A DNA stretch of 64,000 nt from Rhodospirillales bacterium (GTDB lineage: Bacteria; Pseudomonadota; Alphaproteobacteria; Rhodospirillales; Casp-alpha2), in NCBI GenBank assembly GCA_051117645.1, contig JBNPEI010000001.1, forward strand, positions 14,717 through 78,716, written 5' to 3'. The notes under the pieces were generated by a model. It was given only the letters and a program-made list of their open reading frames with translations. It made no database searches and was not told where the DNA came from. Made by a program: the position numbers and the translations under genes. Numbering within the stretch: the stretch's first letter is position 1; each line of letters starts with the position of its first letter. This document shows, piece after piece, positions 1 to 64,000 of this stretch.

Positions 1-735
1 GAACACGCTGGTGATGCGGTCGCGCTCCAGCGCCTCGATGATCGTGTCCGGCTTGGCCGGCCCCATGAACACCTGCATGCCGCCCATCGCAAACGTCGGC
101 ATGATCAGCGTGTTGGTCCCGTGCGTCATGGGCGCGGCCAGCAGATTGCGATCGTCGCCGTCGAAGCCGAACTCGTGCAGCATGGACGTGATGCACGTAT
201 TCCAGACCCGGTACGTCTGCATGCAGCCCTTGGGCTGGCCGCTGGAGCCGCCGGTAAACTTGATCGCCTGCAAATCGTCCAGGTTCAGGTCGTGGCGTTT
301 CGGCTTTTGACCGTCGAACTTCTCGACCAGCGACGCGATATCGGTCCCGTCGGCACCGTCGCCAGGTTGACCGATCAGCCGTGTCGCGGCCCCGCTTTCG
401 ACCTTGTCCCGGCAATTCCCGTCGACAATGACGATACCGGGGCTCGTGACCTCGCAAATCCGGTCCAGTTCCGGCTTGCCGTTCCGGGGATTGAGCGGGA
501 TCCACGTCTTGCCCGCGGCGAATGTCGCCAGCCATGCCAGCAGGTGCTCGAAGGTGTTGTAGCCGCAAATGCCGACGCGGGTCTGCGGCGCCGGGTCGAT
601 ATCCTGCAGCGCCGCCGCAAGCGCATTGGTCCGGCGTGCCAGTTCGGCGTATGTCATTTCCATATCGCCGTTCTTGACGGCGATACGATCCGGAAAGCGT
701 TGCGCCGCGCGCAGGAAATGGTCGATCGGCAGCAT
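1..735 (-). CDS. AMP-dependent acyl-CoA synthetase/ligase, N-terminal ~245 codons (gene continues past window start)
   Basis: The minus-strand frame is open from the ATG at 735-733 to the window edge. It reads [24 protein letters not shown]...IKFTGGSSGQPKGCMQTYRVWN..., which contains the AMP-binding signature (T/S)GG(S/T)xGxPKG. It is absent from the ORF track because it runs off the window. Confidence 0.8.
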   Translation of the reverse strand, partial: MLPIDHFLRAAQRFPDRIAVKNGDMEMTYAELARRTNALAAALQDIDPAPQTRVGICGYNTFEHLLAWLATFAAGKTWIPLNPRNGKPELDRICEVTSPGIVIVDGNCRDKVESGAATRLIGQPGDGADGTDIASLVEKFDGQKPKRHDLNLDDLQAIKFTGGSSGQPKGCMQTYRVWNTCITSMLHEFGFDGDDRNLLAAPMTHGTNTLIMPTFAMGGMQVFMGPAKPDTIIEALERDRITSVF

Positions 736-1262
736 CAGACGCCGTCCTCGACCATTTCGGCCTTGAAGCGTTGCCAGCGCTCGACGTAATGGACCGCGAT
801 CCGCGTCAGGTCGGCGATCTGCTCCTCTTTCAATTGGCGGATAACGCGTCCGGGCGCGCCTACGACAAGCGAATTGTCGGGAATCTCCGTCCCCTCGGTG
901 ATCAATGCCTTGGCGCCGATGATGCAATTCTTGCCGATCTTGGCGCCGTTCAGCACCACCGCGCCGATGCCGATCAGGGAATTGTCGTCGACCGTGCAGC
1001 CGTGCAACATCGCCATGTGGCCGACCGTCACGCCCTTCCCCAGTTTCAGGGTATAGCCGGGATCCGTGTGCAGAACGCTGTTTTCCTGGATGTTCGAGCC
1101 TTCGCCGACGATGATCGGGTCGTTGTCACCGCGCAGTACGGCGCCGAACCAGACGCTTGCGTCCTTTTCCAGAGTGACTTTGCCGATTACCGACGCCGTC
1201 GGGGCAATCCAGTAGTCGTCACCATGGGTCTGCACCCGGTGCTCGCCGAGTTTGTACTTCAT
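735..1262 (-). CDS. gamma-carbonic-anhydrase-like hexapeptide-repeat protein (YrdA/PaaY family)
   Basis: 175-aa ORF with left-handed beta-helix hexapeptide repeats ([47 protein letters not shown]). Its stop overlaps the start of the downstream ligase gene. Confidence 0.8.
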
Positions 1263-1319
1263 AAAAATCCTCCGTTGACTGGCAGGATTTTGGCATCCGG
1301 GGAAAGGGCTTGAAAGGGC

Positions 1320-2609
1320 CTAAATTTGCCAGCTTTTGCCGGAATTGATCAGTTCGAGGGCGTCTTCCGCGGATTGCGGCTTGGCGAAGTGATACCCTTG
1401 GCCGTAGTGACAGCCGAGTTCCTTGAGCTTCTCCTGCTGCGCGTCGTTCTCGATCCCCTCGGCGACGATGCTCATGCCGAGCGCGTGGGCGAGGCCGACG
1501 ATACTGTGCACGATACGGCGGCTGTTTTCCGTCTCGTCCATGCTGTTGACGAACGCTCGGTCGATCTTGAGCGTATCGAGCGGGAACATGTGCAGATAAC
1601 TGAGGCTGGAATAGCCTGTACCGAAGTCGTCGATGGCCAACGAGATCCCGAGCTCTTTCAGTTTCTTGAGCGCCTCGGCGGCATGATCCGGGTTCTCGAC
1701 CATCAGGGTTTCGGTGATCTCCAGCTTGACCTGATCCAGATGAACCTTGCTCTTGTTGATGATGCCGCCGATCAGATCGATCTCGTCCAGATCCGAGAGT
1801 TGCAGGCCTGACACGTTCGTGCTCATGAACGGCGACGTATCGTCGGGGTTCATCCTCGCGAACGCTTCGGCGAACGTAGCCTGATTGCGCAGGCTGGTTT
1901 CCAGCGCAAAACGGCCCAACTCGACGATCAGGCCTGTGTGCTCGGCGAGCGGAATGAAGTGTCCCGGCGACACGAACGAACCGTCGTCCTTCTGCCAGCG
2001 CATCAGCGCCTCGAAGCCGGCGATCTTGCCGGTGTCGAGCGAGATGATCGGCTGGTAGTGCATGCGGAATTCCTGCGCCTCGAGCGCGTTCATCAAATCG
2101 CGCTCGTCGTGGATACGCTGGAACGCCATAGCGCGGATTTCCTCCAGCGACGTATTCTTTTTGCCGTCGTCGATGTTCAGCCCGGAATAACGGTTCTGCG
2201 CGTTCCGGAAGCGCGTCAGCACGACCCGAAGGATAAGGTTCATCATCGGGTCGGCAGAGGTCAGCGGCTTGATGACTCGGGACCGCTGAATAACTATAAG
2301 CTCGGTTTCTTCGGTCGCGATCACGTCGGCGGAGCGCGGCGCGTCGTCGATCATCGACATCTCGCCGATGATCTCGCCGGGACCGAGCTTGGCCAGAACG
2401 ACATCGCCGCCATCCTTCTCGATGATGACGTCGACGACGCCCCGTTCTATGAAGTAGGCATGGTCCCCTGGCTCGCCTCGACGAAAGATTGTCTCTCCCG
2501 CCTGATACAAGCGCGAATATATGTTTTCAGGCAAGCGTTGCTCCCTTTCTGGGTATCGTCGCGGGTTAGGGTAAGCATGTTGATTCAATTCGGCAATAGC
2601 GGCCGTCAC
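1320..2609 (-). CDS. cyclic-nucleotide-binding domain / EAL-domain c-di-GMP phosphodiesterase fusion
   Basis: 429-aa ORF. The N-terminus has a Crp/CAP-type cNMP-binding module (FRRGEPGDHAYFIERGVVDV...GEIIGEMSMID). The C-terminus has EAL-domain motifs (FEALMRW, EITE, DDFGTGYSSLSYL, KIDRAFV, EGIE, QGY). Confidence 0.85.
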   Translation of the reverse strand: MTAAIAELNQHAYPNPRRYPEREQRLPENIYSRLYQAGETIFRRGEPGDHAYFIERGVVDVIIEKDGGDVVLAKLGPGEIIGEMSMIDDAPRSADVIATEETELIVIQRSRVIKPLTSADPMMNLILRVVLTRFRNAQNRYSGLNIDDGKKNTSLEEIRAMAFQRIHDERDLMNALEAQEFRMHYQPIISLDTGKIAGFEALMRWQKDDGSFVSPGHFIPLAEHTGLIVELGRFALETSLRNQATFAEAFARMNPDDTSPFMSTNVSGLQLSDLDEIDLIGGIINKSKVHLDQVKLEITETLMVENPDHAAEALKKLKELGISLAIDDFGTGYSSLSYLHMFPLDTLKIDRAFVNSMDETENSRRIVHSIVGLAHALGMSIVAEGIENDAQQEKLKELGCHYGQGYHFAKPQSAEDALELINSGKSWQI

Positions 2610-3448
2610 AGCATCCCGCCGGGGATCCCGAGGGCGTGCTGCGTGAGTTCGGCGGTGACGTAGTCAAATGCCTCATCGATATCGTCAGTAATCAGGAAGA
2701 GATCAAGATCATCGGGGTTGATCGTCCCGGCGTTGACGAGTGTGTCGAGATTTATCGCTTCGTCCCAGAAGGACTTGCCGAACAATACCGTCGGCACCTT
2801 TTTCTTGAGTTTTCCGGTCTGCATCAGCGTCAGGGTCTCGAAGAACTCATCCATGGTGCCGAAGCCGCCCGGGAACACCAGCATCGCCTTGGCGAGATAC
2901 ATGAACCAGAACTTGCGCATGAAGAAGTAATGAAACTCGAAACCGAGTTCCCGCGTCACATACGGGTTCTCATGCTGTTCGTGCGGCAGCGAGATGTTGA
3001 GGCCGATGTTGATTCCGGCCGCTTCCGACGCGCCACGGTTCGCCGCTTCCATGATGCCCGGTCCGCCGCCGGTGCAGACCACGAACCGCCGGCGCGAGCC
3101 TTCCAGCGTCTTCGACCAGGTCGTCAGCCGGTTCGCAAGCGTCCGTGCGGCCTCGTAATATCGCGACATGGCGAGCACGCGCTCGGCTTCGGCCATGTCG
3201 CCGCCGTGACGTTCCGCGGCATCCAGATGCTTTTCCGCATCTTCCCGGCTCTTGATCCGGGCCGAGCCGAAGAACACGATCGTATCGGCGATGTTGTACT
3301 CGGCGAAGCGCGCGTTCGGTTCCAGGTACTCCGACAGAATCCGTACCGAGCGCGCGTCGGGACTGTGCATGAACTCCGGGTTCTCGTAAGCCTTGACCGG
3401 ATCCGGACGATCCGCGCCGCTGCCGCTGCTCTGGCCGCGCTTGGCCAC
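2606..3448 (-). CDS. LOG-family / TIGR00730-type nucleotide 5'-monophosphate nucleosidase-like protein
   Basis: 280-aa ORF with GGGPGIMEA and PGGFGTMDEFFE motifs typical of the LOG/lysine-decarboxylase-like family. It overlaps the EAL gene by 4 nt. Confidence 0.8.
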   Translation of the reverse strand: MAKRGQSSGSGADRPDPVKAYENPEFMHSPDARSVRILSEYLEPNARFAEYNIADTIVFFGSARIKSREDAEKHLDAAERHGGDMAEAERVLAMSRYYEAARTLANRLTTWSKTLEGSRRRFVVCTGGGPGIMEAANRGASEAAGINIGLNISLPHEQHENPYVTRELGFEFHYFFMRKFWFMYLAKAMLVFPGGFGTMDEFFETLTLMQTGKLKKKVPTVLFGKSFWDEAINLDTLVNAGTINPDDLDLFLITDDIDEAFDYVTAELTQHALGIPGGML

Positions 3449-3453
3449 GGCGC

Positions 3454-3918
3454 CTACTTGCCCCCGCTCTTGACGGCCCAGCGCTCGGCCGCTTCGTCGT
3501 CACTGCTTCGTGCATCGACCCATTTGGGGCCGTCGGCGGTATCCTCCAGTTTCCAGAACGGGGCTCGGGTCTTGAGGAAATCGATCAGGTAGTGGCAGGC
3601 CTCGAATGCTGCCTCGCGGTGCGCGGACGCCGCCGCGACTAATACGATCTGATCGCCCGGCTCAAGCCGGCCGTAACGGTGAATAATGAGCGTCTCCTCC
3701 AACGGCCAGCGCGCTTGCGCCTCGGCTTCGATCTCTTCGAGCGCACGCTCGGTCATGCCCGGGTAGTGCTCCAGTGTCATGGCGCCGATCTCCGCATCAC
3801 CGGCCATATCACGGACAAGACCGACGAAGGAGCAAAGCCCGCCGATCCCGGTCCTGCCTGCACTCAGCGCCTTCAGCTCGGCACCGAGATCGAAATCCTC
3901 CTCCTGCACGCGGATCAT
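3454..3918 (-). CDS. moaE: molybdopterin synthase catalytic subunit
   Basis: 154-aa ORF of MoaE size and sequence character (LEHYPGMTE...IIHRYG.L.PGD.IVLVA..SAHR..AF), located immediately downstream of moaD. Confidence 0.85.
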   Translation of the reverse strand: MIRVQEEDFDLGAELKALSAGRTGIGGLCSFVGLVRDMAGDAEIGAMTLEHYPGMTERALEEIEAEAQARWPLEETLIIHRYGRLEPGDQIVLVAAASAHREAAFEACHYLIDFLKTRAPFWKLEDTADGPKWVDARSSDDEAAERWAVKSGGK

Positions 3919-3919
3919 C

Positions 3920-4171
3920 TCAACCTCCGGTCACCGGCGGGAAGAACGCGATTTCGTCGCCATCGGCGACGGGGTGCGACACGTCCACGTGTTCCTGGTT
4001 GACGGCGGCGCGCACCATCGCGGTATCCTCGAACGCTTCGGCGTAGCCGCTGCCGCGTCCGGCCAGCCAGCCGACCAGATCGCCGACCGTTGCCACGCCA
4101 TCCGGGCACGCCAGTTCCTCCGACGCCGTGCCGACGCGTTCCCGCACCCATGCGAAATAAAGAAGTTTCAA
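3920..4171 (-). CDS. moaD: molybdopterin synthase sulfur-carrier subunit
   Basis: 83-aa ORF ending in the diagnostic C-terminal GG (FFPPVTGG). Its stop abuts the moaE start. Confidence 0.8.
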   Translation of the reverse strand: MKLLYFAWVRERVGTASEELACPDGVATVGDLVGWLAGRGSGYAEAFEDTAMVRAAVNQEHVDVSHPVADGDEIAFFPPVTGG

Positions 4172-4175
4172 TATC

Positions 4176-5435
4176 CTACCCCGACAATAAGCCGCTGAAA
4201 GGAATGTAAGTCACGCTCGCCCCGGCTTCCAGCCTCTCGACGTCTTCGCCGACCTCGACCAGGCCGTCGGCGCCGGCCATGGAGGTCAGGATACCGGCAC
4301 CGCTGGAATGATGTTTGCGCGCCACCGGCGCACCGTCCGCGCCGCTATCGAGCGCAACCCGCACCCATTCGCGGCGACCGCGTTTCTTCTTGTACTCGAA
4401 ATCGGTCGGAACCCGGAGTCGCGCGGCGCGGTAACCGGTCTCGCCGGCGAGCTGGCGCAGCATCGGCTGCGCGATCATCAGGAACGTCACCATGGCGGCA
4501 ACCGGGTTGCCCGGAAGCCCGATGAACGCCGCATCCCCCGCCTGACCCAACGCGATGGGACGGCCCGGCTTGATAGCGAGCCGCCAGAAATGAATGCTGC
4601 CGAGCTTCTCGACGGCCGCCTTGACGTGGTCCTCCTCGCCGGCGGAGACGCCGCCCGACGTCATCAGCACGTGCTGACCACCCGCCGCCTGCCCGAGCGC
4701 GTCGGCAATCGCCGTCTCGTTGTCCGGCAGGATGCCCAGGTCGGTCACGACGACGCCAAGCCGTTCCAGCATCGCCATAACAGCGAAGCGATTGGCGTCA
4801 TAGATGCATCCCTCCGGCGCATCGTCCGACGGGTCGCGAACCTCGTCGCCGGTGGAAAACACGGCGACCCGGAGCGGCGCGTAGACCGTCAGCGCGTTGC
4901 GGCCGACGGATGCGGCGAGCCCGACGTCCTGCGGTCTGAGCTGCATGCCCGCCCGCACGATGACATCGCCGGATTTCACGTCTTCGCCGGCGAAACGGCG
5001 GTTGGCCCCCTGCTTCAGGCCCGCCGGCAGGATCACGTCGTCACCCGAAGGCGTGCAATCCTCTTCCATGAACACAGTGTCCATGCCCGCCGGCATGGGC
5101 GCGCCGGTGAATATCCGCACCGCCTCGCCGGGCCTGGCATCGCGGCCCAGCGGATGACCCGCGGCGACCCGGCCGGTAAGCGGCAGCCGCGTTTCGGCGT
5201 CGGCGGCAAGGTCGCTGAAGAAGACGGCGTAGCCGTCGACGGCGCTGTTGTCGTGCGGCGGCACGTTGCGGTCCGAGACGATATCCTCGGCCAGCACGCG
5301 CCCGGCGGCTTTCACCAGCGGCACGGTTTCCGTCTCGACGACCGGCGCGAGCCGTTTCGCGAGGTCGGCCATTGCATCCTCGTAAGGGATCAGTGCATCG
5401 CCGAAGGCGAAGCAGTCGTCCTTAAGCTGCGCCAT
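4176..5435 (-). CDS. moeA: molybdopterin molybdenumtransferase
   Basis: 419-aa ORF with a MoeA-like layout (VPPHDNSAVDGYAV, TGAPMP.G.D, STGDE, TSGGVS.G..D, LPGNPV). Confidence 0.9.
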   Translation of the reverse strand: MAQLKDDCFAFGDALIPYEDAMADLAKRLAPVVETETVPLVKAAGRVLAEDIVSDRNVPPHDNSAVDGYAVFFSDLAADAETRLPLTGRVAAGHPLGRDARPGEAVRIFTGAPMPAGMDTVFMEEDCTPSGDDVILPAGLKQGANRRFAGEDVKSGDVIVRAGMQLRPQDVGLAASVGRNALTVYAPLRVAVFSTGDEVRDPSDDAPEGCIYDANRFAVMAMLERLGVVVTDLGILPDNETAIADALGQAAGGQHVLMTSGGVSAGEEDHVKAAVEKLGSIHFWRLAIKPGRPIALGQAGDAAFIGLPGNPVAAMVTFLMIAQPMLRQLAGETGYRAARLRVPTDFEYKKKRGRREWVRVALDSGADGAPVARKHHSSGAGILTSMAGADGLVEVGEDVERLEAGASVTYIPFSGLLSG

Positions 5436-5940
5436 GGCGCCGCTCCGCCGGCAGATCGCAGAACTGGATCACGAAATCGGCCACACCCTCGATATCGTCG
5501 AGGTCGATCCGGGGGACATTGACGTCGAGATCGTCGGTCGTCGCGATGGCGACGATGCTCGGATCGTCGCCGCAAAGCATAGGCTTGCCGACCTCGGCGC
5601 GATAAACCTCCATCTTCGGATGCGGGTAGGTCTTGAACCCTTCGATCAAGACCAGATCGACCGGCGACATGTGTTCCAGCATCCGTTCGATGTTGGGCTC
5701 CGGTTCCCCCCGGTTCTCGTGCAGGAGCGCCCAGCGCTGCGCGCCGGTGATGACCACCTCATGCGCGCCGGCCGTACGATGTTCGAACGAGTCCTTGCCG
5801 GGCTTGTCGATATCGAAATTGTGGTGCGTGTGCTTGATTGTCGAAATTTTCAGGCCGCGCTCGATCAGTTCGGGGATGACGCGTTTGACCAGCGTCGTCT
5901 TGCCGCTACCGCTCCAGCCCGCGAAACCGAAAATCTTCAT
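5422..5940 (-). CDS. mobB: molybdopterin-guanine dinucleotide biosynthesis adaptor protein
   Basis: 172-aa ORF with the N-terminal P-loop GWSGSGKTTL and the IKH.HH motif typical of MobB. It overlaps moeA by 14 nt. Confidence 0.85.
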   Translation of the reverse strand: MKIFGFAGWSGSGKTTLVKRVIPELIERGLKISTIKHTHHNFDIDKPGKDSFEHRTAGAHEVVITGAQRWALLHENRGEPEPNIERMLEHMSPVDLVLIEGFKTYPHPKMEVYRAEVGKPMLCGDDPSIVAIATTDDLDVNVPRIDLDDIEGVADFVIQFCDLPAERRHGAA

Positions 5941-6015
5941 ACCCGGATGCCCCCGATTGGCCGTTTCGACCTATTATCACAATTATTGGAAATATCGTTG
6001 CCCGATGCGTCCGGA

Positions 6016-6687
6016 TCAACCGGTGGTGCGCATTTTCCCGCTGTCCGCATCGGCATCGGTTTTGGCTTTCTCCGGTCCGGCATCGGCCTTTTCCGATGCG
6101 GCTTCGGCCTTGTTATCGACCGCAGCGATCTGGCGCAGGCCGACGATCAGATAGTCCGCCCCGGTGACCAGCGTCAGCAGCGCCGCCCCCCAAAGCCCGA
6201 TGACGCCGATCTCGGTCGTCGTCACCGGCCCGAAGTCGGGTCCGGCCGGGCCCACCAACAGGAACCCGAGCGCCAGCATCTGGATGGTCGTTTTCCATTT
6301 GGCGAGCGCCGTCACCGGCATCGAGACTCGGACCTCTGCCAGAAACTCGCGAAGTCCCGAGACCAATATCTCGCGGCACAGGATGACCGCCGCCGGGAGT
6401 ACCGTGACACCGTTGACCTGATCGACGCCGACGAGGACCAGCAGCACGGAGGCTACCAACAGCTTGTCGGCGATCGGATCCAGAAAACGGCCGAAGGCGG
6501 ATTGCTGCGACAGCGCGCGTGCCAGATAACCGTCGAAGAAGTCGGTCACGCAAGCCAGCGTATAAAATGAAAAGGCGATCCAATTGGCGAGCGGCATGTC
6601 CAGAAAGATCAACGAAAGGACGAGAAGCGGAATCGCGGCGATCCGCCCGATCGTCAGCATATTGGGAATCTTTGTCAGCATGGCCAT
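6016..6687 (-). CDS. pgsA: CDP-alcohol phosphatidyltransferase (CDP-diacylglycerol--glycerol-3-phosphate 3-phosphatidyltransferase-like)
   Basis: 223-aa multi-TM ORF with the CDP-alcohol transferase motif DFFDGYLAR...G.FLDPIADK. It sits in the usual position downstream of uvrC in alphaproteobacterial gene order. Confidence 0.8.
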   Translation of the reverse strand: MAMLTKIPNMLTIGRIAAIPLLVLSLIFLDMPLANWIAFSFYTLACVTDFFDGYLARALSQQSAFGRFLDPIADKLLVASVLLVLVGVDQVNGVTVLPAAVILCREILVSGLREFLAEVRVSMPVTALAKWKTTIQMLALGFLLVGPAGPDFGPVTTTEIGVIGLWGAALLTLVTGADYLIVGLRQIAAVDNKAEAASEKADAGPEKAKTDADADSGKMRTTG

Positions 6688-6738
6688 CGCCCCGGGTGAG
6701 TAACGTGGACATCGAGCCCCCGCTCACCTCTATTTCTA

Positions 6739-7032
6739 TCAGGTTCCGGACGGCGTTGAAACCTGATCCATGCCGGAAATGCGCTTCTGGGCGTCCTGGC
6801 TTGGCAAAACGGGCACAACATGGAAGCTGACGATATCATCCCAGTGTGACATCCATGCGTCGAGAAGCGTCCGCTTTTCCGTTGCCATGACCTGATAGCA
6901 TCGGCTCATGTCTTCGCTGACCCAACTGTCCACGTATGTGACGCCGTTCGGCAGCATGCGGCCCTTTTCACGAAAACGCTCGTAAACCACGTCGGCGCCC
7001 CGATCGAAGGTCTCGATCACCATGTAGAGCAT
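6739..7032 (-). CDS. small conserved protein, DUF3303-like
   Basis: 97-aa ORF MLYMVIETFDRG...YERFREKGRMLPNGVTYVDSWV. I recognise this as resembling the DUF3303 family from memory only. Confidence 0.55.
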   Translation of the reverse strand: MLYMVIETFDRGADVVYERFREKGRMLPNGVTYVDSWVSEDMSRCYQVMATEKRTLLDAWMSHWDDIVSFHVVPVLPSQDAQKRISGMDQVSTPSGT

Positions 7033-7035
7033 CGG

Positions 7036-8937
7036 TCAGTCCTCCGGATGGAACCAGTCGTAGATTTTCCTGGCCATGGCGCGGCTGACGCCTTCGACGT
7101 TCTCCAGGTCCTTGACGCCCGCGGTCGCGACCGACTGTGCCGCTCCGAAGTGATGCAGCAGGGCTTTCTTGCGCTTGGCGCCGATTCCGGGCACCTCGTC
7201 GAGGATCGACCGGCTGATCTGCTTGCCGCGCTTGGCCCGGTGCGTGCCGATGGCAAAACGATGCGCCTCGTCGCGGATACGCTGCAGGAAATAGAGCACC
7301 GGGTCCTTGTGGCCGAGTTGAATCGGTTCGGTCCGCGCCGGCAGGAAGATCTTCTCGCGCCCGGCATTCCGGTCCGGCCCCTTGGCGATGGCGGCAAGCG
7401 GCACATCCTCGATCCCCAGTTGCTCGAACACATCCGTGGCGGCCGAAAGCTGGCCCCTGCCGCCGTCGACCAGCACGAGATCCGGCCACTGGCCCTTGGT
7501 GCGGTCGGGATCCTCCTTGAGCGCGCGCGAGAACCGGCGTTCCAGCACTTCGCGCATCATATCGTAGTCGTCGCCCGCCGAGGCGCCGCCCGTGCCGGCG
7601 CGGCGGATGTTGAACTTGCGGTACGCATTCTTCATGAACCCCTCGGTGCCGACGACGATCATCGCACCGATGGCGTTGGTGCCCGAAACGTGCGAGTTGT
7701 CATAGACCTCAATCCGCTCCGGCGCGCCGTCGAGGCCGAGCGCATCGGAAATCCCCTCCAGCAGTTTGCGCTGGGAGGCACTTTCCGACATGCGCCGGGC
7801 CAGCGCATCGCGGGCGTTGGCGGCGGCGTTGTCGACGACGCGTTTTTTCTCGCCCCGTGTCGGCACGCGGATTTCGACCTTGCGGTCGGCACGGACCCGG
7901 AGCGCTTCCTGCACCAGTCCCCGGTTGGGGATTTTGTGCGACGCCAGAATCAGCGGGGCCGGCATGGTGCGCGAATAAAACTGACCGATGAACGCTTCCA
8001 GCACCTCTTCCGGCGTATCCTCCTTGGCGTGCGTCGGGAAATAGGCGCGGTTCCCGTAACTGCGTGCACCACGATAGAAAAACACTTCGACGCAGGTCTG
8101 GCCGCCGTCCTGATGCACGGCGATGACGTCGGCGTCGTCGAGCCCGGCGCTGAAGGCCTCGTGCCGTGACTGCACGCGGGTCAGGGCCTGGATACGGTCG
8201 CGGTACTGCGCCGCCAGTTCGAATTCGAGGTTATCGGACGCCGCCTGCATGTTCTCGGCGAGTTTTCTCTGGATACGCTGGCTGTCGCCGGTCAGGAACT
8301 CGCGCGCCTCGTCGACGAGGCCGTTGTATTCGTCTTTCGAGATGCGATCGACGCAGGGTCCGGAGCAGCGCTTGATCTGATACAGGAGGCACGGCCGCGA
8401 GCGGTTGGCGAATACATTGTCGGAGCACGTCCGCAAAAGAAACGCCCGCTGCAGCAACCCCAGCGTGTCGTTGACCGCCCACACCGAGGCGAACGGGCCG
8501 AAGTACTCACCCCTGCGGTTCCGGGCGCCCCGGTACTTGACGATCTGCGGGTAGTCGTGGTCGCCGGTGACGAGGATCATCGGGAACGACTTGTCGTCGC
8601 GCAGAAGAATATTGTAGCGCGGCGCGTAGCGCTTGATCAGGTCGGATTCCAGCAACAGCGCCTCGGCCTCGGTCTCGGTCTTGACGATTTCCAGGTCGAC
8701 CGTCTGCGCGATCATGCGACGGATCCGGATCGTCTGCCGGTTCGGGTTGGTATAGCTGGTGACGCGCTTGCGGATATTCTTTGCCTTGCCGACGTAAAGC
8801 ACGTCGCCCGCTTCGTTGAGCATCCGATAGACGCCGGGTGACGTGGGCAGGCCGGACAGCCGGGCGCGGATCGCGTCGGCGCCTTTCTCATCGCCTTCCG
8901 CCGGCGCGGCTTGGGTCTCTGTCGGCTGATCTGGCAT
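7036..8937 (-). CDS. uvrC: excinuclease ABC subunit C
   Basis: 633-aa ORF with an N-terminal GIY-YIG motif (GVYRMLNEAGDVLYVGKAKNIRKRV), a UvrBC-interaction region, an endonuclease V-like domain and a C-terminal (HhH)2 (VPGIGAKRKKALLHHFG). Confidence 0.95.
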   Translation of the reverse strand: MPDQPTETQAAPAEGDEKGADAIRARLSGLPTSPGVYRMLNEAGDVLYVGKAKNIRKRVTSYTNPNRQTIRIRRMIAQTVDLEIVKTETEAEALLLESDLIKRYAPRYNILLRDDKSFPMILVTGDHDYPQIVKYRGARNRRGEYFGPFASVWAVNDTLGLLQRAFLLRTCSDNVFANRSRPCLLYQIKRCSGPCVDRISKDEYNGLVDEAREFLTGDSQRIQRKLAENMQAASDNLEFELAAQYRDRIQALTRVQSRHEAFSAGLDDADVIAVHQDGGQTCVEVFFYRGARSYGNRAYFPTHAKEDTPEEVLEAFIGQFYSRTMPAPLILASHKIPNRGLVQEALRVRADRKVEIRVPTRGEKKRVVDNAAANARDALARRMSESASQRKLLEGISDALGLDGAPERIEVYDNSHVSGTNAIGAMIVVGTEGFMKNAYRKFNIRRAGTGGASAGDDYDMMREVLERRFSRALKEDPDRTKGQWPDLVLVDGGRGQLSAATDVFEQLGIEDVPLAAIAKGPDRNAGREKIFLPARTEPIQLGHKDPVLYFLQRIRDEAHRFAIGTHRAKRGKQISRSILDEVPGIGAKRKKALLHHFGAAQSVATAGVKDLENVEGVSRAMARKIYDWFHPED

Positions 8938-9017
8938 GTCTGTTATTTCAGCAGATTGGGACGGCGCGTCAACCGAACGACACGGGATCGGTCGACCGGA
9001 TCAGGTTAACCATGAAC

Positions 9018-9040
9018 CTATCCACGATTCCTGTGGATAA
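9018..9040. promoter_or_regulatory. inverted pair of DnaA-box-like 9-mers upstream of uvrC
   Basis: CTATCCACG (9018-9026) matches the TTATCCACA consensus at 7 of 9 positions. TGTGGATAA (9032-9040) is its perfect reverse complement. Together they form the palindrome TATCCAC-N7-GTGGATA. Confidence 0.4.
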
Positions 9041-9290
9041 CCATGTTGAAAAATGCCCGAACCCGGAAAAATCGTTATGAATCAGTGGGGCTTAATCAAA
9101 GTGATTAAAAAATAGGCACACAATTAACCTATTGAAATAGCTTGATTATTTTTAAAAACCTGCACTTCGGAAGTACGGGTTTAATATGCACGCCATCCTC
9201 GCGTAACATTGGGAAAATTGTGCAAAACAGCGCGCCGAGAGAACCTTCACCTGACATTTAAAGGCGAGTATTCGTCTTTTTATTAACTAT

Positions 9291-9710
9291 TTATACTTCA
9301 CTGTTGAAGCGTTCGATTTCGACGCCGACGCTATGCACGCCGTCGAAAACATCGAGCTTTTCAACACGCACGCGGGCCGAGCGCACGCGGACATCCGTCA
9401 GGCACATACCGGCGATGCGTTCGGCGATCGTTTCGACCAGCCCGACATGGCCTTCATCGAATATCCCCCGCACACCGGCGACGAGTTGCTCGTAACAGAC
9501 GACGTTGGCGAGATCGTCGTCCAGACCGCCCTCGCCCTCGCGCACCGCGAGGTCGAGATTGACGCGGACCCGCTGCGGCTGATCCTGCTCGTGCGCGTGC
9601 ACGCCGATCAGCGCCTTCAGGATCAGATCGCGAACGAAGACATGCCGGATCCGCTGGCGCGCGTCGGCGATTTTCAGCGGCTCCAGGACCTCTTTCGGTT
9701 CGATGCTCAT
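9291..9710 (-). CDS. folB: dihydroneopterin aldolase
   Basis: 139-aa ORF with a FolB-like core (IGVHAHEQDQPQRVRVNLDL...DDLANVVCYEQL...ETIAERIA). Confidence 0.75.
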   Translation of the reverse strand: MSIEPKEVLEPLKIADARQRIRHVFVRDLILKALIGVHAHEQDQPQRVRVNLDLAVREGEGGLDDDLANVVCYEQLVAGVRGIFDEGHVGLVETIAERIAGMCLTDVRVRSARVRVEKLDVFDGVHSVGVEIERFNSEV

Positions 9711-9726
9711 GTTCCGTTCCCGTCCT

Positions 9727-10482
9727 TCATTCCTTCGGCGCCGTTTCCGGCGTCTCGAACGCCCAGTTCATGTGCTGCCCGGCGTCGACAGCGATCATCT
9801 GCCCGGTCACCGACGGAGCGTCAAGGAGAAACGCGGCCGCAGCCGCAATCTCCGCGGGCTCCACCGCGTGCGCCAGCGGTGTCTGCTGCGCCTGACGTTC
9901 GAAGTCCGCGTCGCTTTGCCGGGTGCTGGGCAACACCGGCCCGGGCCCGATGGCATTGACCCGAACCCTGGGCGCCATCGCCCGCGCCAGCACCTGGGTC
10001 TGGTCCCAGAGCGCCATCTTCGAAAGCGTATAGCTGAGAAAATGGCGGCTCGGGTTCAACACCCGTTGATCGACCACGTTGACGACCGTGCCGGTCGCGT
10101 CTTCGGCCAACCGCCGCATCAACCCCTCTGCCAACAGATAGGGTGCGCGAACATGGATCGCCATATGCAGATCCCAGATTTCCCGGCCTTCGGTGTCGAG
10201 GCCATCGCGCTTGAAAACGGAAGCGTTGTTGATCACCGCGCTCAAACCGCCGAGCCCGTCCGCCGCATCGCCGGCCAGTCGCCGGACCGCGTCCTCGTCG
10301 GCGAGATCGGCGCCGAGCGCGAGTGCCGTCCGGCCCTGCGCCCGAATCGCTTCGGCCGCCGCTTCAGCGTCGTCCTTGGAACCGTTGTAGTGAATGGCGA
10401 CATCCCAGCCATCCGCCGCCAGGCGCTCGACAATCGCCTTGCCGATCCGCTTCGCGCCGCCCGTTACCAGGACCTTACGCAT
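9727..10482 (-). CDS. SDR-family oxidoreductase (pteridine-reductase-like context)
   Basis: 251-aa ORF with the N-terminal Rossmann motif VTGGAKRIGKAI, NNAS, and the YxxxK catalytic region (YTLSKMAL). It is adjacent to folB. Confidence 0.85.
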   Translation of the reverse strand: MRKVLVTGGAKRIGKAIVERLAADGWDVAIHYNGSKDDAEAAAEAIRAQGRTALALGADLADEDAVRRLAGDAADGLGGLSAVINNASVFKRDGLDTEGREIWDLHMAIHVRAPYLLAEGLMRRLAEDATGTVVNVVDQRVLNPSRHFLSYTLSKMALWDQTQVLARAMAPRVRVNAIGPGPVLPSTRQSDADFERQAQQTPLAHAVEPAEIAAAAAFLLDAPSVTGQMIAVDAGQHMNWAFETPETAPKE

Positions 10483-10494
10483 GGAATTTCTTTC

Positions 10495-11472
10495 TCAGAT
10501 TGACGCCAGCAGCCGCTCGACGCCGTAAGCCTGGGTCGCGACATACCCGAGATAAAGAACGAAAAATACGAACGCATACTTGCGGTCCAGTTTCATCCAG
10601 CCCAGCAGCACCGGCAGCAGCATCACCGTCGCCACCAGCATTATCCAGATATCGAAGTTCGCAACCTGGTCCGGCACCGGGATCGGTTTCACGGTGGCGA
10701 CGATACCGCCGACCAGCATCATGTTGAAGATGTTCGACCCGACGACGTTGCCGACCGCCACATCGGGATGTCCGCGATAGGCCGCGACGACCGACGCCGC
10801 CAGTTCCGGCAGCGAGGTCCCGAATGCGAACAGCGTCAGGCCGATCACTTCCTCGGAAACGCCGAACGAGCGGGCGATCTCGGAACCGCCCTTGACCAGC
10901 ATGTCGGCGCCGAAGGCAAGACCGGCAATCCCCAGAACCGTCGCCACCAACGCCAGCGGCACGTTCTTGGGCATGCCTTTTTCAAGCTCCTCGATCTCTT
11001 CGAGGTGCTCCTTCTGCATTTCCGGATCGGCCTTCTCGCGGAAGTACGAGAAACCGAGGAACGTGCCGAAGACGATGAGGAGTGCGATGCCGGCGATCAG
11101 GCTGAGCTCTCCCTGGAGACAGAACCACGTGAACAACAGGGAACCGCCCATCAGCAGGATGACGTCGCGTTTCATGGCGTCCGGCTTGGCGAGGATCGGC
11201 GTTACCAGGCACGCCGCGCCCATGATCAACCAGACGTTGGCGATGTTGGACCCGACAATGTTGCCGATGGCGAGGCCGGTCGATCCGGCAAGGGCCGCCT
11301 GCAGACTGACCATGAGTTCCGGCGCCGAGGTGCCGAAAGCAACGACGGTCATGCCGATGACCATCGGCGATACGCCGATCTTTTCTGCCAGGATGACGGC
11401 GCCGCGCACCATGATCTCGGCGGCGGCAACAAGAATGATGAACCCGCCGACAACCTGCAGATACATGACCAT
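10495..11472 (-). CDS. Ca2+/Na+ antiporter, CaCA (YrbG-like) family
   Basis: 325-aa polytopic membrane ORF with duplicated alpha-repeat motifs (GTSAPEL...GNIVGSNI and GTSLPEL...GNVVGSNI). Confidence 0.85.
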   Translation of the reverse strand: MVMYLQVVGGFIILVAAAEIMVRGAVILAEKIGVSPMVIGMTVVAFGTSAPELMVSLQAALAGSTGLAIGNIVGSNIANVWLIMGAACLVTPILAKPDAMKRDVILLMGGSLLFTWFCLQGELSLIAGIALLIVFGTFLGFSYFREKADPEMQKEHLEEIEELEKGMPKNVPLALVATVLGIAGLAFGADMLVKGGSEIARSFGVSEEVIGLTLFAFGTSLPELAASVVAAYRGHPDVAVGNVVGSNIFNMMLVGGIVATVKPIPVPDQVANFDIWIMLVATVMLLPVLLGWMKLDRKYAFVFFVLYLGYVATQAYGVERLLASI

Positions 11473-11477
11473 CTAGA

Positions 11478-12029
11478 CTATCCCCTCGTCCCCTTCCAAC
11501 CGCCTGCGACCGGTTGGAAAGCGGTTACAATAGCCTCGTAGACATGGCGTTTAAAGGGAACAATCAGGCCCGGAACGCGAATGAGGGGGACCCAGTCCCA
11601 TTGCTGAAACTCGGGCTCACCATGATGCGTGAGATCGATCTCGTCGACGTCGCCAGTGAAGCCGTACGCGTACCATTTCTGCGCCTGCCCCCGGTAATTC
11701 CTGAATCTTTTGCCGAGAATCTCCGGCGGAAAATCGTACGCCAGCCAGCCGTCGGTTTCGGCGAGCAGGATCACCGAGCGGATTCCCGTTTCCTCCTCGA
11801 GTTCACGGCGCGCTGCCCGTTCCGGGTCTTCACCCTTGTCGAGCCCGCCCTGCGGCATCTGCCAGGCAAAGTCGCCGTCCGGATCCTGATCGACGCGGCA
11901 ACCCAGGAAAACATGACCATCGCCGTTGAAAACAGCAGCGCCCGCGCACGGACGATATCCCTCCGGCAGGTCGTCGTAAGCGTTCATATGCTGCGCGACG
12001 GTCTCACTCTGCGCCCGGCTGGACGGCAA
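11478..12029 (-). CDS. rppH: RNA pyrophosphohydrolase (Nudix)
   Basis: 183-aa ORF with the Nudix box GGLDKGEDPERAARRELEEETGI and RppH-like flanks (WQMPQGG, QKWYA). Confidence 0.85.
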   Translation of the reverse strand: MPSSRAQSETVAQHMNAYDDLPEGYRPCAGAAVFNGDGHVFLGCRVDQDPDGDFAWQMPQGGLDKGEDPERAARRELEEETGIRSVILLAETDGWLAYDFPPEILGKRFRNYRGQAQKWYAYGFTGDVDEIDLTHHGEPEFQQWDWVPLIRVPGLIVPFKRHVYEAIVTAFQPVAGGWKGTRG

Positions 12030-13689
12030 TCGCCGAGGCCGGCACGAGGGCGATCCCCTTGTCCTCGATGGTCGCGTACCAGTCGAGAATACTCTTGATC
12101 GTCACCGGATAGGGGCGCGCCATCGCCACCACGGATCCACGATCGCGGGCAAGGCTTTCGAGCCGGTCGAGGTTGGTCCTGATCTGCTGAATACGCGGCG
12201 TGTCGTCGATATACATCTCGCTTTCCAGATGGACGAGTTGCATTTCCTTGGCGATCGGCGCGGCGTCGTTGCGCGTGCGGTTGCCGCCGATCACGAACAT
12301 CACACCCCGCTCGTTGAAAGTCTTGAACAACTGCCGCATCTGCGTTTCCGCCTTCATGAAACGCGAGCCCATGAACGTCACGAGGCCGACGTAACCGCCG
12401 GCGCTGGCCATCACCGTCTCGAGCCGGCGCTGGTTCTCGGTCAACTGAATCCGTGTATCGAGTGCCAGCGGCCCCGCATCCTCGAGCGGGAAGTCGTCGC
12501 TTTCCATCGGCAACTGCATGAACACCTCGTGCCCGGCAAGGCGGGAGCGGAACACCCAGTCATTGAGATCACGGCCGTACGGGCTGATCGCCATGCTGAT
12601 TTCCGGCGGCAGTTTGTTGACGGCACCCAGCGACGCCTGCCGGCTGAGGCCGATACCCTCGATGATAAGCGCGACCTTGGGCGCGCTTATGCCCGGGTCG
12701 GAGGGACGGGCATAGACCTGCCACGGCCGGCTGCCGTTACTGGCGATCTTGGGCAGCTCGCCGATACCATCCTTTTCCTCAAGCATGCCACGCACCGGCG
12801 CCCCCGAGAGCGCCTGGCTCTGATCCGCCGCCGTCGACTGATCGGCGATCTTGGCCATCGCCGCATTGGCGACCGCCGGCACCACGAGGCCGCCGCCCGC
12901 CGAACTCGTGCCGCCGAGGGAATTGAGCGTATTCAGGGAATTGAGCCCGCCCGACGGGGCCTGCGACGTACCGGTATCCGGCGCGAACGTGGTGCCGCCC
13001 GTCGTATCCGCAGGGGCCGCCGCATCGGCTGCTGGCGTTTCCGATGCCGGCGTGGGTTCGGGGGCAGCACCCTCCGGCGACGCCGCCGGCACGGTTGCCG
13101 CGTTGTTCAGGCTGTTCATGCCCGTGTCCCCGGCATTCAAGCTGCCGGGCGCGGCGGGCATCTCCATGGCGACACTGTTGGGCGAACTTGCCGAAACCGC
13201 CGCTTCCGGCGCCGTCCCGGGGTCGGAAAAGAACCACCAGCCGACGCCACCCAGGATACTGATCAGAAGAACGCCGAACCCGACCGCAGCAAAGATGAGC
13301 GCCTTTTGCCGGTCCGAAGCCTCGTCTTCGTCCTCATCGTCATCGAAATCTATGTCATCGTCGAACTCATCGACTTCGTCGTCGAACGGGTTGTCGAGTT
13401 CGTCACCGACACCGACCATCTCCTCGTCATCTTCCCCATCGTCACCCTCGTCATCTCCGGCACCGTCCTGGGCCGGCGCGCCTTCGGCCTCCTGCTCTTC
13501 ATCCTCATCTTCGTGGGGAGACTCGACCTCGCGGGCGCGCGACGAACCCAACGCCTCCTCGAGTTCGTCGTCGAAGTCGTCCTCGATCTCGGCGATGTCA
13601 AAATCATCCTCGTCGAAGTCGTCCTCGTCTTCGTCCTTTTTCTTGCCGAATATCTTCGGGAACTTCACAACGTCCTCCAGAAACGGCAA
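12004..13689 (-). CDS. divergent polysaccharide deacetylase (YibQ/DUF610-like) with long poly-acidic N-terminal tail
   Basis: 561-aa ORF. Its first ~130 residues are an Asp/Glu-rich low-complexity region, followed by one TM helix and an Ala/Pro/Ser/Thr-rich low-complexity linker. The C-terminal domain (VALIIEGIGLS...ISPYG...HEVFMQLPME...) resembles the YibQ family. Confidence 0.75.
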   Translation of the reverse strand: MPFLEDVVKFPKIFGKKKDEDEDDFDEDDFDIAEIEDDFDDELEEALGSSRAREVESPHEDEDEEQEAEGAPAQDGAGDDEGDDGEDDEEMVGVGDELDNPFDDEVDEFDDDIDFDDDEDEDEASDRQKALIFAAVGFGVLLISILGGVGWWFFSDPGTAPEAAVSASSPNSVAMEMPAAPGSLNAGDTGMNSLNNAATVPAASPEGAAPEPTPASETPAADAAAPADTTGGTTFAPDTGTSQAPSGGLNSLNTLNSLGGTSSAGGGLVVPAVANAAMAKIADQSTAADQSQALSGAPVRGMLEEKDGIGELPKIASNGSRPWQVYARPSDPGISAPKVALIIEGIGLSRQASLGAVNKLPPEISMAISPYGRDLNDWVFRSRLAGHEVFMQLPMESDDFPLEDAGPLALDTRIQLTENQRRLETVMASAGGYVGLVTFMGSRFMKAETQMRQLFKTFNERGVMFVIGGNRTRNDAAPIAKEMQLVHLESEMYIDDTPRIQQIRTNLDRLESLARDRGSVVAMARPYPVTIKSILDWYATIEDKGIALVPASAIAVQPGAE

Positions 13690-13749
13690 CGGCCAGCGTC
13701 ACCCGCCGGCCGCGCCTTGATCATTCGGGCCGCGTCCGCCGGCGCGGGA

Positions 13750-15072
13750 TCATTTCGCGGCGGCGTTCTGCGACATGATGGCGAGCCCCCGGATCAGGTC
13801 CAGCGCGCGGGCGAGCTGGTAATCCTGTGCCGTGGTCTCGGCATCACCTTCCTTGGCGTCACCATCCTCCGGCGTTTTCTCCGGATCGGCGCCTTCCTTC
13901 TTCTCGCCGGCATCGAGGGCACCGCGCAAATCCGCCTCGCTACGGCGCGGGCGATTGCTCTCGATTTCCTCGTACTTGGCGGGTTTCACCTCGATATCCG
14001 GATCGACGCCCTTGGCCTGGATGGAACGGCCGGACGGCGTGTAATAACGCGCCGTCGTCAGGCGCATCGCGCCGCTACCGGAAAGAGGCATGATGGTCTG
14101 CACAGATCCCTTGCCGAACGATTTGGTGCCGAGCACCACGGCACGGCGGTGGTCCTGAAGCGCACCGGCGACGATTTCGGAAGCGGACGCCGAACCGCCG
14201 TTGATCAGGACGGCCACCGGCAGGCCACCGGCCATGTCGCCCTCGCGGGCGTTGAAACGCTGCGTATCCTCCGGCTTGCGCGACCGGGTTGAGACGATTT
14301 CACCGCGGTCGAGGAACGCGTCAGATACCGCGATCGCCTGGTCCAGCAAACCGCCCGGGTTATTGCGAAGATCCAGCACGTACCCCTGGATATCCTCGCC
14401 GATCTCGTCCTTCAGCTTCTTGAACGCGCGCTCGAGACCCTTGTCCGTCTGTTCGTTGAACGACGTGATACGGATATAACCGACTTTTCCTTCGGCGCGT
14501 GAACGCACCGACGTGATCTTGATGACCGAGCGCGTAATCGTGACATCGAACGGTTCGCGTCCCTCGCGCACGACCGTCAGCCGGATATCGCTACCGACCT
14601 TGCCGCGCATCCTGTCGACCGCCTGCGCCAGGGTCAGCCCCTGCACAGATTCACCGTCGAGATGCGAGATCAGGTCACCGGACTCGATACCGGCACGGAA
14701 CGCCGGCGTATCGTCGATCGGCGAGATCACCTTTACGAACCCGGCCTCCATGGTCACCTGGATACCGAGCCCGCCGAATTCGCCGCGGGTGTTAACCTGC
14801 ATTTCCTTGTAGTTCTTGGCGTTCAGGAAACTCGAATGCGGATCCAGCGCGGCGAGCATGCCGGTGATCGCGGCTTCGATCATTTCCTCTTCGCTCGGCG
14901 GCTCGACGTACTCGGCCCGGACGCGTTCGAAGACGTCGCCGAACAGCGCCAGCAGGCGGTACGTTTCTTCGTCGTTCTTCTTCGCGTCGACGGCTTGCGC
15001 GGGCACCGACCAGGCGAACACGCCGAGCGCGAGGACCGCGGCACCGAGCGTGGTAATCATCCGATTTTTCAT
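13750..15072 (-). CDS. ctpA: carboxy-terminal processing protease (S41 family)
   Basis: 440-aa ORF with a signal peptide, a PDZ region (GGLGIQV...PAFRAGIESGDLI) and S41 catalytic motifs (GGSASASEI, TKSFGKGSVQ). Confidence 0.9.
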   Translation of the reverse strand: MKNRMITTLGAAVLALGVFAWSVPAQAVDAKKNDEETYRLLALFGDVFERVRAEYVEPPSEEEMIEAAITGMLAALDPHSSFLNAKNYKEMQVNTRGEFGGLGIQVTMEAGFVKVISPIDDTPAFRAGIESGDLISHLDGESVQGLTLAQAVDRMRGKVGSDIRLTVVREGREPFDVTITRSVIKITSVRSRAEGKVGYIRITSFNEQTDKGLERAFKKLKDEIGEDIQGYVLDLRNNPGGLLDQAIAVSDAFLDRGEIVSTRSRKPEDTQRFNAREGDMAGGLPVAVLINGGSASASEIVAGALQDHRRAVVLGTKSFGKGSVQTIMPLSGSGAMRLTTARYYTPSGRSIQAKGVDPDIEVKPAKYEEIESNRPRRSEADLRGALDAGEKKEGADPEKTPEDGDAKEGDAETTAQDYQLARALDLIRGLAIMSQNAAAK

Positions 15073-16287
15073 CCATTCACCTCATTTTTGCGTGCCGCCA
15101 ACCACGGCTGCGGGTTTATCGGCTGGCCGTCGCGACGCAATTCCACATATAAAACTGGCTGGCCGTTTTCGCTTGGTTCCATGATCCCGACGGGCTCTCC
15201 GGCCAGTACTCTGTGACCCTGTTCGACATCGATCCGGTTCAACCCGGCAAGCAAGCTATGATATCCCTCGCCGTGTTCGATGATCAAGAGAAGCCCATAG
15301 CCCCGGAACTTGCCGGCATAGACCACGGTTCCGTCGTAGGTCGCCGTGACCTGGGCGCCGGGCGGGGTCGCGATGGTCATCCCCTTGCGGCTGAGGCCGC
15401 CGTCGGTCTTTTCGCCGTAACGGCCTGAAATCCTGCCCGAAACGGGCAACGCAAGGGAACCGCGCGCCTTGCTGATCGGCTTCAGGGGCAGCACTTGGTC
15501 GTGGCCGGCATCCTTTTTCGCCGTCTTCGGCGTTTCCTTTTTCGCCCGCTCGCGCTCGCGCTCAATTCCCTTCAAAAGTTCGCGAAGTGTCTTGGCCTTG
15601 CCCGCCAACTCGGCGATTCGACGCTCCGCCGCCGTCGCCTCCTTGTCAGCGCGGCGCTTCAGCACCTTCTTGCGCGACATCAGCGCGCCCAGCCGGCGCC
15701 GCTCGCGATCCAGCAACTCGGTGGTTTCCTCGAGGGTCTTCTCGCGCGACGCGATCTCCGCCCGCGCCTTGACGAGGAAATCCAGTTCTTCGCGCAGTTG
15801 CCTCGCCTGTTTGTCGATCTCGCTAACCGTGGAGCGGAGCAGGATCGCGGTGCGGACCGTATCGGCCGGCTTCACCGGTTGTGCGATCAGGGCCTCGGGC
15901 GGGAACTGCGCAATCCGCTGCATGGCGGCGAGCACACGGCCGAACCTGGCGCGGCCTTCGCGGAGATCGGCGGTCTTGCGGTCTAGCAATCGTTCGAGGG
16001 CCTGCAACCGGGTCCTGAGCGCCTGTACCTGTGTTTCGTGGCGCTGCACGGCGCGTGCGGTCGTGACCAGCTCCTGCTGCAGGCTCTCGATGTCGCGCGC
16101 CATGATCTCGGCACGCGCGCGCGCCTTGTCGGCGGTGGATTTTTCCTCATCGATACGTTCTTCGATCTGTTTCAGATTCTGCTTTGCGCTGGATGCATTC
16201 TCCTGCGCGAATGCGGACGGCGCAGTCAGACACAGGACCGCCGCCCCCAGCACCAAGGCCGGGAACGGACAACGGTATGCGTGTAGC

Positions 16288-16304
<17 letters not shown>
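15069..16304 (-). CDS. murein hydrolase activator EnvC-like / M23 peptidase family protein
   Basis: 411-aa ORF with a signal peptide, a long coiled coil and a C-terminal LytM/M23 domain (GYGLLLIIEHGEGYHSLLAGL). It overlaps ctpA by 4 nt. Confidence 0.8.
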
Positions 16305-17865
<1,561 letters not shown>

Positions 17866-17938
17866 ATCCGTTTCGAATCCTGATCCGGGGTCCAGTATAT
17901 CTCAAAGTTTCCGGGCCTTATATATAGGTCTCAATCGC

Positions 17939-18370
17939 TTAACCACCATCCGCCGTGTAGCCTGCGGCGGCGATCCCGGCTTTGGCGGCGGCCTCGTCGT
18001 TATCGGAATTGTCGCCGGTGATACCGACCGCGCCGATGATGGCACCGTCCGTGTTCTTGATCAGCACGCCGCCCGGCACCGGCACCAGCGAGCCGCCGGC
18101 CAACTCGTTCATGGCCTGGATGAAGAACGGCTCCGTCTTGGCGCGCTCGAACAGCGCCCGCGAGCCGAGCCCCATGGCCAGCGCCCCGTTCGCCTTGCCG
18201 ATGGCGATGTCGGGCCGCATGTTCGAGGCCCCGTCCTCGCGCTCCAGCGCCTTGATGTTGCCGGCGGCGTCGAGGACGGCGACGGTCAGCGGCTTCAGGC
18301 CCATTTCCCGGCCTTCGGCACGGGCGGCGGCAACGATGTCACGCGCCGCATCCAGGGTCAGTACTGTCAC
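17939..18370 (-). CDS. GlcG/HbpS-family (DUF336) protein
   Basis: 143-aa ORF of DUF336-like sequence character (VAVLDAAGN...A.GKA..A......PGG...GAIGVSG...D...A). Confidence 0.7.
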   Translation of the reverse strand: MTVLTLDAARDIVAAARAEGREMGLKPLTVAVLDAAGNIKALEREDGASNMRPDIAIGKANGALAMGLGSRALFERAKTEPFFIQAMNELAGGSLVPVPGGVLIKNTDGAIIGAVGITGDNSDNDEAAAKAGIAAAGYTADGG

Positions 18371-18452
18371 GGATGTTCTCCTGCAAATCGTCCGAATTCG
18401 GTGCCGCGCAACCTAGCACCGGGTCCCGTGGGGGAAAAGACGAACGTCGCGG

Positions 18453-18908
18453 TCAGTCGCGGTGGTAGGGATGGCCGGCGAGGATCGACTGCGCCCTGTA
18501 GACCTGTTCGGCCAGCATGGCGCGGACCAGCATGTGCGGCCAGGTCTGCGGCCCGAAGCCGAGGATCATCTCGGCGCGTGTCCGCAGGCTTTCGTCCAGG
18601 CCGTCCGCACCGCCGATAATAAAAGTGACATCGCGCCCGCCGTCGCGCAGACCGCCCAGTTTTTCCGCGAATTTCCGACTGGCAAGCGGTTTTCCCCGCT
18701 CGTCCAGCGCAATCAGAAAGGCGCCCTCGGGGATTTTCGCCACGATCAGTTCGGCTTCCCGTGCCTTCAGTTCGGCACCGGAAAGGGGTCTCTTTTCCTC
18801 GACCTCGACCAGGTCGAGCGCGGGATTCAGACGCTTTTGATATGAGTTGAAGAGTTCCTGCTCCGGGCCGCGCTTGGCACGCCCGACCGCGATCAGTGTC
18901 AACCGCAC
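18453..18908 (-). CDS. rlmH: 23S rRNA (pseudouridine1915-N3)-methyltransferase
   Basis: 151-aa SPOUT-type ORF (IIGGADGL...LSFG..T.PH...R..L.EQ.YRA..I..GHPYHR), located downstream of rsfS. Confidence 0.9.
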   Translation of the reverse strand: MRLTLIAVGRAKRGPEQELFNSYQKRLNPALDLVEVEEKRPLSGAELKAREAELIVAKIPEGAFLIALDERGKPLASRKFAEKLGGLRDGGRDVTFIIGGADGLDESLRTRAEMILGFGPQTWPHMLVRAMLAEQVYRAQSILAGHPYHRD

Positions 18909-19008
18909 GTCGACATTCCTTTTTACGCGGCAGCGGTCACCGCGCCGCTACATTTTCGCCCGAATGCTCAGCCAGGCCGCCTCTCGGGCGGAACCGGCGG
19001 ACCGTCTC

Positions 19009-19440
19009 TCAGGCGATCGTTCCCGACACCTGCTGCGCGCCCACGGTCGAGCCCGCGACCACGTCAGGCACCGTCCAGAGTTTTTCCAGGCCATAAAAGT
19101 CGCGCACCTCCGGCCGGAACAGGTGAACCAGCACGTCACCGGCATCGATCAGCACCCAGTCTCCCTGACCGGCGCCTTCGACGGCGACGTCCTTCAAGCC
19201 TGCTTCCTTGATTTTCTGACAGAGATGCTCGGCCATGGCGCCGACTTGTCGGCTGGATTGACCGGAGGCAATGACCATGTAGTCCGCGATTTGGGTCTTG
19301 CCGGCGAGGTCGATGACAACAACGTCCTGCGCCTTGTCATCATCGAGAGAGGTTTCCACCAGCGTCCGGAGAGCATCCCCAGACGGGCGAAGCTTGCGTT
19401 TGTTTGGTATTGGTACAGTCCTTTCCACCAGGTTGCACAT
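19009..19440 (-). CDS. rsfS: ribosome silencing factor
   Basis: RsfS core (LDDDKAQDVVVIDLAGKTQIADYMVIASG.S.RQV.A..E..., WVLIDAGDVLVHLF). I chose the internal ATG at 19440 because the track ORF start (19608) adds ~56 unrelated residues. Confidence 0.8.
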   Translation of the reverse strand: MCNLVERTVPIPNKRKLRPSGDALRTLVETSLDDDKAQDVVVIDLAGKTQIADYMVIASGQSSRQVGAMAEHLCQKIKEAGLKDVAVEGAGQGDWVLIDAGDVLVHLFRPEVRDFYGLEKLWTVPDVVAGSTVGAQQVSGTIA

Positions 19441-19490
19441 ATGCGTTCCTGCCCAAGTTAGGAACGCGTCCGATTTTCGGCAAGGCCGGG

Positions 19491-20063
19491 TCAAAACCCG
19501 CCCTCGGCCCGGATCCGGGTTGCTGACAAGGGATGTTCGCGGATTCTCAGGAACACCCAGGCCGGCAAATCCGCATCCACCAGGCGTCTCGCCGCTTCTT
19601 GGGGCCATCGGTCCCCAGCGAAACGCCGGGCTGCTACACTAGATGTAGCCCTTGAAGAATATCCCGGACGTCCAAATACTGCAACGGGGACATTTTGAAA
19701 AATTCGTGTCCAGTCGCGCCAGCGATGGATCTGCAACAGGTTGTCGGCGCCCATCAGCCACACGAACCTGTGCCGGCCCTGGATGTCCGCCAGTCTGCTC
19801 AATGTGTCGGCGGTATACTGCGTGCCGAGTTGCGTTTCGGCGTCGGAAACGTGAATACGCGGGTTCGCCGCCGCGACTTTCTCGGCGGCGTCCAACCTGC
19901 GCTCGTAGCCCGCCATGCCGTTCGTGTCCTTGAGCGGGTTCTGCGGCGAAACCAGCCACCACACCTCGTCCAGCGCCAGCAACTTCAAGGCCTGCTCACT
20001 TATATATAGGTGCCCGTCGTGGGCCGGATTGAACGACCCCCCGAGCAGACCGACGCGGCGCAA
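19491..20063 (-). CDS. nadD: nicotinate-nucleotide adenylyltransferase
   Basis: 190-aa ORF with GGSFNP.H.GH at the N-terminus and a SAT.IR motif near the C-terminus. Confidence 0.85.
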   Translation of the reverse strand: MRRVGLLGGSFNPAHDGHLYISEQALKLLALDEVWWLVSPQNPLKDTNGMAGYERRLDAAEKVAAANPRIHVSDAETQLGTQYTADTLSRLADIQGRHRFVWLMGADNLLQIHRWRDWTRIFQNVPVAVFGRPGYSSRATSSVAARRFAGDRWPQEAARRLVDADLPAWVFLRIREHPLSATRIRAEGGF

Positions 20064-20081
20064 GAGCCCTGACAGGGGAGG

Positions 20082-20564
20082 TTACTCCGCCGCGTCCCGG
20101 CGGGCCTCGGGCATCTCGCCCCGGATCACGTAGGCGAGCGCGGCGACCACTTCCTCCGGTTCGCGGGCGACACCGTTGGCGGCGCCGTCGACTTCCTTCA
20201 GCGCATGGTCGTGCTCGGCCGGGTGCAGGGTGATGTAGGGGATGCCCATCGCCGCGGCATAACCCGCGTCGAACGCCGCATTCCACTGCTTGTACTTCTC
20301 GCCGAAGCGGATGATGGCGATGTCCGAATTCTTGAGCAGGTTCTGGGTGCGGATCGCGTTCAACTGCGCGCCCTTGCGGTCGTGCCAGAACTTGTCGGCC
20401 TCGGGCCCGAACACGGCGACGCCGCAGTCGTCGGAGTCTTCGTGAACGGTGACCGGCGACACCAGTTCCACCGGCAGCCCCGCGACCTTCACACCTTCTG
20501 TGATGCGCTCGCGCCAGTCGCTGTGGATCTCGCCGGAAAGATATACGGTCCAGGTTGCGGTCAT
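20082..20564 (-). CDS. YtoQ-family protein
   Basis: 160-aa ORF (VYLSGEIHSDWRE...KYKQWNAAFDAGYAAA) that resembles the YtoQ family as I remember it. Confidence 0.65.
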   Translation of the reverse strand: MTATWTVYLSGEIHSDWRERITEGVKVAGLPVELVSPVTVHEDSDDCGVAVFGPEADKFWHDRKGAQLNAIRTQNLLKNSDIAIIRFGEKYKQWNAAFDAGYAAAMGIPYITLHPAEHDHALKEVDGAANGVAREPEEVVAALAYVIRGEMPEARRDAAE

Positions 20565-20690
20565 GGTGTCCTCCTCTAAGTTCCTTGTTCCCCGTCCTTC
20601 GAGACGGGCTCGCCCTCCTCAGGACGAGGTTAAACGCTCAGCCTCATCTTGAGGAGCCGCTCAAGCGGCGTCTCGAAAGACCGGCACAAA

Positions 20691-21962
20691 TCACGGCCGT
20701 GTCTGCCCGGTGCCGCGCACCTTGTATTTCATGGATGTGAGCTGTTCGACACCGACCGGTCCGCGCGCGTGCAGCTTGCCCGTCGAGATGCCGATCTCGG
20801 CGCCCATGCCGAACTCACCGCCGTCGGCGAACTGGGTCGACGCGTTCCACATGACGATGGCGCTGTCGACGGTGTTCATGAAGGTTTCGGCAACCTGGGC
20901 GTCACCGGTGACGATGGCGTCTGTGTGATCGGAGCCGTGCGCACGGATAAACTCCACCGCATCATCGATGCCCGCGACCTGCTTTACAGCAATGACGCTG
21001 TCCAGGTACTCGGTGTCCCAGTCTTCGTCGGACGCCTCGCCGATGCGCGGATCGATGGCGCGGCTCTCGGCGTCGCCCCGGACCTCGCAGCCCTTCTCGA
21101 CCAGCCCGTCGACGATGGACTGCAGCATCGCCGGCGCGGCGTCGCGGTCGATCAGCAGATTCTCGGTCGCGCCGCAGATGCCGGTGCGGCGCATCTTGGC
21201 GTTGACCACGATGTCCCTGGCCATGGCCGGGTCGGCGGCGGCGTGGATATAGGTATGACAGATGCCTTCCAGGTGCTTGAACAGCGGCACCTTGCTTTCG
21301 TCGGTGACACGCTGGATCAGCGACTTGCCGCCACGCGGCACGATGACGTCGATGAACTCCGTCATGCGCAGCATCTCGCCCACCGCGGCGCGGTCCGTGG
21401 TCGGCACAAGCTGGATCGCGTTCTCCGGCAGGCCGGCGGCGGCGAGTCCCTCGGTCAGGCTTTCCATGATCGCGTGGCTGGAATGATAGCTTTCCGACCC
21501 GCCCCTGAGGATCGCGGCGTTGCCCGCCTTGAGGCACAGCCCGCCGGCGTCGGCGGTGACGTTGGGACGGCTTTCGTAGATCACGCCGATGACGCCGAGC
21601 GGCACGCGGACCCGCTCGATCTTCAATCCGTTCGGCCGGTCCCAGGCGCTGTCGACGACGCCGACCGGATCGGTCAGTTCGGCGATGGCTTCGAGGCCCC
21701 TGGCCATGCCCTCGACCCGCTCCTCGTTGAGAAGCAGACGGTCGAGGAGCGCGCCGGAAAGCCCCTTCTCCTCGCCCGCCCGGATGTCCTTGGCGTTCTC
21801 GGCAAGGATATGGTTGGCGCGTCGGCGCAGGCTCGCCGCCATTTCACGGAGCGCGGTGTTCTTGGCTTCGGACGACACGACGGCGAGCAGGGCCGCCGCA
21901 GCTTTCGCGTTCTCGCCCAGTTCCTGCATCATCGATGCGATGTTCGCCTGTCCGTCCATCAT
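20691..21962 (-). CDS. proA: glutamate-5-semialdehyde dehydrogenase
   Basis: 423-aa ORF with an aldehyde-dehydrogenase fold and ProA motifs ([29 protein letters not shown]). It is adjacent to proB. Confidence 0.95.
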
Positions 21963-21968
21963 CTCACC

Positions 21969-24184
<2,216 letters not shown>

Positions 24185-24212
24185 TTAAACCTTCAACGCT
24201 GGCAAGCGAGGC

Positions 24213-24473
24213 TCAGCTCGCCGGCGGCAGCACCGAAACGACGGTCTTGCCGCCAGTCGTCTTCTTGAATTCAACCTGGCCTTCGGCAGTCGCGAAAATG
24301 GTGTGGTCGCGGCCGATACCGACGCCGTCGCCCGGGTGCACCTTGGTGCCGCGCTGGCGAATGATGATGTTGCCGGGAATAACGCTCTGGCCGCCGAACT
24401 TCTTGACGCCGAGGCGCCGGCCGGCGGAGTCACGTCCGTTGCGGGAGCTACCGCCTGCTTTCTTGTGTGCCAT
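24213..24473 (-). CDS. rpmA: 50S ribosomal protein L27
   Basis: 86-aa [37 protein letters not shown]. Confidence 0.95.
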
Positions 24474-24479
24474 GGGGTC

Positions 24480-25061
24480 TTACTCCTTGGTTTTCTTCGC
24501 CGCGGACTTCTTGGCGGCGGCTTTCTTCGCAGGCGCCTTCTTGGCGGCCGTCTTTTTAGCAGCAGACTTTTTCTCCGCCGGCTTCTTGGCGGCCGTCTTC
24601 TTGGCGGCGGCTTTCTTGGCCGGCGCCTTCTTCGCTGCCTGCTTGGTTTCCGTTTTGGCCTCGGTCTTGGCGTCCTGCTGGCCGTCGGCCTTGTCCTCGG
24701 CGGTCTTGGCCGGGGCCTTCTTGGCCGCCGTCTTCGGCTTGGCGCCGGTCGGGCTCACTTCGACGACCTGAACGACCGTCTGTTCCTGACGGTGGCCTTT
24801 CTTGCGGCGATGGTTCTGGCGGCGCTGCTTCTTGAAGACGATGATCTTGTCCGCCCGCCCCTGTTCCAGCACTTCCGCGAACACGGCGGCCTTCTCGATC
24901 GTGGGCGTGCCCACGGTCGGCGCCTTGCCTTCCTCGCCGAGCATCAGCACATCGCCGAGCTCGATCACGTCACCGACATCGCCGGCCAGTTTCTCGACGA
25001 CCAGCTTGTCGTCCTTGGCAACCCTGTACTGCTTGCCACCGCTTTTCACTACTGCGAACAT
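24480..25061 (-). CDS. rplU: 50S ribosomal protein L21 with Lys/Ala-rich C-terminal extension
   Basis: The L21 core begins at the internal ATG at 25061 ([14 protein letters not shown]). The track ORF start (25211) adds 50 non-L21 residues. The C-terminal ~90 aa are AKKxAAKK-type repeats. Confidence 0.9.
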
Positions 25062-25313
25062 GATCGCCTCTAAATTCTCATATCGAAGGGGCCTGAGGGC
25101 ACCCTGCCCACGGCCTCGCTCGGAAGGGCGGCAATATACCCGTGCCCCGCGCGTTGTCAATGGCGGAAACGCGGGTTTTTCCGGGGTTTTTTCAAGGATG
25201 TTGCGGTACACATCCCCGGGCCCGGATTTTCCGCATAGATGGCTTGCCCGGGCCGGGCCGATTGGCTACATTCCGCGCTCCCCGGCGTGGCCCAAGGCCG
25301 CGCCCGCCAGTGC

Positions 25314-25404
<91 letters not shown>

Positions 25405-25723
25405 CGCCCCGTCTTAGGGCTACGGAAATCCATAAAAAACGCAATGTTGACAAAGATTTAGGCGGAATCGCCTGAAAAATTTTGCAAGAGTCAACAGGCA
25501 GGTTTGCATTCGCCTGAATTGGGTCGAAATCCTTAATATCATTTTAACTAGCCAAAACCTCTAGCAATGCTCTAGCAAGATCTGGTTGGAAACAGCGTCA
25601 CAATGGACATCAACATCCAAGTCCCCGCCTTGTTCTAAATTGGCTGAGCGGTCTAAATTATCTCGGACTTGAAAACTCTGACATCCATCGAGACTGTCGA
25701 GTTGAACGGTGCCGATACCTAGA

Positions 25724-25829
25724 TGTGTCTGGCAGACGAGCGGCCGCGGATCGCCGAGCACAAGATCAACCGGATCGATGAACTGTTGCCCTGGAACTGG
25801 AAAACCGCTGCGATGGAGGTTGCCAAATG
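25724..25829 (+). pseudogene. IS66-family transposase, C-terminal fragment
   Basis: A short frame reads CLADERPRIAEHKINRIDELLPWNWKTAAMEVAK*, preceded by an in-frame stop. The ...IDELLPWNW... ending is characteristic of IS66 TnpC C-termini, recognised from memory. Confidence 0.55.
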
Positions 25830-26198
25830 AGAGGTCCGACGTTACCCGCGGCCGAAAAAGCCGCCATCACGGCCGCATGCCAGGCGTTCATCGATACCGT
25901 CCTGAAACCCCGGTTCCTGCCGGTCGTCACTCCGACCCAATTCAATTACCCGATCGACATTCAGGGCAAATGGCACGGAAGCAAGTACCGGTTCCTGCAA
26001 CGCTACCGCTCGGGCTTCGCCGATAACCTCGGCGAGGAATTCGACGCCCCCTTCACTCGTATCGACTGGATCGGCCGCGACCGATTCGATATCCAATGGC
26101 ACCGTCACACCGGCCAATGGTTCCGCGTCCATCAAGGCCTCACGCTCAAAGCCGCCCTGCACGCCATCGAAACCGACGAGTTCCTTCACCCCGTCTGA
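25827..26198 (+). CDS. hypothetical protein (DUF3024-like?)
   Basis: 123-aa ORF whose ATG overlaps the stop of the IS66 fragment. The weak resemblance (DIQWHRHTGQWFRV...LKAALHAIETD) to DUF3024-type proteins is from memory only. Confidence 0.45.
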   Translation: MRGPTLPAAEKAAITAACQAFIDTVLKPRFLPVVTPTQFNYPIDIQGKWHGSKYRFLQRYRSGFADNLGEEFDAPFTRIDWIGRDRFDIQWHRHTGQWFRVHQGLTLKAALHAIETDEFLHPV

Positions 26199-26368
26199 TT
26201 AACGCCCTTCACCGGACGGATACGATCGGGCAGCCACTTGAAGATCAAATTGGCATTCATCGAATAGCGCCTGGCAACCTGCGCCACCGATACCCCCGGT
26301 GCCTGCGTCTGAGCGCAGATCGAACGCTTCTCATCCAATGACCAATGCCGACGCTGAAGGCCGCACAT
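26186..26368 (-). pseudogene. IS66-family accessory protein TnpA (orf1), N-terminal fragment
   Basis: 60-aa ORF RRHWSLDEKRSICAQTQAPGVSVAQVARRYSMNANLIFKWL matches the HTH N-terminus of IS66 orf1 proteins. Unrelated residues and a stop then follow. Confidence 0.6.
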
Positions 26369-26522
26369 CTCGAAACCCTGGTGCCCACTTATCCTTGGTG
26401 GGCACTATCGCCGAAAAGTCGACCCTTCGTCAGAGCGGGTTCGTCGGACGCTTGCCTTAATACCTCGACCGCGGCGCGTGAAGCATCTAACGTCGAGCAC
26501 CTACCCACCTGGAGCGCTGCTC

Positions 26523-26930
26523 ATGAATCCCCTGATTATTGTGGGCGCCACCCTTTTATTGGCGACACCAGCGCTTGCCGAGAAGTGCGTTGAAGACTTT
26601 AAAAAGATCTATGGCGATGCAGACCAGAGGCCTGCTGATGCCAATTTCCTGGACGCGGCCGAAACCTGTGGGGTTGCTCTAAAATACGTCCGGCTTACTG
26701 GCCGGAACGGCAGCCAGATTTCCGACGTTATGAATAAGTTCTTCAGTTCCTGTCCGTTCAACGAGTACACCACAGAGCTGGCACGCCGATCATATGAGCG
26801 TTCACAGAAATTATCTAATGTGGAACGTGAATATGTTGATCCGACGACAGCCGCCTTCCTGGCTGACGCCAGAATATGCTATTGCATTGAAGCGTCACGC
26901 GCGCTTCTAAACAAAGGTGTCTGCAGATAA
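26523..26930 (+). CDS. hypothetical secreted protein
   Basis: The ORF has a plausible Sec signal peptide starting at the internal ATG (MNPLIIVGATLLLATPALA-EK). I recognise no domain. Confidence 0.45.
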   Translation: MNPLIIVGATLLLATPALAEKCVEDFKKIYGDADQRPADANFLDAAETCGVALKYVRLTGRNGSQISDVMNKFFSSCPFNEYTTELARRSYERSQKLSNVEREYVDPTTAAFLADARICYCIEASRALLNKGVCR

Positions 26931-27076
26931 GATCCGTAGCGGAGGCGGGGAGTCGACAAGTCACTGTCTAACCGTGATTTTATTGCCCGTGAACAACGCG
27001 CAAGCCTTTGAGATAGCTTCGGTGACCTAATGGGATGAACCCTACAATGGATTGGGGCCTCACAAATAAATATGGC

Positions 27077-28387
27077 TCAGTAACTTGGCCAGTTGAATTC
27101 GCGCACAAACTGAGCGTAAAAATTCACTTTCAAGAATTCCAGGTCATCAACCCATTTTTCAATCGCCTGACTGGACGGGTGGCGCTTCCTTTTTTGTTGC
27201 TTGGTAAAAGAGGCTAATGAATAAGCCAACTTTCGTAGCCTCACTGCTGAAGCGGGTTTACCCCAGTCTCTTAGATATTCTTCACTTAATTCGGATGGTA
27301 GCGCCAAACCGCCTTCAAAAAGCAAGGTCAGCAAACGACGGCGCTGCCTAGAATCTGGCCCATCTACTCGTACTGTGTAGCCCAGCAAAGAGAGCGCGCC
27401 TGATTCATTCAGTGCCTCGTTGAAAGGGTTAACTGTCGACCCGAAATACACTTCTACGGATGGCCATTCAAAATAATCATCGACGCCGACTAACTTGATC
27501 TTGGTAAAAGATTTTTGTGTATTCAAAAGCTGTTCAAAAAAATTGATGTTGAATGACACCCATTGTCTTTTACCTCGCTCCAAGCGCTTCTTGACTGCTT
27601 TCATATTTCGCAGACGTCCCTGAATGTCGTCGATGCTTAGAGCGTAAAAGAACGTAGGGTCAGTGATGATTCTATCGTAGATTTTTTTCTGAATATCGAA
27701 GTCTTTGGTCGTTTGTGGCTCTACGACACCACTCGGTCGACGGGAAATATCATTCTTCTCAGATGATGGTTTTTGTGCCTTCTTCTCGCTCTTCTTTTTT
27801 CTCGCTTCCTTCTTTTTTTCAGCTTTTTTCAAGTATTTCTCTAAGGGCTCGCTGACTGTGCCATCAGGCAACTCGGCTAGAATTTTTTTAATTGCACTAA
27901 TTCTCTCTCCTACAGGCTTGGTGCCGAGGTAATTTGTCAAAGACTGCATGTTTCTAGAGTTAAGGACTGCTTTTCCGTCAATGAGAGAACTCCGCACTTC
28001 TAAATATAGCCGTTCTCTCAGCTCTTTCTTTTGACTCTTAGTAAGCGGCTTATTCGCGGACTTTCGGGTTGTTCTTTTCTGGGGCCCCCATGAATTCTCA
28101 GCTAACAGAGTTGGATTTGAAGATTGGAAGGTCGCCAACGCATCACGGCGGGCTTTTTCACGGCTTAAGACCTGACGTAGAAAGGCCTCATCGTCTGCCC
28201 CGGCGACCTCAATATAAGGGTTAAGGAGGTTTTCCGGAGCTTTGCCAAGGCTCATTTTAGAGGCCTTTCTGGATATTTCGTCACGGTCGGAAGGCCGCAT
28301 CACCTCACCTCGGCGAAGCCGCTCGGTAAGATTGCCAATCGAATCGCGTTTTGGCTGCTTTCGACGCCCTGATTTACTCTTCGCCAT
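27077..28387 (-). CDS. hypothetical protein, highly basic (Lys/Arg-rich) N-terminal half
   Basis: 436-aa ORF with K/R-rich low-complexity stretches (KKAEKKKEARKKKSEKKAQK) and a globular C-terminal half. It lies 38 nt downstream of the nuclease-like ORFs on the same strand. Confidence 0.6.
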   Translation of the reverse strand: MAKSKSGRRKQPKRDSIGNLTERLRRGEVMRPSDRDEISRKASKMSLGKAPENLLNPYIEVAGADDEAFLRQVLSREKARRDALATFQSSNPTLLAENSWGPQKRTTRKSANKPLTKSQKKELRERLYLEVRSSLIDGKAVLNSRNMQSLTNYLGTKPVGERISAIKKILAELPDGTVSEPLEKYLKKAEKKKEARKKKSEKKAQKPSSEKNDISRRPSGVVEPQTTKDFDIQKKIYDRIITDPTFFYALSIDDIQGRLRNMKAVKKRLERGKRQWVSFNINFFEQLLNTQKSFTKIKLVGVDDYFEWPSVEVYFGSTVNPFNEALNESGALSLLGYTVRVDGPDSRQRRRLLTLLFEGGLALPSELSEEYLRDWGKPASAVRLRKLAYSLASFTKQQKRKRHPSSQAIEKWVDDLEFLKVNFYAQFVREFNWPSY

Positions 28388-28425
28388 GGCTGAGAACCTC
28401 GGATTAAATTACTGAGCACAAGCTT

Positions 28426-29330
28426 CTATGGCTGAAAAACCGATTGAATTGCCTGTCCATGGTCCACAACACCCTCAATATCAGACGCCGCAAAAGCGCT
28501 TATCAGATCCTGATATGTAACAGGCACAAACGTAACCTCATCACCCGCAACCAGATCGGCGAACGTGATGATTTCTTTCCTATGACGTTCCTTCTTAAAC
28601 GCATCGACGTCTCGCCCATCGGGCCATTTCTTGGGCTCAGCGGTCAAGTAGACGAGGCAGGGTCGTTTACTTCGCCGACTAGCCTCCGTTCTTAAACCAA
28701 ACGCATGCTTTACCAATTGAACCGCATCAAGGTGGTCGAAAATCAGCTTTGATTGAGATATTTGGTCACGAGCATATTCGTATCGGCTCATCTGCTCACC
28801 CCAGACAGGCCGCCAATAGGCCTCAGAAATACACCCTTCGACTTCCTTCGATACGGCTCATACCTTTTCGACTCGACCCCGATGATATGTGTCTTCGTCT
28901 CAACATAGGCGTCGAGCCATGGATGACGGCCTCTCGGCCACCAGGGGAACGGTGCGGTTCGTTCAATCCCAATTTCTACCGCAGGCCAGCCACATCGTTC
29001 TGTGCCGGGTATGTGCGGCAGCGTTGCTGGCTGCTCAAAGAAAAAGCCAAACGTATTGGCGGCAAGCGCGGCGGAAGACTCAGGGTTCAACAACTTGCCA
29101 CTTTTGATTTCATTGCCGGGGAACGCGCCAAAAGCTACATAGATCGGGTCACGAGGCAGATACTCGAGCAGCCCATCGTCTGCCAATTTGGGACTGATGT
29201 TTTTCGCTTTAACGCCGCTCATCCAATAACTCAAACAAACACCAATGCCCAAGATGGGCACATCCGTTTGTATGACCAAAACAGGCATAATGCTATTATA
29301 AGTGTAGTAGCGGATCGCTATTGATACCAT
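28426..29330 (-). pseudogene. PD-(D/E)XK nuclease-like gene split by a frameshift (two overlapping ORFs 28788-29330 and 28426-28791)
   Basis: The upstream ORF carries a D...E-x-K signature (HPWLDAYVETKTHIIGVESKRYEP). The downstream frame stays open upstream of its ATG (ISEAYWRPVWGEQ-MSRYEY...), so one indel near ~28830 would fuse the two. Confidence 0.5.
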
Positions 29331-29405
29331 TCGTCAAACTAACGCATGCGTACTCAAACAAATGCGCCAGGCAAGAGAGAAAGAACGATAGGTCAGGGGG
29401 TGGAT

Positions 29406-30266
29406 ATGCCAGCACGGCAAGTTAATAGTTTTGATCATCGTGAGTTCCAGGTCGTTGTCGCGCAAAACGATGATGGCTCATTCGTTGCTATAGGCAGGGA
29501 CAAAGACCGCAAAGAGCTCGCCCGGCTTACAGCAGATAGCCAGGACGCCGTTACCAACGAAATCAAAACGGCACTGAACGCCAAATCAAATGATTTCGTT
29601 GATATCAATGGTGCCATCAACCTTTTCCGAAAGCCCTTTCCAGAAGATTTTTCCGACCCGTTCTTTCGACACCATGAGGGAGACTACAAGGAAAACGCAC
29701 GTCTATTTATCATTGAACATTTGGGAAAAGATGTTTTAGAGACCTTACTGAGTGCGAAGTCTTTCGAGCAGATCAGTGTGAATGCACTTAGATGTGTGCA
29801 GAAAACCAATTTACCGTCACCTTTCGAGAAGACGAAGTTGAACGGCTTTTTATCCAAGGAAAAGAACCACGAGCCATTTTCAAACGCCCTTTACGATCTT
29901 CTCTACGGCAATGATTTCGACAATGCGCTCAAGTCAATGGCCAAAATACTGGCACCTGATGATGCCGCGAAATGGCCAATTATCACCTATTGGCCGTTTT
30001 TTTGCCTGCCGGATCATCACATGTATATGAAACCGGAGATTGTCCAGAACACGGCCTATCGGCTTGGTTTTGAATTAAGCTACGAGTCTTATCCAAACCC
30101 GCAATCGTACAAATCGTTGCTTGAGCTTACCTATTTCATTCGCGATGGCATCGCGGCAATGAAGCCCTCTTCAAACATCGACATTCAGTCATTTATGTAT
30201 GTGGTCGCCAAAGATAACTACGTCGCTGAGGCGATTGAGTGTCGTAAGATTTGGGAAGGCAACTAA
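29406..30266 (+). CDS. hypothetical protein
   Basis: The ORF is 306 aa from 29346 and 286 aa from the ATG at 29406, which is preceded by a purine-rich GGGGGTGGA. I recognise no domain. It is convergent with the GmrSD gene. Confidence 0.55.
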   Translation: MPARQVNSFDHREFQVVVAQNDDGSFVAIGRDKDRKELARLTADSQDAVTNEIKTALNAKSNDFVDINGAINLFRKPFPEDFSDPFFRHHEGDYKENARLFIIEHLGKDVLETLLSAKSFEQISVNALRCVQKTNLPSPFEKTKLNGFLSKEKNHEPFSNALYDLLYGNDFDNALKSMAKILAPDDAAKWPIITYWPFFCLPDHHMYMKPEIVQNTAYRLGFELSYESYPNPQSYKSLLELTYFIRDGIAAMKPSSNIDIQSFMYVVAKDNYVAEAIECRKIWEGN

Positions 30267-30308
30267 TGCACGCGTTCGACAAGATACTGCCTGTAACTCG
30301 CGTCAATA

Positions 30309-32303
30309 TCACATGCGCCAAATATTCACTGCTGCCTTCGCCAAAGTGGCGCCGCGCGTGCTGATTGTTTTCTCATTCCAACCTGTTTCGCTAGCGATTG
30401 CTTTATTCAGCATTAACGTCGACTGATCTGCAAATTCCTTGCGTTTCACATCAAACGCATAATTCTGAACAGAGCTGTTGAAGGACGGCGTTACTAGGGT
30501 CAGATTTCCCACACTATGCAGCAACCGATTACGACGCACAATTTGGCCAATCATTGAATCGTCCTCGGTATGTTCAAATAATGCCCGGAAAAAATCGTCA
30601 TCCGTCGGCTCTTCATCGCAATCAAGCGGCCAATGCTCATGCCACGATTGCGGCAACACATGCTCTACGCTTAAACCATCTGGAAGGGTTTTCTCTTCTT
30701 GCTTCTTCCCTCGCAATGAAAGCTCTAGTTCACATAGGAAAGCATTAGTTCTAGCGGAACCGAGATTCTTGTACATAGGCGCGTCAATCACCGCACGCTC
30801 AAACTCTTCATCTTGCGGGTAACGAGTACTTTCTGCCGACTGCTTTTGAATGAATGCATGGAGGTTGTCGATACTCCACCCACTCTGGTCTAGAAACTCT
30901 ACAACTGTAAGAAAGAATTTGTTGTAGTTCTTTGTCGTCAGCCCACAAACAGCGCGCCTTACGACAAACGACAAAATCGAACTTAGTGCTACCTTCTTTT
31001 CTTCCGTCTCCAGCTGATCTGTGTCCCATAGCCGAAGAACCAAAGGGTATACGGTTGTCACATCCCAGCGCCGAAGCTTTTTGGAGAACTTCGCAAGATC
31101 AGTGCCGCTTTTACGCTCAATTAAGTCACGGTAAATCCCGCCAAACCTTGCGAGATCTAGAAGTTCGGACTCGACTGTTGCATATCGTGGTTCTGTTTGG
31201 CCCTTCTTAGGTTGGAGATACGACTTGTACTCTGAGAACAATTTTGAAAGCGAAACCTCACCTGCAATTTTTCCCGCGATGAAATTCGAGAGAAAAAACT
31301 CAATTCTTTGCTTTTTGTACCTCCCCTGCTTCTCTTCTTCCGCCCAGAACACATCCTCGAATGGTTTCCAGTGTTTGGCGAATAGCGCTTCTGCATCCTC
31401 TTGCGACGCATCGGCTCGTTGAAAGATATTGTTGCGGACCAGATCAGCAGCTAGGAGCGGCTCACCGCGTTCGTTTAGGGTTTCAAAAATGACCTGCGCA
31501 TCGTCCCCCTCATCCAAAACGATTTCGACAATCTTGAATTCCTCCAACAAAGACTGCCAGATCGCATCCAATTTTAGTTCTTTTGGGATTTCTTCGGCTG
31601 AGACCTCCGGCACCCCTTCTAATTCCTGGTCGGATTCGTCCTCTACTTCCGGCTCGTCAGGTTCTTCAACGTCAAGCAAATCGTCAGTGAGATCGTCGGT
31701 TTCTACGGCCAGTTTGATATGGTCATAAAAATAGCCATACGCGCCCAACAAATTTGGCGTTGAGCGCTGGATACGGATCTGATCGCGTTTTTTGTTCTTG
31801 TACCAGTGGTCAATATACTTGTCGCGGAGAGCTGCTCGGTCAGGAAACAAGATTAGGTCTTTAAATAATTCTCGATCATATTCGGTCGGCCAAACCTTCA
31901 GAACCTCAACAGCAGGGTCTTCCATCAGATGCGGGTCACTGTTCATAAGATAGCGTTTGATGTTCTCGGCAGCTGTTTCATAACCGAGTTCAATGGCGTA
32001 GTGGCGGGCGGCCGTAAGAAATAACTGAAATGTCGTTAGACGTTGTTGCCCATCCACGACCTGGAATGAAGGAACCTGCTTTACACTTGGTTTCCCCCTA
32101 CTTTCTAGAACAAGTGCCCCCATGAAGTGCGAAAATCGACGTTCGCGGCCGTCTAAACGCTCTATCGCCTTCGTACGGACATCGAACCAGAAAGGCTCCC
32201 ACTGCTTTGTCCATTCCCAGACATAATGTCGTTGATAGATCGGCACACAGTACCTGTTTCTGTTTTGTAACAACGTTCCAACTTCGACAGGTCCGGCCTT
32301 CAT
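30309..32303 (-). CDS. GmrSD-family type IV (modification-dependent) restriction endonuclease, DUF262 + DUF1524
   Basis: 664-aa ORF. The N-terminus has ParB-like DUF262 motifs (IPIYQRHYVWE, VVDGQQRLTT). The C-terminus has a His-Me/HNH-like DUF1524 region (SVEHVLPQSW ... VGNLTLVTPSFNSSVQN). Confidence 0.85.
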   Translation of the reverse strand: MKAGPVEVGTLLQNRNRYCVPIYQRHYVWEWTKQWEPFWFDVRTKAIERLDGRERRFSHFMGALVLESRGKPSVKQVPSFQVVDGQQRLTTFQLFLTAARHYAIELGYETAAENIKRYLMNSDPHLMEDPAVEVLKVWPTEYDRELFKDLILFPDRAALRDKYIDHWYKNKKRDQIRIQRSTPNLLGAYGYFYDHIKLAVETDDLTDDLLDVEEPDEPEVEDESDQELEGVPEVSAEEIPKELKLDAIWQSLLEEFKIVEIVLDEGDDAQVIFETLNERGEPLLAADLVRNNIFQRADASQEDAEALFAKHWKPFEDVFWAEEEKQGRYKKQRIEFFLSNFIAGKIAGEVSLSKLFSEYKSYLQPKKGQTEPRYATVESELLDLARFGGIYRDLIERKSGTDLAKFSKKLRRWDVTTVYPLVLRLWDTDQLETEEKKVALSSILSFVVRRAVCGLTTKNYNKFFLTVVEFLDQSGWSIDNLHAFIQKQSAESTRYPQDEEFERAVIDAPMYKNLGSARTNAFLCELELSLRGKKQEEKTLPDGLSVEHVLPQSWHEHWPLDCDEEPTDDDFFRALFEHTEDDSMIGQIVRRNRLLHSVGNLTLVTPSFNSSVQNYAFDVKRKEFADQSTLMLNKAIASETGWNEKTISTRGATLAKAAVNIWRM

Positions 32304-32656
32304 CTTTCACCCCTAAAAAGATACAATTTGGCAATCATGCTCGGTTAGAGATTGCTTGAGGTCAAGGTCAGCATCTCTGATGGCGAATTGAGACTACGAA
32401 CCGCCCATAGACTTAAACCGCAGAGATGTAAGGAGTGCGGATTTTGCTTATACCGACACCGAGGAGCTTTTTACACAGTGTTCCAATGCGCTAAGTACAA
32501 ATCTGATACCAGTTAAAATTTAAGCTGTGCATGAATTGGCCCGTTGTAAAACATCCACCCGGCACTGGATGCGTTGGACTATGTCTGGACGCAGATGAGA
32601 TTTCAGTAATCTGGGCCAACCCTCGAATTGCCTGACAAGCAGTGCAAACGCGTCTC

Positions 32657-33451
32657 TCACACGGTGGGTGGATTCGTACTGACATTTGTGGGGTCCAATC
32701 GCGTAGGGAGCGTGACCTGCCAACCATCGCGGATGATTGCCAGAGCTATCGCGATCGTCGGCCCGAAAACTTCGGGGTTCGGGGGGTTGTCGGTCGCCAA
32801 TCCGACCAGCCTGGGGTGAGGTGTGCCTTCTGTTGTTTCTTTGTCCATAGGCACGCCGAACATCGCGCCGCCACTCATTCCATGTGGATCAGGGGCCGTG
32901 ACCCGCGCGCGGGTTTCGGAGTCGATATTTCGCTTTCTATTGAAAGAGACCCGGACGCGCGCGGTGGTGGTCTCGATGACATTGCAACCGTTAGCGTGCA
33001 ATAGCCCCTTGATTTTCTTCTGATTGTAAACCTTGCGGTTCTTGGTCTCCGGGAAACCGAGGAACTCGACGTACTTGGATGATGCCGTTTGTGACTGGTC
33101 GGCAATCTCGCTCTCCGCAAGTGGAGCATACTTCTGGAAAGCCGCGACTTGTTCCGGCGTGAGCTTCAGGACGGCGACATCGTGCTCTTTGGAACACTGA
33201 AAATCCCCTTCGAGAACTTCCATTTTTGTCGGCCCGTCGAAGTAAAGCGTCGAGGTCTTATTCTCGTCTATGACGTGTTTGGCGGTACAAAGGAATATGT
33301 CGTCGGAAAGGGAAATAAGAACCGCACTTCCGAGGAGCACCGCCTCGCCCTTATCGTTCACGTCGAATAGGGGCGTGACACAATCCTTGAGCCGATCCAC
33401 GGCCTCTCTCATCTCGGAAACAAGAATTTCACCGGCGCTTTTGATCGTCAT
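32657..33451 (-). CDS. trypsin-like (S1/Trypsin_2-type) serine protease
   Basis: 264-aa ORF with a candidate catalytic triad in the canonical order: His in CTAKHV, Asp in HDVAVLKL, Ser in GMSGGAMF. No signal peptide is visible. It lies 61 nt downstream of the pAgo gene. Confidence 0.7.
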   Translation of the reverse strand: MTIKSAGEILVSEMREAVDRLKDCVTPLFDVNDKGEAVLLGSAVLISLSDDIFLCTAKHVIDENKTSTLYFDGPTKMEVLEGDFQCSKEHDVAVLKLTPEQVAAFQKYAPLAESEIADQSQTASSKYVEFLGFPETKNRKVYNQKKIKGLLHANGCNVIETTTARVRVSFNRKRNIDSETRARVTAPDPHGMSGGAMFGVPMDKETTEGTPHPRLVGLATDNPPNPEVFGPTIAIALAIIRDGWQVTLPTRLDPTNVSTNPPTV

Positions 33452-33512
33452 TTATGGCACCTAATGCTTTGAGCATTAATCATTCGTTTCCGACCGTCAT
33501 CTCGTATTTGGC

Positions 33513-34925
33513 CTACATGAAACTGCGAAAATCGAAGACTTTGTCGACGATATTTGGATTTTGCTGAAGGATATCGGCGAACGTTTTCGAGTAAACCAGT
33601 GTCACCGGCAGCTTCTTGTAGAGCGTATTGTTGTTCCAATCCATTTTGGTCAATCCGACAATACCGGAGCAGGTGTCATGCCAACCCCCTACGCCCGTAA
33701 ATCGCCGGATCAAAAGTGGAGACGGAGTGGGCTTTAAAGCGCCTTCTTTATAGACGTTGTATCTCGGGTTATTCACATGAACGCCCTGAACACTCCCTTG
33801 CGTCCACAACAACGCCTCGTTGGTATCGAGTGGCAAATAAGTTCCGCGCTCCACCGGATAGTTGAACGGCTGCGGTGGCGACTTGGTATCGAACCGAATC
33901 GCCTTCCAGTTCACATCTTTGACTATCTGTACAAGCTCGACCTCGGTATCGGCACGAAAACTATCGACAGCCCCAAGAATTTCCTCCTCTCTGAAGGGTG
34001 TATTTTTATGGACCGTAATCTTCTTGGGAACACGCCCGAAATGGGCGCGCTGATAAATCTCCAAACTCCGTGAGAGAACGGATTGCATCTCGTAATACGA
34101 AAGATACGGATTCTTTCGATTATCCTGGGTAAACTCCTTAGCGTCGTAAGCCACGAACTGGAATCCGGTTCCGTCAGGATCGAAAACCTGACTACAACAG
34201 GTGCTGTATAGCGTGCCTTCCTCACCTGCTTTCATGGCATAGCTGATACCGATAAAGGCCTCGTCCTTTCCGAGACCGGTCAGTTTCCACGGGACGCCTC
34301 CCGCCTTGGCGTACAGGGCGACACTCAGCCCCCACATCACATTTGCTCGGCAATTTCGTTCGAAACTCTGTTGACGAACGATCTGGATCGGGATGCCCAC
34401 GGGAGCGCAATAAGCCTTCAAATAGTCATGGAAATCGAAGTTATCTCCTTCGAAGCAAGAGGCCCAACTACGAGGTAGATGGATGAGCGCGACATCGAAA
34501 CTACTACGTTGCTGGTTGAGCTGCGTGATGCACTGAAATAGCGCTTCTGCCAATTTCTCCTTCGCGCCTGTTTCGGCATGTCGGTCTAGTTCGTCCGGAA
34601 ACGAACGAACCAGTCCTTCGTCCAATTGGGCAATCGGAATCCTGAACAGCTGTTCGAAACCGGGATATTCTGGATAGTAGTTTTTCGCTTCCTTTGGTTG
34701 CGCGGTCCGCTCCAACTCGGAGACTAGTGCTTTGAGTTTGGGTATATCGCGGGAAGGAGCGAGCACCGCCAATCGCATGTAGTTCGGCGATCCGAACCGT
34801 CGACCATACGGCCCGTTCTGGATCAACCCGATAAGGGGATGCTTATGCCTACAGTCACCGTCGAACAGAAGCTCTGGTTCGGGAAGTAGCGAGTATCCGC
34901 ATAATTCGCTGCTCGGTACGCTCAT
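33513..34925 (-). CDS. short prokaryotic Argonaute (MID-PIWI only)
   Basis: 470-aa ORF with PIWI-like sequence character (GGVPWKL...FIGISY...ITVHKN) and no N/PAZ region. It overlaps the upstream SIR2-APAZ gene by 4 nt, which is the typical SPARSA arrangement. Confidence 0.85.
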
Positions 34926-36688
34926 GACACCAACCTCCTCGCAAAGGCGGTACGTGATCCGACACGGAAAGTCGGATTTTCGGCATCATCGCCCTCGTCA
35001 AAGGGTTTGAGTGAGACTTCCGTATTGCGTTCGTCGGTTCCAAGAGCGATCCTTACCCAGGCATCTATTATGGCGTTGTACTTCGCGTTCAGCCGGTCTC
35101 CTCGTCGTTCGTCCAGAAAATCGGTCGCAATGCGTTTGGCATGTATCGGCCATATCCAGATATCGGGATCGAGTTGGAGCCAAATGTTGTCGCCCCTTAC
35201 ATCTATCGAAACCCTTAGAGCCTCCGCCCAGCCGATCTGGCGACTCTCCGGAAATTTTTCAGAGACTTCCGTGAATAGGCCACGAATGTCACCGTGAAGC
35301 CTTCCGACAACGTCGAACAAGGGTTGGTAGCACCCCTGATCCTGGGCATGAGCGTCTGCAATCAAGAACGATCCTGAACGGTTTGTCCTGCATAAAAGAG
35401 GCTTGTCCCTCGCCAATGCTTTAGCGAGAGCTTCTTCGACAAACCCTTTTAGGTACAGGTTTCCGGGAGCGGACAGGTCGTCGGGCAATTCAGTCGAATC
35501 AATACGCTCGGGTTTCCGGTCGAAAGCGTCATCGATCGATGCGCGTTGCCCCCAACACAATACACTGTCGGATTTGGCTAGAACTAATTCGCCTTCGGAG
35601 GCAACACGGGCTCGACGGATTTCACTCCATTCGCACGAAGGAGAAAACGAGAGCGAAAGACATCGCTCCGGCATGTCGATTATGGGTAGTGCGTTCAGTC
35701 GAACGATCGGATTGGCCCGACCGACCGAAGGTAGTGGAATTGACGCCGAGGTGATTTCGAGCTTCCTGACCTTAGAGTCCAACTCCGGAGACTTGCTCTC
35801 TAAGTTTCGCCAAAATCTGAGAAGCAAAGAGTCGAATGTCTCGATCTGAACGTGTTCGGCTGTTACGCCTTTCTCTCGGGCTTTTTCGAGTAGATCGGTG
35901 ACTTCCGGGTGTAGATCGGCCCCCTTGATCTCCGTCCAGAAGAGACCGTGCGGAAACGGATTGGTCGTTTCGAGGACCTCGTAAAATAGTTTCATCACGC
36001 TTGCGTCGCGACCGCTATAACCCGCGACGACAAAGCCCAAGCGGGTACCAGCATTTACGAGGCAAGCCGAAAGATCCCGATTCTGCGTCGACAAATCGGC
36101 TCGAAGGTTTTTAATGCTGTCGTACCTGAAGTCGCCGTGCAGCTTGCAGTAAAGAGGAAACTCTTCGTTATCGAGGGCCGCGCTGGCGTTGTGTGCTCCT
36201 TCGAGATGGTAGGCGCTCAAAGACTGACCGGAAACTTCTGCGATCGCCTTCTCGACGACGCTATCGAAGTTTGTCGTAAACACGATCCGGCTGTCTTTTG
36301 ACGCCAGTAACGCGCCCAAGACGCGGTGACCGATTGCTAGAGACAAGTTTTCCTCAGAGAGCTTTGCCTTGATGTAGCGACGTTGCTTCTCCTTGTCGTC
36401 GCCAAAAATCTTTTCGAAATAGGCTGGGTATTCGTCATCCTCATAGGGTGCAGGAAATCCTCTGGACTGCATAAAGGCCTGAATACGTTCTCTGACTGCG
36501 CTGTTCTGAATATCTTGCCTGGATATGTCCTGGGTTTCTTCTCGGCAATAATATTGCCGTTTGAGATCCCAAAGCATGTCGTTTGCGGTCGGCAAATCGG
36601 CAGAACGGGACGCACCTGCACCGAGGAACCAAGCAAAATTCTGAGGCCGCGCGCAAAACAGTCCTGTGAGTTCGGCCTGATCCATCAA
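34922..36688 (-). CDS. SIR2-APAZ protein (NADase effector partner of short pAgo)
   Basis: 588-aa ORF. The N-terminus has SIR2 motifs ([30 protein letters not shown]). The ~300-aa C-terminal region is consistent with APAZ. Confidence 0.85.
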
Positions 36689-37248
36689 CTCTCTCTTACT
36701 GACCTACTATACCTGTGTGTCGATACTTTTCTGCTTTCGACGCAATTACCATGGGACGATCGACCCGACGATTTCCCTTTCTCGCCGTTAGCGTCGCTTC
36801 TCGCCCCGGAAATGGTCCCGCATGAAGCTCCGGATTGCAGCCAGGCTACTGTGCGTTGAACCAGTACATCGAGCGGTAGACCGGTTTTTCCTTTCAGCGC
36901 ACATTCCCAAACCGTAAGAACTCTCCAATCCTGCTCCCGAAGCCGTTTGATATTCCGGGCGTCTCGCTTCTTGTTGGCTGCAAATTTCTCGGCCCAGAAT
37001 TCCTCTCGCGTCTTCGGCTTGGTTGCCCGATAACAATCGTGGGCGTGCCAATAACAACCGTGAACGAATATGACTGCGCTGTAGCGAGGAAAAACGAGGT
37101 CCGGACTACCGGGCAGTTTTCTATCGTGCAGTCGATATCTCAACCCGACCTTATGCAGGGCAGAACGCAAGGTCATTTCAGCGTCGGTGTTCTTCTGCCC
37201 GACACTGGCCATGATTTTTGATCGCGTTTCCCTGTCTACTGTATCCAT
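36685..37248 (-). CDS. vsr: very-short-patch-repair (T:G mismatch) endonuclease
   Basis: 187-aa ORF that aligns by eye with E. coli Vsr over ~150 aa (TRSKIMASV, LPGSPDLVFPRYSAVIFVHGCYWH, FW..K...N..RD, WRVLTVWEC). It has an extra ~35-aa C-terminal tail. Confidence 0.9.
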   Translation of the reverse strand: MDTVDRETRSKIMASVGQKNTDAEMTLRSALHKVGLRYRLHDRKLPGSPDLVFPRYSAVIFVHGCYWHAHDCYRATKPKTREEFWAEKFAANKKRDARNIKRLREQDWRVLTVWECALKGKTGLPLDVLVQRTVAWLQSGASCGTISGARSDANGEKGKSSGRSSHGNCVESRKVSTHRYSRSVRES

Positions 37249-38010
37249 TCAAACTCGTTCGATTATCTTCGTCGTTATCAGTGCCTCCAAATGGCGGTGA
37301 AGTTTTACCGGGATAGAACCTCCTTGGATCAAAACCCCGGCCTCCATATTCATCTCCATAGCGTAACCGGTCAGGTTTGCACTGGAGAGAAAGCACATTC
37401 GCTCGTCGGCAACAGCGACCTTCGCATGTACTTTGCCTCCGACAAATCCGTCGGCTTTGTCGCCCCAGAAATAGATCCGGGCTGACGGAAGGACTTTCTT
37501 CATATGTCCGATCCCGTCGATGGATACCCCGCCCCCGTGCGCGTCACTCGACTCCAGCAGCATTGATATTTCCACACCACGCTCAGAAGCCGCTGCCAAG
37601 GCATTCATGATCGCCGCGACGTCGTAAGCGACGAAACTCGTCAAAAAGAACCGTTCACGTGCGACATCGATGACCTGCAACAAAGCCTGTTCCGTTTTTC
37701 GCATGGCGACGAGTTCGCTTGAAGGCCCGGTCCAAACGAGTTCGATATCCGACTCGGCTTTGGCGTGCTTGTAGGCGTAGGCAGCGCCGGTCAGCATCGC
37801 CGCCAATTCGTCTGATGGCAGAGGACAATTTCTCCAGCTTTCGACGAGTTTGCGTAGCCGGTCCCGTGCGACCGGCGCGATAGCCCAGGAACTCAACGAT
37901 GCGGAAGACGCGGGATTGTCGACCTTGCGTAATTGATTGGCCAGTTGCTCGATTTTCTCGGGCGGGGTGTTAGCTGTAATTTCGGTGATCGAGGCGAGCA
38001 GCTTGTCCAT
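37249..38010 (-). CDS. drmC: DISARM phospholipase-D-domain protein
   Basis: 253-aa ORF with a single HKD motif (HAKVAVADERMCFLSSAN), located directly downstream of drmB. Confidence 0.8.
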   Translation of the reverse strand: MDKLLASITEITANTPPEKIEQLANQLRKVDNPASSASLSSWAIAPVARDRLRKLVESWRNCPLPSDELAAMLTGAAYAYKHAKAESDIELVWTGPSSELVAMRKTEQALLQVIDVARERFFLTSFVAYDVAAIMNALAAASERGVEISMLLESSDAHGGGVSIDGIGHMKKVLPSARIYFWGDKADGFVGGKVHAKVAVADERMCFLSSANLTGYAMEMNMEAGVLIQGGSIPVKLHRHLEALITTKIIERV

Positions 38011-38019
38011 GCGTCCTCC

Positions 38020-39870
38020 TCACGAAAAAAAGGCCGCATCGGCGACTTCCAGAGTTGATATTGCCAACGCCCGATCGATATAACGATTACCGCGTTCGCA
38101 AGATGTCTCGGAAACGAACGAACAGGCATGGCATGCCGCAGCATGCAGGGACCTGTCTTTATCCGGATCGTGCTCGGCGCAGAGAGGATCGGACGAGCAA
38201 ATACCGGCACGCGACAAAGCCTGTTTTAAGAGCCGCCCGAGATTTTCGGGCTTCCCGAGATCGACCAGCCCTCCGAGCGTGCCGTCAGAATCGGCGGCGG
38301 CCGTGTAGATAAGAATTCCCGCTTGCGGGCGCTCCCCGTTTATATCGGCATAAATGCGTTCCCGAATACTGGCGGCGTTGTATCCACATTCCAGTGCCAA
38401 TTCTCTGATCAACAAATGCGCAATCGTATGAAGGAGCACGTACCGGGAACCGGGATATCCTTCATCCGGATCTAGCTTTCGCGAATTACGCCACCCTTTG
38501 TGACCTGCGATTAGTTGGCCGTCTCTCGCTTTGACGCTATCCCGTTTTTCCCATTCGTTCAGTGCCTCCTCGCTGAAACGAATGAATATTCCCTCACCAT
38601 GCACCTGACCGGCGGGAACCCATTCCGGCGGGCTCGCGGAAAGCCCTGCCATCGGTGGGCGCTCGTCGGGATCTGCGGTCTCTTCCGGGGCTTCGACGCG
38701 GGTAAAGCCCAACAGAGCATTTACTTCTCTCAATCTTTCGAGAAGCGAAACACCCGATATTCGATCCTCGAGACCTTTCGGAACGTCGACAGACTTACTC
38801 AGAAAATGCGGCCAGTCCGTCGGAGGATGCGGGTCGGTCAACACGTCCCACTCCGGACCTTTGATATCCGACTCTGTAACTTCTGAGCTGGTTTCGCCGC
38901 TGCGTATCGACTGGATCGCGTTCCATACCGCCGAGGCGGAATGTTTGTCGATCCCAGGCAATGCACCGGACTTCTTCAGGGTTTTGATAACGAGCGCAAC
39001 CTCTGCTTCGGATTCCACATCCTCAAAGTAATCCCAACCGTCCCGGACGAGCTGAGCCACCGGATCACGGGAGAGCGGGATCGCCAGTGCGGACAACGTT
39101 ATCGGGAACCAACTGTTCGTCGCCCCCAACAAAACCGCGCGTGCTTGTTCGTCACATTCTGTCTCGTACCGATCAAGGTGCGGATGGCGTCCCCTACAGC
39201 GGGGAAGATTTTCTTTGCCGGATTTGCCGAACGCATGAGCCATGTTGCGCGAGGCGCCACATTCGTCGCATTTCACCCAGAGGTTTTCGGTCTGCAGCGA
39301 AGCGCCACTCTCGAAAAATCGTAGCGTCCCTTTGCAGCCTGAAGGACCGCTATGAACGAAGTAATCCCATGGGAAATCATCGAGATGTCCATTCCGGCAG
39401 GCCAGCAGGAAACGTGCGGGAACAGCATCCGCGTCCTTGGCTGGTAGGTTGCCTTTCGAACCCTTACATCCTTTGTGAACGAAGCGGGTGTTTTCGGGCC
39501 GGTAGCGATCTTCCTTGATCTCGAAAAGCCCGAGATCGCATTCCGACAACAGACCGCATTTGACGCAGCGCAGCCATCGAGGGAATGGCCTCACCGGAAC
39601 GCCGATCAAGGCTTCTGCCGAATAAGCCTCGATATCCTCGCTTTGCTGGAAAGGCGGTACACGCAGACTTTCGACCTGCGGACCGAGAACTTTGCGAACC
39701 GCCGCCAATAAACGGGCCTCTTCGATCGGCAGGCAACGATCTTTCTCCCAACGATCGTTGCCCATCGTAATAACCGAAAGGCTAGGCAAATCGATCAAGG
39801 CACCGGGACCGTAGGTCCACAGTATCTGGCTCGGCCTCACATCTCCGACAGGGGATTTATCACTGGTCAT
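38020..39870 (-). CDS. drmB: DISARM DUF1998-domain protein
   Basis: 616-aa ORF with DUF1998 hallmarks (LLHTIAHLLIRE, DSDGTLGGLV, C-terminal Cys cluster CSSDPLC...AACHACSFVSETSCERGN). Confidence 0.85.
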   Translation of the reverse strand: MTSDKSPVGDVRPSQILWTYGPGALIDLPSLSVITMGNDRWEKDRCLPIEEARLLAAVRKVLGPQVESLRVPPFQQSEDIEAYSAEALIGVPVRPFPRWLRCVKCGLLSECDLGLFEIKEDRYRPENTRFVHKGCKGSKGNLPAKDADAVPARFLLACRNGHLDDFPWDYFVHSGPSGCKGTLRFFESGASLQTENLWVKCDECGASRNMAHAFGKSGKENLPRCRGRHPHLDRYETECDEQARAVLLGATNSWFPITLSALAIPLSRDPVAQLVRDGWDYFEDVESEAEVALVIKTLKKSGALPGIDKHSASAVWNAIQSIRSGETSSEVTESDIKGPEWDVLTDPHPPTDWPHFLSKSVDVPKGLEDRISGVSLLERLREVNALLGFTRVEAPEETADPDERPPMAGLSASPPEWVPAGQVHGEGIFIRFSEEALNEWEKRDSVKARDGQLIAGHKGWRNSRKLDPDEGYPGSRYVLLHTIAHLLIRELALECGYNAASIRERIYADINGERPQAGILIYTAAADSDGTLGGLVDLGKPENLGRLLKQALSRAGICSSDPLCAEHDPDKDRSLHAAACHACSFVSETSCERGNRYIDRALAISTLEVADAAFFS

Positions 39871-42800
39871 GTGTCCCCCTCTCCGCTGTCACTGCTTGTC
39901 GGCCGGGGTGTCCATGCCGGACCTTCCGATCCGATCCTTGCGGCATTCATGATAAGCCGGACGCCCGGTTCGACCTCCCGCATCGACATCGGGACGGTAA
40001 AATTGTCCCAAGCCTGTATGCCGGGCCGTTTCAGAAGAGCGACCATCGTATCTTTGCCCTTGCCCTTCTTTTCGTAAGCGAGTGTGCGCCCCCCTTTGGA
40101 TGCCTCTTTCGCCCATTCGTCGACACGCTCTTTGAGCTCGTCCGTGGCGAGGGTTTTGATTCCGGATTGTTGGGTGATTCCCCAGGCCCTCGCCGAAAGC
40201 AAATCGACAGCATCGACGACTTCTTTCTTTCCGGTACTGTCTAGCGCACCTGCTCCGAGGTTCGGGTTGAACGGATCGTTTTCCAAACGGAGGACGCTGA
40301 GCATGGTGCCCGTCAATCCACGGTCCATTGCACGGGGGGAAAACGGAGTGACGCTTTGCGCTTCGACATGTTTGTAAAAAGTCGCGTGATAATGCTCGAA
40401 CGTTTCGTAGTGCGATAAATCTCTCGGCCTCGCCCATGTCAGAACGGTGCAAACCAGACCGGGAAACGAACGACCGACGCGGCTGGTCGCCTGAATGTAC
40501 TCAGCCGTTCCCTTCGGTTGCCCGTTGACCACCATCAGCCCGAGCCGGTTCACATCGACACCGACCGAAAGCATGTTGGTGGCGAGCACGACATCGACTG
40601 AGCGGGCGTCGCCCTCATCCCACTTCGTAACGTATTTGCCAGCTTCGACGTCAAACTCCGCTTTGAATTTGACTTCGAGCTGATCGAGATATTTCGGGAT
40701 ATCGCGATTGGACACGCGCGACGTCAATTCACGCACGTTGTTCACGCTGCGCTGGGCAAGCCCCGGACGGTCGACCAGACTCATCTGGACACGATAACAA
40801 CGCGTTTGTACATCGTCCTCTGCAAGCCGCTTCATCCCGCCAAGTTCGCGCAACGAATTGAAGTAGCCGACAGTCGTCAGATACGGATCGGCAGCTTGGC
40901 CGAAGCGATCGAATAGAGCCTGAGCGGCAGTCAGAAATGCGGTGTATACGCGAATCAACATGGCCGGACGCGAACTGCCGGGAGAGCAAACGCCCATATA
41001 ACGCCGTCCCGGAATTGCCTCTATCGGCCTCTGGACCGAGAAGAAGTTGTCGCTGACATCAAGACCGCTCGGCGGAAAGACCGATACCCGACGCATGAAG
41101 ACGTTGTTGACCTGCTCCTTGGCTTTCCTCACGGTCGCGGTCGACGCGATGATTTTCGGCTTGATCGCGGCCCCTTCAATCGCCCATGTGGAGAGTTCGT
41201 CGACGGCAGTCTCGTATAGCCCGACCATCGTTCCGAGCGGCCCGCTGATAAGATGGAACTCGTCCTGAATGATCAGATCTGGCGGACGTATCGGCTTTAT
41301 TTTTTGGGCATTTGTCGACGGCAACCCGCCACGCGCAGGATGCTTTCCTGAACAACTCGCCTCAGGCCATAGGAGGCCGTGACGCGGACATTCGGAGGTC
41401 GCACGACCGAATAGAGTGCGGGTTTCACCCCGCCACGCCATCATTGCGAACTTGTCGACAGTGGCGATCATCATCGATGGCGGGCGGTGATAGATTTCTT
41501 CGTCGACGACTACGACCGGCAATCCGGGATGGGCATGCTTGCTTGACCGGCCCTTCGAGAATTCGCAGCGCCCCTTTTTGTCACCGCAATAGATTTTCGT
41601 ACGTAGCGAATCCTTATCGACTTCTATGTCTCGCTTGTCGGAGACCTCGGAGCCGCACCAAGGACAACTCGTAAGCTGTGCGGGTGACGTCCCACCGGCA
41701 TCGAACTTGTCGGGATCACGTATTCTCTGAATCGCACTATGGCTGTCAGCAGTCGTGCTGGGTGTCACCTTGTTGCCGACCCAAAGGCCGATCGTGAAAG
41801 GGGTAGTCCCGAGGCGGTCGTCATCGTTCGCAGCGGCTTCCTGACGTTCCAGCTCCATCGCACAGATTAATGTAGTCGCCCGCTGGAATTGCTGAAGTGT
41901 GAGAAGGCGAAGCGTATAGCGCATGATGACGGTCAAACCACGCCGTCCGTCATACCCACCGAGGTCGCCCTGCATGCGGCGGATAGCCATCGCGAATGCC
42001 GCAACGCCTAAATAGGCTTCGGTCTTACCACCGCCTGTCGGAAACCAGAGTAAGTCGGCGAAAGCTTCGACCGGTTTGGTCCGGTCCACGTGATGCGGGT
42101 CTGCAAGAGACGGAAGCGACAACAAGACGAAGGCGAGCTGGAAGGGACGCCACGACCTGTTCTTGCGGATATCCAGATCGGCAATATCGACCTTCTCACC
42201 GCGACGGCGGGAAAGCGCATAAATGCTATGAATGCGCTGCTTGGCCATGACCTGGTTCGCGAACCGGAATGCGTCCAAAGCAAGATCGTTACCGGTATCC
42301 GCGAGAAGATTTACCCCCTCGACAAGACGCTCGTGGATAAGACGGCATTTGGCCACCGCCTCTTTGGCCTCGTCGTCGAAACCGGAGACATCCGATCCAA
42401 TGCGCGCTGCCTGATCTCCGATCCACGCTGCATAATCATCGGCAAGCACCGTCAGGGCGGCCACGAGCTTGTCGCGGTCCATAGCGGCAAGGTCGCTCAT
42501 ATCGAGAAAGCCCTCATCGACCATGCGCCGCATTGCGGGACGGTCCTCGGGGTTCAATCCGGGGGTTTCCGTTACCGGGACCTCGTATTGCGGCATAATG
42601 ACAGTGCGGATTTCCGATGCCGTTTCGGTTTCACCGGCCTCGGTTTTCGCATGAACGGCTACACCGTGCCCGGTCGCGAATTCGACCTGACGGCGATAAA
42701 TCATTTCGAGCATGTCACGCTCCGGATCGTCTGCATGAAGGCTCATGGCGAGCCGACGCCGGAAGACGGACTTATCCGCTGCTCCCTCCACAGCCCGAAC

Positions 42801-43925
42801 GATTATCTCGGGCTGGAATACCCAACCACTGTCCTTGTTCTCTTCGGGGTCTTCCTGGGCATTGACGAGAAAGAGCGTAACAAGCCGGTCACCATTGGCA
42901 TTCTTGCTGCGAACGGTGCCTTGGATACGGACTTCCGGCTGTGCGGGATCGGGAGCCTGATGGGCGATCTGGCCTTCTTCGATCCGCAACTTGATACGAC
43001 CGCCGCAAGGTATACGCTGCCAGACTTTGGCCTTCGGACCCTGTTCCTCAGCGCCCGTCTCTTTGTTGGTCTTGGTTTTGTAAATCTCGGTTTCGTAGTC
43101 GCGTTCATATCGACCCCAGCGAGCCTCGACTTCAATCTCTTCCGCATCGCCCTCGACGCAAACAGTCATCCCGAAACTCGATGGCACAAGTGACTGGTTA
43201 CTGGCAGCATCTATTTCGTCCATGGCATCGGCTTCCGCATCGACGCGTCCGGTCGCGCCGTCGAACTCCGCACCAGGATCATGCCTGCCTTTATGAACGT
43301 CGAGATCGTCCGGCTCTCCTTCGTCCGCTTCCGATGCCAGCGGACCTTCCAAGCCTTCGATACCACCATTCTCGGTTTCACGCGGCGCAAGTTTTCCGAC
43401 GAGATAACGGTCGCGAACACTCATATCCACGATTTGCTCGTGCGGCCCTTTTGCCGGGCCGAGCAAATCATCCGTGACGGCTAACTGAAGCAATTCACGG
43501 ATATAGGCTTGGTGCTCGACAAGCGGCACTTCGTCAGGCGTCTTACCTGTCAGCTTCACCAGACCGCCAACAAAGTCTTCCCATTGCAAACGACTGATCG
43601 AACCTGATGCTGGTAACGATAGACCAGCGGGTGCAATGGCGGCTTCACTCTCTGCCTGTATCAATTTGTCGAAATAGATAGTCGTGTGCTCAATGTCGGA
43701 CCGTAGCCGGAGGACACTGCCTACTCGTGCAAAATTTCCACCAGGTTCCGCAATCAAAACCCAGTCGCCTTCGGCAATAGCAGAGAAAAGATGTGGCGCG
43801 CCTTCTAGGGTCAGGACGAATTCCGGATATGGAAATTCGCCACGCAGCTCGTCAAGATCAACAGCCACCCAGGCATTCGCGGTTTTCTTTTGTATTGTCT
43901 CCTCTGCCATCGCTCCCCCAATCAA
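39867..43925 (-). CDS. drmA: DISARM helicase (SF2, DEAD/DEAH-like)
   Basis: 1352-aa ORF with motif I FPTGGGKTEAY, motif II IIQDEFHLISGPLG and motif VI region QATSRVGR. It overlaps drmB by 4 nt. Confidence 0.85.
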   Translation of the reverse strand: MIGGAMAEETIQKKTANAWVAVDLDELRGEFPYPEFVLTLEGAPHLFSAIAEGDWVLIAEPGGNFARVGSVLRLRSDIEHTTIYFDKLIQAESEAAIAPAGLSLPASGSISRLQWEDFVGGLVKLTGKTPDEVPLVEHQAYIRELLQLAVTDDLLGPAKGPHEQIVDMSVRDRYLVGKLAPRETENGGIEGLEGPLASEADEGEPDDLDVHKGRHDPGAEFDGATGRVDAEADAMDEIDAASNQSLVPSSFGMTVCVEGDAEEIEVEARWGRYERDYETEIYKTKTNKETGAEEQGPKAKVWQRIPCGGRIKLRIEEGQIAHQAPDPAQPEVRIQGTVRSKNANGDRLVTLFLVNAQEDPEENKDSGWVFQPEIIVRAVEGAADKSVFRRRLAMSLHADDPERDMLEMIYRRQVEFATGHGVAVHAKTEAGETETASEIRTVIMPQYEVPVTETPGLNPEDRPAMRRMVDEGFLDMSDLAAMDRDKLVAALTVLADDYAAWIGDQAARIGSDVSGFDDEAKEAVAKCRLIHERLVEGVNLLADTGNDLALDAFRFANQVMAKQRIHSIYALSRRRGEKVDIADLDIRKNRSWRPFQLAFVLLSLPSLADPHHVDRTKPVEAFADLLWFPTGGGKTEAYLGVAAFAMAIRRMQGDLGGYDGRRGLTVIMRYTLRLLTLQQFQRATTLICAMELERQEAAANDDDRLGTTPFTIGLWVGNKVTPSTTADSHSAIQRIRDPDKFDAGGTSPAQLTSCPWCGSEVSDKRDIEVDKDSLRTKIYCGDKKGRCEFSKGRSSKHAHPGLPVVVVDEEIYHRPPSMMIATVDKFAMMAWRGETRTLFGRATSECPRHGLLWPEASCSGKHPARGGLPSTNAQKIKPIRPPDLIIQDEFHLISGPLGTMVGLYETAVDELSTWAIEGAAIKPKIIASTATVRKAKEQVNNVFMRRVSVFPPSGLDVSDNFFSVQRPIEAIPGRRYMGVCSPGSSRPAMLIRVYTAFLTAAQALFDRFGQAADPYLTTVGYFNSLRELGGMKRLAEDDVQTRCYRVQMSLVDRPGLAQRSVNNVRELTSRVSNRDIPKYLDQLEVKFKAEFDVEAGKYVTKWDEGDARSVDVVLATNMLSVGVDVNRLGLMVVNGQPKGTAEYIQATSRVGRSFPGLVCTVLTWARPRDLSHYETFEHYHATFYKHVEAQSVTPFSPRAMDRGLTGTMLSVLRLENDPFNPNLGAGALDSTGKKEVVDAVDLLSARAWGITQQSGIKTLATDELKERVDEWAKEASKGGRTLAYEKKGKGKDTMVALLKRPGIQAWDNFTVPMSMREVEPGVRLIMNAARIGSEGPAWTPRPTSSDSGEGDT

Positions 43926-46900
43926 CCTTTAGCTCTGTAGAAGGCGTCGTCCCCCACACCCTGTTGTTCCAAATCATCGTCGGCAATTAGATCCGCTAAG
44001 GCCGTATCCAATGTAGAATTGTCAAATCCGGTTCCTTCGAGGATCGCTTGTTTTGGAAGCCATACTCCTCGCTTCTCCTCAATCCACTCATACACCCGTT
44101 CAACAGGTTCAACTGGCATAGGCTTCGGCTTAGGCCTGGGTGATGTGGTTTCGGCCCCGAACAAGTCCGCCTGTAACGACTGTTTCTTGCGGGTCGAAGG
44201 CTTTGTCTCGGATGATGTACTCTGCTTTGCCTTCCCTTTCTTGGCAGCCTTCGAGTTGCCCGTGCTTTGTTCATCATTGAATCGTTCGCGGTTTAATGCT
44301 GAAAGCCGACATAAAATTTCTATACGAGCAGGTTCGGAGATCGTGAAGCGAACACGATCATTTTCAGGAAGATAGTCAACTTCGTGAAAACCGTGGGCGA
44401 GAGGGAGGTCTTCCCAACCGTATGCTCGAGCAACCATCTCATCTATCTGGCGATGTAGGTCACGTAACTCCACGATACGTGCATCAGCTTCTTCTTGATC
44501 ATGAAAACGATTGTAAAATTTTGTTAGCCCGATTTTTTCATCACGCATAACTTCAGCACGAAGCGAATGGCAATGCTCCCCCAAGCGCTCTAAGTCAGAG
44601 CGATCATTGTTTAAGGGAAACGGAAATGTCTCAAATACATCTGTGGGCGTGTACCTCATATCTGACTTCAGCTGAGAAGAGTGCTTCCAAGCATACGCCA
44701 CATGAATCGAAGACTGCATCAACGAAAAGTCTTCATAACGATCAGAAGCGATTATTATGACCTGATCGGAATAAACTGAGTCGTTATCTACGAAAACAAA
44801 AGCTCCTGTTTTGCTAACCCTAGCGCAAACCAAAACCTTCTTCATTGGCCCGGTTTCCCGACCATTTTTTTGTTGTTTCTGTAAGAAAACCTGCCCTCTG
44901 CCTATTGCAGTGTAGAGGCCAGGGCGGTTATTCCAATGTAACCACCACATAGACATGATGTTACGGTAAGAATGTTGTTTAGATTTCTCCATTCGTTCTG
45001 GATAAACATTCTCTTTCAGATGATCATATGGCTCTACGTATTGCCTTGCCTTCTCTTCTGACCAATCCCAGAAATTTATGACCCATCGGCTCGGGTGTTG
45101 CACAGGATCACTATTCAAGTCTTTTCCATTCAAATAAGGAAATATCACTTCCTTGTTTTTTGGATTTCTAGAAACCATGTCTCTGGCGTCTTCTTCGGAC
45201 AGGACAAATCCCATACCCAAGACATAAGAGCCGATAAAAGACCTTCCGGCGTTTGCTTTTAATTGCTGTGGCGTCCATTCTTCCTGGTCTGAAAGAAAGG
45301 CCGATATATAGGCAACATGACGCCCTGTGAGTATGCACTCGCCTTTCCATTCACCTTTTCGAATGTGAACTCGGCTCGTTACCACTGCGGCTTTACCTGG
45401 CCAAACCTCATTTGGATAGGCTGCATATATCGTAGCGCTAAAGTCTCCGAGTAATCTTTCTAGTGCTGCCTGTCGTGTTTCACCTTCAGATATTGAGTTT
45501 GTGGCCAACAAGCCAAAACACGCCTTACTAGCAAGCAGATTGAAAGATCGGTTAAAAAAGTGAGCGACGAGGTCTGTCCTACCCTCTGCCCCAGGCGTTA
45601 CATTGTGGACCAAGTATTCCCTGTATCGTGATCCCATAGCGGTGGAAATGCGTGTCCCCCCTAAGAATGGCGGATTGCCGACGATCGCATTGAACCCACT
45701 ATCATCTCGGCAAAACACCTCTGGAAACTCCAGTGGCCAATGGAAAGCCCGCTTTGATGGCTTACCTTGGAAATGATCAGAACCAAGGCCCTTGCGTGCC
45801 CGATGATTCAAGGCACTGACCTTAGAATCCTCCCCATCCACGGCCCCACCTGCTTCGATTGAGAGAGATGTTGTATCAACATTGCCACCGTTCGCGGCCA
45901 GAACCTCGCCGACGAACGCATTGGCAATTAACTCCGGTAGGTCTAGCGTTTGTCTCGCCTGTTCATCCAAGCTGGCCATTACCTCGACATCCCGAATGTC
46001 CCGGATCGGCCTGCTGCGGAGTTCTGCACGTAGCTTAATCGCCTGGTCGACTGCCTGATCAATCTTCTGTCCGAAGAGTTTCTTGGAACTTCCTTTACCT
46101 GGTCTCATTTCGAGATAGTGGAGCTGTTCTAGATTATGGATTCCAAGCAGGGCGTCGCCGCTTCTAAGGTTATGGTCCAAGAATCCAAAAGGTCGCCCCT
46201 TGGCAAGCGTCACCAACCAAATCGACAGCTTGGCCAATTCAACCGCCAGCGGATTTATGTCCACGCCATACAGACAACGCTCTGCAATCAAACGTCTTGC
46301 TGTCAGCGATCTTTCTTCAGCGTCGTTTCGGAGGGGCTCATACCCATTGACCTTCTCGACGACGACACCTTCTGTAGTGATAGCATTTCCCTTTTTCTCG
46401 GCCTCTTCCCAGGCTTCGACCAAGCGCTCTGACAGCGAGCGGCAAGCTTGCACGAGGAAAGCACCGGACCCCATCGCCGGGTCACAGATTTTTAAGTCAA
46501 GCAACTCGGCAGGTGATTTGAGGGACCATTCCTCGCGCGGCTTTCCCTCCGCTGGCCCGAGATAAACAACGGGTTCCAAAGTCTCTTTGACGATGGCCTC
46601 GGTCAAAGATTTGGGCGTGTAGTGTGTCCCCGTCTCCCGACGATCCGCTCCGGTCGTGACCATGAAAGTATTTTCGGGGTAGACGAGGGGATACCCCCAA
46701 CTATCCATTCGCAAAAAATGGAAGTACGGCTTGATGCGATCCCGCAGCACTTGATCGCCATGACATGCCGTCAGAAGCTTGTCTGAAGCGGCTTCATCGA
46801 CTTTTTTTGTTAGATCGTTTTTCACGCGGCTCGAAGAACTTCCGGTGCGCTCTTCCAATAAAGCCGATAGCGCCTTGTCTCCCTCCCCATCAGCCGCTTC

Positions 46901-48277
46901 TAGCTCGTCGAGAGTAACCCACGGTTTCTTGGATTTCTTGGCCGCGTCGAGGTCCAACGTGACTTCCTTTGTGCGGACCACAGTTCGCTCGAGCAAGCCC
47001 TCATAGACATAGCCGATCTGCTCCACATCAAGCGCCCGATAGGAGAGCGTCCTCCCCTGAAAAAGCTGTACGGCTTCGAGTAACAGCAGCACCGTTCTAT
47101 TATCGATCGGCAAAGGCTTTGCTGGATCGGATTTCCAGTCCGATGCCTTGCCACGTCCTTCGAGAAACGGAAAACGATCCGGATCGAACAACGAGCCCCC
47201 GAGAGCGGGTAACCGCATCGTTTCATGGTCGATACCGCCATAGACGGCCCGGAAGATCGCTAGCAGTCTTGACCATGCGTCTTGGCGGCGTTCCAGGATT
47301 TCTTCGGACTCAGCGCGAAGCTGCATTCGCAGCGTCGATACCGCGTAGTTGGCCTCGTAACGCTCGTCCCCCATCAAAAGCAATCCACGTTCTTCCGCAG
47401 AAAGCAGGAAGACGATACGCATCATGACCGTCAACGCGGCTTCGTAGAGCTCCGATGGCTCTACACCTTCGAGAAGTTCTCGATTGAGATCGACATCGGC
47501 GCGATCGAGACGTTGCACGAGAACTTCGACGGCCCGACGAACCTGCTCGCCAAGCGCATCGGTAACTTCGTCTTGTAACTTCAGGGACTCCTCGAAAAGA
47601 GCCGGAAGCTGTTCACTGGGATCGACAAAGAACCGCCGGATACCGAGAAGATTGACGAAGGCCTGTAAGGTGAGCGGCTCTTGACCCCACAGCCTCGCGT
47701 ACCAACTCGCGAAGGTCGCAGTCGCCCCGACAGGAGCATCAATCAATGTCCATCGTTCGCCATTGGTCACCAGTCCAAGCCGAACGTTTTGAGCACGACA
47801 TAACTCGACCATCCGCTCCAACGGCGTGGTCGCCCAACCATCACCTTTGACGGGTTCATCTAAAACAACATCTGCCGGATAGATGCGGATCAATAGAAGC
47901 GGGCAATCGTCTTTTTGTTCGTCGACCACTGCGTAGTCAGGTCGGAGGGTTATGCCATGCTCCGCGGCTTTATAGTCCAGCTTCCCGTCGAGCTTGGCGA
48001 GTGATTTGAGAACATCCCCTTCACCGTCTTCGTCTAACTCGAGAGCACGCTTCAAAACGAGATCGACCCAAGCTCCATGAAAAGCTGGTAGCTGCGGGTC
48101 TTCGAGATCGATCGCTTCCCGCCACTCGTCATATGCCTGACGAACCGACCGCCGCACCAGAGGATCGATCTGCTCCAAACCTTGAGGAAAAGCCTGATCC
48201 AAGACAGGCTCGGCCAGAAACGGTCCCGATACGTCGACGAGTGAGAGCCATTCGCTATGTTTGCTCGCCCCGGTCAT
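43922..48277 (-). CDS. drmMI: DISARM N6-adenine DNA methyltransferase (Eco57I/type IIG-like)
   Basis: 1451-aa ORF with SAM-binding motif I (DPAMGSGAFLV) and catalytic motif IV (VGNPPFLGG). Confidence 0.85.
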   Translation of the reverse strand: MTGASKHSEWLSLVDVSGPFLAEPVLDQAFPQGLEQIDPLVRRSVRQAYDEWREAIDLEDPQLPAFHGAWVDLVLKRALELDEDGEGDVLKSLAKLDGKLDYKAAEHGITLRPDYAVVDEQKDDCPLLLIRIYPADVVLDEPVKGDGWATTPLERMVELCRAQNVRLGLVTNGERWTLIDAPVGATATFASWYARLWGQEPLTLQAFVNLLGIRRFFVDPSEQLPALFEESLKLQDEVTDALGEQVRRAVEVLVQRLDRADVDLNRELLEGVEPSELYEAALTVMMRIVFLLSAEERGLLLMGDERYEANYAVSTLRMQLRAESEEILERRQDAWSRLLAIFRAVYGGIDHETMRLPALGGSLFDPDRFPFLEGRGKASDWKSDPAKPLPIDNRTVLLLLEAVQLFQGRTLSYRALDVEQIGYVYEGLLERTVVRTKEVTLDLDAAKKSKKPWVTLDELEAADGEGDKALSALLEERTGSSSSRVKNDLTKKVDEAASDKLLTACHGDQVLRDRIKPYFHFLRMDSWGYPLVYPENTFMVTTGADRRETGTHYTPKSLTEAIVKETLEPVVYLGPAEGKPREEWSLKSPAELLDLKICDPAMGSGAFLVQACRSLSERLVEAWEEAEKKGNAITTEGVVVEKVNGYEPLRNDAEERSLTARRLIAERCLYGVDINPLAVELAKLSIWLVTLAKGRPFGFLDHNLRSGDALLGIHNLEQLHYLEMRPGKGSSKKLFGQKIDQAVDQAIKLRAELRSRPIRDIRDVEVMASLDEQARQTLDLPELIANAFVGEVLAANGGNVDTTSLSIEAGGAVDGEDSKVSALNHRARKGLGSDHFQGKPSKRAFHWPLEFPEVFCRDDSGFNAIVGNPPFLGGTRISTAMGSRYREYLVHNVTPGAEGRTDLVAHFFNRSFNLLASKACFGLLATNSISEGETRQAALERLLGDFSATIYAAYPNEVWPGKAAVVTSRVHIRKGEWKGECILTGRHVAYISAFLSDQEEWTPQQLKANAGRSFIGSYVLGMGFVLSEEDARDMVSRNPKNKEVIFPYLNGKDLNSDPVQHPSRWVINFWDWSEEKARQYVEPYDHLKENVYPERMEKSKQHSYRNIMSMWWLHWNNRPGLYTAIGRGQVFLQKQQKNGRETGPMKKVLVCARVSKTGAFVFVDNDSVYSDQVIIIASDRYEDFSLMQSSIHVAYAWKHSSQLKSDMRYTPTDVFETFPFPLNNDRSDLERLGEHCHSLRAEVMRDEKIGLTKFYNRFHDQEEADARIVELRDLHRQIDEMVARAYGWEDLPLAHGFHEVDYLPENDRVRFTISEPARIEILCRLSALNRERFNDEQSTGNSKAAKKGKAKQSTSSETKPSTRKKQSLQADLFGAETTSPRPKPKPMPVEPVERVYEWIEEKRGVWLPKQAILEGTGFDNSTLDTALADLIADDDLEQQGVGDDAFYRAKG

Positions 48278-51200
48278 GGCCGCCCTCCTTCCTTGAGGGA
48301 TTCAGGCACGAAAAAGATCACCGCGACGGGGAATGTGCGTGCTGTGAAATCCTGATAACGCTGATCGATAGCTTCGAGCTCTTGAGCCTTCTCTTCCGGT
48401 ATGCGGGCCAAGCGGGCTTTGAGTGCCTCTGTATCCCGCCTCACCTGCATTCGTTCGTCTTCGGAGAACAAGGCAAGCTGCTCCGGTTCACGCTCTTTTT
48501 TGAGTTCCTGTTCGATCGTGCGGACAAGCTCGTCCAGCACAGAAGCAATGTTGTCGGCTTCCTGCCGTTTACGGTTTTCGAGCGTGTTTTGCAGGGTGCG
48601 AAGACGTTCGTTCGAACGCGCTTCCAAGGCGCGGTGGATGGCGTCTTCGTTCTTCTCGAATCTCTCTGCGAGATCACCAAAAAGACTCTCGTTGGCTTCG
48701 AACGAGGCTCCTTCTTCAAACCACTGATTTACCTGGTTCACCCGTGCCTCGCGGCTGAAGCCTCCGTCCTTCAGAAAGCCGCCAGATACCGTAAGTTCTT
48801 CGTGTAGCCGATGATGCGTTCCTCCGGTCACGACCAAGCGAGATACAACTGCGACCGCTGGTGTATCCAAAAAATTCTCGGCGACACTCCGGACGTCGAC
48901 ACGGTGCAATTTTTTCGTATCGTCCTGCGCCCAAACTTCGGCGCGCATCAAACGCAAACACATTTGGACAAGACGATGGTTCAAATGGATCAAAACGACG
49001 TCGTCACGATTCTTCGCCACCTCGTGGTCGAATGTTATAGGGCGTTGTTTTTGAGTGTGCGGATGGCGTAGACCTTCCAAGCAACGCGCCCATGAACCCG
49101 TAAGGGCGGGCATCTCGAAGACAGTGCCACTTGGTGCACCATCCAACTCGACCGGCTCGAGGCGTGCTTTCTCGGCGAGCGCCAAACCTGTCTTGACCGC
49201 TTCGCATATGCGATCGGGCGTCAGATGAAAGTCTTTCTGGGTTTCCTGAAGCCTCTCGTGAAGCCGGGAAATTCGTTCTTGAAGTTGCCGTTCGGCCCGA
49301 ACGAAACGTCTGGCCTTTGCCGCCCTGGCCTCGGCCTCTCTGGTATCGAGATCGCGGCGCGTCCCTTCGATCAATCCCGCCATCTGCGGGGCTATTACCG
49401 GGTTGACGCTTCCCATATCCGCGCGCATCGCTTCGAGTTTCGTAAGTGCGCGGATGATATCGTCCTTATGCCCCCCCAATTTGTCGCTCTCGGCCTCACC
49501 GCCTTCGACAGGATGCCATATCAGGACTTCTTTTTGCCTTTGGCCATGACGATCGATCCGGCCATTGCGCTGCTCCATGACGTTCGGATTGTATGGGATT
49601 TCGATGTGGATGAGACAGTTACAATAATTCTGTAAGTCGATCCCTTCCGATGCGGCATCGGTGGCGAGAAGAATCCGTATCGACGAGTCCTTTGGATTGG
49701 TCTGGAAAGCGGCTTTTACAGGCTCCCGCTCTTCGTTGGTCATTCCTCCATGAATTACACCGAGCCTATCCCCGCCATACCCGCGAGAAGCGAGAATCTC
49801 GTGAAGCCATTGGTGGGTCGTTCGGTACTCGGTGAATAGGATTACCCGACGATCGTTCCACTCGCCTTCGGGTTTGAGATTGGCCTCTATCCATTCGACT
49901 ATCGCATTGGCTTTCGAATCCATGCGGTGGCTGGCCTTCTCAGCCCAATCCCGCATTTCATTGAGGAGCCTTCTTTCGTCACCGGTCAATGGAGCGGCAC
50001 GTCTGGTGGCGGCTTCTACAGCCTCCGACTGGGCCGCTTCGAACTGTCTGTCGTCGGCATAATCCTCCTCGGCCTTGAGGATGGCTTTTCGAAGAATGCG
50101 ATCCGAAAACGCATCCGGTTCATCTTTCACCTTCTCAGTCGTGAGAGTTTCGAAATGCTTTTCAAGGGTCGTCGCAAAGCTCGCCGGTGACGAAAACAAC
50201 CGCTTTTTGAGAAGGCTATTTACGAATTTCGTTCCGGTGGAACCACTATCTCGACTGGTCTCCTCACGGCTCCGGCAATAAGCGTCGAGCTTTTTGTGAA
50301 TTTCCCGTTCTTCCGCAGTGTACGAAATGGAGAGGGGTTGCAAACTCCGTTTCGGATAAATCGGCTGCCCGTCACTGTCGACAAGATCGGTCTTTAATCG
50401 TCGAACCATAACCTGCGATAGCTGCTTCTCGTCGGGCAGAATATTTCGCGAGAAGCGCTGGTCGTCGAGCAATTCGAGTAGAGACGTAAAAGACTCCGTG
50501 TAGCCGTTATGCGGCGTTGCCGTAAGAAAGAGCCGATGCTGGAAATGCGGGGAGATCGACCTTATTAGACGCGTTCGCTGGCTTTCGAGAGCATAGTGGG
50601 CCGATCCCGCCGGAGCCACGTTGTGGGCCTCGTCGACAACGAGCACATCGAACTTTCGGGGATAGCTGGCACGCACCGGGAGAACGTCGCGCAATGCCCT
50701 TAAAGGCTCTCCTGATTTCAGCCAATCTACTGACGCGATCAATCGCGGAAAGGAAGTCCATGGGTTTGCATGAATTCCGCGATTACGGCGGAGCTCCTTG
50801 ATGTAATCAGTGTTGACGATTTTGAATTCGAGCCCGAATTTTTCGAGCATTTCGGTCCGCCACTTTTCCTGCAATGAGGCCGGGCAGATGATAAATACGG
50901 AACGAGCGCGATGTCTTAGGAGCAGTTCCTGGATTACCAATCCTGCTTCGATTGTCTTACCGAGACCGACATCATCAGCGATCAACAGGTTCGCTCGCGC
51001 CATATCGATGGCCCGAACGAGAGGATCGAGTTGGAAGTCTTCAATGCTTACGCCGCTGCGGAATGGCGCTTGCAGAAAATTTCGATCGGCGTTCGTCGCA
51101 GCTCCCCAGCGAACGGCATCCAGAAACGCTTCTAGCTCTCTATTGTCATCCTGCCCCGTTATAGACGGGAGCCCTGCTTTCTCGATGATGTGAGCACCCG

Positions 51201-51426
51201 GTTCGATCTCCCAAATGACTTCGATTTGCTCGCCCAGCGCATCTTCGTCGATTGACGAAATGGTCACGCAATGCTGCACCGCTTCCAAACCTCGATTTCC
51301 TTCGGATGCCTGGACGTCCGCGACTACCCATTGCCGCCTTCTGACCTCGACGAGCTGTCCCGCTTCTGGCGTCGCCTTTACTTGGTGGAGTTCAGCGGCC
51401 TCGGTTGAAGGCATCGAATTCGTCAT
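48274..51426 (-). CDS. drmD: DISARM SNF2-family helicase
   Basis: 1050-aa ORF with SNF2 motifs (LIADDVGLGKTIEAG, VVDEAHN, LFLTATPHNG, LLATDAASEGIDLQ, YNPNVMEQRNGRIDRHGQ). Confidence 0.85.
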   Translation of the reverse strand: MTNSMPSTEAAELHQVKATPEAGQLVEVRRRQWVVADVQASEGNRGLEAVQHCVTISSIDEDALGEQIEVIWEIEPGAHIIEKAGLPSITGQDDNRELEAFLDAVRWGAATNADRNFLQAPFRSGVSIEDFQLDPLVRAIDMARANLLIADDVGLGKTIEAGLVIQELLLRHRARSVFIICPASLQEKWRTEMLEKFGLEFKIVNTDYIKELRRNRGIHANPWTSFPRLIASVDWLKSGEPLRALRDVLPVRASYPRKFDVLVVDEAHNVAPAGSAHYALESQRTRLIRSISPHFQHRLFLTATPHNGYTESFTSLLELLDDQRFSRNILPDEKQLSQVMVRRLKTDLVDSDGQPIYPKRSLQPLSISYTAEEREIHKKLDAYCRSREETSRDSGSTGTKFVNSLLKKRLFSSPASFATTLEKHFETLTTEKVKDEPDAFSDRILRKAILKAEEDYADDRQFEAAQSEAVEAATRRAAPLTGDERRLLNEMRDWAEKASHRMDSKANAIVEWIEANLKPEGEWNDRRVILFTEYRTTHQWLHEILASRGYGGDRLGVIHGGMTNEEREPVKAAFQTNPKDSSIRILLATDAASEGIDLQNYCNCLIHIEIPYNPNVMEQRNGRIDRHGQRQKEVLIWHPVEGGEAESDKLGGHKDDIIRALTKLEAMRADMGSVNPVIAPQMAGLIEGTRRDLDTREAEARAAKARRFVRAERQLQERISRLHERLQETQKDFHLTPDRICEAVKTGLALAEKARLEPVELDGAPSGTVFEMPALTGSWARCLEGLRHPHTQKQRPITFDHEVAKNRDDVVLIHLNHRLVQMCLRLMRAEVWAQDDTKKLHRVDVRSVAENFLDTPAVAVVSRLVVTGGTHHRLHEELTVSGGFLKDGGFSREARVNQVNQWFEEGASFEANESLFGDLAERFEKNEDAIHRALEARSNERLRTLQNTLENRKRQEADNIASVLDELVRTIEQELKKEREPEQLALFSEDERMQVRRDTEALKARLARIPEEKAQELEAIDQRYQDFTARTFPVAVIFFVPESLKEGGRP

Positions 51427-52508
51427 CAGGCGGCTCGCTCCATTCTTCGTTCGAACTCGTACACGTGCCTGACGATACTTTTACCGATCGCCTCGCCTAG
51501 CTTTACCGGGACAGCATTGCCGATCAGTCTGCCGATCGATTTGCGATATATCGGGGCTCCGGCGGGAACAAATTTATATTTCTTCGGGAAGCTCTGGAGG
51601 ATCGCTCCTTCCCGCAACGAAATCGCACGATCTTGTTCCGGATGGCCGAATCGCCCATTTCCGAATCCATAGTACTGCGTAGTCATGGTCGGAGCGGTTT
51701 CGTCCCATGACATCCTGCCGTAAACTCCAGGATAGGTCTTCCCTGAACTTTTTTTATGGCAAGCAGCAATTAGGCTCTTATCCCAATCTCGCCATGTACC
51801 TCCTGGTTTTGACGCACGGATACGTCTTAGGTTTAGCGGTGAGAGTGAGCACGCTTGATGGAGCGGGTCTGCTTCGCAGATCTCACCCGCTTCAATGGGG
51901 GGCAATCTTCCGATTGCATCGAGTACCGTTACATATTCGTCGGGTTTCTTGGTAGGGCTGATTAACTCAATCGGCGCCAACTTGGATGCCAATAGCACCA
52001 ATCGTCGACGCTGCTGCGGGACTCCATAGTCAGCGCAATTCACAACGCTGTACGAAACGTTGTATTTTTCACGATGCAGGATGGCAACGAACTCTTCGAA
52101 CACTTGCTGAGTCTCAAGACGGGGGACATTCTCCATCGTTACCAAATGCGGTTGGGTTTGATGTATTAGATGACCAAAGGTTTCCAGTAAATGCCATCGT
52201 TCGTCATCAGGGCTCGACCATCCTTGACTATAAGTCGAGAATGGCTGACACGGAGCACATCCTGCCAGCAACGTATAATCAGCATCTTCAAAGGCTCGTT
52301 CAAATTCGGACGCGTCCACGTCCTCAACCGCTTTTTGTATGAATGTGCCGTTATTGTTTCTGGTGAACGGAAACTCACATGCCGGATCGACGTCTACGCC
52401 AAAAACAACGTTGATCCCTGCTGTCTCCAAGCCATGCGTAAGCCCACCTGCTCCGCAAAACAGGTCAATTGCCTTAATACTTCTATGTGGTCTTGGCTTT
52501 CGTGCCAT
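51426..52508 (-). CDS. drmMII: DNA (cytosine-5)-methyltransferase (DISARM drmMII-type)
   Basis: 360-aa ORF with C5-MTase motifs I (DLFCGAGG), IV (GCAPCQPFS), VI (MENVPRL), VIII (QQRRRL) and X (GNAVP). Its stop shares 1 nt with the drmD start (TGATG). Confidence 0.9.
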   Translation of the reverse strand: MARKPRPHRSIKAIDLFCGAGGLTHGLETAGINVVFGVDVDPACEFPFTRNNNGTFIQKAVEDVDASEFERAFEDADYTLLAGCAPCQPFSTYSQGWSSPDDERWHLLETFGHLIHQTQPHLVTMENVPRLETQQVFEEFVAILHREKYNVSYSVVNCADYGVPQQRRRLVLLASKLAPIELISPTKKPDEYVTVLDAIGRLPPIEAGEICEADPLHQACSLSPLNLRRIRASKPGGTWRDWDKSLIAACHKKSSGKTYPGVYGRMSWDETAPTMTTQYYGFGNGRFGHPEQDRAISLREGAILQSFPKKYKFVPAGAPIYRKSIGRLIGNAVPVKLGEAIGKSIVRHVYEFERRMERAA

Positions 52509-52759
52509 TTTCTCCCCAACATCTTCTCTATTTCATTGTTGTTTTACCACACGCTAAGCTTTCTCAAATCATTCAAGGCGTTTCCTTTTTCAATCAGTTT
52601 GTCTCCAGTCAAATTTGCATGCGCGATGCGGGTTTATCTACTAAGCCATAAGTTGTGCTAGGCTACCACTTTACTCTCGCGGTGCAACGTATCTGGATGA
52701 GCGACAGAACGACCAATCTATGGTGTTAGTGGGGTAGTTGTTTTCCGAACCAGTGAACG

Positions 52760-53485
52760 TTATCGCTTGGACTTCCTCCACCCCGCATCCCTAGCGTGCT
52801 CCTCACTACAGAAGTAGCGCTCGCCTTTGGTCGGGTCGATTATTGTCCGTGAGTAATATTGCCCACCTGGTATGTGATAGATCCTATCGCCAGAATGGCC
52901 GATGTTTCCTTTTATTAGGCATTCTTCGTTGTCATTGACCGCTTCGGCCTTAAGTCGTGTCCCGCGGCGCCACTCCCAAGGGGCAACGAACTCTCCAGCC
53001 CACATACCAACTCTGGAGGCCTTTGCACTGGCTTCCGCTTGAACATATGCAGTGGAGTACCGGCGGTACGCGAGGGCCAAGCCATTCCGCACCATTTGAT
53101 CCCCAATATCGATACCATTTGCTATACAACGGCCGACGATACGGCCATATCTGTCTCGGTCCATAGTTTCACAAGTAACTTGAGCGCCTTCAATAAGTTC
53201 GCGCAACGCTTTGCCAGCCTCTTGACCACACAACCATTCAAGCTGGTTTTTCCGACACGTTTGACGGCCTTCGGGAGCATCAATGCCGTGAATGCGAACG
53301 CGCTTCCCAGATACCTCCAAGGTGTCGCCATCGATGACTTGAGCGAAGCCCAGAAGGTTCTCTGAGTGAGCCGTGCAGGGCAGCAAAGTGAGAAATAAGG
53401 TGAGTGACATTGCTAGATGTAGACGCGCCCGGCAGGCAGTCACCGCCTTCTCTCCTCTTCCCTTCTGTTCCCCCATGATGTTCAC
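52760..53485 (-). CDS. secreted thermonuclease (SNase) family protein with C-terminal Cys-containing domain
   Basis: The SNase core reads VIDGDTLEV.GKRVRIHGIDAPE...GRIVGRC...LVRNGLALAYRRY. A signal peptide starts at the internal Met (MSLTLFLTLLPCTAHS, ATG 53410). The C-terminal CLIKGNI...IYHIPGGQYY...YFCSEEHARDAGWRKS motif resembles the so-called sunset domain. Confidence 0.8.
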   Translation of the reverse strand: MNIMGEQKGRGEKAVTACRARLHLAMSLTLFLTLLPCTAHSENLLGFAQVIDGDTLEVSGKRVRIHGIDAPEGRQTCRKNQLEWLCGQEAGKALRELIEGAQVTCETMDRDRYGRIVGRCIANGIDIGDQMVRNGLALAYRRYSTAYVQAEASAKASRVGMWAGEFVAPWEWRRGTRLKAEAVNDNEECLIKGNIGHSGDRIYHIPGGQYYSRTIIDPTKGERYFCSEEHARDAGWRKSKR

Positions 53486-54669
53486 TCATCAATATCAATT
53501 TTCATGGATGCGAGAAACGAACCTGATGTTACAGGATCAAGTCGGTCCGCCTGCGCAAGCGCCCATTCCTCCCATTCCTCGTACTGAGCCTCAGAAACGG
53601 AAGATCTCCCCGACGCAATATCTGCCCCGATACCAGCTATATACTCCCGAATGTCTTCCGCTCTCCGGTACTTGAGAGCATCCTCCAACAAACGGTCAAC
53701 CCTGACTTTCTCAATAGCCGCCAATCTCTCTCGCTCTTTGCGCTCGGCTTCTTCCTTTTCGTGCCGCAATCGCTCAATCAGGTTCTGTTTTCGTTTAACT
53801 CTCCATTCGTAGTGGTCTTGTGCGTGCTCGCGGTGACGCCGTTCACCAAAAACGGTGAGTTCGACCACAATGTCACTTAGGCGATGCTCGAGTTTTCCTC
53901 GCCCTGCGTCTTCCCATTTTTCTGATACTGTGGAAGAAAAGCCATCGCTGAAAATATCGAGACGGAGCCTTGTAGACTCTCCTCTTGTTTCAACTGCGGA
54001 TCGCCACTCAGATTTTCGGTTTTGCGATATCGTATCCAGCTCAAAGTACACTGGGGTGTCATTGATAACTGCCGTGAGTTCCCGACCATCCTTTGTCCCG
54101 AAGCGGATCGTCATCCCAAGTCGCTCAAGTCCCAGAGCAATAGAGTTCAATAGATCAAGTCGCCTCTGCTCCACCTCATCTTCAAAGTAGGGTTTGTCCC
54201 AACTGAATATATGCCCACTCTCTTTAGACTGACGTAACCGGTCCTTGTCGGCATCAAGAAATCTCTTCAGTACGTCATGCACTTTCTCGCTTGTCGGAAT
54301 TGCTCGAACCTTCCCCACCTGCTTCCGAACACGGGATTGGACTACGTTAAGATCTTCGTCATACGCAGGCGGAACGGGCGTATCATTCAATATTTCTTCG
54401 TCGGAAATCTGGCTATATCCGTACTCGCGGCCAGCACCAATAGTAACGGTCTCATCCATGCCTGGACCGCGAGGAGGGAGTGGTGCTTTTGGTGCTGTTC
54501 TTCCTGCCGCCAGCCGAGCCCAATACCCACGAGGAGGGCATGGAACATCAAGCTTTCTACATGCCTTCGAAAACCCCGTGTCGGAAATTTGAAACCGCTC
54601 CGCCAGTTTGGTGACCGGCTCATTCCATACCAGGTCGTATAGTTCTGCACGGGTAAATGTGTGAGGCAT
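53482..54669 (-). CDS. hypothetical protein with conserved N-terminal YDLVW...PPRGYWA module and charged coiled-coil region
   Basis: 395-aa ORF. The N-terminus LYDLVWNEPVTKLAERFQISDTGFSKACRKLDVPCPPRGYWARL is a recurrent uncharacterised module that I recognise but cannot name. The C-terminal half is a Glu/Arg/Lys-rich helix. Confidence 0.6.
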   Translation of the reverse strand: MPHTFTRAELYDLVWNEPVTKLAERFQISDTGFSKACRKLDVPCPPRGYWARLAAGRTAPKAPLPPRGPGMDETVTIGAGREYGYSQISDEEILNDTPVPPAYDEDLNVVQSRVRKQVGKVRAIPTSEKVHDVLKRFLDADKDRLRQSKESGHIFSWDKPYFEDEVEQRRLDLLNSIALGLERLGMTIRFGTKDGRELTAVINDTPVYFELDTISQNRKSEWRSAVETRGESTRLRLDIFSDGFSSTVSEKWEDAGRGKLEHRLSDIVVELTVFGERRHREHAQDHYEWRVKRKQNLIERLRHEKEEAERKERERLAAIEKVRVDRLLEDALKYRRAEDIREYIAGIGADIASGRSSVSEAQYEEWEEWALAQADRLDPVTSGSFLASMKIDIDE

Positions 54670-54981
54670 TAGTCTGATACTCTTACAATCCAGTATAAGA
54701 ATTATTTTTCCACCACCAACCAGAAGAACAGCAACTCAGGATCAAAGTCCGCACAGATCCCGGCAGCCGTTGCTTGCTGCGTTCATTCTAAGGTCGTCAG
54801 GAGAATCTATTGACGCCACGGCATAATCCGCGAAGGCAGGAGAGGATAACCTTGACGGCGGGTCTAGTTGATAAGTGTGGCAATTCGAACACGGATAGGA
54901 GAAATCAAAGGAAATGACGCACTAAATGTCTATCCCGGACATACCTTCTTTGAAGAGAACACAAAAAAAGAAGGACAGAAA

Positions 54982-56187
54982 ATGTCACATGATCGATTCA
55001 ACACCGAGATCCAGAAAGCCGTCACCACCCGACCAGAGGCAACCGTTCGTGAACGCGCCGCGGGCCTGGCACGAGAACTCCAGGTAGGCGCTGAGACAGT
55101 TCTGCATTGGTATTACAATCGTCAGCGGCCACCCCACCACCTGGCCCGCCGGGCGATCCTCGATCGACTGAATACGATTGCCCCGTTCCTTCTCTTTGCT
55201 TTCGTCACTATCGCCTTCCCGGTCAACGCTCGCGCGCAAACCGCGAACAACCTCGGCGAAGTCTTCCTTGAGCTCTTCAAAAACGGGACCCTTTCGTCGA
55301 CCGCGGTGTTGATCACTGGCATCGCCTTTCTGGTCGGCATCGGCCTGGTGATCTCTGGATTCATCGGAATGGCGAAAGGCGGCCCGGGCCGCGAGCCAGG
55401 ATCCATTTCAACCGAGGGACTGGCGAAGATCGCGGCGGGTTCATTCATGGTATCCTTGGTCTCTATGATCGGCGTTGGCATTGCGACGTTCGGCGGGCCG
55501 GATGCGTCCATCGCAATGGCGATTCTGCACGCGAACGGTGTACAGAACATCCCTGGTCTTGCCAACGGCGGTGACAATATCATCAGCATGATCGGCAACT
55601 TTGCTGTTACTGCTGCCGGTCCCTTGGCATTCGTAACAATGGCCGTAGCGGTCATCATCGGCTTGATCTTCGTCGCCAAAGGCCTCAGCGACGCAAGCAA
55701 GGTCGGATCGACGGAGAACAGCGGCCGCGTCACATATAAAAGCGCGACCACCCTCATCGTTGTCGGCGTGATGCTGACTAATAGCCCCTGGATCATTGGC
55801 GCCGTTCTTGAATCTTTAGGCCTTGGCCATTTCAGTTTGCTCGGCTCTGCGGCCGAAGATGCCTTCAACAAATTGACCAACGCCGCTAGAGACAGTCTGT
55901 TGTCCTATAACGCGGACAGCGCCGCCGATGTCGACTTCAAAAACTTATCGAAAGCCGCGGCGTCTTTGATCTTCCTGAGCCTGATGCCGTTCGGCCTGAT
56001 CGCCTTCGTCAAGGGCATGGTGATGCTGGTCGGCGCCGCGAATGATCAGGGCGGCGGCCGCGCGACTTTTGGCGCCGCATTCACCTTCATTATCGCCGGG
56101 GCCTGCATGGTGAACGGTTATGACTTTTCGTGCGCCGTGGTGAACACATTTTCCTCCGTGCCGCCGGTGTGGTGCGAAGCTAGATAA
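54982..56187 (+). CDS. polytopic membrane protein built from repeated Gly-rich TM-hairpin modules, with soluble N-terminal region
   Basis: An ATG at 54982 is preceded by AAGGA. The track ORF starts at a TTG at 54868. An ~80-aa hydrophilic N-terminus is followed by 3-4 similar modules (e.g. VLITGIAFLVGIGLVISGFIGMAKGG; LAFVTMAVAVIIGLIFVAKGL; LIAFVKGMVMLVGAANDQGGG). Confidence 0.6.
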   Translation: MSHDRFNTEIQKAVTTRPEATVRERAAGLARELQVGAETVLHWYYNRQRPPHHLARRAILDRLNTIAPFLLFAFVTIAFPVNARAQTANNLGEVFLELFKNGTLSSTAVLITGIAFLVGIGLVISGFIGMAKGGPGREPGSISTEGLAKIAAGSFMVSLVSMIGVGIATFGGPDASIAMAILHANGVQNIPGLANGGDNIISMIGNFAVTAAGPLAFVTMAVAVIIGLIFVAKGLSDASKVGSTENSGRVTYKSATTLIVVGVMLTNSPWIIGAVLESLGLGHFSLLGSAAEDAFNKLTNAARDSLLSYNADSAADVDFKNLSKAAASLIFLSLMPFGLIAFVKGMVMLVGAANDQGGGRATFGAAFTFIIAGACMVNGYDFSCAVVNTFSSVPPVWCEAR

Positions 56188-56255
56188 CTGTGCTTTATAA
56201 AAAAGTGTATTGTGCTTTAATGTTTTACCAGAATACGTAATGATGCATTTATCTC

Positions 56256-56284
56256 TTGACTATGTGAGAATCATTGTTTATAAA
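56256..56284 (+). promoter_or_regulatory. sigma70-type promoter (TTGACT-17 nt-TATAAA)
   Basis: TTGACT lies at 56256-56261, followed by a 17-nt spacer and TATAAA at 56279-56284. The predicted transcription start is ~56291-56293. Confidence 0.5.
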
Positions 56285-56316
56285 TATCACTGCGTCGTTG
56301 AGAAACGATGCACTTA

Positions 56317-56590
56317 CCCCGACGTTTCGGGGTCTTAAATACGGCCATCCCTGTTTGGGGTGGTGACTGGAAGAAAGTAGAACGTGCACCCTGGCAACAG
56401 GGAAGCGTTCACTCACCCCCGGTGGGGGTCTTAAAAGAAGAAGAACGTGCATCCTGGAAACAGGTGAATGTTCACTTACCCCTGATTTGCGGGGGTCTTA
56501 AAAGGAAGACAGTGCTCTGCCTAGCTGAGCTAAGTGTCTCATACCCCCGATTTTTGGGGGTCTCACCCCCGACTTGCGGGGGTCTCGTGA
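56317..56590 (+). repeat. tandem array of G/C hairpin repeats
   Basis: The five copies are CCCCGACGTTTCGGGG-TCTTAAA (56317-56339), CCCCCGGTGGGGG-TCTTAAAA (56416-56436), CCCCTGATTTGCGGGGG-TCTTAAAA (56479-56503), CCCCCGATTTTTGGGGG-TCTCA (56544-56565) and CCCCCGACTTGCGGGGG-TCTCGTGA (56566-56590). Confidence 0.75.
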
Positions 56591-56646
56591 CGCAACGGTG
56601 TGCATGCCGTTGTCATTTTCCCGCCGAGAAGGCGGTTAATCGGAAA

Positions 56647-56676
56647 GCGGGTCTTCGGGCCCGCTTTTTGATTTTT
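56647..56676 (+). terminator. intrinsic terminator
   Basis: GCGGGTC-TTCG-GGCCCGC forms a 7-bp stem with one G-U pair and a UUCG tetraloop, followed by TTTTTGATTTTT. Confidence 0.65.
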
Positions 56677-56803
56677 CGTCATCCAGTAATTTGATCAGCC
56701 GCATCATGTGCCGCGTAATGATCCTCGCTGAATCAAAAAGGCGAGGAAAAACGCTGGAATTTATAATTTCCGCAACCGTCATTGCATATATTTATAAATA
56801 GAG

Positions 56804-57706
56804 ATGAGCCGGGAGATCTACAAAATGCGAGTACAACGCCTGGCGGGTTTGCTTTTTCTCAGCGCCCTGGCAGTCCAGTCGATTACGGCCGCCCATGCAA
56901 TGAGCGAAGGCGCCGGTCAGGTCGTGGAGTTCCGGGAGCAGAATCAACAGGCCTACGAGCTCATTCGTCCAGACCTTCAATCTATGCCGAACGCCGATTT
57001 TCACCTCATCATGACGGCGATCATCGACCTCGACCGCGACGGCAAGGCGGAAATCGCGTGGCGGGACGAGGACGGCGATACGCCGATGTGCATAGCAAAC
57101 CAGCGTTGTCCGTTCGGGATTTTTTCCGTCAACGAGAACGGCGTCGTCACAGAAACCTTCCGCGGGTTTGCCCGACACATCCGGCTTCGTCCCGATACAT
57201 CTGGAATGCAGATGATCGAAATCGACGGCGCCGAGCTCTGGCGCTGGGACGGGACGAATTACGTCATAGATACGAATTTTTTCGATCAAACCTTTGAGTT
57301 GTCGCCCGTCCCGCCGGATAGCCTACAGCCGGTCACCGAGCTTATGCGCGCCGCCGGTCTAAAAGTCTATTCCGACGACGATCTGCGGTATGCGAACTTT
57401 GACGTCGATGGCGACGAAATCGATGAACTCTTCATTTATCAAGGATCCAACGCCACATGCAGTGAACTCGGGTGCAATATCTACGGGTTTAATGGCACTG
57501 ACGGCTACTGGTTCATGGATGCCGTCGGCGTGCCGCAGATCGCCGTCGCCAAGCCTGTCCGATACGGCGCCAGGTTCGACCCGGACGCTGTTCACGATGG
57601 CGTACCTGACATTATCGTTTTTCACGGTCCACAAGGTTTCACCAGGATGACCTGGGACGGGGACAAAGGCGACTATCGGGCTATTGGCCGGATAACGCCG
57701 AAGTAA
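56804..57706 (+). CDS. hypothetical secreted protein with two DxDxDG-type (FG-GAP/EF-hand-like) modules
   Basis: 300-aa ORF with a signal peptide (LLFLSALAVQSITAAHA) and two similar segments containing DLDRDGKAEI and DVDGDEIDELF, each followed by Cys pairs. Confidence 0.6.
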   Translation: MSREIYKMRVQRLAGLLFLSALAVQSITAAHAMSEGAGQVVEFREQNQQAYELIRPDLQSMPNADFHLIMTAIIDLDRDGKAEIAWRDEDGDTPMCIANQRCPFGIFSVNENGVVTETFRGFARHIRLRPDTSGMQMIEIDGAELWRWDGTNYVIDTNFFDQTFELSPVPPDSLQPVTELMRAAGLKVYSDDDLRYANFDVDGDEIDELFIYQGSNATCSELGCNIYGFNGTDGYWFMDAVGVPQIAVAKPVRYGARFDPDAVHDGVPDIIVFHGPQGFTRMTWDGDKGDYRAIGRITPK

Positions 57707-57727
57707 TAGAAATCGAGGAGGCCCGCC

Positions 57728-58135
57728 ATGACAACTACTCCCGCCGCCGATCTCATCGTCGATTCACCACTTCTCGCGGTCACCAAGGCTGTCTGGCGAT
57801 TGCAGGACAAAGGATATGAACTTGTAATGAAACGCGACGGTAAGGACTGGCTAGTCGGGCCTCCTCAGCCGGATGATTCTCGCCACCTTGTCGCCGATGT
57901 ATATATCAAGTCCACAGACTGTGGCGACGGCCGCTTTCACCACGAGGTCGATCTGCTACCGAATTCTGAGATGCAGGCCGTCATCGAGAACGACCACAAG
58001 GCCGCTCGCGAAGTGTATATGTATCTTGTCGACCCCTTCCAGGATCTGAACGTCGCCGCTCAGATAGATCGCGACGACATCATTTCAGCGATCACGGCAT
58101 ATCACCAGAGACGCCAAGGGACTCCGCCTGCTTGA
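57728..58135 (+). CDS. hypothetical protein
   Basis: 135-aa ORF. AGGAGG lies 7 nt upstream of its ATG, and it starts 21 nt after the preceding gene. I recognise no domain. Confidence 0.55.
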   Translation: MTTTPAADLIVDSPLLAVTKAVWRLQDKGYELVMKRDGKDWLVGPPQPDDSRHLVADVYIKSTDCGDGRFHHEVDLLPNSEMQAVIENDHKAAREVYMYLVDPFQDLNVAAQIDRDDIISAITAYHQRRQGTPPA

Positions 58136-58172
58136 CGTTATGAATTAGGTCGAAATTTGGGCCTGTTACCCT

Positions 58173-58196
58173 AAAGACACACGATGTCTTTATTTT
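58173..58196 (+). terminator. possible weak intrinsic terminator
   Basis: AAAGACA-CACGA-TGTCTTT is followed by ATTTT. The stem is A/T-rich, so confidence is low. Confidence 0.3.
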
Positions 58197-58363
58197 CCCG
58201 CATTATTGACATGTAAAACGCTGACTTTCTGTTTTCAGCATGCATATCAATGCTTGTCTTCAAAGTATTTCTTTTTTATAGATAATGAGTGCTTTTTTCT
58301 TATCTCAAATTCAATTTTATGAGACGATTATGACAGTCAAAATCTAAACAAAGGAGGCCTGTT

Positions 58364-58576
58364 ATGGCTGTTATTATCCAATCCGAAAATGAGTTTTTCT
58401 GCAATCGCGGCGCCGAACTCGTGCATGAGTTCATCGGCGATGCGGCGAACGATAACGTCGACACCGCCGCCGTGGAGAGCCTTCTCGCGGATCGGTTTCA
58501 GACCGATGACGTCGGGCATCTTATCGACCTGGACGGCGATATTCACTTCTTCGTCAACCGGATGCCCGCTGCGTAG
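58364..58576 (+). CDS. small acidic hypothetical protein (70 aa)
   Basis: A strong SD (AAAGGAGG) lies 7 nt upstream of the ATG, and an AT-rich promoter-like region lies further upstream. It competes with an overlapping 113-aa minus-strand ORF (58337-58678) that has no recognisable SD. Confidence 0.4.
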   Translation: MAVIIQSENEFFCNRGAELVHEFIGDAANDNVDTAAVESLLADRFQTDDVGHLIDLDGDIHFFVNRMPAA

Positions 58577-58720
58577 AGGGGCACTCGCCGGAAGCACGCC
58601 CGGGGCCGCTACAATAGCGGTTCCGGGCGTTCCGATTTCGCCATTGTTTCTCATTCGACCAGAGGGCTGAGTAAGCAAATCTCGCGGCCTTGCTATCGGG
58701 CATCGAAACCAACGATGCGC

Positions 58721-59290
58721 TTACTCATCCTCACCTCTTTCTCCTTCTTCCTGACCGAACACTCCGGCAGGCTTCAGTTCTTTCAGCCGCTTCTGGATCT
58801 GCGAGACATTGGTCGGCTGAAAATTCCAGCAATCCACACCAACATCGCATGTGCCGCCACCCGACGGAGTCGAGAAACCCGGCAGTCGACCATGGCTGTG
58901 GCCATGGAGCATTACTGCGCCCCGGCCGATCCGGCGCCATGTACGGAGACCGTAATGGCACAAAACAACGAAAGTCCGATCGACCGAGATCTCCAGGTAT
59001 TCGTTCACAGATGACCAACCGGACGCCTTCCGCGTCTTGTGCTTGTCGTGGTTTCCTGCGACCAAATGTTTCCTGCCGGAAAGTTCTGACAGGTAACTTT
59101 CTGCAGATCTCTCAGCGCCTTGAACAAAATCGCCGATGACGTAGATATCGTCATCCGGCCGAACGACCGCATTCCAGTTCGCAATGATGGCGGCGTCCAT
59201 CTGACGCGCCGTTTCAAACGGGCGATTGCAGTACCGGATGATGTTTTCGTGGCCGAGGTGCAGGTCCGAAGTAAACCAGGTTCTATTCAT
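58721..59290 (-). CDS. metallophosphoesterase (calcineurin-like), short type
   Basis: 189-aa ORF with motifs SDLHLGH, GDF, GNHD and HGHSH in canonical order. Confidence 0.8.
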   Translation of the reverse strand: MNRTWFTSDLHLGHENIIRYCNRPFETARQMDAAIIANWNAVVRPDDDIYVIGDFVQGAERSAESYLSELSGRKHLVAGNHDKHKTRKASGWSSVNEYLEISVDRTFVVLCHYGLRTWRRIGRGAVMLHGHSHGRLPGFSTPSGGGTCDVGVDCWNFQPTNVSQIQKRLKELKPAGVFGQEEGERGEDE

Positions 59291-60132
59291 CAGCCCGCCC
59301 CCGCGATTCTTGATGTCGCAACGACTTTTAGATAGTTCCGCACCAGTTCGACTCCGCCAGAGATCTCGTCTGGCAGCTTCTCGCCAGCAAACTCAAACGT
59401 TGGCATGGGTTGAGGCCCCTCCTCGAAACCGGCGATGTAAACCGGGTCCTTCAGCGGCGGCAACGGACCGTCGATATAATTGCGACCCAGGCGATGCGCC
59501 AACGCGATATCCTCTTCGGTCGGGCCTTCGCGATTCCATTTCTCGTACGTTTCAGCCTGCGATAAGATATTGAGATTATAAGAACCGACGTCAGCGATAA
59601 GCGCGCCAACCCCTGCCCTATACGGGCCCGGCAACATCATCGAAAACCGCTCTACTACTTCGTCGGCGATTTCCGGCTTTAGCCCTGCACGCAATCTACT
59701 GTCTTCCTCAGTGAACACTACAGACGGTTTCGGCGAACGACTGCTCCAGTGTCGTGCGGGATGAGCAGAACATCGAGTCGACATCCAGCCGCCCAACTCC
59801 TGAAGCACGCCGGGGGCACCGCATTCCTCGCAGGTCTGTTCGGACAGCAAGCTGGCGACTTCAACTACAGCCAGGGGAAAATCCTCGGCGCCGACCATAT
59901 ACATCTCCAAGCGGCCGTATTTCTCTTTAACCTGGGTGAACCGACTACCGTCAGATTCGACGTCACGATCATTCGTCAGTGTTAGACAAACCGCTTCAAT
60001 CAGGTCGCGCCAGCCCGGGCCGCATTCCAAGCCAAAACACATAAGCGATTCCGTTGGCGGCAGGTAACGATCCGCGAAAAGGGCGGGATACAGCTCGAAT
60101 AAATTTCTTTGTTCACGTTGCCAATCTTGCAT
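59290..60132 (-). CDS. hypothetical Cys-rich protein, paralogue A (CGPGW / QVKEKYG / CxxCG...C.AH)
   Basis: 280-aa ORF that shares motifs along its length with 61047-61883 (CGPGW, QVKEK(F/Y)G, C-x2-CG-xPG, C-x2-H, ADEVVER). Its stop shares 1 nt with the start of the downstream phosphoesterase gene. Confidence 0.65.
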   Translation of the reverse strand: MQDWQREQRNLFELYPALFADRYLPPTESLMCFGLECGPGWRDLIEAVCLTLTNDRDVESDGSRFTQVKEKYGRLEMYMVGAEDFPLAVVEVASLLSEQTCEECGAPGVLQELGGWMSTRCSAHPARHWSSRSPKPSVVFTEEDSRLRAGLKPEIADEVVERFSMMLPGPYRAGVGALIADVGSYNLNILSQAETYEKWNREGPTEEDIALAHRLGRNYIDGPLPPLKDPVYIAGFEEGPQPMPTFEFAGEKLPDEISGGVELVRNYLKVVATSRIAGAG

Positions 60133-60174
60133 CTGAATATTCCGCTATATTGGTGATTCGGCGCTGGGTTTCGA

Positions 60175-60954
60175 TCAGGACACATCAACAAGTAAACGCT
60201 CGTTGAAGCCCGTCCTTCCTTCGCGCGGATACCCCCGCTGGTTCGATAGAACGCGCGTCTGACCGATAGTGAAATCCATACTCCGATGGGAATGACCATA
60301 AACCCAGAGCGGAACGCCGCTCGCCTCGATTACATCATCGAGATTCGAGTTGAACGCCGGTGATAACTCGTCACCATTGAACTCATCTGGAACGGCCAGG
60401 GGTGAAGGAGAAAAATGCGTGATGACGACGGTCTTCGAAGGATCTCCGCGGCCGAGCTCATCGACCAGAAACTGCTTCTCCGCCTGGAACCGTTCGACGG
60501 CGTCTTCTGGTGTAAACCGGCGCGATGACCCCTCCTCGCCATCAAGGTAGATGAGGCGATAGTCATTCATCCGGTTTCGCGCGCAATCCATTGCCCGATC
60601 AATGTCTAACACGGAGGATCCATAGAGTTGAAAATCGGTCCAGAGTGTGGCGCCAACAAATCTCCAGCCGCCGATCTCGACGACACCCGGTTTCAAAACA
60701 TGGACATCACTTGCCGAAGACGCGCGCTCCATCTTCTCATCAATCGCTTCGATCGAGTTTTGTGTTCTCGAGTAATACTCGTGATTGCCAGGGATATACA
60801 CGACCGGAGTCTTCAACGACATTACGGCCCAGCGGACACCCGCGTCCTCAAGATCGATGTCACCGGCCAGGATGAGGACATCGTAGTCCAAGTCTCCCGG
60901 CAAGGAATACCGGGCAAATTCATTATGAAGATCAGAGAGGATGTGAAGACGCAT
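60175..60954 (-). CDS. metallophosphoesterase (calcineurin-like), Icc/CpdA-like size
   Basis: 259-aa ORF with motifs LSDLHNE, AGDI, PGNHEY, THF and GHSH in canonical order. Confidence 0.8.
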   Translation of the reverse strand: MRLHILSDLHNEFARYSLPGDLDYDVLILAGDIDLEDAGVRWAVMSLKTPVVYIPGNHEYYSRTQNSIEAIDEKMERASSASDVHVLKPGVVEIGGWRFVGATLWTDFQLYGSSVLDIDRAMDCARNRMNDYRLIYLDGEEGSSRRFTPEDAVERFQAEKQFLVDELGRGDPSKTVVITHFSPSPLAVPDEFNGDELSPAFNSNLDDVIEASGVPLWVYGHSHRSMDFTIGQTRVLSNQRGYPREGRTGFNERLLVDVS

Positions 60955-61046
60955 TGGACACCTGACAATTTAGCTGAATCATTACTGAATGGGATTCTGG
61001 TCAGATGCTCAATGAGCGCGAGGAGTGTAGCGCTCCTCAATCAGAA

Positions 61047-61883
61047 TCACAACGATTCTGTCTTTATTTTGTCGATTTTGAGCGGATCGAAAAGCGGCCA
61101 TGATGCCGTTTTGTAGTAGTCTTCGATAAGCCACAAAGCGCCTTCTTCTGCACTCTCATCGTCGAGGTCGCCTAACCAGGCAAACTCTGGTTTCCGCCAA
61201 TGCTGAAAGTCGTCAACGAACAGGAGTTCGCGGCTGGGTTTGCCTCTCGGATAGAGATAGTTTTCCTGGGCCACAACACTTAGCATCGCTATGACACAGC
61301 GGCGGAACGGCGATTCCTCAAAATGCCGTATACGCTCGACTACTTCATCCGCTCGCTCCGGCTGGAGGGCACCGGAGATATCGGATTTCTGCGTCCTTAC
61401 AAAGTCTGGATCCCAAACACCAATAGGCGAAAAATAATGATCCCATTTGGAGACTGGTTCAGCCTCATCAATCTTTTCTAACTCAGCATGCTCAGCACAT
61501 AGAGTCGCTATTAGACCGGGCCATAGTCGGGCCCGACCGGGCTGGCCGCAAACATCACAGACCTGATGAGAAATAGCTTTGATAGTCTGCGTGGCACCCC
61601 ATACCTTCTTGTCTCGTGGCATCGAGGTGTAAATCGTCAGGCCACCAAACTTTTCCTTCACCTGGGTTATCTGAAGATCAGGACGACCGTCTGCACGAAG
61701 ACCTGAGAGAACTTCGCAAATGACTTGGATCAGGTGATACCAGCCAGGGCCGCATGCCAGTCCTTTGCCGTAGCCTTTCGCGTCGCCGCGCAGAACCTGA
61801 TCGTGAAACAGCGACTCGTGCTCTGACAGAATCCGATCCTGCGCTTCTTTGCGTTCCGCCTTCTCGCCCTCGGTCAGCGGCAT
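61047..61883 (-). CDS. hypothetical Cys-rich protein, paralogue B (CGPGW / QVKEKFG / CxxCG...CAEH)
   Basis: 278-aa ORF, a paralogue of 59290-60132 (see above). Confidence 0.65.
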   Translation of the reverse strand: MPLTEGEKAERKEAQDRILSEHESLFHDQVLRGDAKGYGKGLACGPGWYHLIQVICEVLSGLRADGRPDLQITQVKEKFGGLTIYTSMPRDKKVWGATQTIKAISHQVCDVCGQPGRARLWPGLIATLCAEHAELEKIDEAEPVSKWDHYFSPIGVWDPDFVRTQKSDISGALQPERADEVVERIRHFEESPFRRCVIAMLSVVAQENYLYPRGKPSRELLFVDDFQHWRKPEFAWLGDLDDESAEEGALWLIEDYYKTASWPLFDPLKIDKIKTESL

Positions 61884-61889
61884 AGGGCC

Positions 61890-62423
61890 TTACTTCTTCT
61901 TTCGCGGTCGCCCGGTTCGCTCGTGATCAGTCTTGCCAAGCGGCACCGGCCGCTCCTTGGCGATCTTGGATCGCAGCTTGGACGAATTCGGCGCAATCAT
62001 CGGATAATCGCGCGGAAGCCCCCATTTTGTCCGGTACTGATCCGGGTTCATATTGTAACTTGTCTTAAGATACCGGGTCAGCATCTTCAGCTTCTTCCCA
62101 TCCTCCAGGCATACGATGTGGTCGGGCTTCACAGATTTGTCGATCGGCACCGCAGGTCCATCACGTTCCGGATGGCGCGCACCCATGTCCTTGGTCTTCT
62201 CTCGCTCCGCCGCCGCGGCATCGCGGATAAAGCCAGAGGCTGGCCCACCTGCCACCTGCCCGCTTGCCGCACCCTGCAGCGTACCGAAAACATCGCTGAA
62301 AACCTCGCCAAAGGACTTTCCCTTTTCAACCGCGCCTGAGGAAAACATAGTGTTCGTGGCTTCCGTCGCCAGACGAACCAGTTCCATATCGTCGCTTTTG
62401 CTTTTAGCATCGCCATCCGCCAC
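61890..62423 (-). CDS. MucR/Ros-family transcriptional regulator, zinc-ligand-deficient variant
   Basis: 177-aa ORF. The C-terminal region HIVCLEDGKKLKMLTRYLKTSYNMNPDQYRTKWGLPRDYPMIAPN aligns with Ros [44 protein letters not shown]. Three of the four Cys2His2 ligand positions are substituted. Confidence 0.85.
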   Translation of the reverse strand: MADGDAKSKSDDMELVRLATEATNTMFSSGAVEKGKSFGEVFSDVFGTLQGAASGQVAGGPASGFIRDAAAAEREKTKDMGARHPERDGPAVPIDKSVKPDHIVCLEDGKKLKMLTRYLKTSYNMNPDQYRTKWGLPRDYPMIAPNSSKLRSKIAKERPVPLGKTDHERTGRPRKKK

Positions 62424-62607
62424 AGTATAACTCTCCTAATCAAAAGAATGATGGGAGAATAATAGCACATAGCCCAGGCAATTCAAAAGAAAGAACATGG
62501 CTATGCAATATTATCGTTTATACCAAGTCACGGACTTACGGGCGGGCAATGCATTACAGTTCACTTGCAATGATCCCCGCGGCGCCGATTCCGCCGATCG
62601 TCTGCGC

Positions 62608-62937
62608 TCATGGCCTTCTCGCGGCCTCCTCGGCGCGGTGCTCAAGGTAACGTCGCAGCGTCTTTTCGATGTTCTCGGCGCCGATCGGGTTCGCGCTGTG
62701 CACCACGAAATCAAACATTGGTGGAATAAACCCCGGCTCGTCGAGATCCTGGCCAATTAAAAAATGAACGACCGCCATCGCGGTGTCGTCACCACCCAGG
62801 TCGTGGTCGAATGAGATCAGGCTTGGGCAACCTTCGCTCTCCAAATGCTCGATTGCTGCAGCCGAGGTCCGAACCACGGTCCAAATGCCATTTCCTGGCG
62901 GGTCTCGAAGGTCGTCTATGAAGAGTCGGTTTGCCAT
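62608..62937 (-). CDS. receiver-like small protein (resembles phage-type cyclic-phosphate-processing receiver, cREC)
   Basis: 109-aa ORF with LFIDDLRDPP...W.VVRT...A...L......ISFDHDLG...VHSANP. The pattern matches my memory of the cREC/REC-like family common in phages and mobile elements. Confidence 0.5.
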   Translation of the reverse strand: MANRLFIDDLRDPPGNGIWTVVRTSAAAIEHLESEGCPSLISFDHDLGGDDTAMAVVHFLIGQDLDEPGFIPPMFDFVVHSANPIGAENIEKTLRRYLEHRAEEAARRP

Positions 62938-63119
62938 ACGGTCACATTCTCCCTACCCGTCGCCGGAAGGCCTAGAAGCTATATAATTTCGGTTATGTTC
63001 GTCGGTTCTGAATTCGATGGCACTAACAACAATCTTGAATATAAATGACCCATTGGCCTGGCCAAGCCATGCTGGTTATTTGGCTGCGAAGCCAAACTCG
63101 GATTGACGCCAATTCTAAC

Positions 63120-63653
63120 CTAGATAGCTAAAGGTGCCTGATTTTCAGACTGAGGCTCTCCTGGCTTGTCCCAGACGGGCGACACCTTCTTCCATGCCGC
63201 TTTCAGGTCCGATGCCATTCTCATGTCGTCGTTACTCGCCATCAAGTCAGCGAAAAGCAACGTCATCTCCTCGACGTTTCGGGCCGTCAGGACGTCATCC
63301 AATTTGCGGCTCATGACTTCCTTGGCCCATGCGATTGGGTCTGGCGCGCATTCCGGGTCGTACCAACCAAGTGCCCAAAAATTCTCAACGTCGACGTCAT
63401 CGAAGGGACCAATGATGTGGAAGACCTTTCCGTAATTCTTGGCAATCTCGACAGCTTCGGCTGGAATCTCACCGTTAAAGTTAGATTCCAGTCGGATCTC
63501 TTCGAGAGTGTAATCTTCGTATACGAAGGCGTTGTCTGCGAACTCTGACCGAACATGTTCGAGCAGGTCATCGACGCCCTTCTCGGCTACCCAGAGCTTC
63601 GGCTTGTCGGTCGACCTTGGCATTTCAACGACTATGATCGGTTGCTGTTTCAT
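63120..63653 (-). CDS. hypothetical acidic protein
   Basis: 177-aa ORF that is Asp/Glu-rich. I recognise no domain. Confidence 0.5.
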   Translation of the reverse strand: MKQQPIIVVEMPRSTDKPKLWVAEKGVDDLLEHVRSEFADNAFVYEDYTLEEIRLESNFNGEIPAEAVEIAKNYGKVFHIIGPFDDVDVENFWALGWYDPECAPDPIAWAKEVMSRKLDDVLTARNVEEMTLLFADLMASNDDMRMASDLKAAWKKVSPVWDKPGEPQSENQAPLAI

Positions 63654-63667
63654 TTGGCGGGTCCTTA

Positions 63668-63973
63668 TTAGTTTAGTTGCGCAAGAGCTTCCAAATACGT
63701 CCCCTCGGCTTCGGTTTTTACCGCGCTATCTGGGAGCCCGTTTGTCGCCGCATACGACAGAATCCCGTGCTTCGCGACGGCCTTGTCCAGGGCGCCGTCG
63801 ATCAACCTATAACGAGCTTCGTCGCTGTTATTGTCGTACGTCTGCTGCGACATGCGCTTTTGATCGTAGAGAACGGCCCAGAGTTCGGTCGCCCGATCGG
63901 CAATCCTGCGCCGGATCGAATTGATTTCTGTGACGGTCGCCTGCGGATTTTCCTCGATGGCGCAGTACGCCAT
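63668..63973 (-). CDS. hypothetical protein
   Basis: 101-aa ORF, 14 nt upstream of the next minus-strand gene. I recognise no domain. Confidence 0.45.
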   Translation of the reverse strand: MAYCAIEENPQATVTEINSIRRRIADRATELWAVLYDQKRMSQQTYDNNSDEARYRLIDGALDKAVAKHGILSYAATNGLPDSAVKTEAEGTYLEALAQLN

Positions 63974-64000
63974 CGACTGAACCGATCTCGCGAGATAATC

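Follow-up and report, generated by a model that had tools for sequence, protein, structure and literature searches.

A class 1 DISARM gene string ending in vsr, with a SPARSA cassette docked at a stop/start overlap, in a Rhodospirillales bacterium

Introduction

Defence systems are commonly viewed as independent modules that are merely clustered in islands. It is also known that defence genes can lie within restriction-type operons or be attached to their ends, accessory genes inside BREX and Type I loci being examples. The usual partner of the Vsr endonuclease is a C5 methylase, and in the dcm-vsr pair of E. coli both are encoded in one transcription unit.

Two described systems are closest to the locus studied here. 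The class 1 DISARM locus of Serratia sp. SCBI (Aparicio-Maldonado et al., bioRxiv 10.1101/2021.12.28.474362; Ofir et al. 2018) carries drmD, drmMI, drmA, drmB and drmC together with a C5 methylase gene, drmMII, and is described there (bioRxiv 10.1101/2021.12.28.474362) as working alone after transfer to E. coli. The SPARSA system of Geobacter sulfurreducens (GsSir2/Ago; Zaremba et al.; PDB 8in8, 8jl0 and others) consists of a SIR2-APAZ protein and a short pAgo, whose genes overlap by 4 nt. It co-purifies with small 5'-AU RNAs, is triggered by an RNA guide together with a DNA target, is activated by single-stranded DNA targets and works alone after transfer to E. coli.

Both kinds of system occur in one gene string in a 64,000-nt stretch of contig JBNPEI010000001.1 of Rhodospirillales bacterium assembly GCA_051117645.1 (hereafter the window, to which all coordinates refer). 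The genes and domains listed for Serratia are all present, but the window adds a terminal vsr abutting drmC and a SPARSA pair linked to vsr through a stop/start overlap; for Serratia, neither of these is mentioned in the portion of the account available. The SPARSA pair resembles GsSir2/Ago from end to end, but it lacks its own upstream spacer and starts inside the stop codon of the last gene of another system. As with the embedded defence genes mentioned above, a second, mechanistically unrelated module lies in the operon of a methylation-based system; what differs is the combination of DISARM with SPARSA and its conserved TGATG junction, of which we found no description in the literature searched. 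We conclude that the locus is a new arrangement of known systems.

Organization of the gene string

Positions 32657-52508 hold ten co-directional genes on the minus strand, in the order (5' to 3') drmMII-drmD-drmMI-drmA-drmB-drmC-vsr-SIR2-APAZ-pAgo-S1 peptidase. ORF coordinates, strands and junctions were checked on the sequence, and they bear out the run with near-zero spacers reported in the initial annotation. The gene content given there also holds, as Pfam, PADLOC, NCBIfam and PDB sequence matches agree on the identities of the genes; at the level of sequence, the string is thus confirmed as class 1 DISARM accompanied by an extra C5 methylase, Vsr, SIR2-APAZ, a short pAgo and an S1 peptidase.

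The first gene, drmMII (51426..52508, minus strand, as are all features below), encodes a C5 cytosine DNA methyltransferase (Pfam DNA_methylase, E 1.3e-52; PADLOC DrmMII, E 1.1e-90; NCBIfam dcm), and a C5 methylase occupies the equivalent position in two related loci (L176 and L178). It is followed by drmD (48274..51426), the SNF2-family helicase of class 1 DISARM (Pfam SNF2-rel_dom and Helicase_C; PADLOC DrmD, 1516 bits), and drmMI (43922..48277), an N6-adenine methyltransferase gene of the MmeI/Eco57I type (Pfam Eco57I, MmeI_Mtase and MmeI_TRD; PADLOC DrmMI, 1885 bits). The core triplet of class 1 DISARM, as judged by Pfam and PADLOC, comes next: the core helicase gene drmA (39867..43925, TTG start; Pfam Helicase_C; PADLOC DrmA, 1636 bits), drmB (38020..39870), which encodes an MZB (formerly DUF1998) domain (Pfam MZB; PADLOC DrmB, E 1.9e-80), and drmC (37249..38010), which encodes a PLD-family nuclease (Pfam PLDc_2; PADLOC DrmC, E 3.7e-106). 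With drmD and drmMI ahead of the core, the order drmD-drmMI-drmA-drmB-drmC fits class 1 DISARM, and methylation-dependent protection against phages and plasmids is the predicted function of the locus.

Most junctions read as previously described. drmMII and drmD have 1 nt in common (TGATG), drmD and drmMI overlap by 4 nt (ATGA), as do drmA and drmB (ATGA), drmB and drmC are separated by 9 nt, and drmC abuts vsr (TGAATG). At drmMI/drmA the reported length of 4 nt stands while the ATGA motif does not: the overlap runs through the TTG start (TTGA), and ATGA is found at this place in relatives. Further downstream, SIR2-APAZ and pAgo overlap by 4 nt and a gap of 61 nt precedes the peptidase gene, again as claimed. 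Nearly all of these overlaps are, however, generic in DISARM and SPARSA operons, so that they are not special to the locus and say little about it: the -4 junction of drmMI/drmA is common to 11 relatives, that of drmA/drmB occurs in 46 of 50 and that of SIR2-APAZ/pAgo in 70 of 84 loci, which makes it the family norm, and drmC abuts vsr in 14 of 23 relatives.

The same comparison bears on vsr (36685..37248), which encodes a very-short-patch-repair endonuclease and had been taken for a separate system fused to the string. Since the drmC/vsr abutment is kept in many DISARM loci that have no SPARSA, vsr belongs to DISARM, and it is instead the conserved terminal gene in the DISARM clade of this locus. 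Its Vsr domain spans residues 1-148; residues 149-187 form an unconserved tail that reaches the SIR2-APAZ start codon, while in most SPARSA-less DISARM loci Vsr has a length of 148-166 aa.

Downstream of vsr lie the two SPARSA genes. SIR2-APAZ (34922..36687; 587 aa from its ATG; PADLOC Aga_SIR2-PNTD1-PNTD2, E 9e-193) encodes the NADase effector subunit, of which residues 12-582 align to GsSir2 (8in8_B, E 3.9e-140). Its NADase pocket is intact, with N139 in TTNFD and D227 in GYSGRD corresponding to N142 and D230 of GsSir2, and both columns are invariant across 31 homologues. The short pAgo gene (33513..34925; MID-PIWI only; PADLOC pAgo_I, E 1.4e-194) encodes the sensor subunit, whose 470 aa align end to end with the 473-aa GsAgo (8in8_C, E 9e-178). 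At ∼50-60% identity to the characterised system, the pair is predicted to carry out guide-dependent NAD+ depletion.

The vsr|SIR2-APAZ junction

Compared with the others, the vsr|SIR2-APAZ junction appears as the unusual one of the string. A stop/start overlap does exist here, as had been noted, but the 4 nt assigned to it would require a TTG start. The two genes most likely share 1 nt (TGATG, 36685..36689): translation from the next codon, an ATG, yields the 587 aa annotated by NCBI, and this start is common to almost all homologues. The initial annotation had proposed a search for the drmC-vsr-SIR2-APAZ junction in other genomes; it is not unique to this strain, as the 1-nt overlap recurs in four other distinct metagenomic sequences, whose SIR2-APAZ proteins are 87% (L001), 71% (L005), 70% (L097/L176) and 66% (L086) identical to that of the window. 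In one of these loci (L176/L177) the string is complete from drmMII through pAgo, nine genes with a matching junction pattern at 62-79% protein identity. Because the identical arrangement recurs in several distantly related environmental bacteria, the string is, judged by its distribution, an inherited unit and no one-off neighbourhood.

Beyond residue ∼148 the vsr tails cannot be aligned and vary from 10 to 39 codons, yet every one is open exactly to the SIR2-APAZ ATG. In shuffles, the joint chance of open tails in the four lineages was ∼0.005, which suggests selection for coupled expression. A near-identical SPARSA cassette without DISARM (L003) allowed the boundary to be placed: homology to this stand-alone cassette starts only 2-10 nt ahead of the SIR2-APAZ ATG and therefore the cassette brings no promoter region. 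DISARM-docked SIR2-APAZ proteins and L003 form one clade (bootstrap 91/100), and by this tree the DISARM-docked SPARSA clade has a single origin. In a DrmB+DrmC tree, SPARSA-bearing operons fall into two clades with SPARSA-less ones between them, so that the cassette has been lost or exchanged repeatedly, as would be expected of a modular, not obligate, association. The closest DISARM relative (L090/L091, DrmC 85%) has no SPARSA, and the site after vsr is taken by Gabija in L105 and by a different, unknown two-gene module in L096.

The sole long spacer upstream in the string precedes drmMII, as originally stated (52509..52759, 251 nt), and is the candidate promoter region, although it holds no consensus sigma-70 match on the minus strand in a scan that captures alphaproteobacterial promoters poorly. 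From drmMII to pAgo, neighbouring genes are never more than 9 nt apart. Sites resembling terminators or promoters are no more frequent in the region than expected by chance, and none lies at a module boundary; a strong terminator or promoter between the modules, as would have separated them, was thus looked for in the sequence and not found, within the reach of a sigma-70 scan that performs poorly for alphaproteobacteria. A weak terminator-like hairpin with a U-tract (32556..32571), ∼90 nt beyond the peptidase stop, is no more than a candidate for the end of the transcription unit, such sites being at chance level.

Together, these observations support DISARM-vsr-SPARSA as one tightly packed unit, and we consider it probable that it is a composite defence operon, in which a DISARM backbone ending in vsr, with SPARSA docked behind it, is expressed as one package. 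The backbone is a class 1 DISARM with an optional C5 methylase, closed by vsr in this DISARM clade, and the SPARSA cassette is docked on the 3' end of vsr. Considering that the cassette has no upstream region of its own and that the vsr stop overlaps the SIR2-APAZ ATG, we infer that transcripts starting at the DISARM promoter(s), possibly a single one, read through into SPARSA; its translation would depend, in part at least, on ribosomes that finish vsr and then restart. The result would be one inherited, co-regulated package of a methylation-discriminating first-line system and RNA-guided, NAD+-depleting abortive infection, whose actions would be layered and perhaps synergistic.

Alternatively, the packing is incidental: an autonomous SPARSA landed after vsr and is expressed independently from its own promoter in the 3' tail of vsr, the overlap being a by-product of compaction without regulatory meaning. 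The unconserved, spacer-like tail might indeed hold a promoter, and an internal promoter may lie in vsr or its tail; moreover, SPARSA is autonomous in most genomes, with an own upstream spacer in ∼85% of 80 species-representative loci, the characterised system works alone, and the site after vsr accepts other modules. However, in each of four independent lineages the tail reads open right up to the ATG, the junction has outlasted divergence to 66% protein identity, and the cassette boundary is at the ATG itself. Furthermore, the only sigma-70-like site nearby (37238-37211, of a kind found at chance frequency) lies near the start of vsr, at its 5' end, and not within its tail. We therefore regard independent expression as unlikely.

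In this locus, nature thus provides a conserved example of an abortive-infection system and a methylation-discriminating first-line system meeting at a stop/start junction in what is probably one operon. It also offers a defined construct for asking about the importance of co-expression or stoichiometry, about synergy between layered defences, and about how toxic abortive-infection effectors stay low and controlled.

SPARSA behind other defence operons

Linkage to DISARM was found in none of the 80 species-representative SPARSA loci. Nine of the 80 follow Type I, Type II or BREX genes in the same direction, at a distance of no more than ∼120 nt. SPARSA relatives are found directly behind, and in the same orientation as, hsdR-hsdS-hsdM (L024, L088 and L089; 1-nt overlap), hsdR (L007, L011, L014 and L033, with an hsdR remnant in L013), Type II enzymes (L010 and L050) and BREX brxL (L023). 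The habit of taking up accessory modules is shared by related loci, as seen in an Mrr-type gene between drmMI and drmA, Gabija after vsr, and SPARSA after hsdM, hsdR or brxL. SPARSA cassettes without a promoter region behind hsdM, hsdR, Type II and BREX genes suggest a general mode of spread and regulation.

The recurrence of these neighbours raises the possibility of a mechanistic link, in which DISARM acting on unmethylated invader DNA yields nucleic acids that load or trigger SPARSA, failure or overload of restriction leads to NAD+ depletion, and repeated docking reflects dependence. Besides the Type I, Type II and BREX neighbours, it is favoured by the presence of HsdS, methyltransferase and type III restriction among the pAgo-neighbourhood orthogroups classified by Ryazansky et al. 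2018, by the activation of SPARSA by single-stranded DNA and by DrmA being a helicase. Against it, the proteins are not linked by any experiment or sequence feature; restriction-modification genes abound in defence islands in any case, the co-location being given here as raw counts; genes for Fic, AbiEii and reverse transcriptase likewise have SPARSA docked behind them; and the cassette is easily lost or swapped. The earlier suggestion that DNA fragments made by DISARM feed guides to pAgo fits poorly because characterised SPARSA loads RNA guides, not DNA fragments. Such integration is quite unlikely in our view. The same low standing applies to a two-stage immunity in which methylation-based restriction (DISARM here; Type I, Type II or BREX elsewhere) would generate or expose single-stranded DNA that activates guide-loaded SPARSA as the second stage; were it true, dependence would explain the recurrent promoter-less SPARSA cassettes behind such operons.

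Role of Vsr in the composite operon

In the composite operon, Vsr would most likely repair T:G mismatches that arise from deamination of 5-methylcytosine made by DrmMII. It matches E. coli Vsr (1cw0, E 4.8e-40) over its full length and reaches 143 bits against NCBIfam TIGR00632 (cut-off 98), and the alignment to 1cw0 retains equivalents of D51, H64, C66, W68, H69, H71, C73 and C117, comprising the catalytic, Zn-ligand and intercalating residues. drmMII shares the string with vsr in the window and in L176/L177, both complete strings. As in E. coli dcm-vsr, a C5 methylase and a Vsr with a conserved catalytic core would be co-transcribed, but here ∼14 kb separates the two genes, which stand at either end of the DISARM operon, and Vsr carries the additional 39-residue C-terminal tail. 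That Vsr is instead a nuclease effector of this DISARM clade, by analogy with the Vsr-type domains, predicted effectors, on YprA-family helicases related to the DISARM helicase family (ARMADA and some Druantia), is very unlikely given the residues retained, the NCBIfam cut-off exceeded and the accompanying C5 methylase, although vsr adjoins drmC in many loci of the clade and DrmC is reported as dispensable for DISARM defence (bioRxiv 10.1101/2021.12.28.474362).

Neighbouring genes

The last gene of the string (32657..33451) encodes a stand-alone S1 (trypsin-like) peptidase (Pfam Trypsin_2, E 3.5e-06) and had been counted as part of the unit. No other SPARSA or DISARM locus examined carries it, and its homologues are solitary genes in mobile-element contexts; by this comparison it is a neighbour, an unrelated island gene and no conserved member of the unit.

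The co-directional run itself extends beyond ten genes. Upstream it takes in a gene with an SNase/sunset domain (52760-53485) and an ORF of 395 aa (53482-54669), and downstream it continues with a GmrSD gene (30309-32303); all three are on the minus strand. The locus is set in a low-GC island of this Rhodospirillales MAG that starts beside a tRNA-Ser gene.

Genes and junctions of the DISARM-SPARSA string

Comparison of related loci shows that a promoter-less SPARSA cassette (SIR2-APAZ and short pAgo, an NAD+-depleting abortive-infection system) is fused to a methylation-based DISARM-vsr operon at a stop/start overlap, and that this fusion is inherited as a unit across lineages. In the window, an ORF list and a direct reading of each junction bore out the positions and spacings of the ten co-directional minus-strand genes (32657-52508). 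The 4-nt drmMI/drmA overlap described in the initial annotation is present, but drmA has a TTG start and the motif is TTGA, not ATGA. The vsr/SIR2-APAZ overlap, previously read as 4 nt, is most likely 1 nt (TGATG): a start at the ATG yields the 587-aa product common to the database annotation and almost all homologues.

Gene identities were taken from Pfam, PADLOC and NCBIfam: drmMII (C5 methylase), drmD (SNF2 helicase), drmMI (MmeI/Eco57I-type N6 methylase), the DISARM gene drmA, drmB (MZB domain), drmC (PLD nuclease), vsr between drmC and SIR2-APAZ, the SPARSA pair SIR2-APAZ and short pAgo, and a Trypsin_2 peptidase (32657-33451). SIR2-APAZ and pAgo align end to end with the Geobacter SPARSA of solved structure (E 4e-140 and 9e-178, respectively); in this alignment the SIR2 pocket residues are intact, and all catalytic and Zn-binding residues of E. 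coli Vsr are present in the window Vsr. A bioRxiv report (10.1101/2021.12.28.474362) already describes and characterises, in Serratia sp. SCBI, a DISARM that is like that of the window, class 1 with an added drmMII. Judged by these alignments, the conserved residues and the Serratia system, every module is a regular member of a known family.

The internal junctions of the string are family norms. Across 169 related loci from genomes and metagenomes, drmA and drmB overlap by 4 nt in 46 of 50 loci and SIR2-APAZ and pAgo in 70 of 84, while drmC and vsr abut in 14 of 23. The 4-nt drmMI/drmA overlap was found in 11 of the 28 loci in which both genes were located; most of the other pairs are separated by 1-3 kb. 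In the three loci with the DrmMI nearest to that of the window, this gap is an inserted gene for a modification-dependent type IV nuclease (Mrr_cat/AspBHI_N; L175:6288-7496, L178:14354-15571 and L179:4444-5661), and drmMI is present twice in L178. Similar inserts may lie in the 1.2-kb drmMI-drmA gaps of two further DISARM loci, L090 and L105. One DISARM subclade has a 664-aa GHKL-ATPase protein (HATPase_c_3; PADLOC 'REase_II') encoded between drmC and vsr (L095:10682-12676; also L094, L101, L103, L106 and L107). Within drmMI of the window, GC content dips to 0.47 (44001-46000), and among the large DISARM proteins DrmMI varies most from locus to locus (57-70% identity); both would fit exchange of a target-recognition region.

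The vsr/SIR2-APAZ junction in other lineages

The feature that needs explanation is the vsr/SIR2-APAZ junction. The nearest relatives of the window SIR2-APAZ come from metagenomic contigs, and the order drmB-drmC-vsr-SIR2-APAZ-pAgo recurs with the same 1-nt overlap in four distinct sequences, L001, L005, L097 and L086, whose SIR2-APAZ proteins are 87, 71, 70 and 66% identical to that of the window. A DrmMI-anchored look-up yielded L176, the longer contig of which L097 is part, together with its identical counterpart in a second sample (L177). Here all nine genes from drmMII to pAgo are present; their junctions follow the same pattern, their proteins are 62-79% identical to those of the window, and the string adjoins plasmid or ICE genes (ArdC, KlcB, PhdYeFM). 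The initial annotation had proposed a search for the drmC-vsr-SIR2-APAZ junction in other genomes; with the junction in these four sequences (L097 as part of L176) and the whole nine-gene string in L176/L177, the juxtaposition is therefore not unique to this strain.

The Vsr domain ends at about residue 148, and the docked loci, in which SPARSA is joined directly to vsr, then have tails of 10-39 codons. These tails cannot be aligned between lineages, yet each is open exactly to the SIR2-APAZ ATG, with a joint probability by shuffling of ∼0.005 for four independent lineages. In most SPARSA-less DISARM loci, Vsr is 148-166 aa long. Of the sequence evidence available, the open tails speak most strongly for selection on termination at the SIR2-APAZ start codon and hence on coupled translation.

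Origin, boundary and exchange of the cassette

A neighbour-joining tree of SIR2-APAZ groups the DISARM-docked sequences in one clade (91/100) together with L003, a locus whose SPARSA is 88% identical and is preceded by an unrelated gene and a 275-nt spacer. The next branch outside this clade (95/100) is L088, which is docked on hsdM. The tree gives the docked SIR2-APAZ clade a single origin. DNA homology between L003 and the docked loci starts only 2-10 nt before the ATG, which places the cassette boundary at the start codon and leaves the cassette with no promoter region of its own. TGATG 5' of stand-alone cassettes was considered as a relic of docking and rejected: it occurs in ∼1 in 14 non-overlapped loci, as expected by chance (1 in 16).

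The SPARSA-bearing operons form two well-supported clades in a tree of DrmB+DrmC, with SPARSA-less lineages between them, and each clade also holds a SPARSA-less member: L090/L091, with an integrase after vsr, and L096, with two genes joined to vsr by 4-nt overlaps. It follows that on several occasions the cassette was lost, replaced or moved among related DISARM operons. SPARSA is a stable option of the DISARM operon, not an obligate part of it.

The two L096 genes (183 and 566 aa; L096:11234-13482, JGI Ga0326597_10001570) overlap vsr and each other by 4 nt and occupy the exact SPARSA site in the DISARM operon nearest L005. Since the pair matched no family in Pfam, PADLOC, NCBIfam or PDB, it is a candidate new defence module. 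Another module is found at the DISARM 3' docking site at L105:11447-15480, where Gabija (GajA, GajB) lies 197 nt beyond vsr.

SPARSA behind other restriction systems

A single-protein SIR2-APAZ scan of species-representative genomes gave no match, and an alignment-based scan recovered 80 loci (44-63% SIR2-APAZ identity to the window). DISARM, vsr or the peptidase was found near SPARSA in 0/80, which rules out DISARM linkage as a general SPARSA feature. By raw count, SPARSA at nine of the 80 loci follows a methylation-based restriction system in the same direction, at a distance of no more than ∼120 nt: hsdR (L007, L011, L014 and L033, with a decayed 118-aa hsdR remnant in their relative L013), hsdR-hsdS-hsdM (L024), BsuBI/PstI-type enzymes (L010, L050) or the BREX gene brxL (L023). 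Contigs L088 and L089, both metagenomic, again show docking on hsdM with a 1-nt overlap. Fic, AbiEii and reverse-transcriptase genes also have SPARSA docked behind them. The association with restriction systems is in its general form partly known already, since Ryazansky et al. (2018) list HsdS, methyltransferase and type III restriction orthogroups among their classified pAgo-neighbourhood orthogroups.

Two further conserved fusion architectures emerged from these loci: hsdR-hsdS-hsdM-SIR2-APAZ-pAgo with a 1-nt overlap (L024, L088, L089; HsdM identity between L088 and L089 is 90%), and hsdR-SIR2-APAZ with gaps of 2-32 nt (the five hsdR loci, including L013).

Transcription and proposed mechanism

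In consensus scans, sigma-70-like sites were scarcer than in shuffled sequence, and no module boundary had one. Terminator-like hairpins are about as frequent as chance would give and none separates the modules; four folded junction regions, including drmB/drmC, the vsr tail and pAgo/peptidase, gave z-scores near zero. No RNA element lies between modules, a tRNA being the sole Rfam match, and a weak hairpin with a U-tract is located ∼90 nt beyond the peptidase stop. The scans and folding are compatible with one long transcript.

Read-through transcription and termination-reinitiation would tie SIR2-APAZ and pAgo levels to DISARM expression. DISARM would act first, on unmethylated invader DNA; SPARSA would then detect invader DNA via RNA guides and deplete NAD+, and Vsr would repair deamination damage at DrmMII sites. 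Characterised SPARSA works with 5'-AU small RNAs, and its activation takes an RNA guide and a DNA target. The earlier proposal that DISARM fragments feed pAgo guide loading fits poorly with that system; single-stranded DNA targets exposed by DISARM are a possible, speculative link between the two systems. The components are all known ones, and it is familiar that restriction-type operons carry embedded defence modules. No description of a DISARM-Argonaute, DISARM-SPARSA or SPARSA-restriction operon fusion turned up in the literature searched; what is new is the arrangement, a DISARM-SPARSA operon fusion of known parts.

The peptidase and the island setting

The peptidase gene follows pAgo after 61 nt and had been counted as part of the unit. 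It is instead a neighbour, being absent from all other SPARSA or DISARM loci compared; in L001 an AbiEi/AbiEii pair takes its place after pAgo. Its family is small (∼116 stand-alone proteins of roughly 265 aa), and three homologues lie in unrelated mobile-element contexts. A role as SPARSA or DISARM accessory is thus ruled out. Homologues of this S1 peptidase adjoin AbiE, integrases, transposases or a PIN-TPR-GreABC giant protein, and it may have a single-gene defence or mobile-element function. The pAgo/peptidase spacer contains a perfect 7-bp hairpin/palindrome (TAATGCT-CAA-AGCATTA, 33463-33479) just upstream of the peptidase ribosome-binding site; lacking a U-tract, it is not an intrinsic terminator, and it may be an operator or RNA stability element.

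GC content falls from ∼0.63 to ∼0.50 just past the tRNA-Ser(cga) gene (25314-25403) and stays low to the window end; the string therefore lies in a horizontally acquired island, with the tRNA gene at its left edge. The adjacent ORFs that were checked included no recognisable integrase. The SIR2-APAZ and peptidase products of the window have identical matches among the annotated proteins of a Rhodospirillales MAG, on an 87.9-kb contig. Apart from a hairpin array, no island-bounding or junction repeats were found beyond short ones at chance level; the array lies between genes of the island (56475-56585) and contains a 24-nt hairpin-forming repeat (CTTACCCCTGATTTGCGGGGGTCT) in three copies. Also on the island are genes for a type IV enzyme, GmrSD (30309-32303), and for an SNase protein that ends in a C-terminal 'sunset' domain (52760-53485). 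The SNase gene and a 395-aa ORF with no family match (together 52760-54669) are co-directional, overlap each other by 4 nt upstream of drmMII, and may form another island unit.

Follow-up and report, generated by a model that had tools for sequence, protein, structure and literature searches.

What does an intergenic stretch encode when it opens with a promoter, closes with a terminator and is filled with hairpins in between? The question is raised by a locus on a mobile island of a Rhodospirillales bacterium, where positions 56256-56676 of the window (the whole 64,000-nt stretch of DNA that was analysed) carry a sigma-70-like promoter, 13 local hairpins and a strong intrinsic terminator, between a membrane-protein gene and the gene of a 293-aa protein. 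Our reading, to which we assign a probability of about 0.35, is that this is the gene of a stand-alone, modular scaffold or decoy RNA of a new family, which would act in trans through protein docking. The RNA looks real and previously undescribed, and as a new family it has a narrow distribution, with two genomes known. A single homologous locus, which we call L007, was found on a 4.36-Mb ENA/NCBI contig through a protein homology search with the downstream gene, and much of the argument below depends on comparing the two.

Five of the 13 hairpins are copies of one element, ACCCC(C)-loop-(G)GGGGU, which we refer to as C-hairpins. At the DNA level, the pattern CCCC-loop-GGGGTCT is found at 56317-56335, 56416-56431, 56479-56498, 56544-56563 and 56566-56585, and these are its only five matches on both strands of the 64-kb window; shuffles gave 0.2 matches, and 0/100 of them reached 8. 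Constant among the copies, in both loci, is the C4-5/G4-5 stem with its flanks, while the loops are 3-9 nt long and vary in sequence. The tails that follow read UCU(U/C)A, and an 8-nt tail, UCUUAAAA, is conserved after the stems. Two of the longer hairpins, LH1 and LH2, are paralogous (76% alike). On re-reading the sequence, all features reported by the initial annotation were found where it had placed them, and its long hairpins, its degenerate hairpin (H3) and its GACAG...TGTC hairpin (H8) fold as it described; to these we add two further conserved hairpins between the last C-hairpin and the terminator, H11 and H12 (Table 1). Its suggestion of tandem units of the ToxI kind does not hold, however, as the units are not near-identical: the repeat families in the locus are 61-81% alike at irregular spacings of 162, 65 and 22 nt, and the sole tandem repeat reported by TRF is a 22-nt unit in 2 copies.

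Table 1. Features of the hairpin locus and its flanking genes, in window coordinates.
Feature	Coordinates	Strand	Description	Basis or remark
Upstream gene	54982-56187	+	Polytopic membrane protein	Weak, sub-threshold IncI1 TraQ similarity
Promoter	56256-56284	+	Sigma-70-like; TTGACT 56256-56261, 17-nt spacer, TATAAA 56279-56284	Sequence read
H1	56291-56312	+	9-bp 5'-terminal hairpin, GAGA loop, beginning at about the predicted +1	-12.1 kcal/mol, z = -4.7
C1	56316-56340	+	ACCCCGA-CGUU-UCGGGGU (56316-56333), tail CUUAAAU	Pattern scan, folding
H3	56344-56364	+	Degenerate hairpin, GCCAUCCC-UGUUU-GGGGUGGU, with U-G and G-U pairs	Folding
LH1	56380-56410	+	Long hairpin GAACGU...CCCUG-GCAA-CAGGG...GCGUUC, GNRA loop	-17.4 kcal/mol, z = -5.3
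C2	56415-56436	+	ACCCCC-GGU-GGGGGU (56415-56429), tail CUUAAAA	Pattern scan, folding
LH2	56443-56473	+	Second long hairpin, GAAA (GNRA) loop	-13.5 kcal/mol, z = -4.1
C3	56478-56503	+	ACCCCUG-AUUUG-CGGGGGU (56478-56496), tail CUUAAAA	Pattern scan, folding
H8	56507-56539	+	GACAG...GCUC-UGCCUAGCU-GAGC...UGUC	Folding
C4 and C5	56543-56583	+	Abutting C-hairpins (56543-56561 and 56565-56583), 22-nt period	TRF, folding
3' domain	56592-56635	+	H11 (ACGCAACGG...CCGUUGU, 56592-56613) and H12 (CCGCC-GAGAA-GGCGG, 56621-56635)	Folding, comparison with L007
Terminator	56638-56676	+	Intrinsic; extended stem 56638-56673, core GCGGGUC-UUCG-GGCCCGC (56647-56664), then U5-GA-U5	Folding
Terminator-to-start-codon spacer	56677-56824	+	Conserved; hairpin CCUCGC...GCGAGG (56722-56747, variable loop) and near-palindrome GGAATTTATAATTTCC	
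Downstream gene	56825-57706	+	293-aa protein, signal-peptide-like N-terminus	No known family matched

Transcription is predicted to start at about 56291. The promoter was not listed by the scan tool we used because that tool demands a T at position 6 of the -10 element. Its counterpart in L007 (TTGACA-17-TATAAG, 9471-9499) has 10 of 12 hexamer positions identical and the same 17-nt spacing, with 8 of 17 spacer positions identical, against an overall identity to L007 of 35-48% across 56173-56292. The strong terminator proposed earlier is real: its extended stem, with a cUUCGg loop, folds at -24.2 kcal/mol (z = -6.0), compared with just -14.9 kcal/mol on the reverse strand, and its sequence is identical in L007. 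It is absent from the consensus scan because the A/U extension of the stem takes up the T-run. In sequence, the locus has the features of a stand-alone bacterial sRNA gene, namely a promoter, a non-coding body, an intrinsic terminator and conservation in a relative, and its transcript is a predicted one. To call it an orphan, as was done at first, is not supported: neither the sequence nor the scan gives a terminator between the stop of the membrane gene (56187) and the RNA promoter, and past the RNA terminator the scan tool lists no consensus promoter ahead of the downstream gene, so that the RNA may share transcription with one or both of its neighbours. Inside the spacer between terminator and downstream gene, there is a perfect TATAAT at 56762-56767.

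Folded as the + strand, the 391 nt have a free energy of -184.6 kcal/mol, compared with -137.0 +/- 6.6 kcal/mol for its shuffles (z = -7.16), and the RNA copy in L007 has a folding z of -6.7. The - strand is weaker by about 35 kcal/mol (-149.0 kcal/mol, z = -5.0). Several loops are typical of RNA (GAGA, GCAA, GAAA and cUUCGg), and about a dozen G-U pairs in the fold would be A-C mismatches on the opposite strand; H3 is specific to the + strand because it contains such U-G and G-U pairs. The GNRA and UUCG loops, together with the many G-U pairs, point to an RNA read from the + strand. The locus is also crossed by an ATG-initiated ORF of 128 aa (56308-56694), which we reject as a coding gene. 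In L007, it runs in frame for its first 20 codons, with 7 of 20 residues different, and then meets a stop. Because this ORF is not preserved in the homologous locus, the initial judgement that the spacer holds no credible ORF can be upheld.

Retained in L007 are the promoter (hexamers and spacing), all types of hairpin, the C-hairpins in five copies and the terminator; its loops are different, and a module of 63 nt is absent, a 43-column alignment gap from the end of C2 covering most of LH2. The number of C-hairpins is thus five in both loci, despite a long module that is present in just one of them and a differing arrangement. H1 is present with one C-G to U-G change and an altered loop; the orthologue of C1 has another loop and a shifted, longer stem (CACCCC-GGACG-GGGGUG); H3 is retained minus one apical pair and LH1 with a U-G to C-G change; the C3 tail and the linker after it, UCUUAAAAGGAAGACAG, are identical; in C5, one C-G pair has become U-A through a double change and one G-C pair has become G-U; and the loop of H12 reads GAAAA. 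The best-conserved internal element is H8, with 2 substitutions, both in its internal loop, and 11 of 11 pairs unchanged, and identity reaches 93% across 56593-56712. This comparison bears out the repeated hairpin modules with retained stems and variable loops that had been noticed in the window.

Over aligned columns, identity between the two copies of the RNA is 82%; at four-fold sites, the corresponding value is 39% for the upstream gene and 64% for the downstream gene. The share of columns with a substitution is 13% where the RNA is paired and 27% where it is unpaired, and 95% of pair cells pair in both sequences, with 2 double changes and 5 wobble changes. Covariation is not significant (111 of 500 shuffles attain the observed score), since there are just two sequences to compare. 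The RNA locus is non-coding, structured on the + strand and under purifying selection, with conserved transcription signals at both ends. Its history is mosaic, four-fold identity along the block ranging from 88% in an adjacent 395-aa gene to the low value of the membrane gene, and recent exchange instead of selection could therefore account for part of the high identity seen in the 3' domain. Conserved stems with variable loops also fit simple selection for hairpin formation or recent duplication, and this pattern would not by itself indicate recognition by a protein.

The membrane protein encoded upstream scores 36 bits against IncI1 TraQ of NCBIfam (cut-off 80), and only 5 homologues of it were found. 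Downstream of the distant homologues, the intergenic region measures 55-160 nt and is without a hairpin array, and the proteins of about 1000 aa that follow them are unrelated to the 293-aa protein, of which only 2 sequences were found among 5.8 billion. The gene of the 293-aa protein had been taken to start at 56804, but its most likely start is the ATG at 56825, 148 nt beyond the terminator: the ATG at 56804 is AGG in L007, and the database protein has 293 aa. Neither this protein nor the 135-aa protein, also encoded downstream, gave a hit in Pfam, NCBIfam, PHROGs, PADLOC or PDB sequences, and the same searches were uninformative about the function of the neighbours, yielded no RNA-binding partner candidate among them and recognised no relaxase, primase or replication initiator near the RNA. 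Runs of Pfam, NCBIfam, PHROGs and PADLOC on the neighbours agree with the statement made at the outset that the RNA has no ToxN/AbiQ/CptN-like protein, reverse transcriptase or Cas protein next to it. The adjacent 395-aa protein, for which the AlphaFold model is confident (pLDDT 88.6), has no PDB fold match; its homologues on other elements adjoin ArdC antirestriction, integrase and DUF2958 genes.

The island is linked to a tRNA-Ser gene, and the RNA lies within its syntenic backbone, window positions 53113-64000 corresponding to 6357-15788 of L007. To the left of the RNA, the defence cargo differs, being DISARM-like in the window and consisting of an MmeI-family gene and a DEAD-like helicase gene in L007, and the RNA does not travel with any one defence system. 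Because it sits in the syntenic backbone, outside the variable cargo, we see no tie to a defence system, and the view of the initial annotation that the RNA belongs to a defence island is not supported.

Family searches were consistent with a new RNA. With Rfam 15 at gathering level, the sole match in the 64-kb window was a tRNA (25314-25400), with nothing at the RNA locus, and permissive filters over 56150-56850 gave best scores of 9-18 bits against thresholds of 45-95; L007 behaved likewise, and the Rfam/Infernal check that had been proposed for this locus therefore ended with no family match in either sequence. BLASTN of the RNA, at near and distant settings, found no match among E. coli genomes, plasmids and phages. 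A pattern scan of 185,579 species genomes returned five hits, none of them a homologue (two CRISPR arrays in one Bryobacterales genome with an unrelated repeat, one hairpin array from Bacteroidetes and two chance matches), a negative that is weak because the pattern is too strict to match even L007. Two pattern scans of metagenomes returned 0 hits in one case and 2 singleton chance hits in the other, two viral-contig pattern scans gave nothing relevant, and none of 13 further loci, reached through homologues of the 395-aa and membrane proteins, carries the RNA. A dispersed repeat of the REP/BIME or MITE type, one of the cases named at first as refuting the proposal, is not what these sequences show: within the 64-kb window and within 21 kb of L007, the hairpin unit is not dispersed, and all five copies in each are confined to this one locus. 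Antisense complementarity within the window, a search that covers cis-encoded base-pairing targets only, is at chance level (3 matches against 3.0 expected at k = 12, and 17 against 12.1 at k = 11). The flanking proteins carry the consecutive NCBI locus tags ACFE0S_00335 and ACFE0S_00340, from which we infer that the public record presumably annotates nothing between their genes.

Several known systems resemble the locus in part. The CsrB/RsmZ sponges are likewise independent RNAs of a few hundred nt with many repeated small hairpins and an intrinsic terminator, and the copy number and arrangement of their units also vary among relatives. However, they are defined by GGA in loops or linkers, whereas the loops here are variable and the C4-5/G4-5 stem with its flanks is conserved; with GGA in 1 of 10 C-hairpin loops (that of C1 in L007) and no match to the Rfam CsrB and Rsm models at the locus, we do not count the RNA among the Csr/Rsm sponges. 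The antitoxin RNAs ToxI, CptI and TenpI share the succession of promoter, repeated RNA units, intrinsic terminator and protein gene, as well as the setting on a mobile island beside defence genes, and the terminator between repeats and downstream gene that characterizes type III toxin-antitoxin loci is present here. Their repeats, however, are near-identical tandem units of 34-45 nt, in contrast to the heterogeneous units of this locus, and the protein downstream of it is signal-peptide-like, with no similarity to ToxN, AbiQ, CptN or TenpN; with neither the tandem repeats nor a recognised downstream endoribonuclease, the RNA does not fit the ToxI-like antitoxins. STAXI (RF01728; PMC2864571) is similar in being a tandem structured unit on mobile DNA near antirestriction- and integrase-type genes, with frequent UUCG loops, but its units are pseudoknots from Enterobacterales and its covariance model has no match at the locus.

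Much of this evidence could also be read from the side of the neighbouring genes. The array may be a long 5' leader whose regulated terminator, by attenuation or processive antitermination, controls the downstream operon (293-aa and 135-aa proteins), and not a trans-acting RNA, a reading that we doubt and nevertheless take seriously. The layout of promoter, repeats, terminator and gene is that of attenuated operons as well as of type III toxin-antitoxin loci, no consensus promoter is seen by the scan tool before the ATG at 56825, and the 148-nt spacer after the terminator is conserved at 78-93% identity to L007 (its hairpin folds at -12.8 kcal/mol), as against 35-48% just upstream of the RNA promoter. 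Like phage nut sites and Nus boxA leaders, the array precedes a terminator and an operon; the 8-mer of the hairpin tails is common to the boxA of lambda nutL (nutL sequence checked), and H12 is of boxB style, having a 5-bp stem and a GARAA pentaloop (GAGAA in the window, GAAAA in L007). Yet the first bases of the boxA-like motif fall within the stem, there is no N-like protein, and the host is alphaproteobacterial. Matches to boxA are at chance level: the consensus GYTCTTTAANA (PMC5725501), which is gamma-proteobacterial and may differ from that of this alphaproteobacterial host, has 68 matches with up to 2 mismatches in the window against 55 expected, only one hairpin tail (56331) being among them. 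The leader is further opposed by the great strength of the terminator, by the lack of a competing antiterminator pairing of more than 5 bp (by inspection), and by the TATAAT at 56762-56767 or non-consensus promoters, either of which could drive the downstream gene independently. Seen from the upstream gene, the array might instead be a structured 3' UTR and terminator of the membrane gene, protecting its mRNA from exonucleases and insulating what lies downstream with no separate function, although the internal promoter could still yield a 3' UTR-derived RNA. That no terminator separates the stop at 56187 from the hairpins, that the first strong one past the membrane gene is the one at 56638-56676, and that mRNA stabilisers classically take the form of GC-rich hairpins lacking U-tracts would all fit, but we hold this to be unlikely: a near-consensus promoter about 100 nt past the stop has kept its position and spacing amid diverged sequence, distant homologues of the membrane protein do without such an array, and 13 hairpins with GNRA loops and conserved single-stranded linkers exceed what stabilisation needs.

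Other explanations change the fate or the nature of the molecule. The RNA could be a precursor that an endoribonuclease cuts at the tails into hairpin-capped units, resembling a type III antitoxin or CRISPR repeats, perhaps as a decoy that mimics the latter. Such processing, which we judge quite improbable, would suit the order of promoter, repeated units, terminator and gene, the conserved 8-nt tails after the stems and the distances from a tail to the 5' flank of the next unit (33, 32 and 66 nt, counted on the sequence), which are of class 1 CRISPR array spacer length; the flanks GUUCACU...CUUAAAA may also resemble type I-F repeats, and the CCCC...GGGG stems type I-E repeats. Racrs, or solitary repeat units (PMC10651486), are repeat mimics placed directly after a promoter on mobile elements without cas genes, an arrangement matched here by hairpin units that consist of a stem and an 8-nt tail after it, some of them spaced at 32-33 nt. 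Unlike spacers, however, the segments between these units are conserved and mutually paralogous hairpins, GUUCAC is the 3' strand of a long hairpin stem, and the units lack the near-identity of tandem repeats; neither the window nor L007 contains a cas gene or a CRISPR array, no array with a comparable repeat turned up in the pattern scans of metagenome and viral contigs, and the downstream protein, with its signal-peptide-like N-terminus, has no hit to ToxN, AbiQ or another RNase family. It is highly unlikely that the element acts in the form of single-stranded DNA rather than RNA, for example through ssi-type priming hairpins or hairpins recognised by a relaxase while the island is transferred or replicated. 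Its place in the backbone of a tRNA-Ser-linked mobile island, the genes that adjoin homologues of the 395-aa protein elsewhere and the weak TraQ-like hit of the membrane protein are compatible with such a role, variable loops of 3-9 nt favour hairpins over duplex-DNA operators, and the same question, RNA or single-stranded DNA, has been asked about STAXI, a tandem motif located near antirestriction and SSB genes (PMC2864571). Nonetheless, a conserved promoter and an intrinsic terminator flank the element, the stabilising effect of UUCG and GNRA loops is greater in RNA than in DNA (an argument also made for STAXI; PMC2864571), the neighbourhood yielded no recognisable relaxase, primase or replication initiator, and the model of the 395-aa protein matches no PDB fold. 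Hardly credible at all is a decaying, functionless local repeat that two genomes share by happenstance: the restriction to two loci, the mosaic divergence along the block and the nonsignificant covariation would agree with it, but identity is 82% in the RNA and 39-64% at the four-fold sites of its two flanking genes, substitutions avoid paired positions, and all hairpin types, the promoter and the terminator are retained in L007.

According to the reading we prefer, that of a trans-acting scaffold or decoy, the + strand would give rise to a non-coding RNA of about 380-386 nt, starting near 56291 from the promoter at 56256-56284 and ending at about 56669-56676. Its predicted order is a 5'-terminal hairpin, a variable modular middle and a nearly invariant 3' domain; the middle would consist of the five C-hairpins with their UCU(U/C)A tails, alternating with longer GNRA-capped hairpins and purine-rich (ARN-type) linkers, and the 3' domain of two hairpins and the terminator. 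The five hairpin-plus-tail modules may be equivalent docking sites for one protein, which the RNA would titrate or assemble in trans. The logic would be as in CsrB/RsmZ, but with a stem and tail rather than a GGA loop as the recognised element, and the RNA would form part of the island's conserved backbone, independent of any particular defence system. A narrower proposal, which we regard as something of a long shot, is a new mobile-element decoy whose five stem-plus-tail modules mimic the RNA substrate of a protein of the host or of a rival element and thereby neutralise it; candidate targets would be a CRISPR repeat-binding endoribonuclease of the Cas6/Cas5 type, an RNA-guided defence effector or a toxin. 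If so, the island backbone would hold an RNA-based anti-defence or antitoxin factor without a known partner family nearby.

Repeated-hairpin RNAs on mobile elements, such as CsrB-like sponges, ToxI, RNA anti-CRISPRs and STAXI, have repeatedly proved to act as regulators or decoys. An RNA whose recognition element is of another kind (stem and tail, with a variable loop) would extend that list and provide a handle on the island backbone. If transcribed, the locus would represent a new family of medium-sized modular RNAs in a tRNA-linked island backbone that gathers defence systems in Rhodospirillales; with two genomes, its present worth is that of a well-defined candidate rather than a discovery. 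Within the array, the abutting C4 and C5 could alternatively form a single nested hairpin, at -27.8 kcal/mol compared with -12.2 and -13.5 kcal/mol as separate hairpins.

Read directly, the interval from the stop codon at 56187 to the following gene holds the promoter, the hairpins and the terminator that the initial annotation had described there, together with two hairpins beyond its list that came out of module-by-module folding (see table). The locus has the marks of an RNA read from the + strand and is non-coding. Its 391 nt fold on this strand to -184.6 kcal/mol, against -137.0 +/- 6.6 in dinucleotide shuffles (z = -7.16), and on the reverse strand to -149.0 kcal/mol (z = -5.0), a difference of 35 kcal/mol that arises because about a dozen G-U pairs become A-C mismatches when the other strand is read. 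Folded singly, the modules give 13 local hairpins; the loop types in the RNA are GAGA, GCAA and GAAA (GNRA type) and a cUUCGg tetraloop, and the terminator alone reaches -24.2 kcal/mol (z = -6.0), compared with -14.9 kcal/mol on the other strand. Simple consensus scans listed neither the promoter nor the terminator, for technical reasons: the promoter rule demands a T at the last -10 position, and the terminator stem extends via A-U pairs into the T-run. The pattern CCCCN{3,10}GGGGTCT is confined to the RNA locus in the 64-kb window, where eight overlapping matches amount to five hairpins (shuffles, 0.2). A 128-aa open reading frame (56308-56694) was rejected as coding, since in L007, a second, homologous locus on a 4.36-Mb contig, indels of 43 and 2 nt leave + strand pieces of at most 36 aa. 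The initial annotation's reading of a non-coding RNA is supported.

Features of the RNA locus and of the defence cargo in the window
Feature	Position	Strand	Description or basis
Promoter	56256-56261 and 56279-56284	+	TTGACT, 17-nt spacer, TATAAA; direct reading
C-hairpins (five)		+	form CCCC(C)-loop-GGGG(G)TCT; direct reading
Degenerate hairpin	56344-56364	+	direct reading
Two long paralogous hairpins	56380-56410, 56443-56473	+	58-nt repeat, 76% identity
GACAG...TGTC hairpin	56507-56539	+	direct reading
Additional hairpins	56592-56613, 56621-56635	+	module-by-module folding
Terminator		+	GC-rich, UUCG loop, U-run; direct reading
GmrSD	30309-32303		
SIR2-like protein	34922-36688		
PLD	37249-38010		DISARM class-1-like set
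DUF1998/MZB	38020-39870		DISARM class-1-like set
Helicase	39867-43925		DISARM class-1-like set
MmeI/Eco57I-like methylase	43922-48277		DISARM class-1-like set
SNF2	48274-51426		DISARM class-1-like set

Both transcription signals are conserved in L007. Its promoter, TTGACA-17-TATAAG at 9471-9499, matches the window's in 10 of 12 hexamer positions and in spacing; identity is lower in the spacer (8 of 17 positions) and in the 120 nt that run from the stop codon to the end of the promoter (35-48%). Every hairpin type is retained and the two terminators do not differ; L007 lacks one long-hairpin module and has one C-hairpin in another position. The C-hairpins number exactly five in each locus, with loops that vary in sequence and in length (3 to 9 nt). 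Identity across the RNA is 82% over aligned columns, and at four-fold degenerate sites the flanking genes reach 39% (upstream) and 64% (downstream). Substitutions affect 27 of 209 paired columns versus 35 of 132 unpaired ones, and pairing is kept in 95% of 212 pair cells, with two double (compensatory) and five wobble changes. Covariation between the two sequences is not significant (111 of 500 shuffles equal the observed score), and the block around the RNA has a mosaic history, so that it is the pattern as a whole, rather than covariation, that argues for selection. Within this block, the gene for a 395-aa protein (53482-54669, - strand) is 88% identical at four-fold sites, against 39-64% in its neighbours, which points to recent exchange or unusual constraint. 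The AlphaFold model of this protein is confident (pLDDT 88.6) and has a helix of about 90 residues and no fold match in the PDB.

The initial annotation had proposed a novel RNA, and Rfam 15 gave no family match; gathering thresholds were applied to the window as a whole and permissive filters to the RNA locus. A BLASTN search of E. coli genomes, plasmids and phages also came back empty. L007 surrounds one of only two representatives of the downstream protein among 5.8 billion proteins (78% identical to the window's); the other, labelled as coming from a Rhodospirillales MAG, is 100% identical. When species-representative genomes, JGI metagenomes and IMG/VR were scanned by exact pattern, every match was due to chance or to CRISPR repeats of no relation, the genome-scan pattern being too strict to match even L007 and the negative from genomes therefore weak. 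A dispersed repeat had been raised as a concern; the hairpin unit has no copy outside the RNA locus in the window or in L007. The 395-aa protein has 208 homologues, often placed beside ArdC, integrase and DUF2958 genes of other elements; none of the 13 further loci retrieved through homologues of this protein or of the membrane protein contains the RNA, and the intergenic regions downstream of distant membrane-protein homologues (55-160 nt) hold no hairpin array.

The initial annotation had also tied the RNA to a defence island, a link that the comparison does not support. Positions 6357-15788 of L007 are collinear with 53113-64000 of the window at about 81% identity, and the cargo to the left of this block differs: in the window it comprises a DISARM class-1-like set along with a C5 methylase, Vsr, GmrSD and SIR2, in L007 an MmeI-family gene together with one for a DEAD-like helicase. 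The RNA thus belongs to the conserved backbone and not to the variable defence cargo. The island follows tRNA-Ser(CGA) (25314-25403) and spans over 38 kb, densely packed with defence genes (26000-53485 listed), among them also a trypsin-like protease and an SNase with a "sunset" domain. Synteny sets in within the 5' part of the SNase ORF (window 53113-53485, L007 6357-6710, 95% identity), where L007 has no called gene; the junction of cargo and backbone therefore seems to cut the SNase gene.

Architecturally, its closest parallels are CsrB/RsmZ sponges, ToxI-type antitoxins, STAXI and RNA anti-CRISPRs, but the RNA could be assigned to none of them by its defining features. We would class it as a new RNA family that falls under a familiar general type, modular repeated-hairpin RNAs carried by mobile elements: a clean, well-bounded candidate, known from two genomes only. 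Our preferred reading, to which we give a probability of roughly 0.35, is that the locus encodes a stand-alone RNA, about 385 nt long, in which five equivalent stem-plus-tail modules, spaced out by GNRA-capped hairpins and purine-rich linkers, would each offer a docking site to one and the same protein, and that the RNA would serve as scaffold or decoy for the docked protein. Its complementarity to other parts of the window is not above chance.

The locus had been called an orphan, a status that is not established: no terminator lies between the membrane gene (54982-56187) and the RNA, the scan tool lists no consensus promoter in the interval from the RNA terminator to the ATG at 56825, and the 148-nt spacer between these two is 78-93% conserved. 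The missing promoter and the conserved spacer would also suit a leader or attenuator controlling the downstream operon, the main rival, which we regard as possible but doubtful. The tails have UCUUAAAA in common with lambda nutL boxA, and the hairpin at 56621-56635 is boxB-style (5-bp stem, GARAA pentaloop), a partial likeness to nut. However, the boxA consensus (PMC5725501), gamma-proteobacterial where the host is an alphaproteobacterium, is matched at chance level only, the terminator is very strong, and no obvious antiterminator was seen. With no terminator upstream, the RNA might instead form a structured 3'UTR of the membrane gene, which we consider unlikely.

The 32-33-nt spacing and 8-nt tails hint at a processed array, be it a type III antitoxin or a CRISPR mimic (PMC10651486), but neither could be recognised by its defining features, and we think such an array quite improbable. 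As the initial annotation had noted, no ToxN-like, Cas or reverse-transcriptase gene adjoins the RNA. By analogy with the discussion of STAXI (PMC2864571), the locus could conceivably be a single-stranded DNA element of the island, though we hold this very improbable; least credible is that it is a functionless relic.

Among the loci matched by the scans, two of Bryobacterales OY729422.1 with large CRISPR arrays (repeat GATTTCCGGGGTCTTAAAACCCCGGCCCCATTGAAGC) came up only through GGGGTCTTAAAA inside the repeat and were rejected as unrelated to the RNA. In a Bacteroidetes MAG (CAJXLK010000006.1, locus L004, 150-390), at least six hairpins CACCCCGCT(T/A)AGCGGGGTCT follow four CTACCCCCGCTTAT repeats and precede an hflX-like gene; they share the window's style, CA-CCCC...GGGG-UCU, in an unrelated phylum, and might represent either an analogous RNA or some REP-like repeat.

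Around the RNA, no backbone protein matches a Pfam family at E <= 0.01, and PADLOC, PHROGs and PDB sequence searches added nothing. The membrane protein has a sub-threshold NCBIfam match to IncI1 TraQ (36 bits, where the cut-off is 80) and belongs to a family of five members with NFAxxAAGPL, PFGLIAF and two C-terminal cysteines in common; those of the window and L007 are extended at the N-terminus by about 57 aa that distant homologues lack. At two of the three distant loci, the next gene lies close by, exceeds 850 aa and is of no known family. The N-terminus of the downstream protein is signal-peptide-like. Beyond the RNA terminator stand a hairpin, CCUCGC...GCGAGG (56722-56747), with a conserved stem and variable loop, and 3' of it a near-palindrome, GGAATTTATAATTTCC (56754-56771), that holds a perfect TATAAT; the two could be operator and promoter of the downstream gene. 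Farther on, an AT-rich intergenic stretch (58150-58340, 41% GC) precedes a small ORF of 70 aa (58364-58576), at the matching position of which L007 has a called gene of 70 aa.
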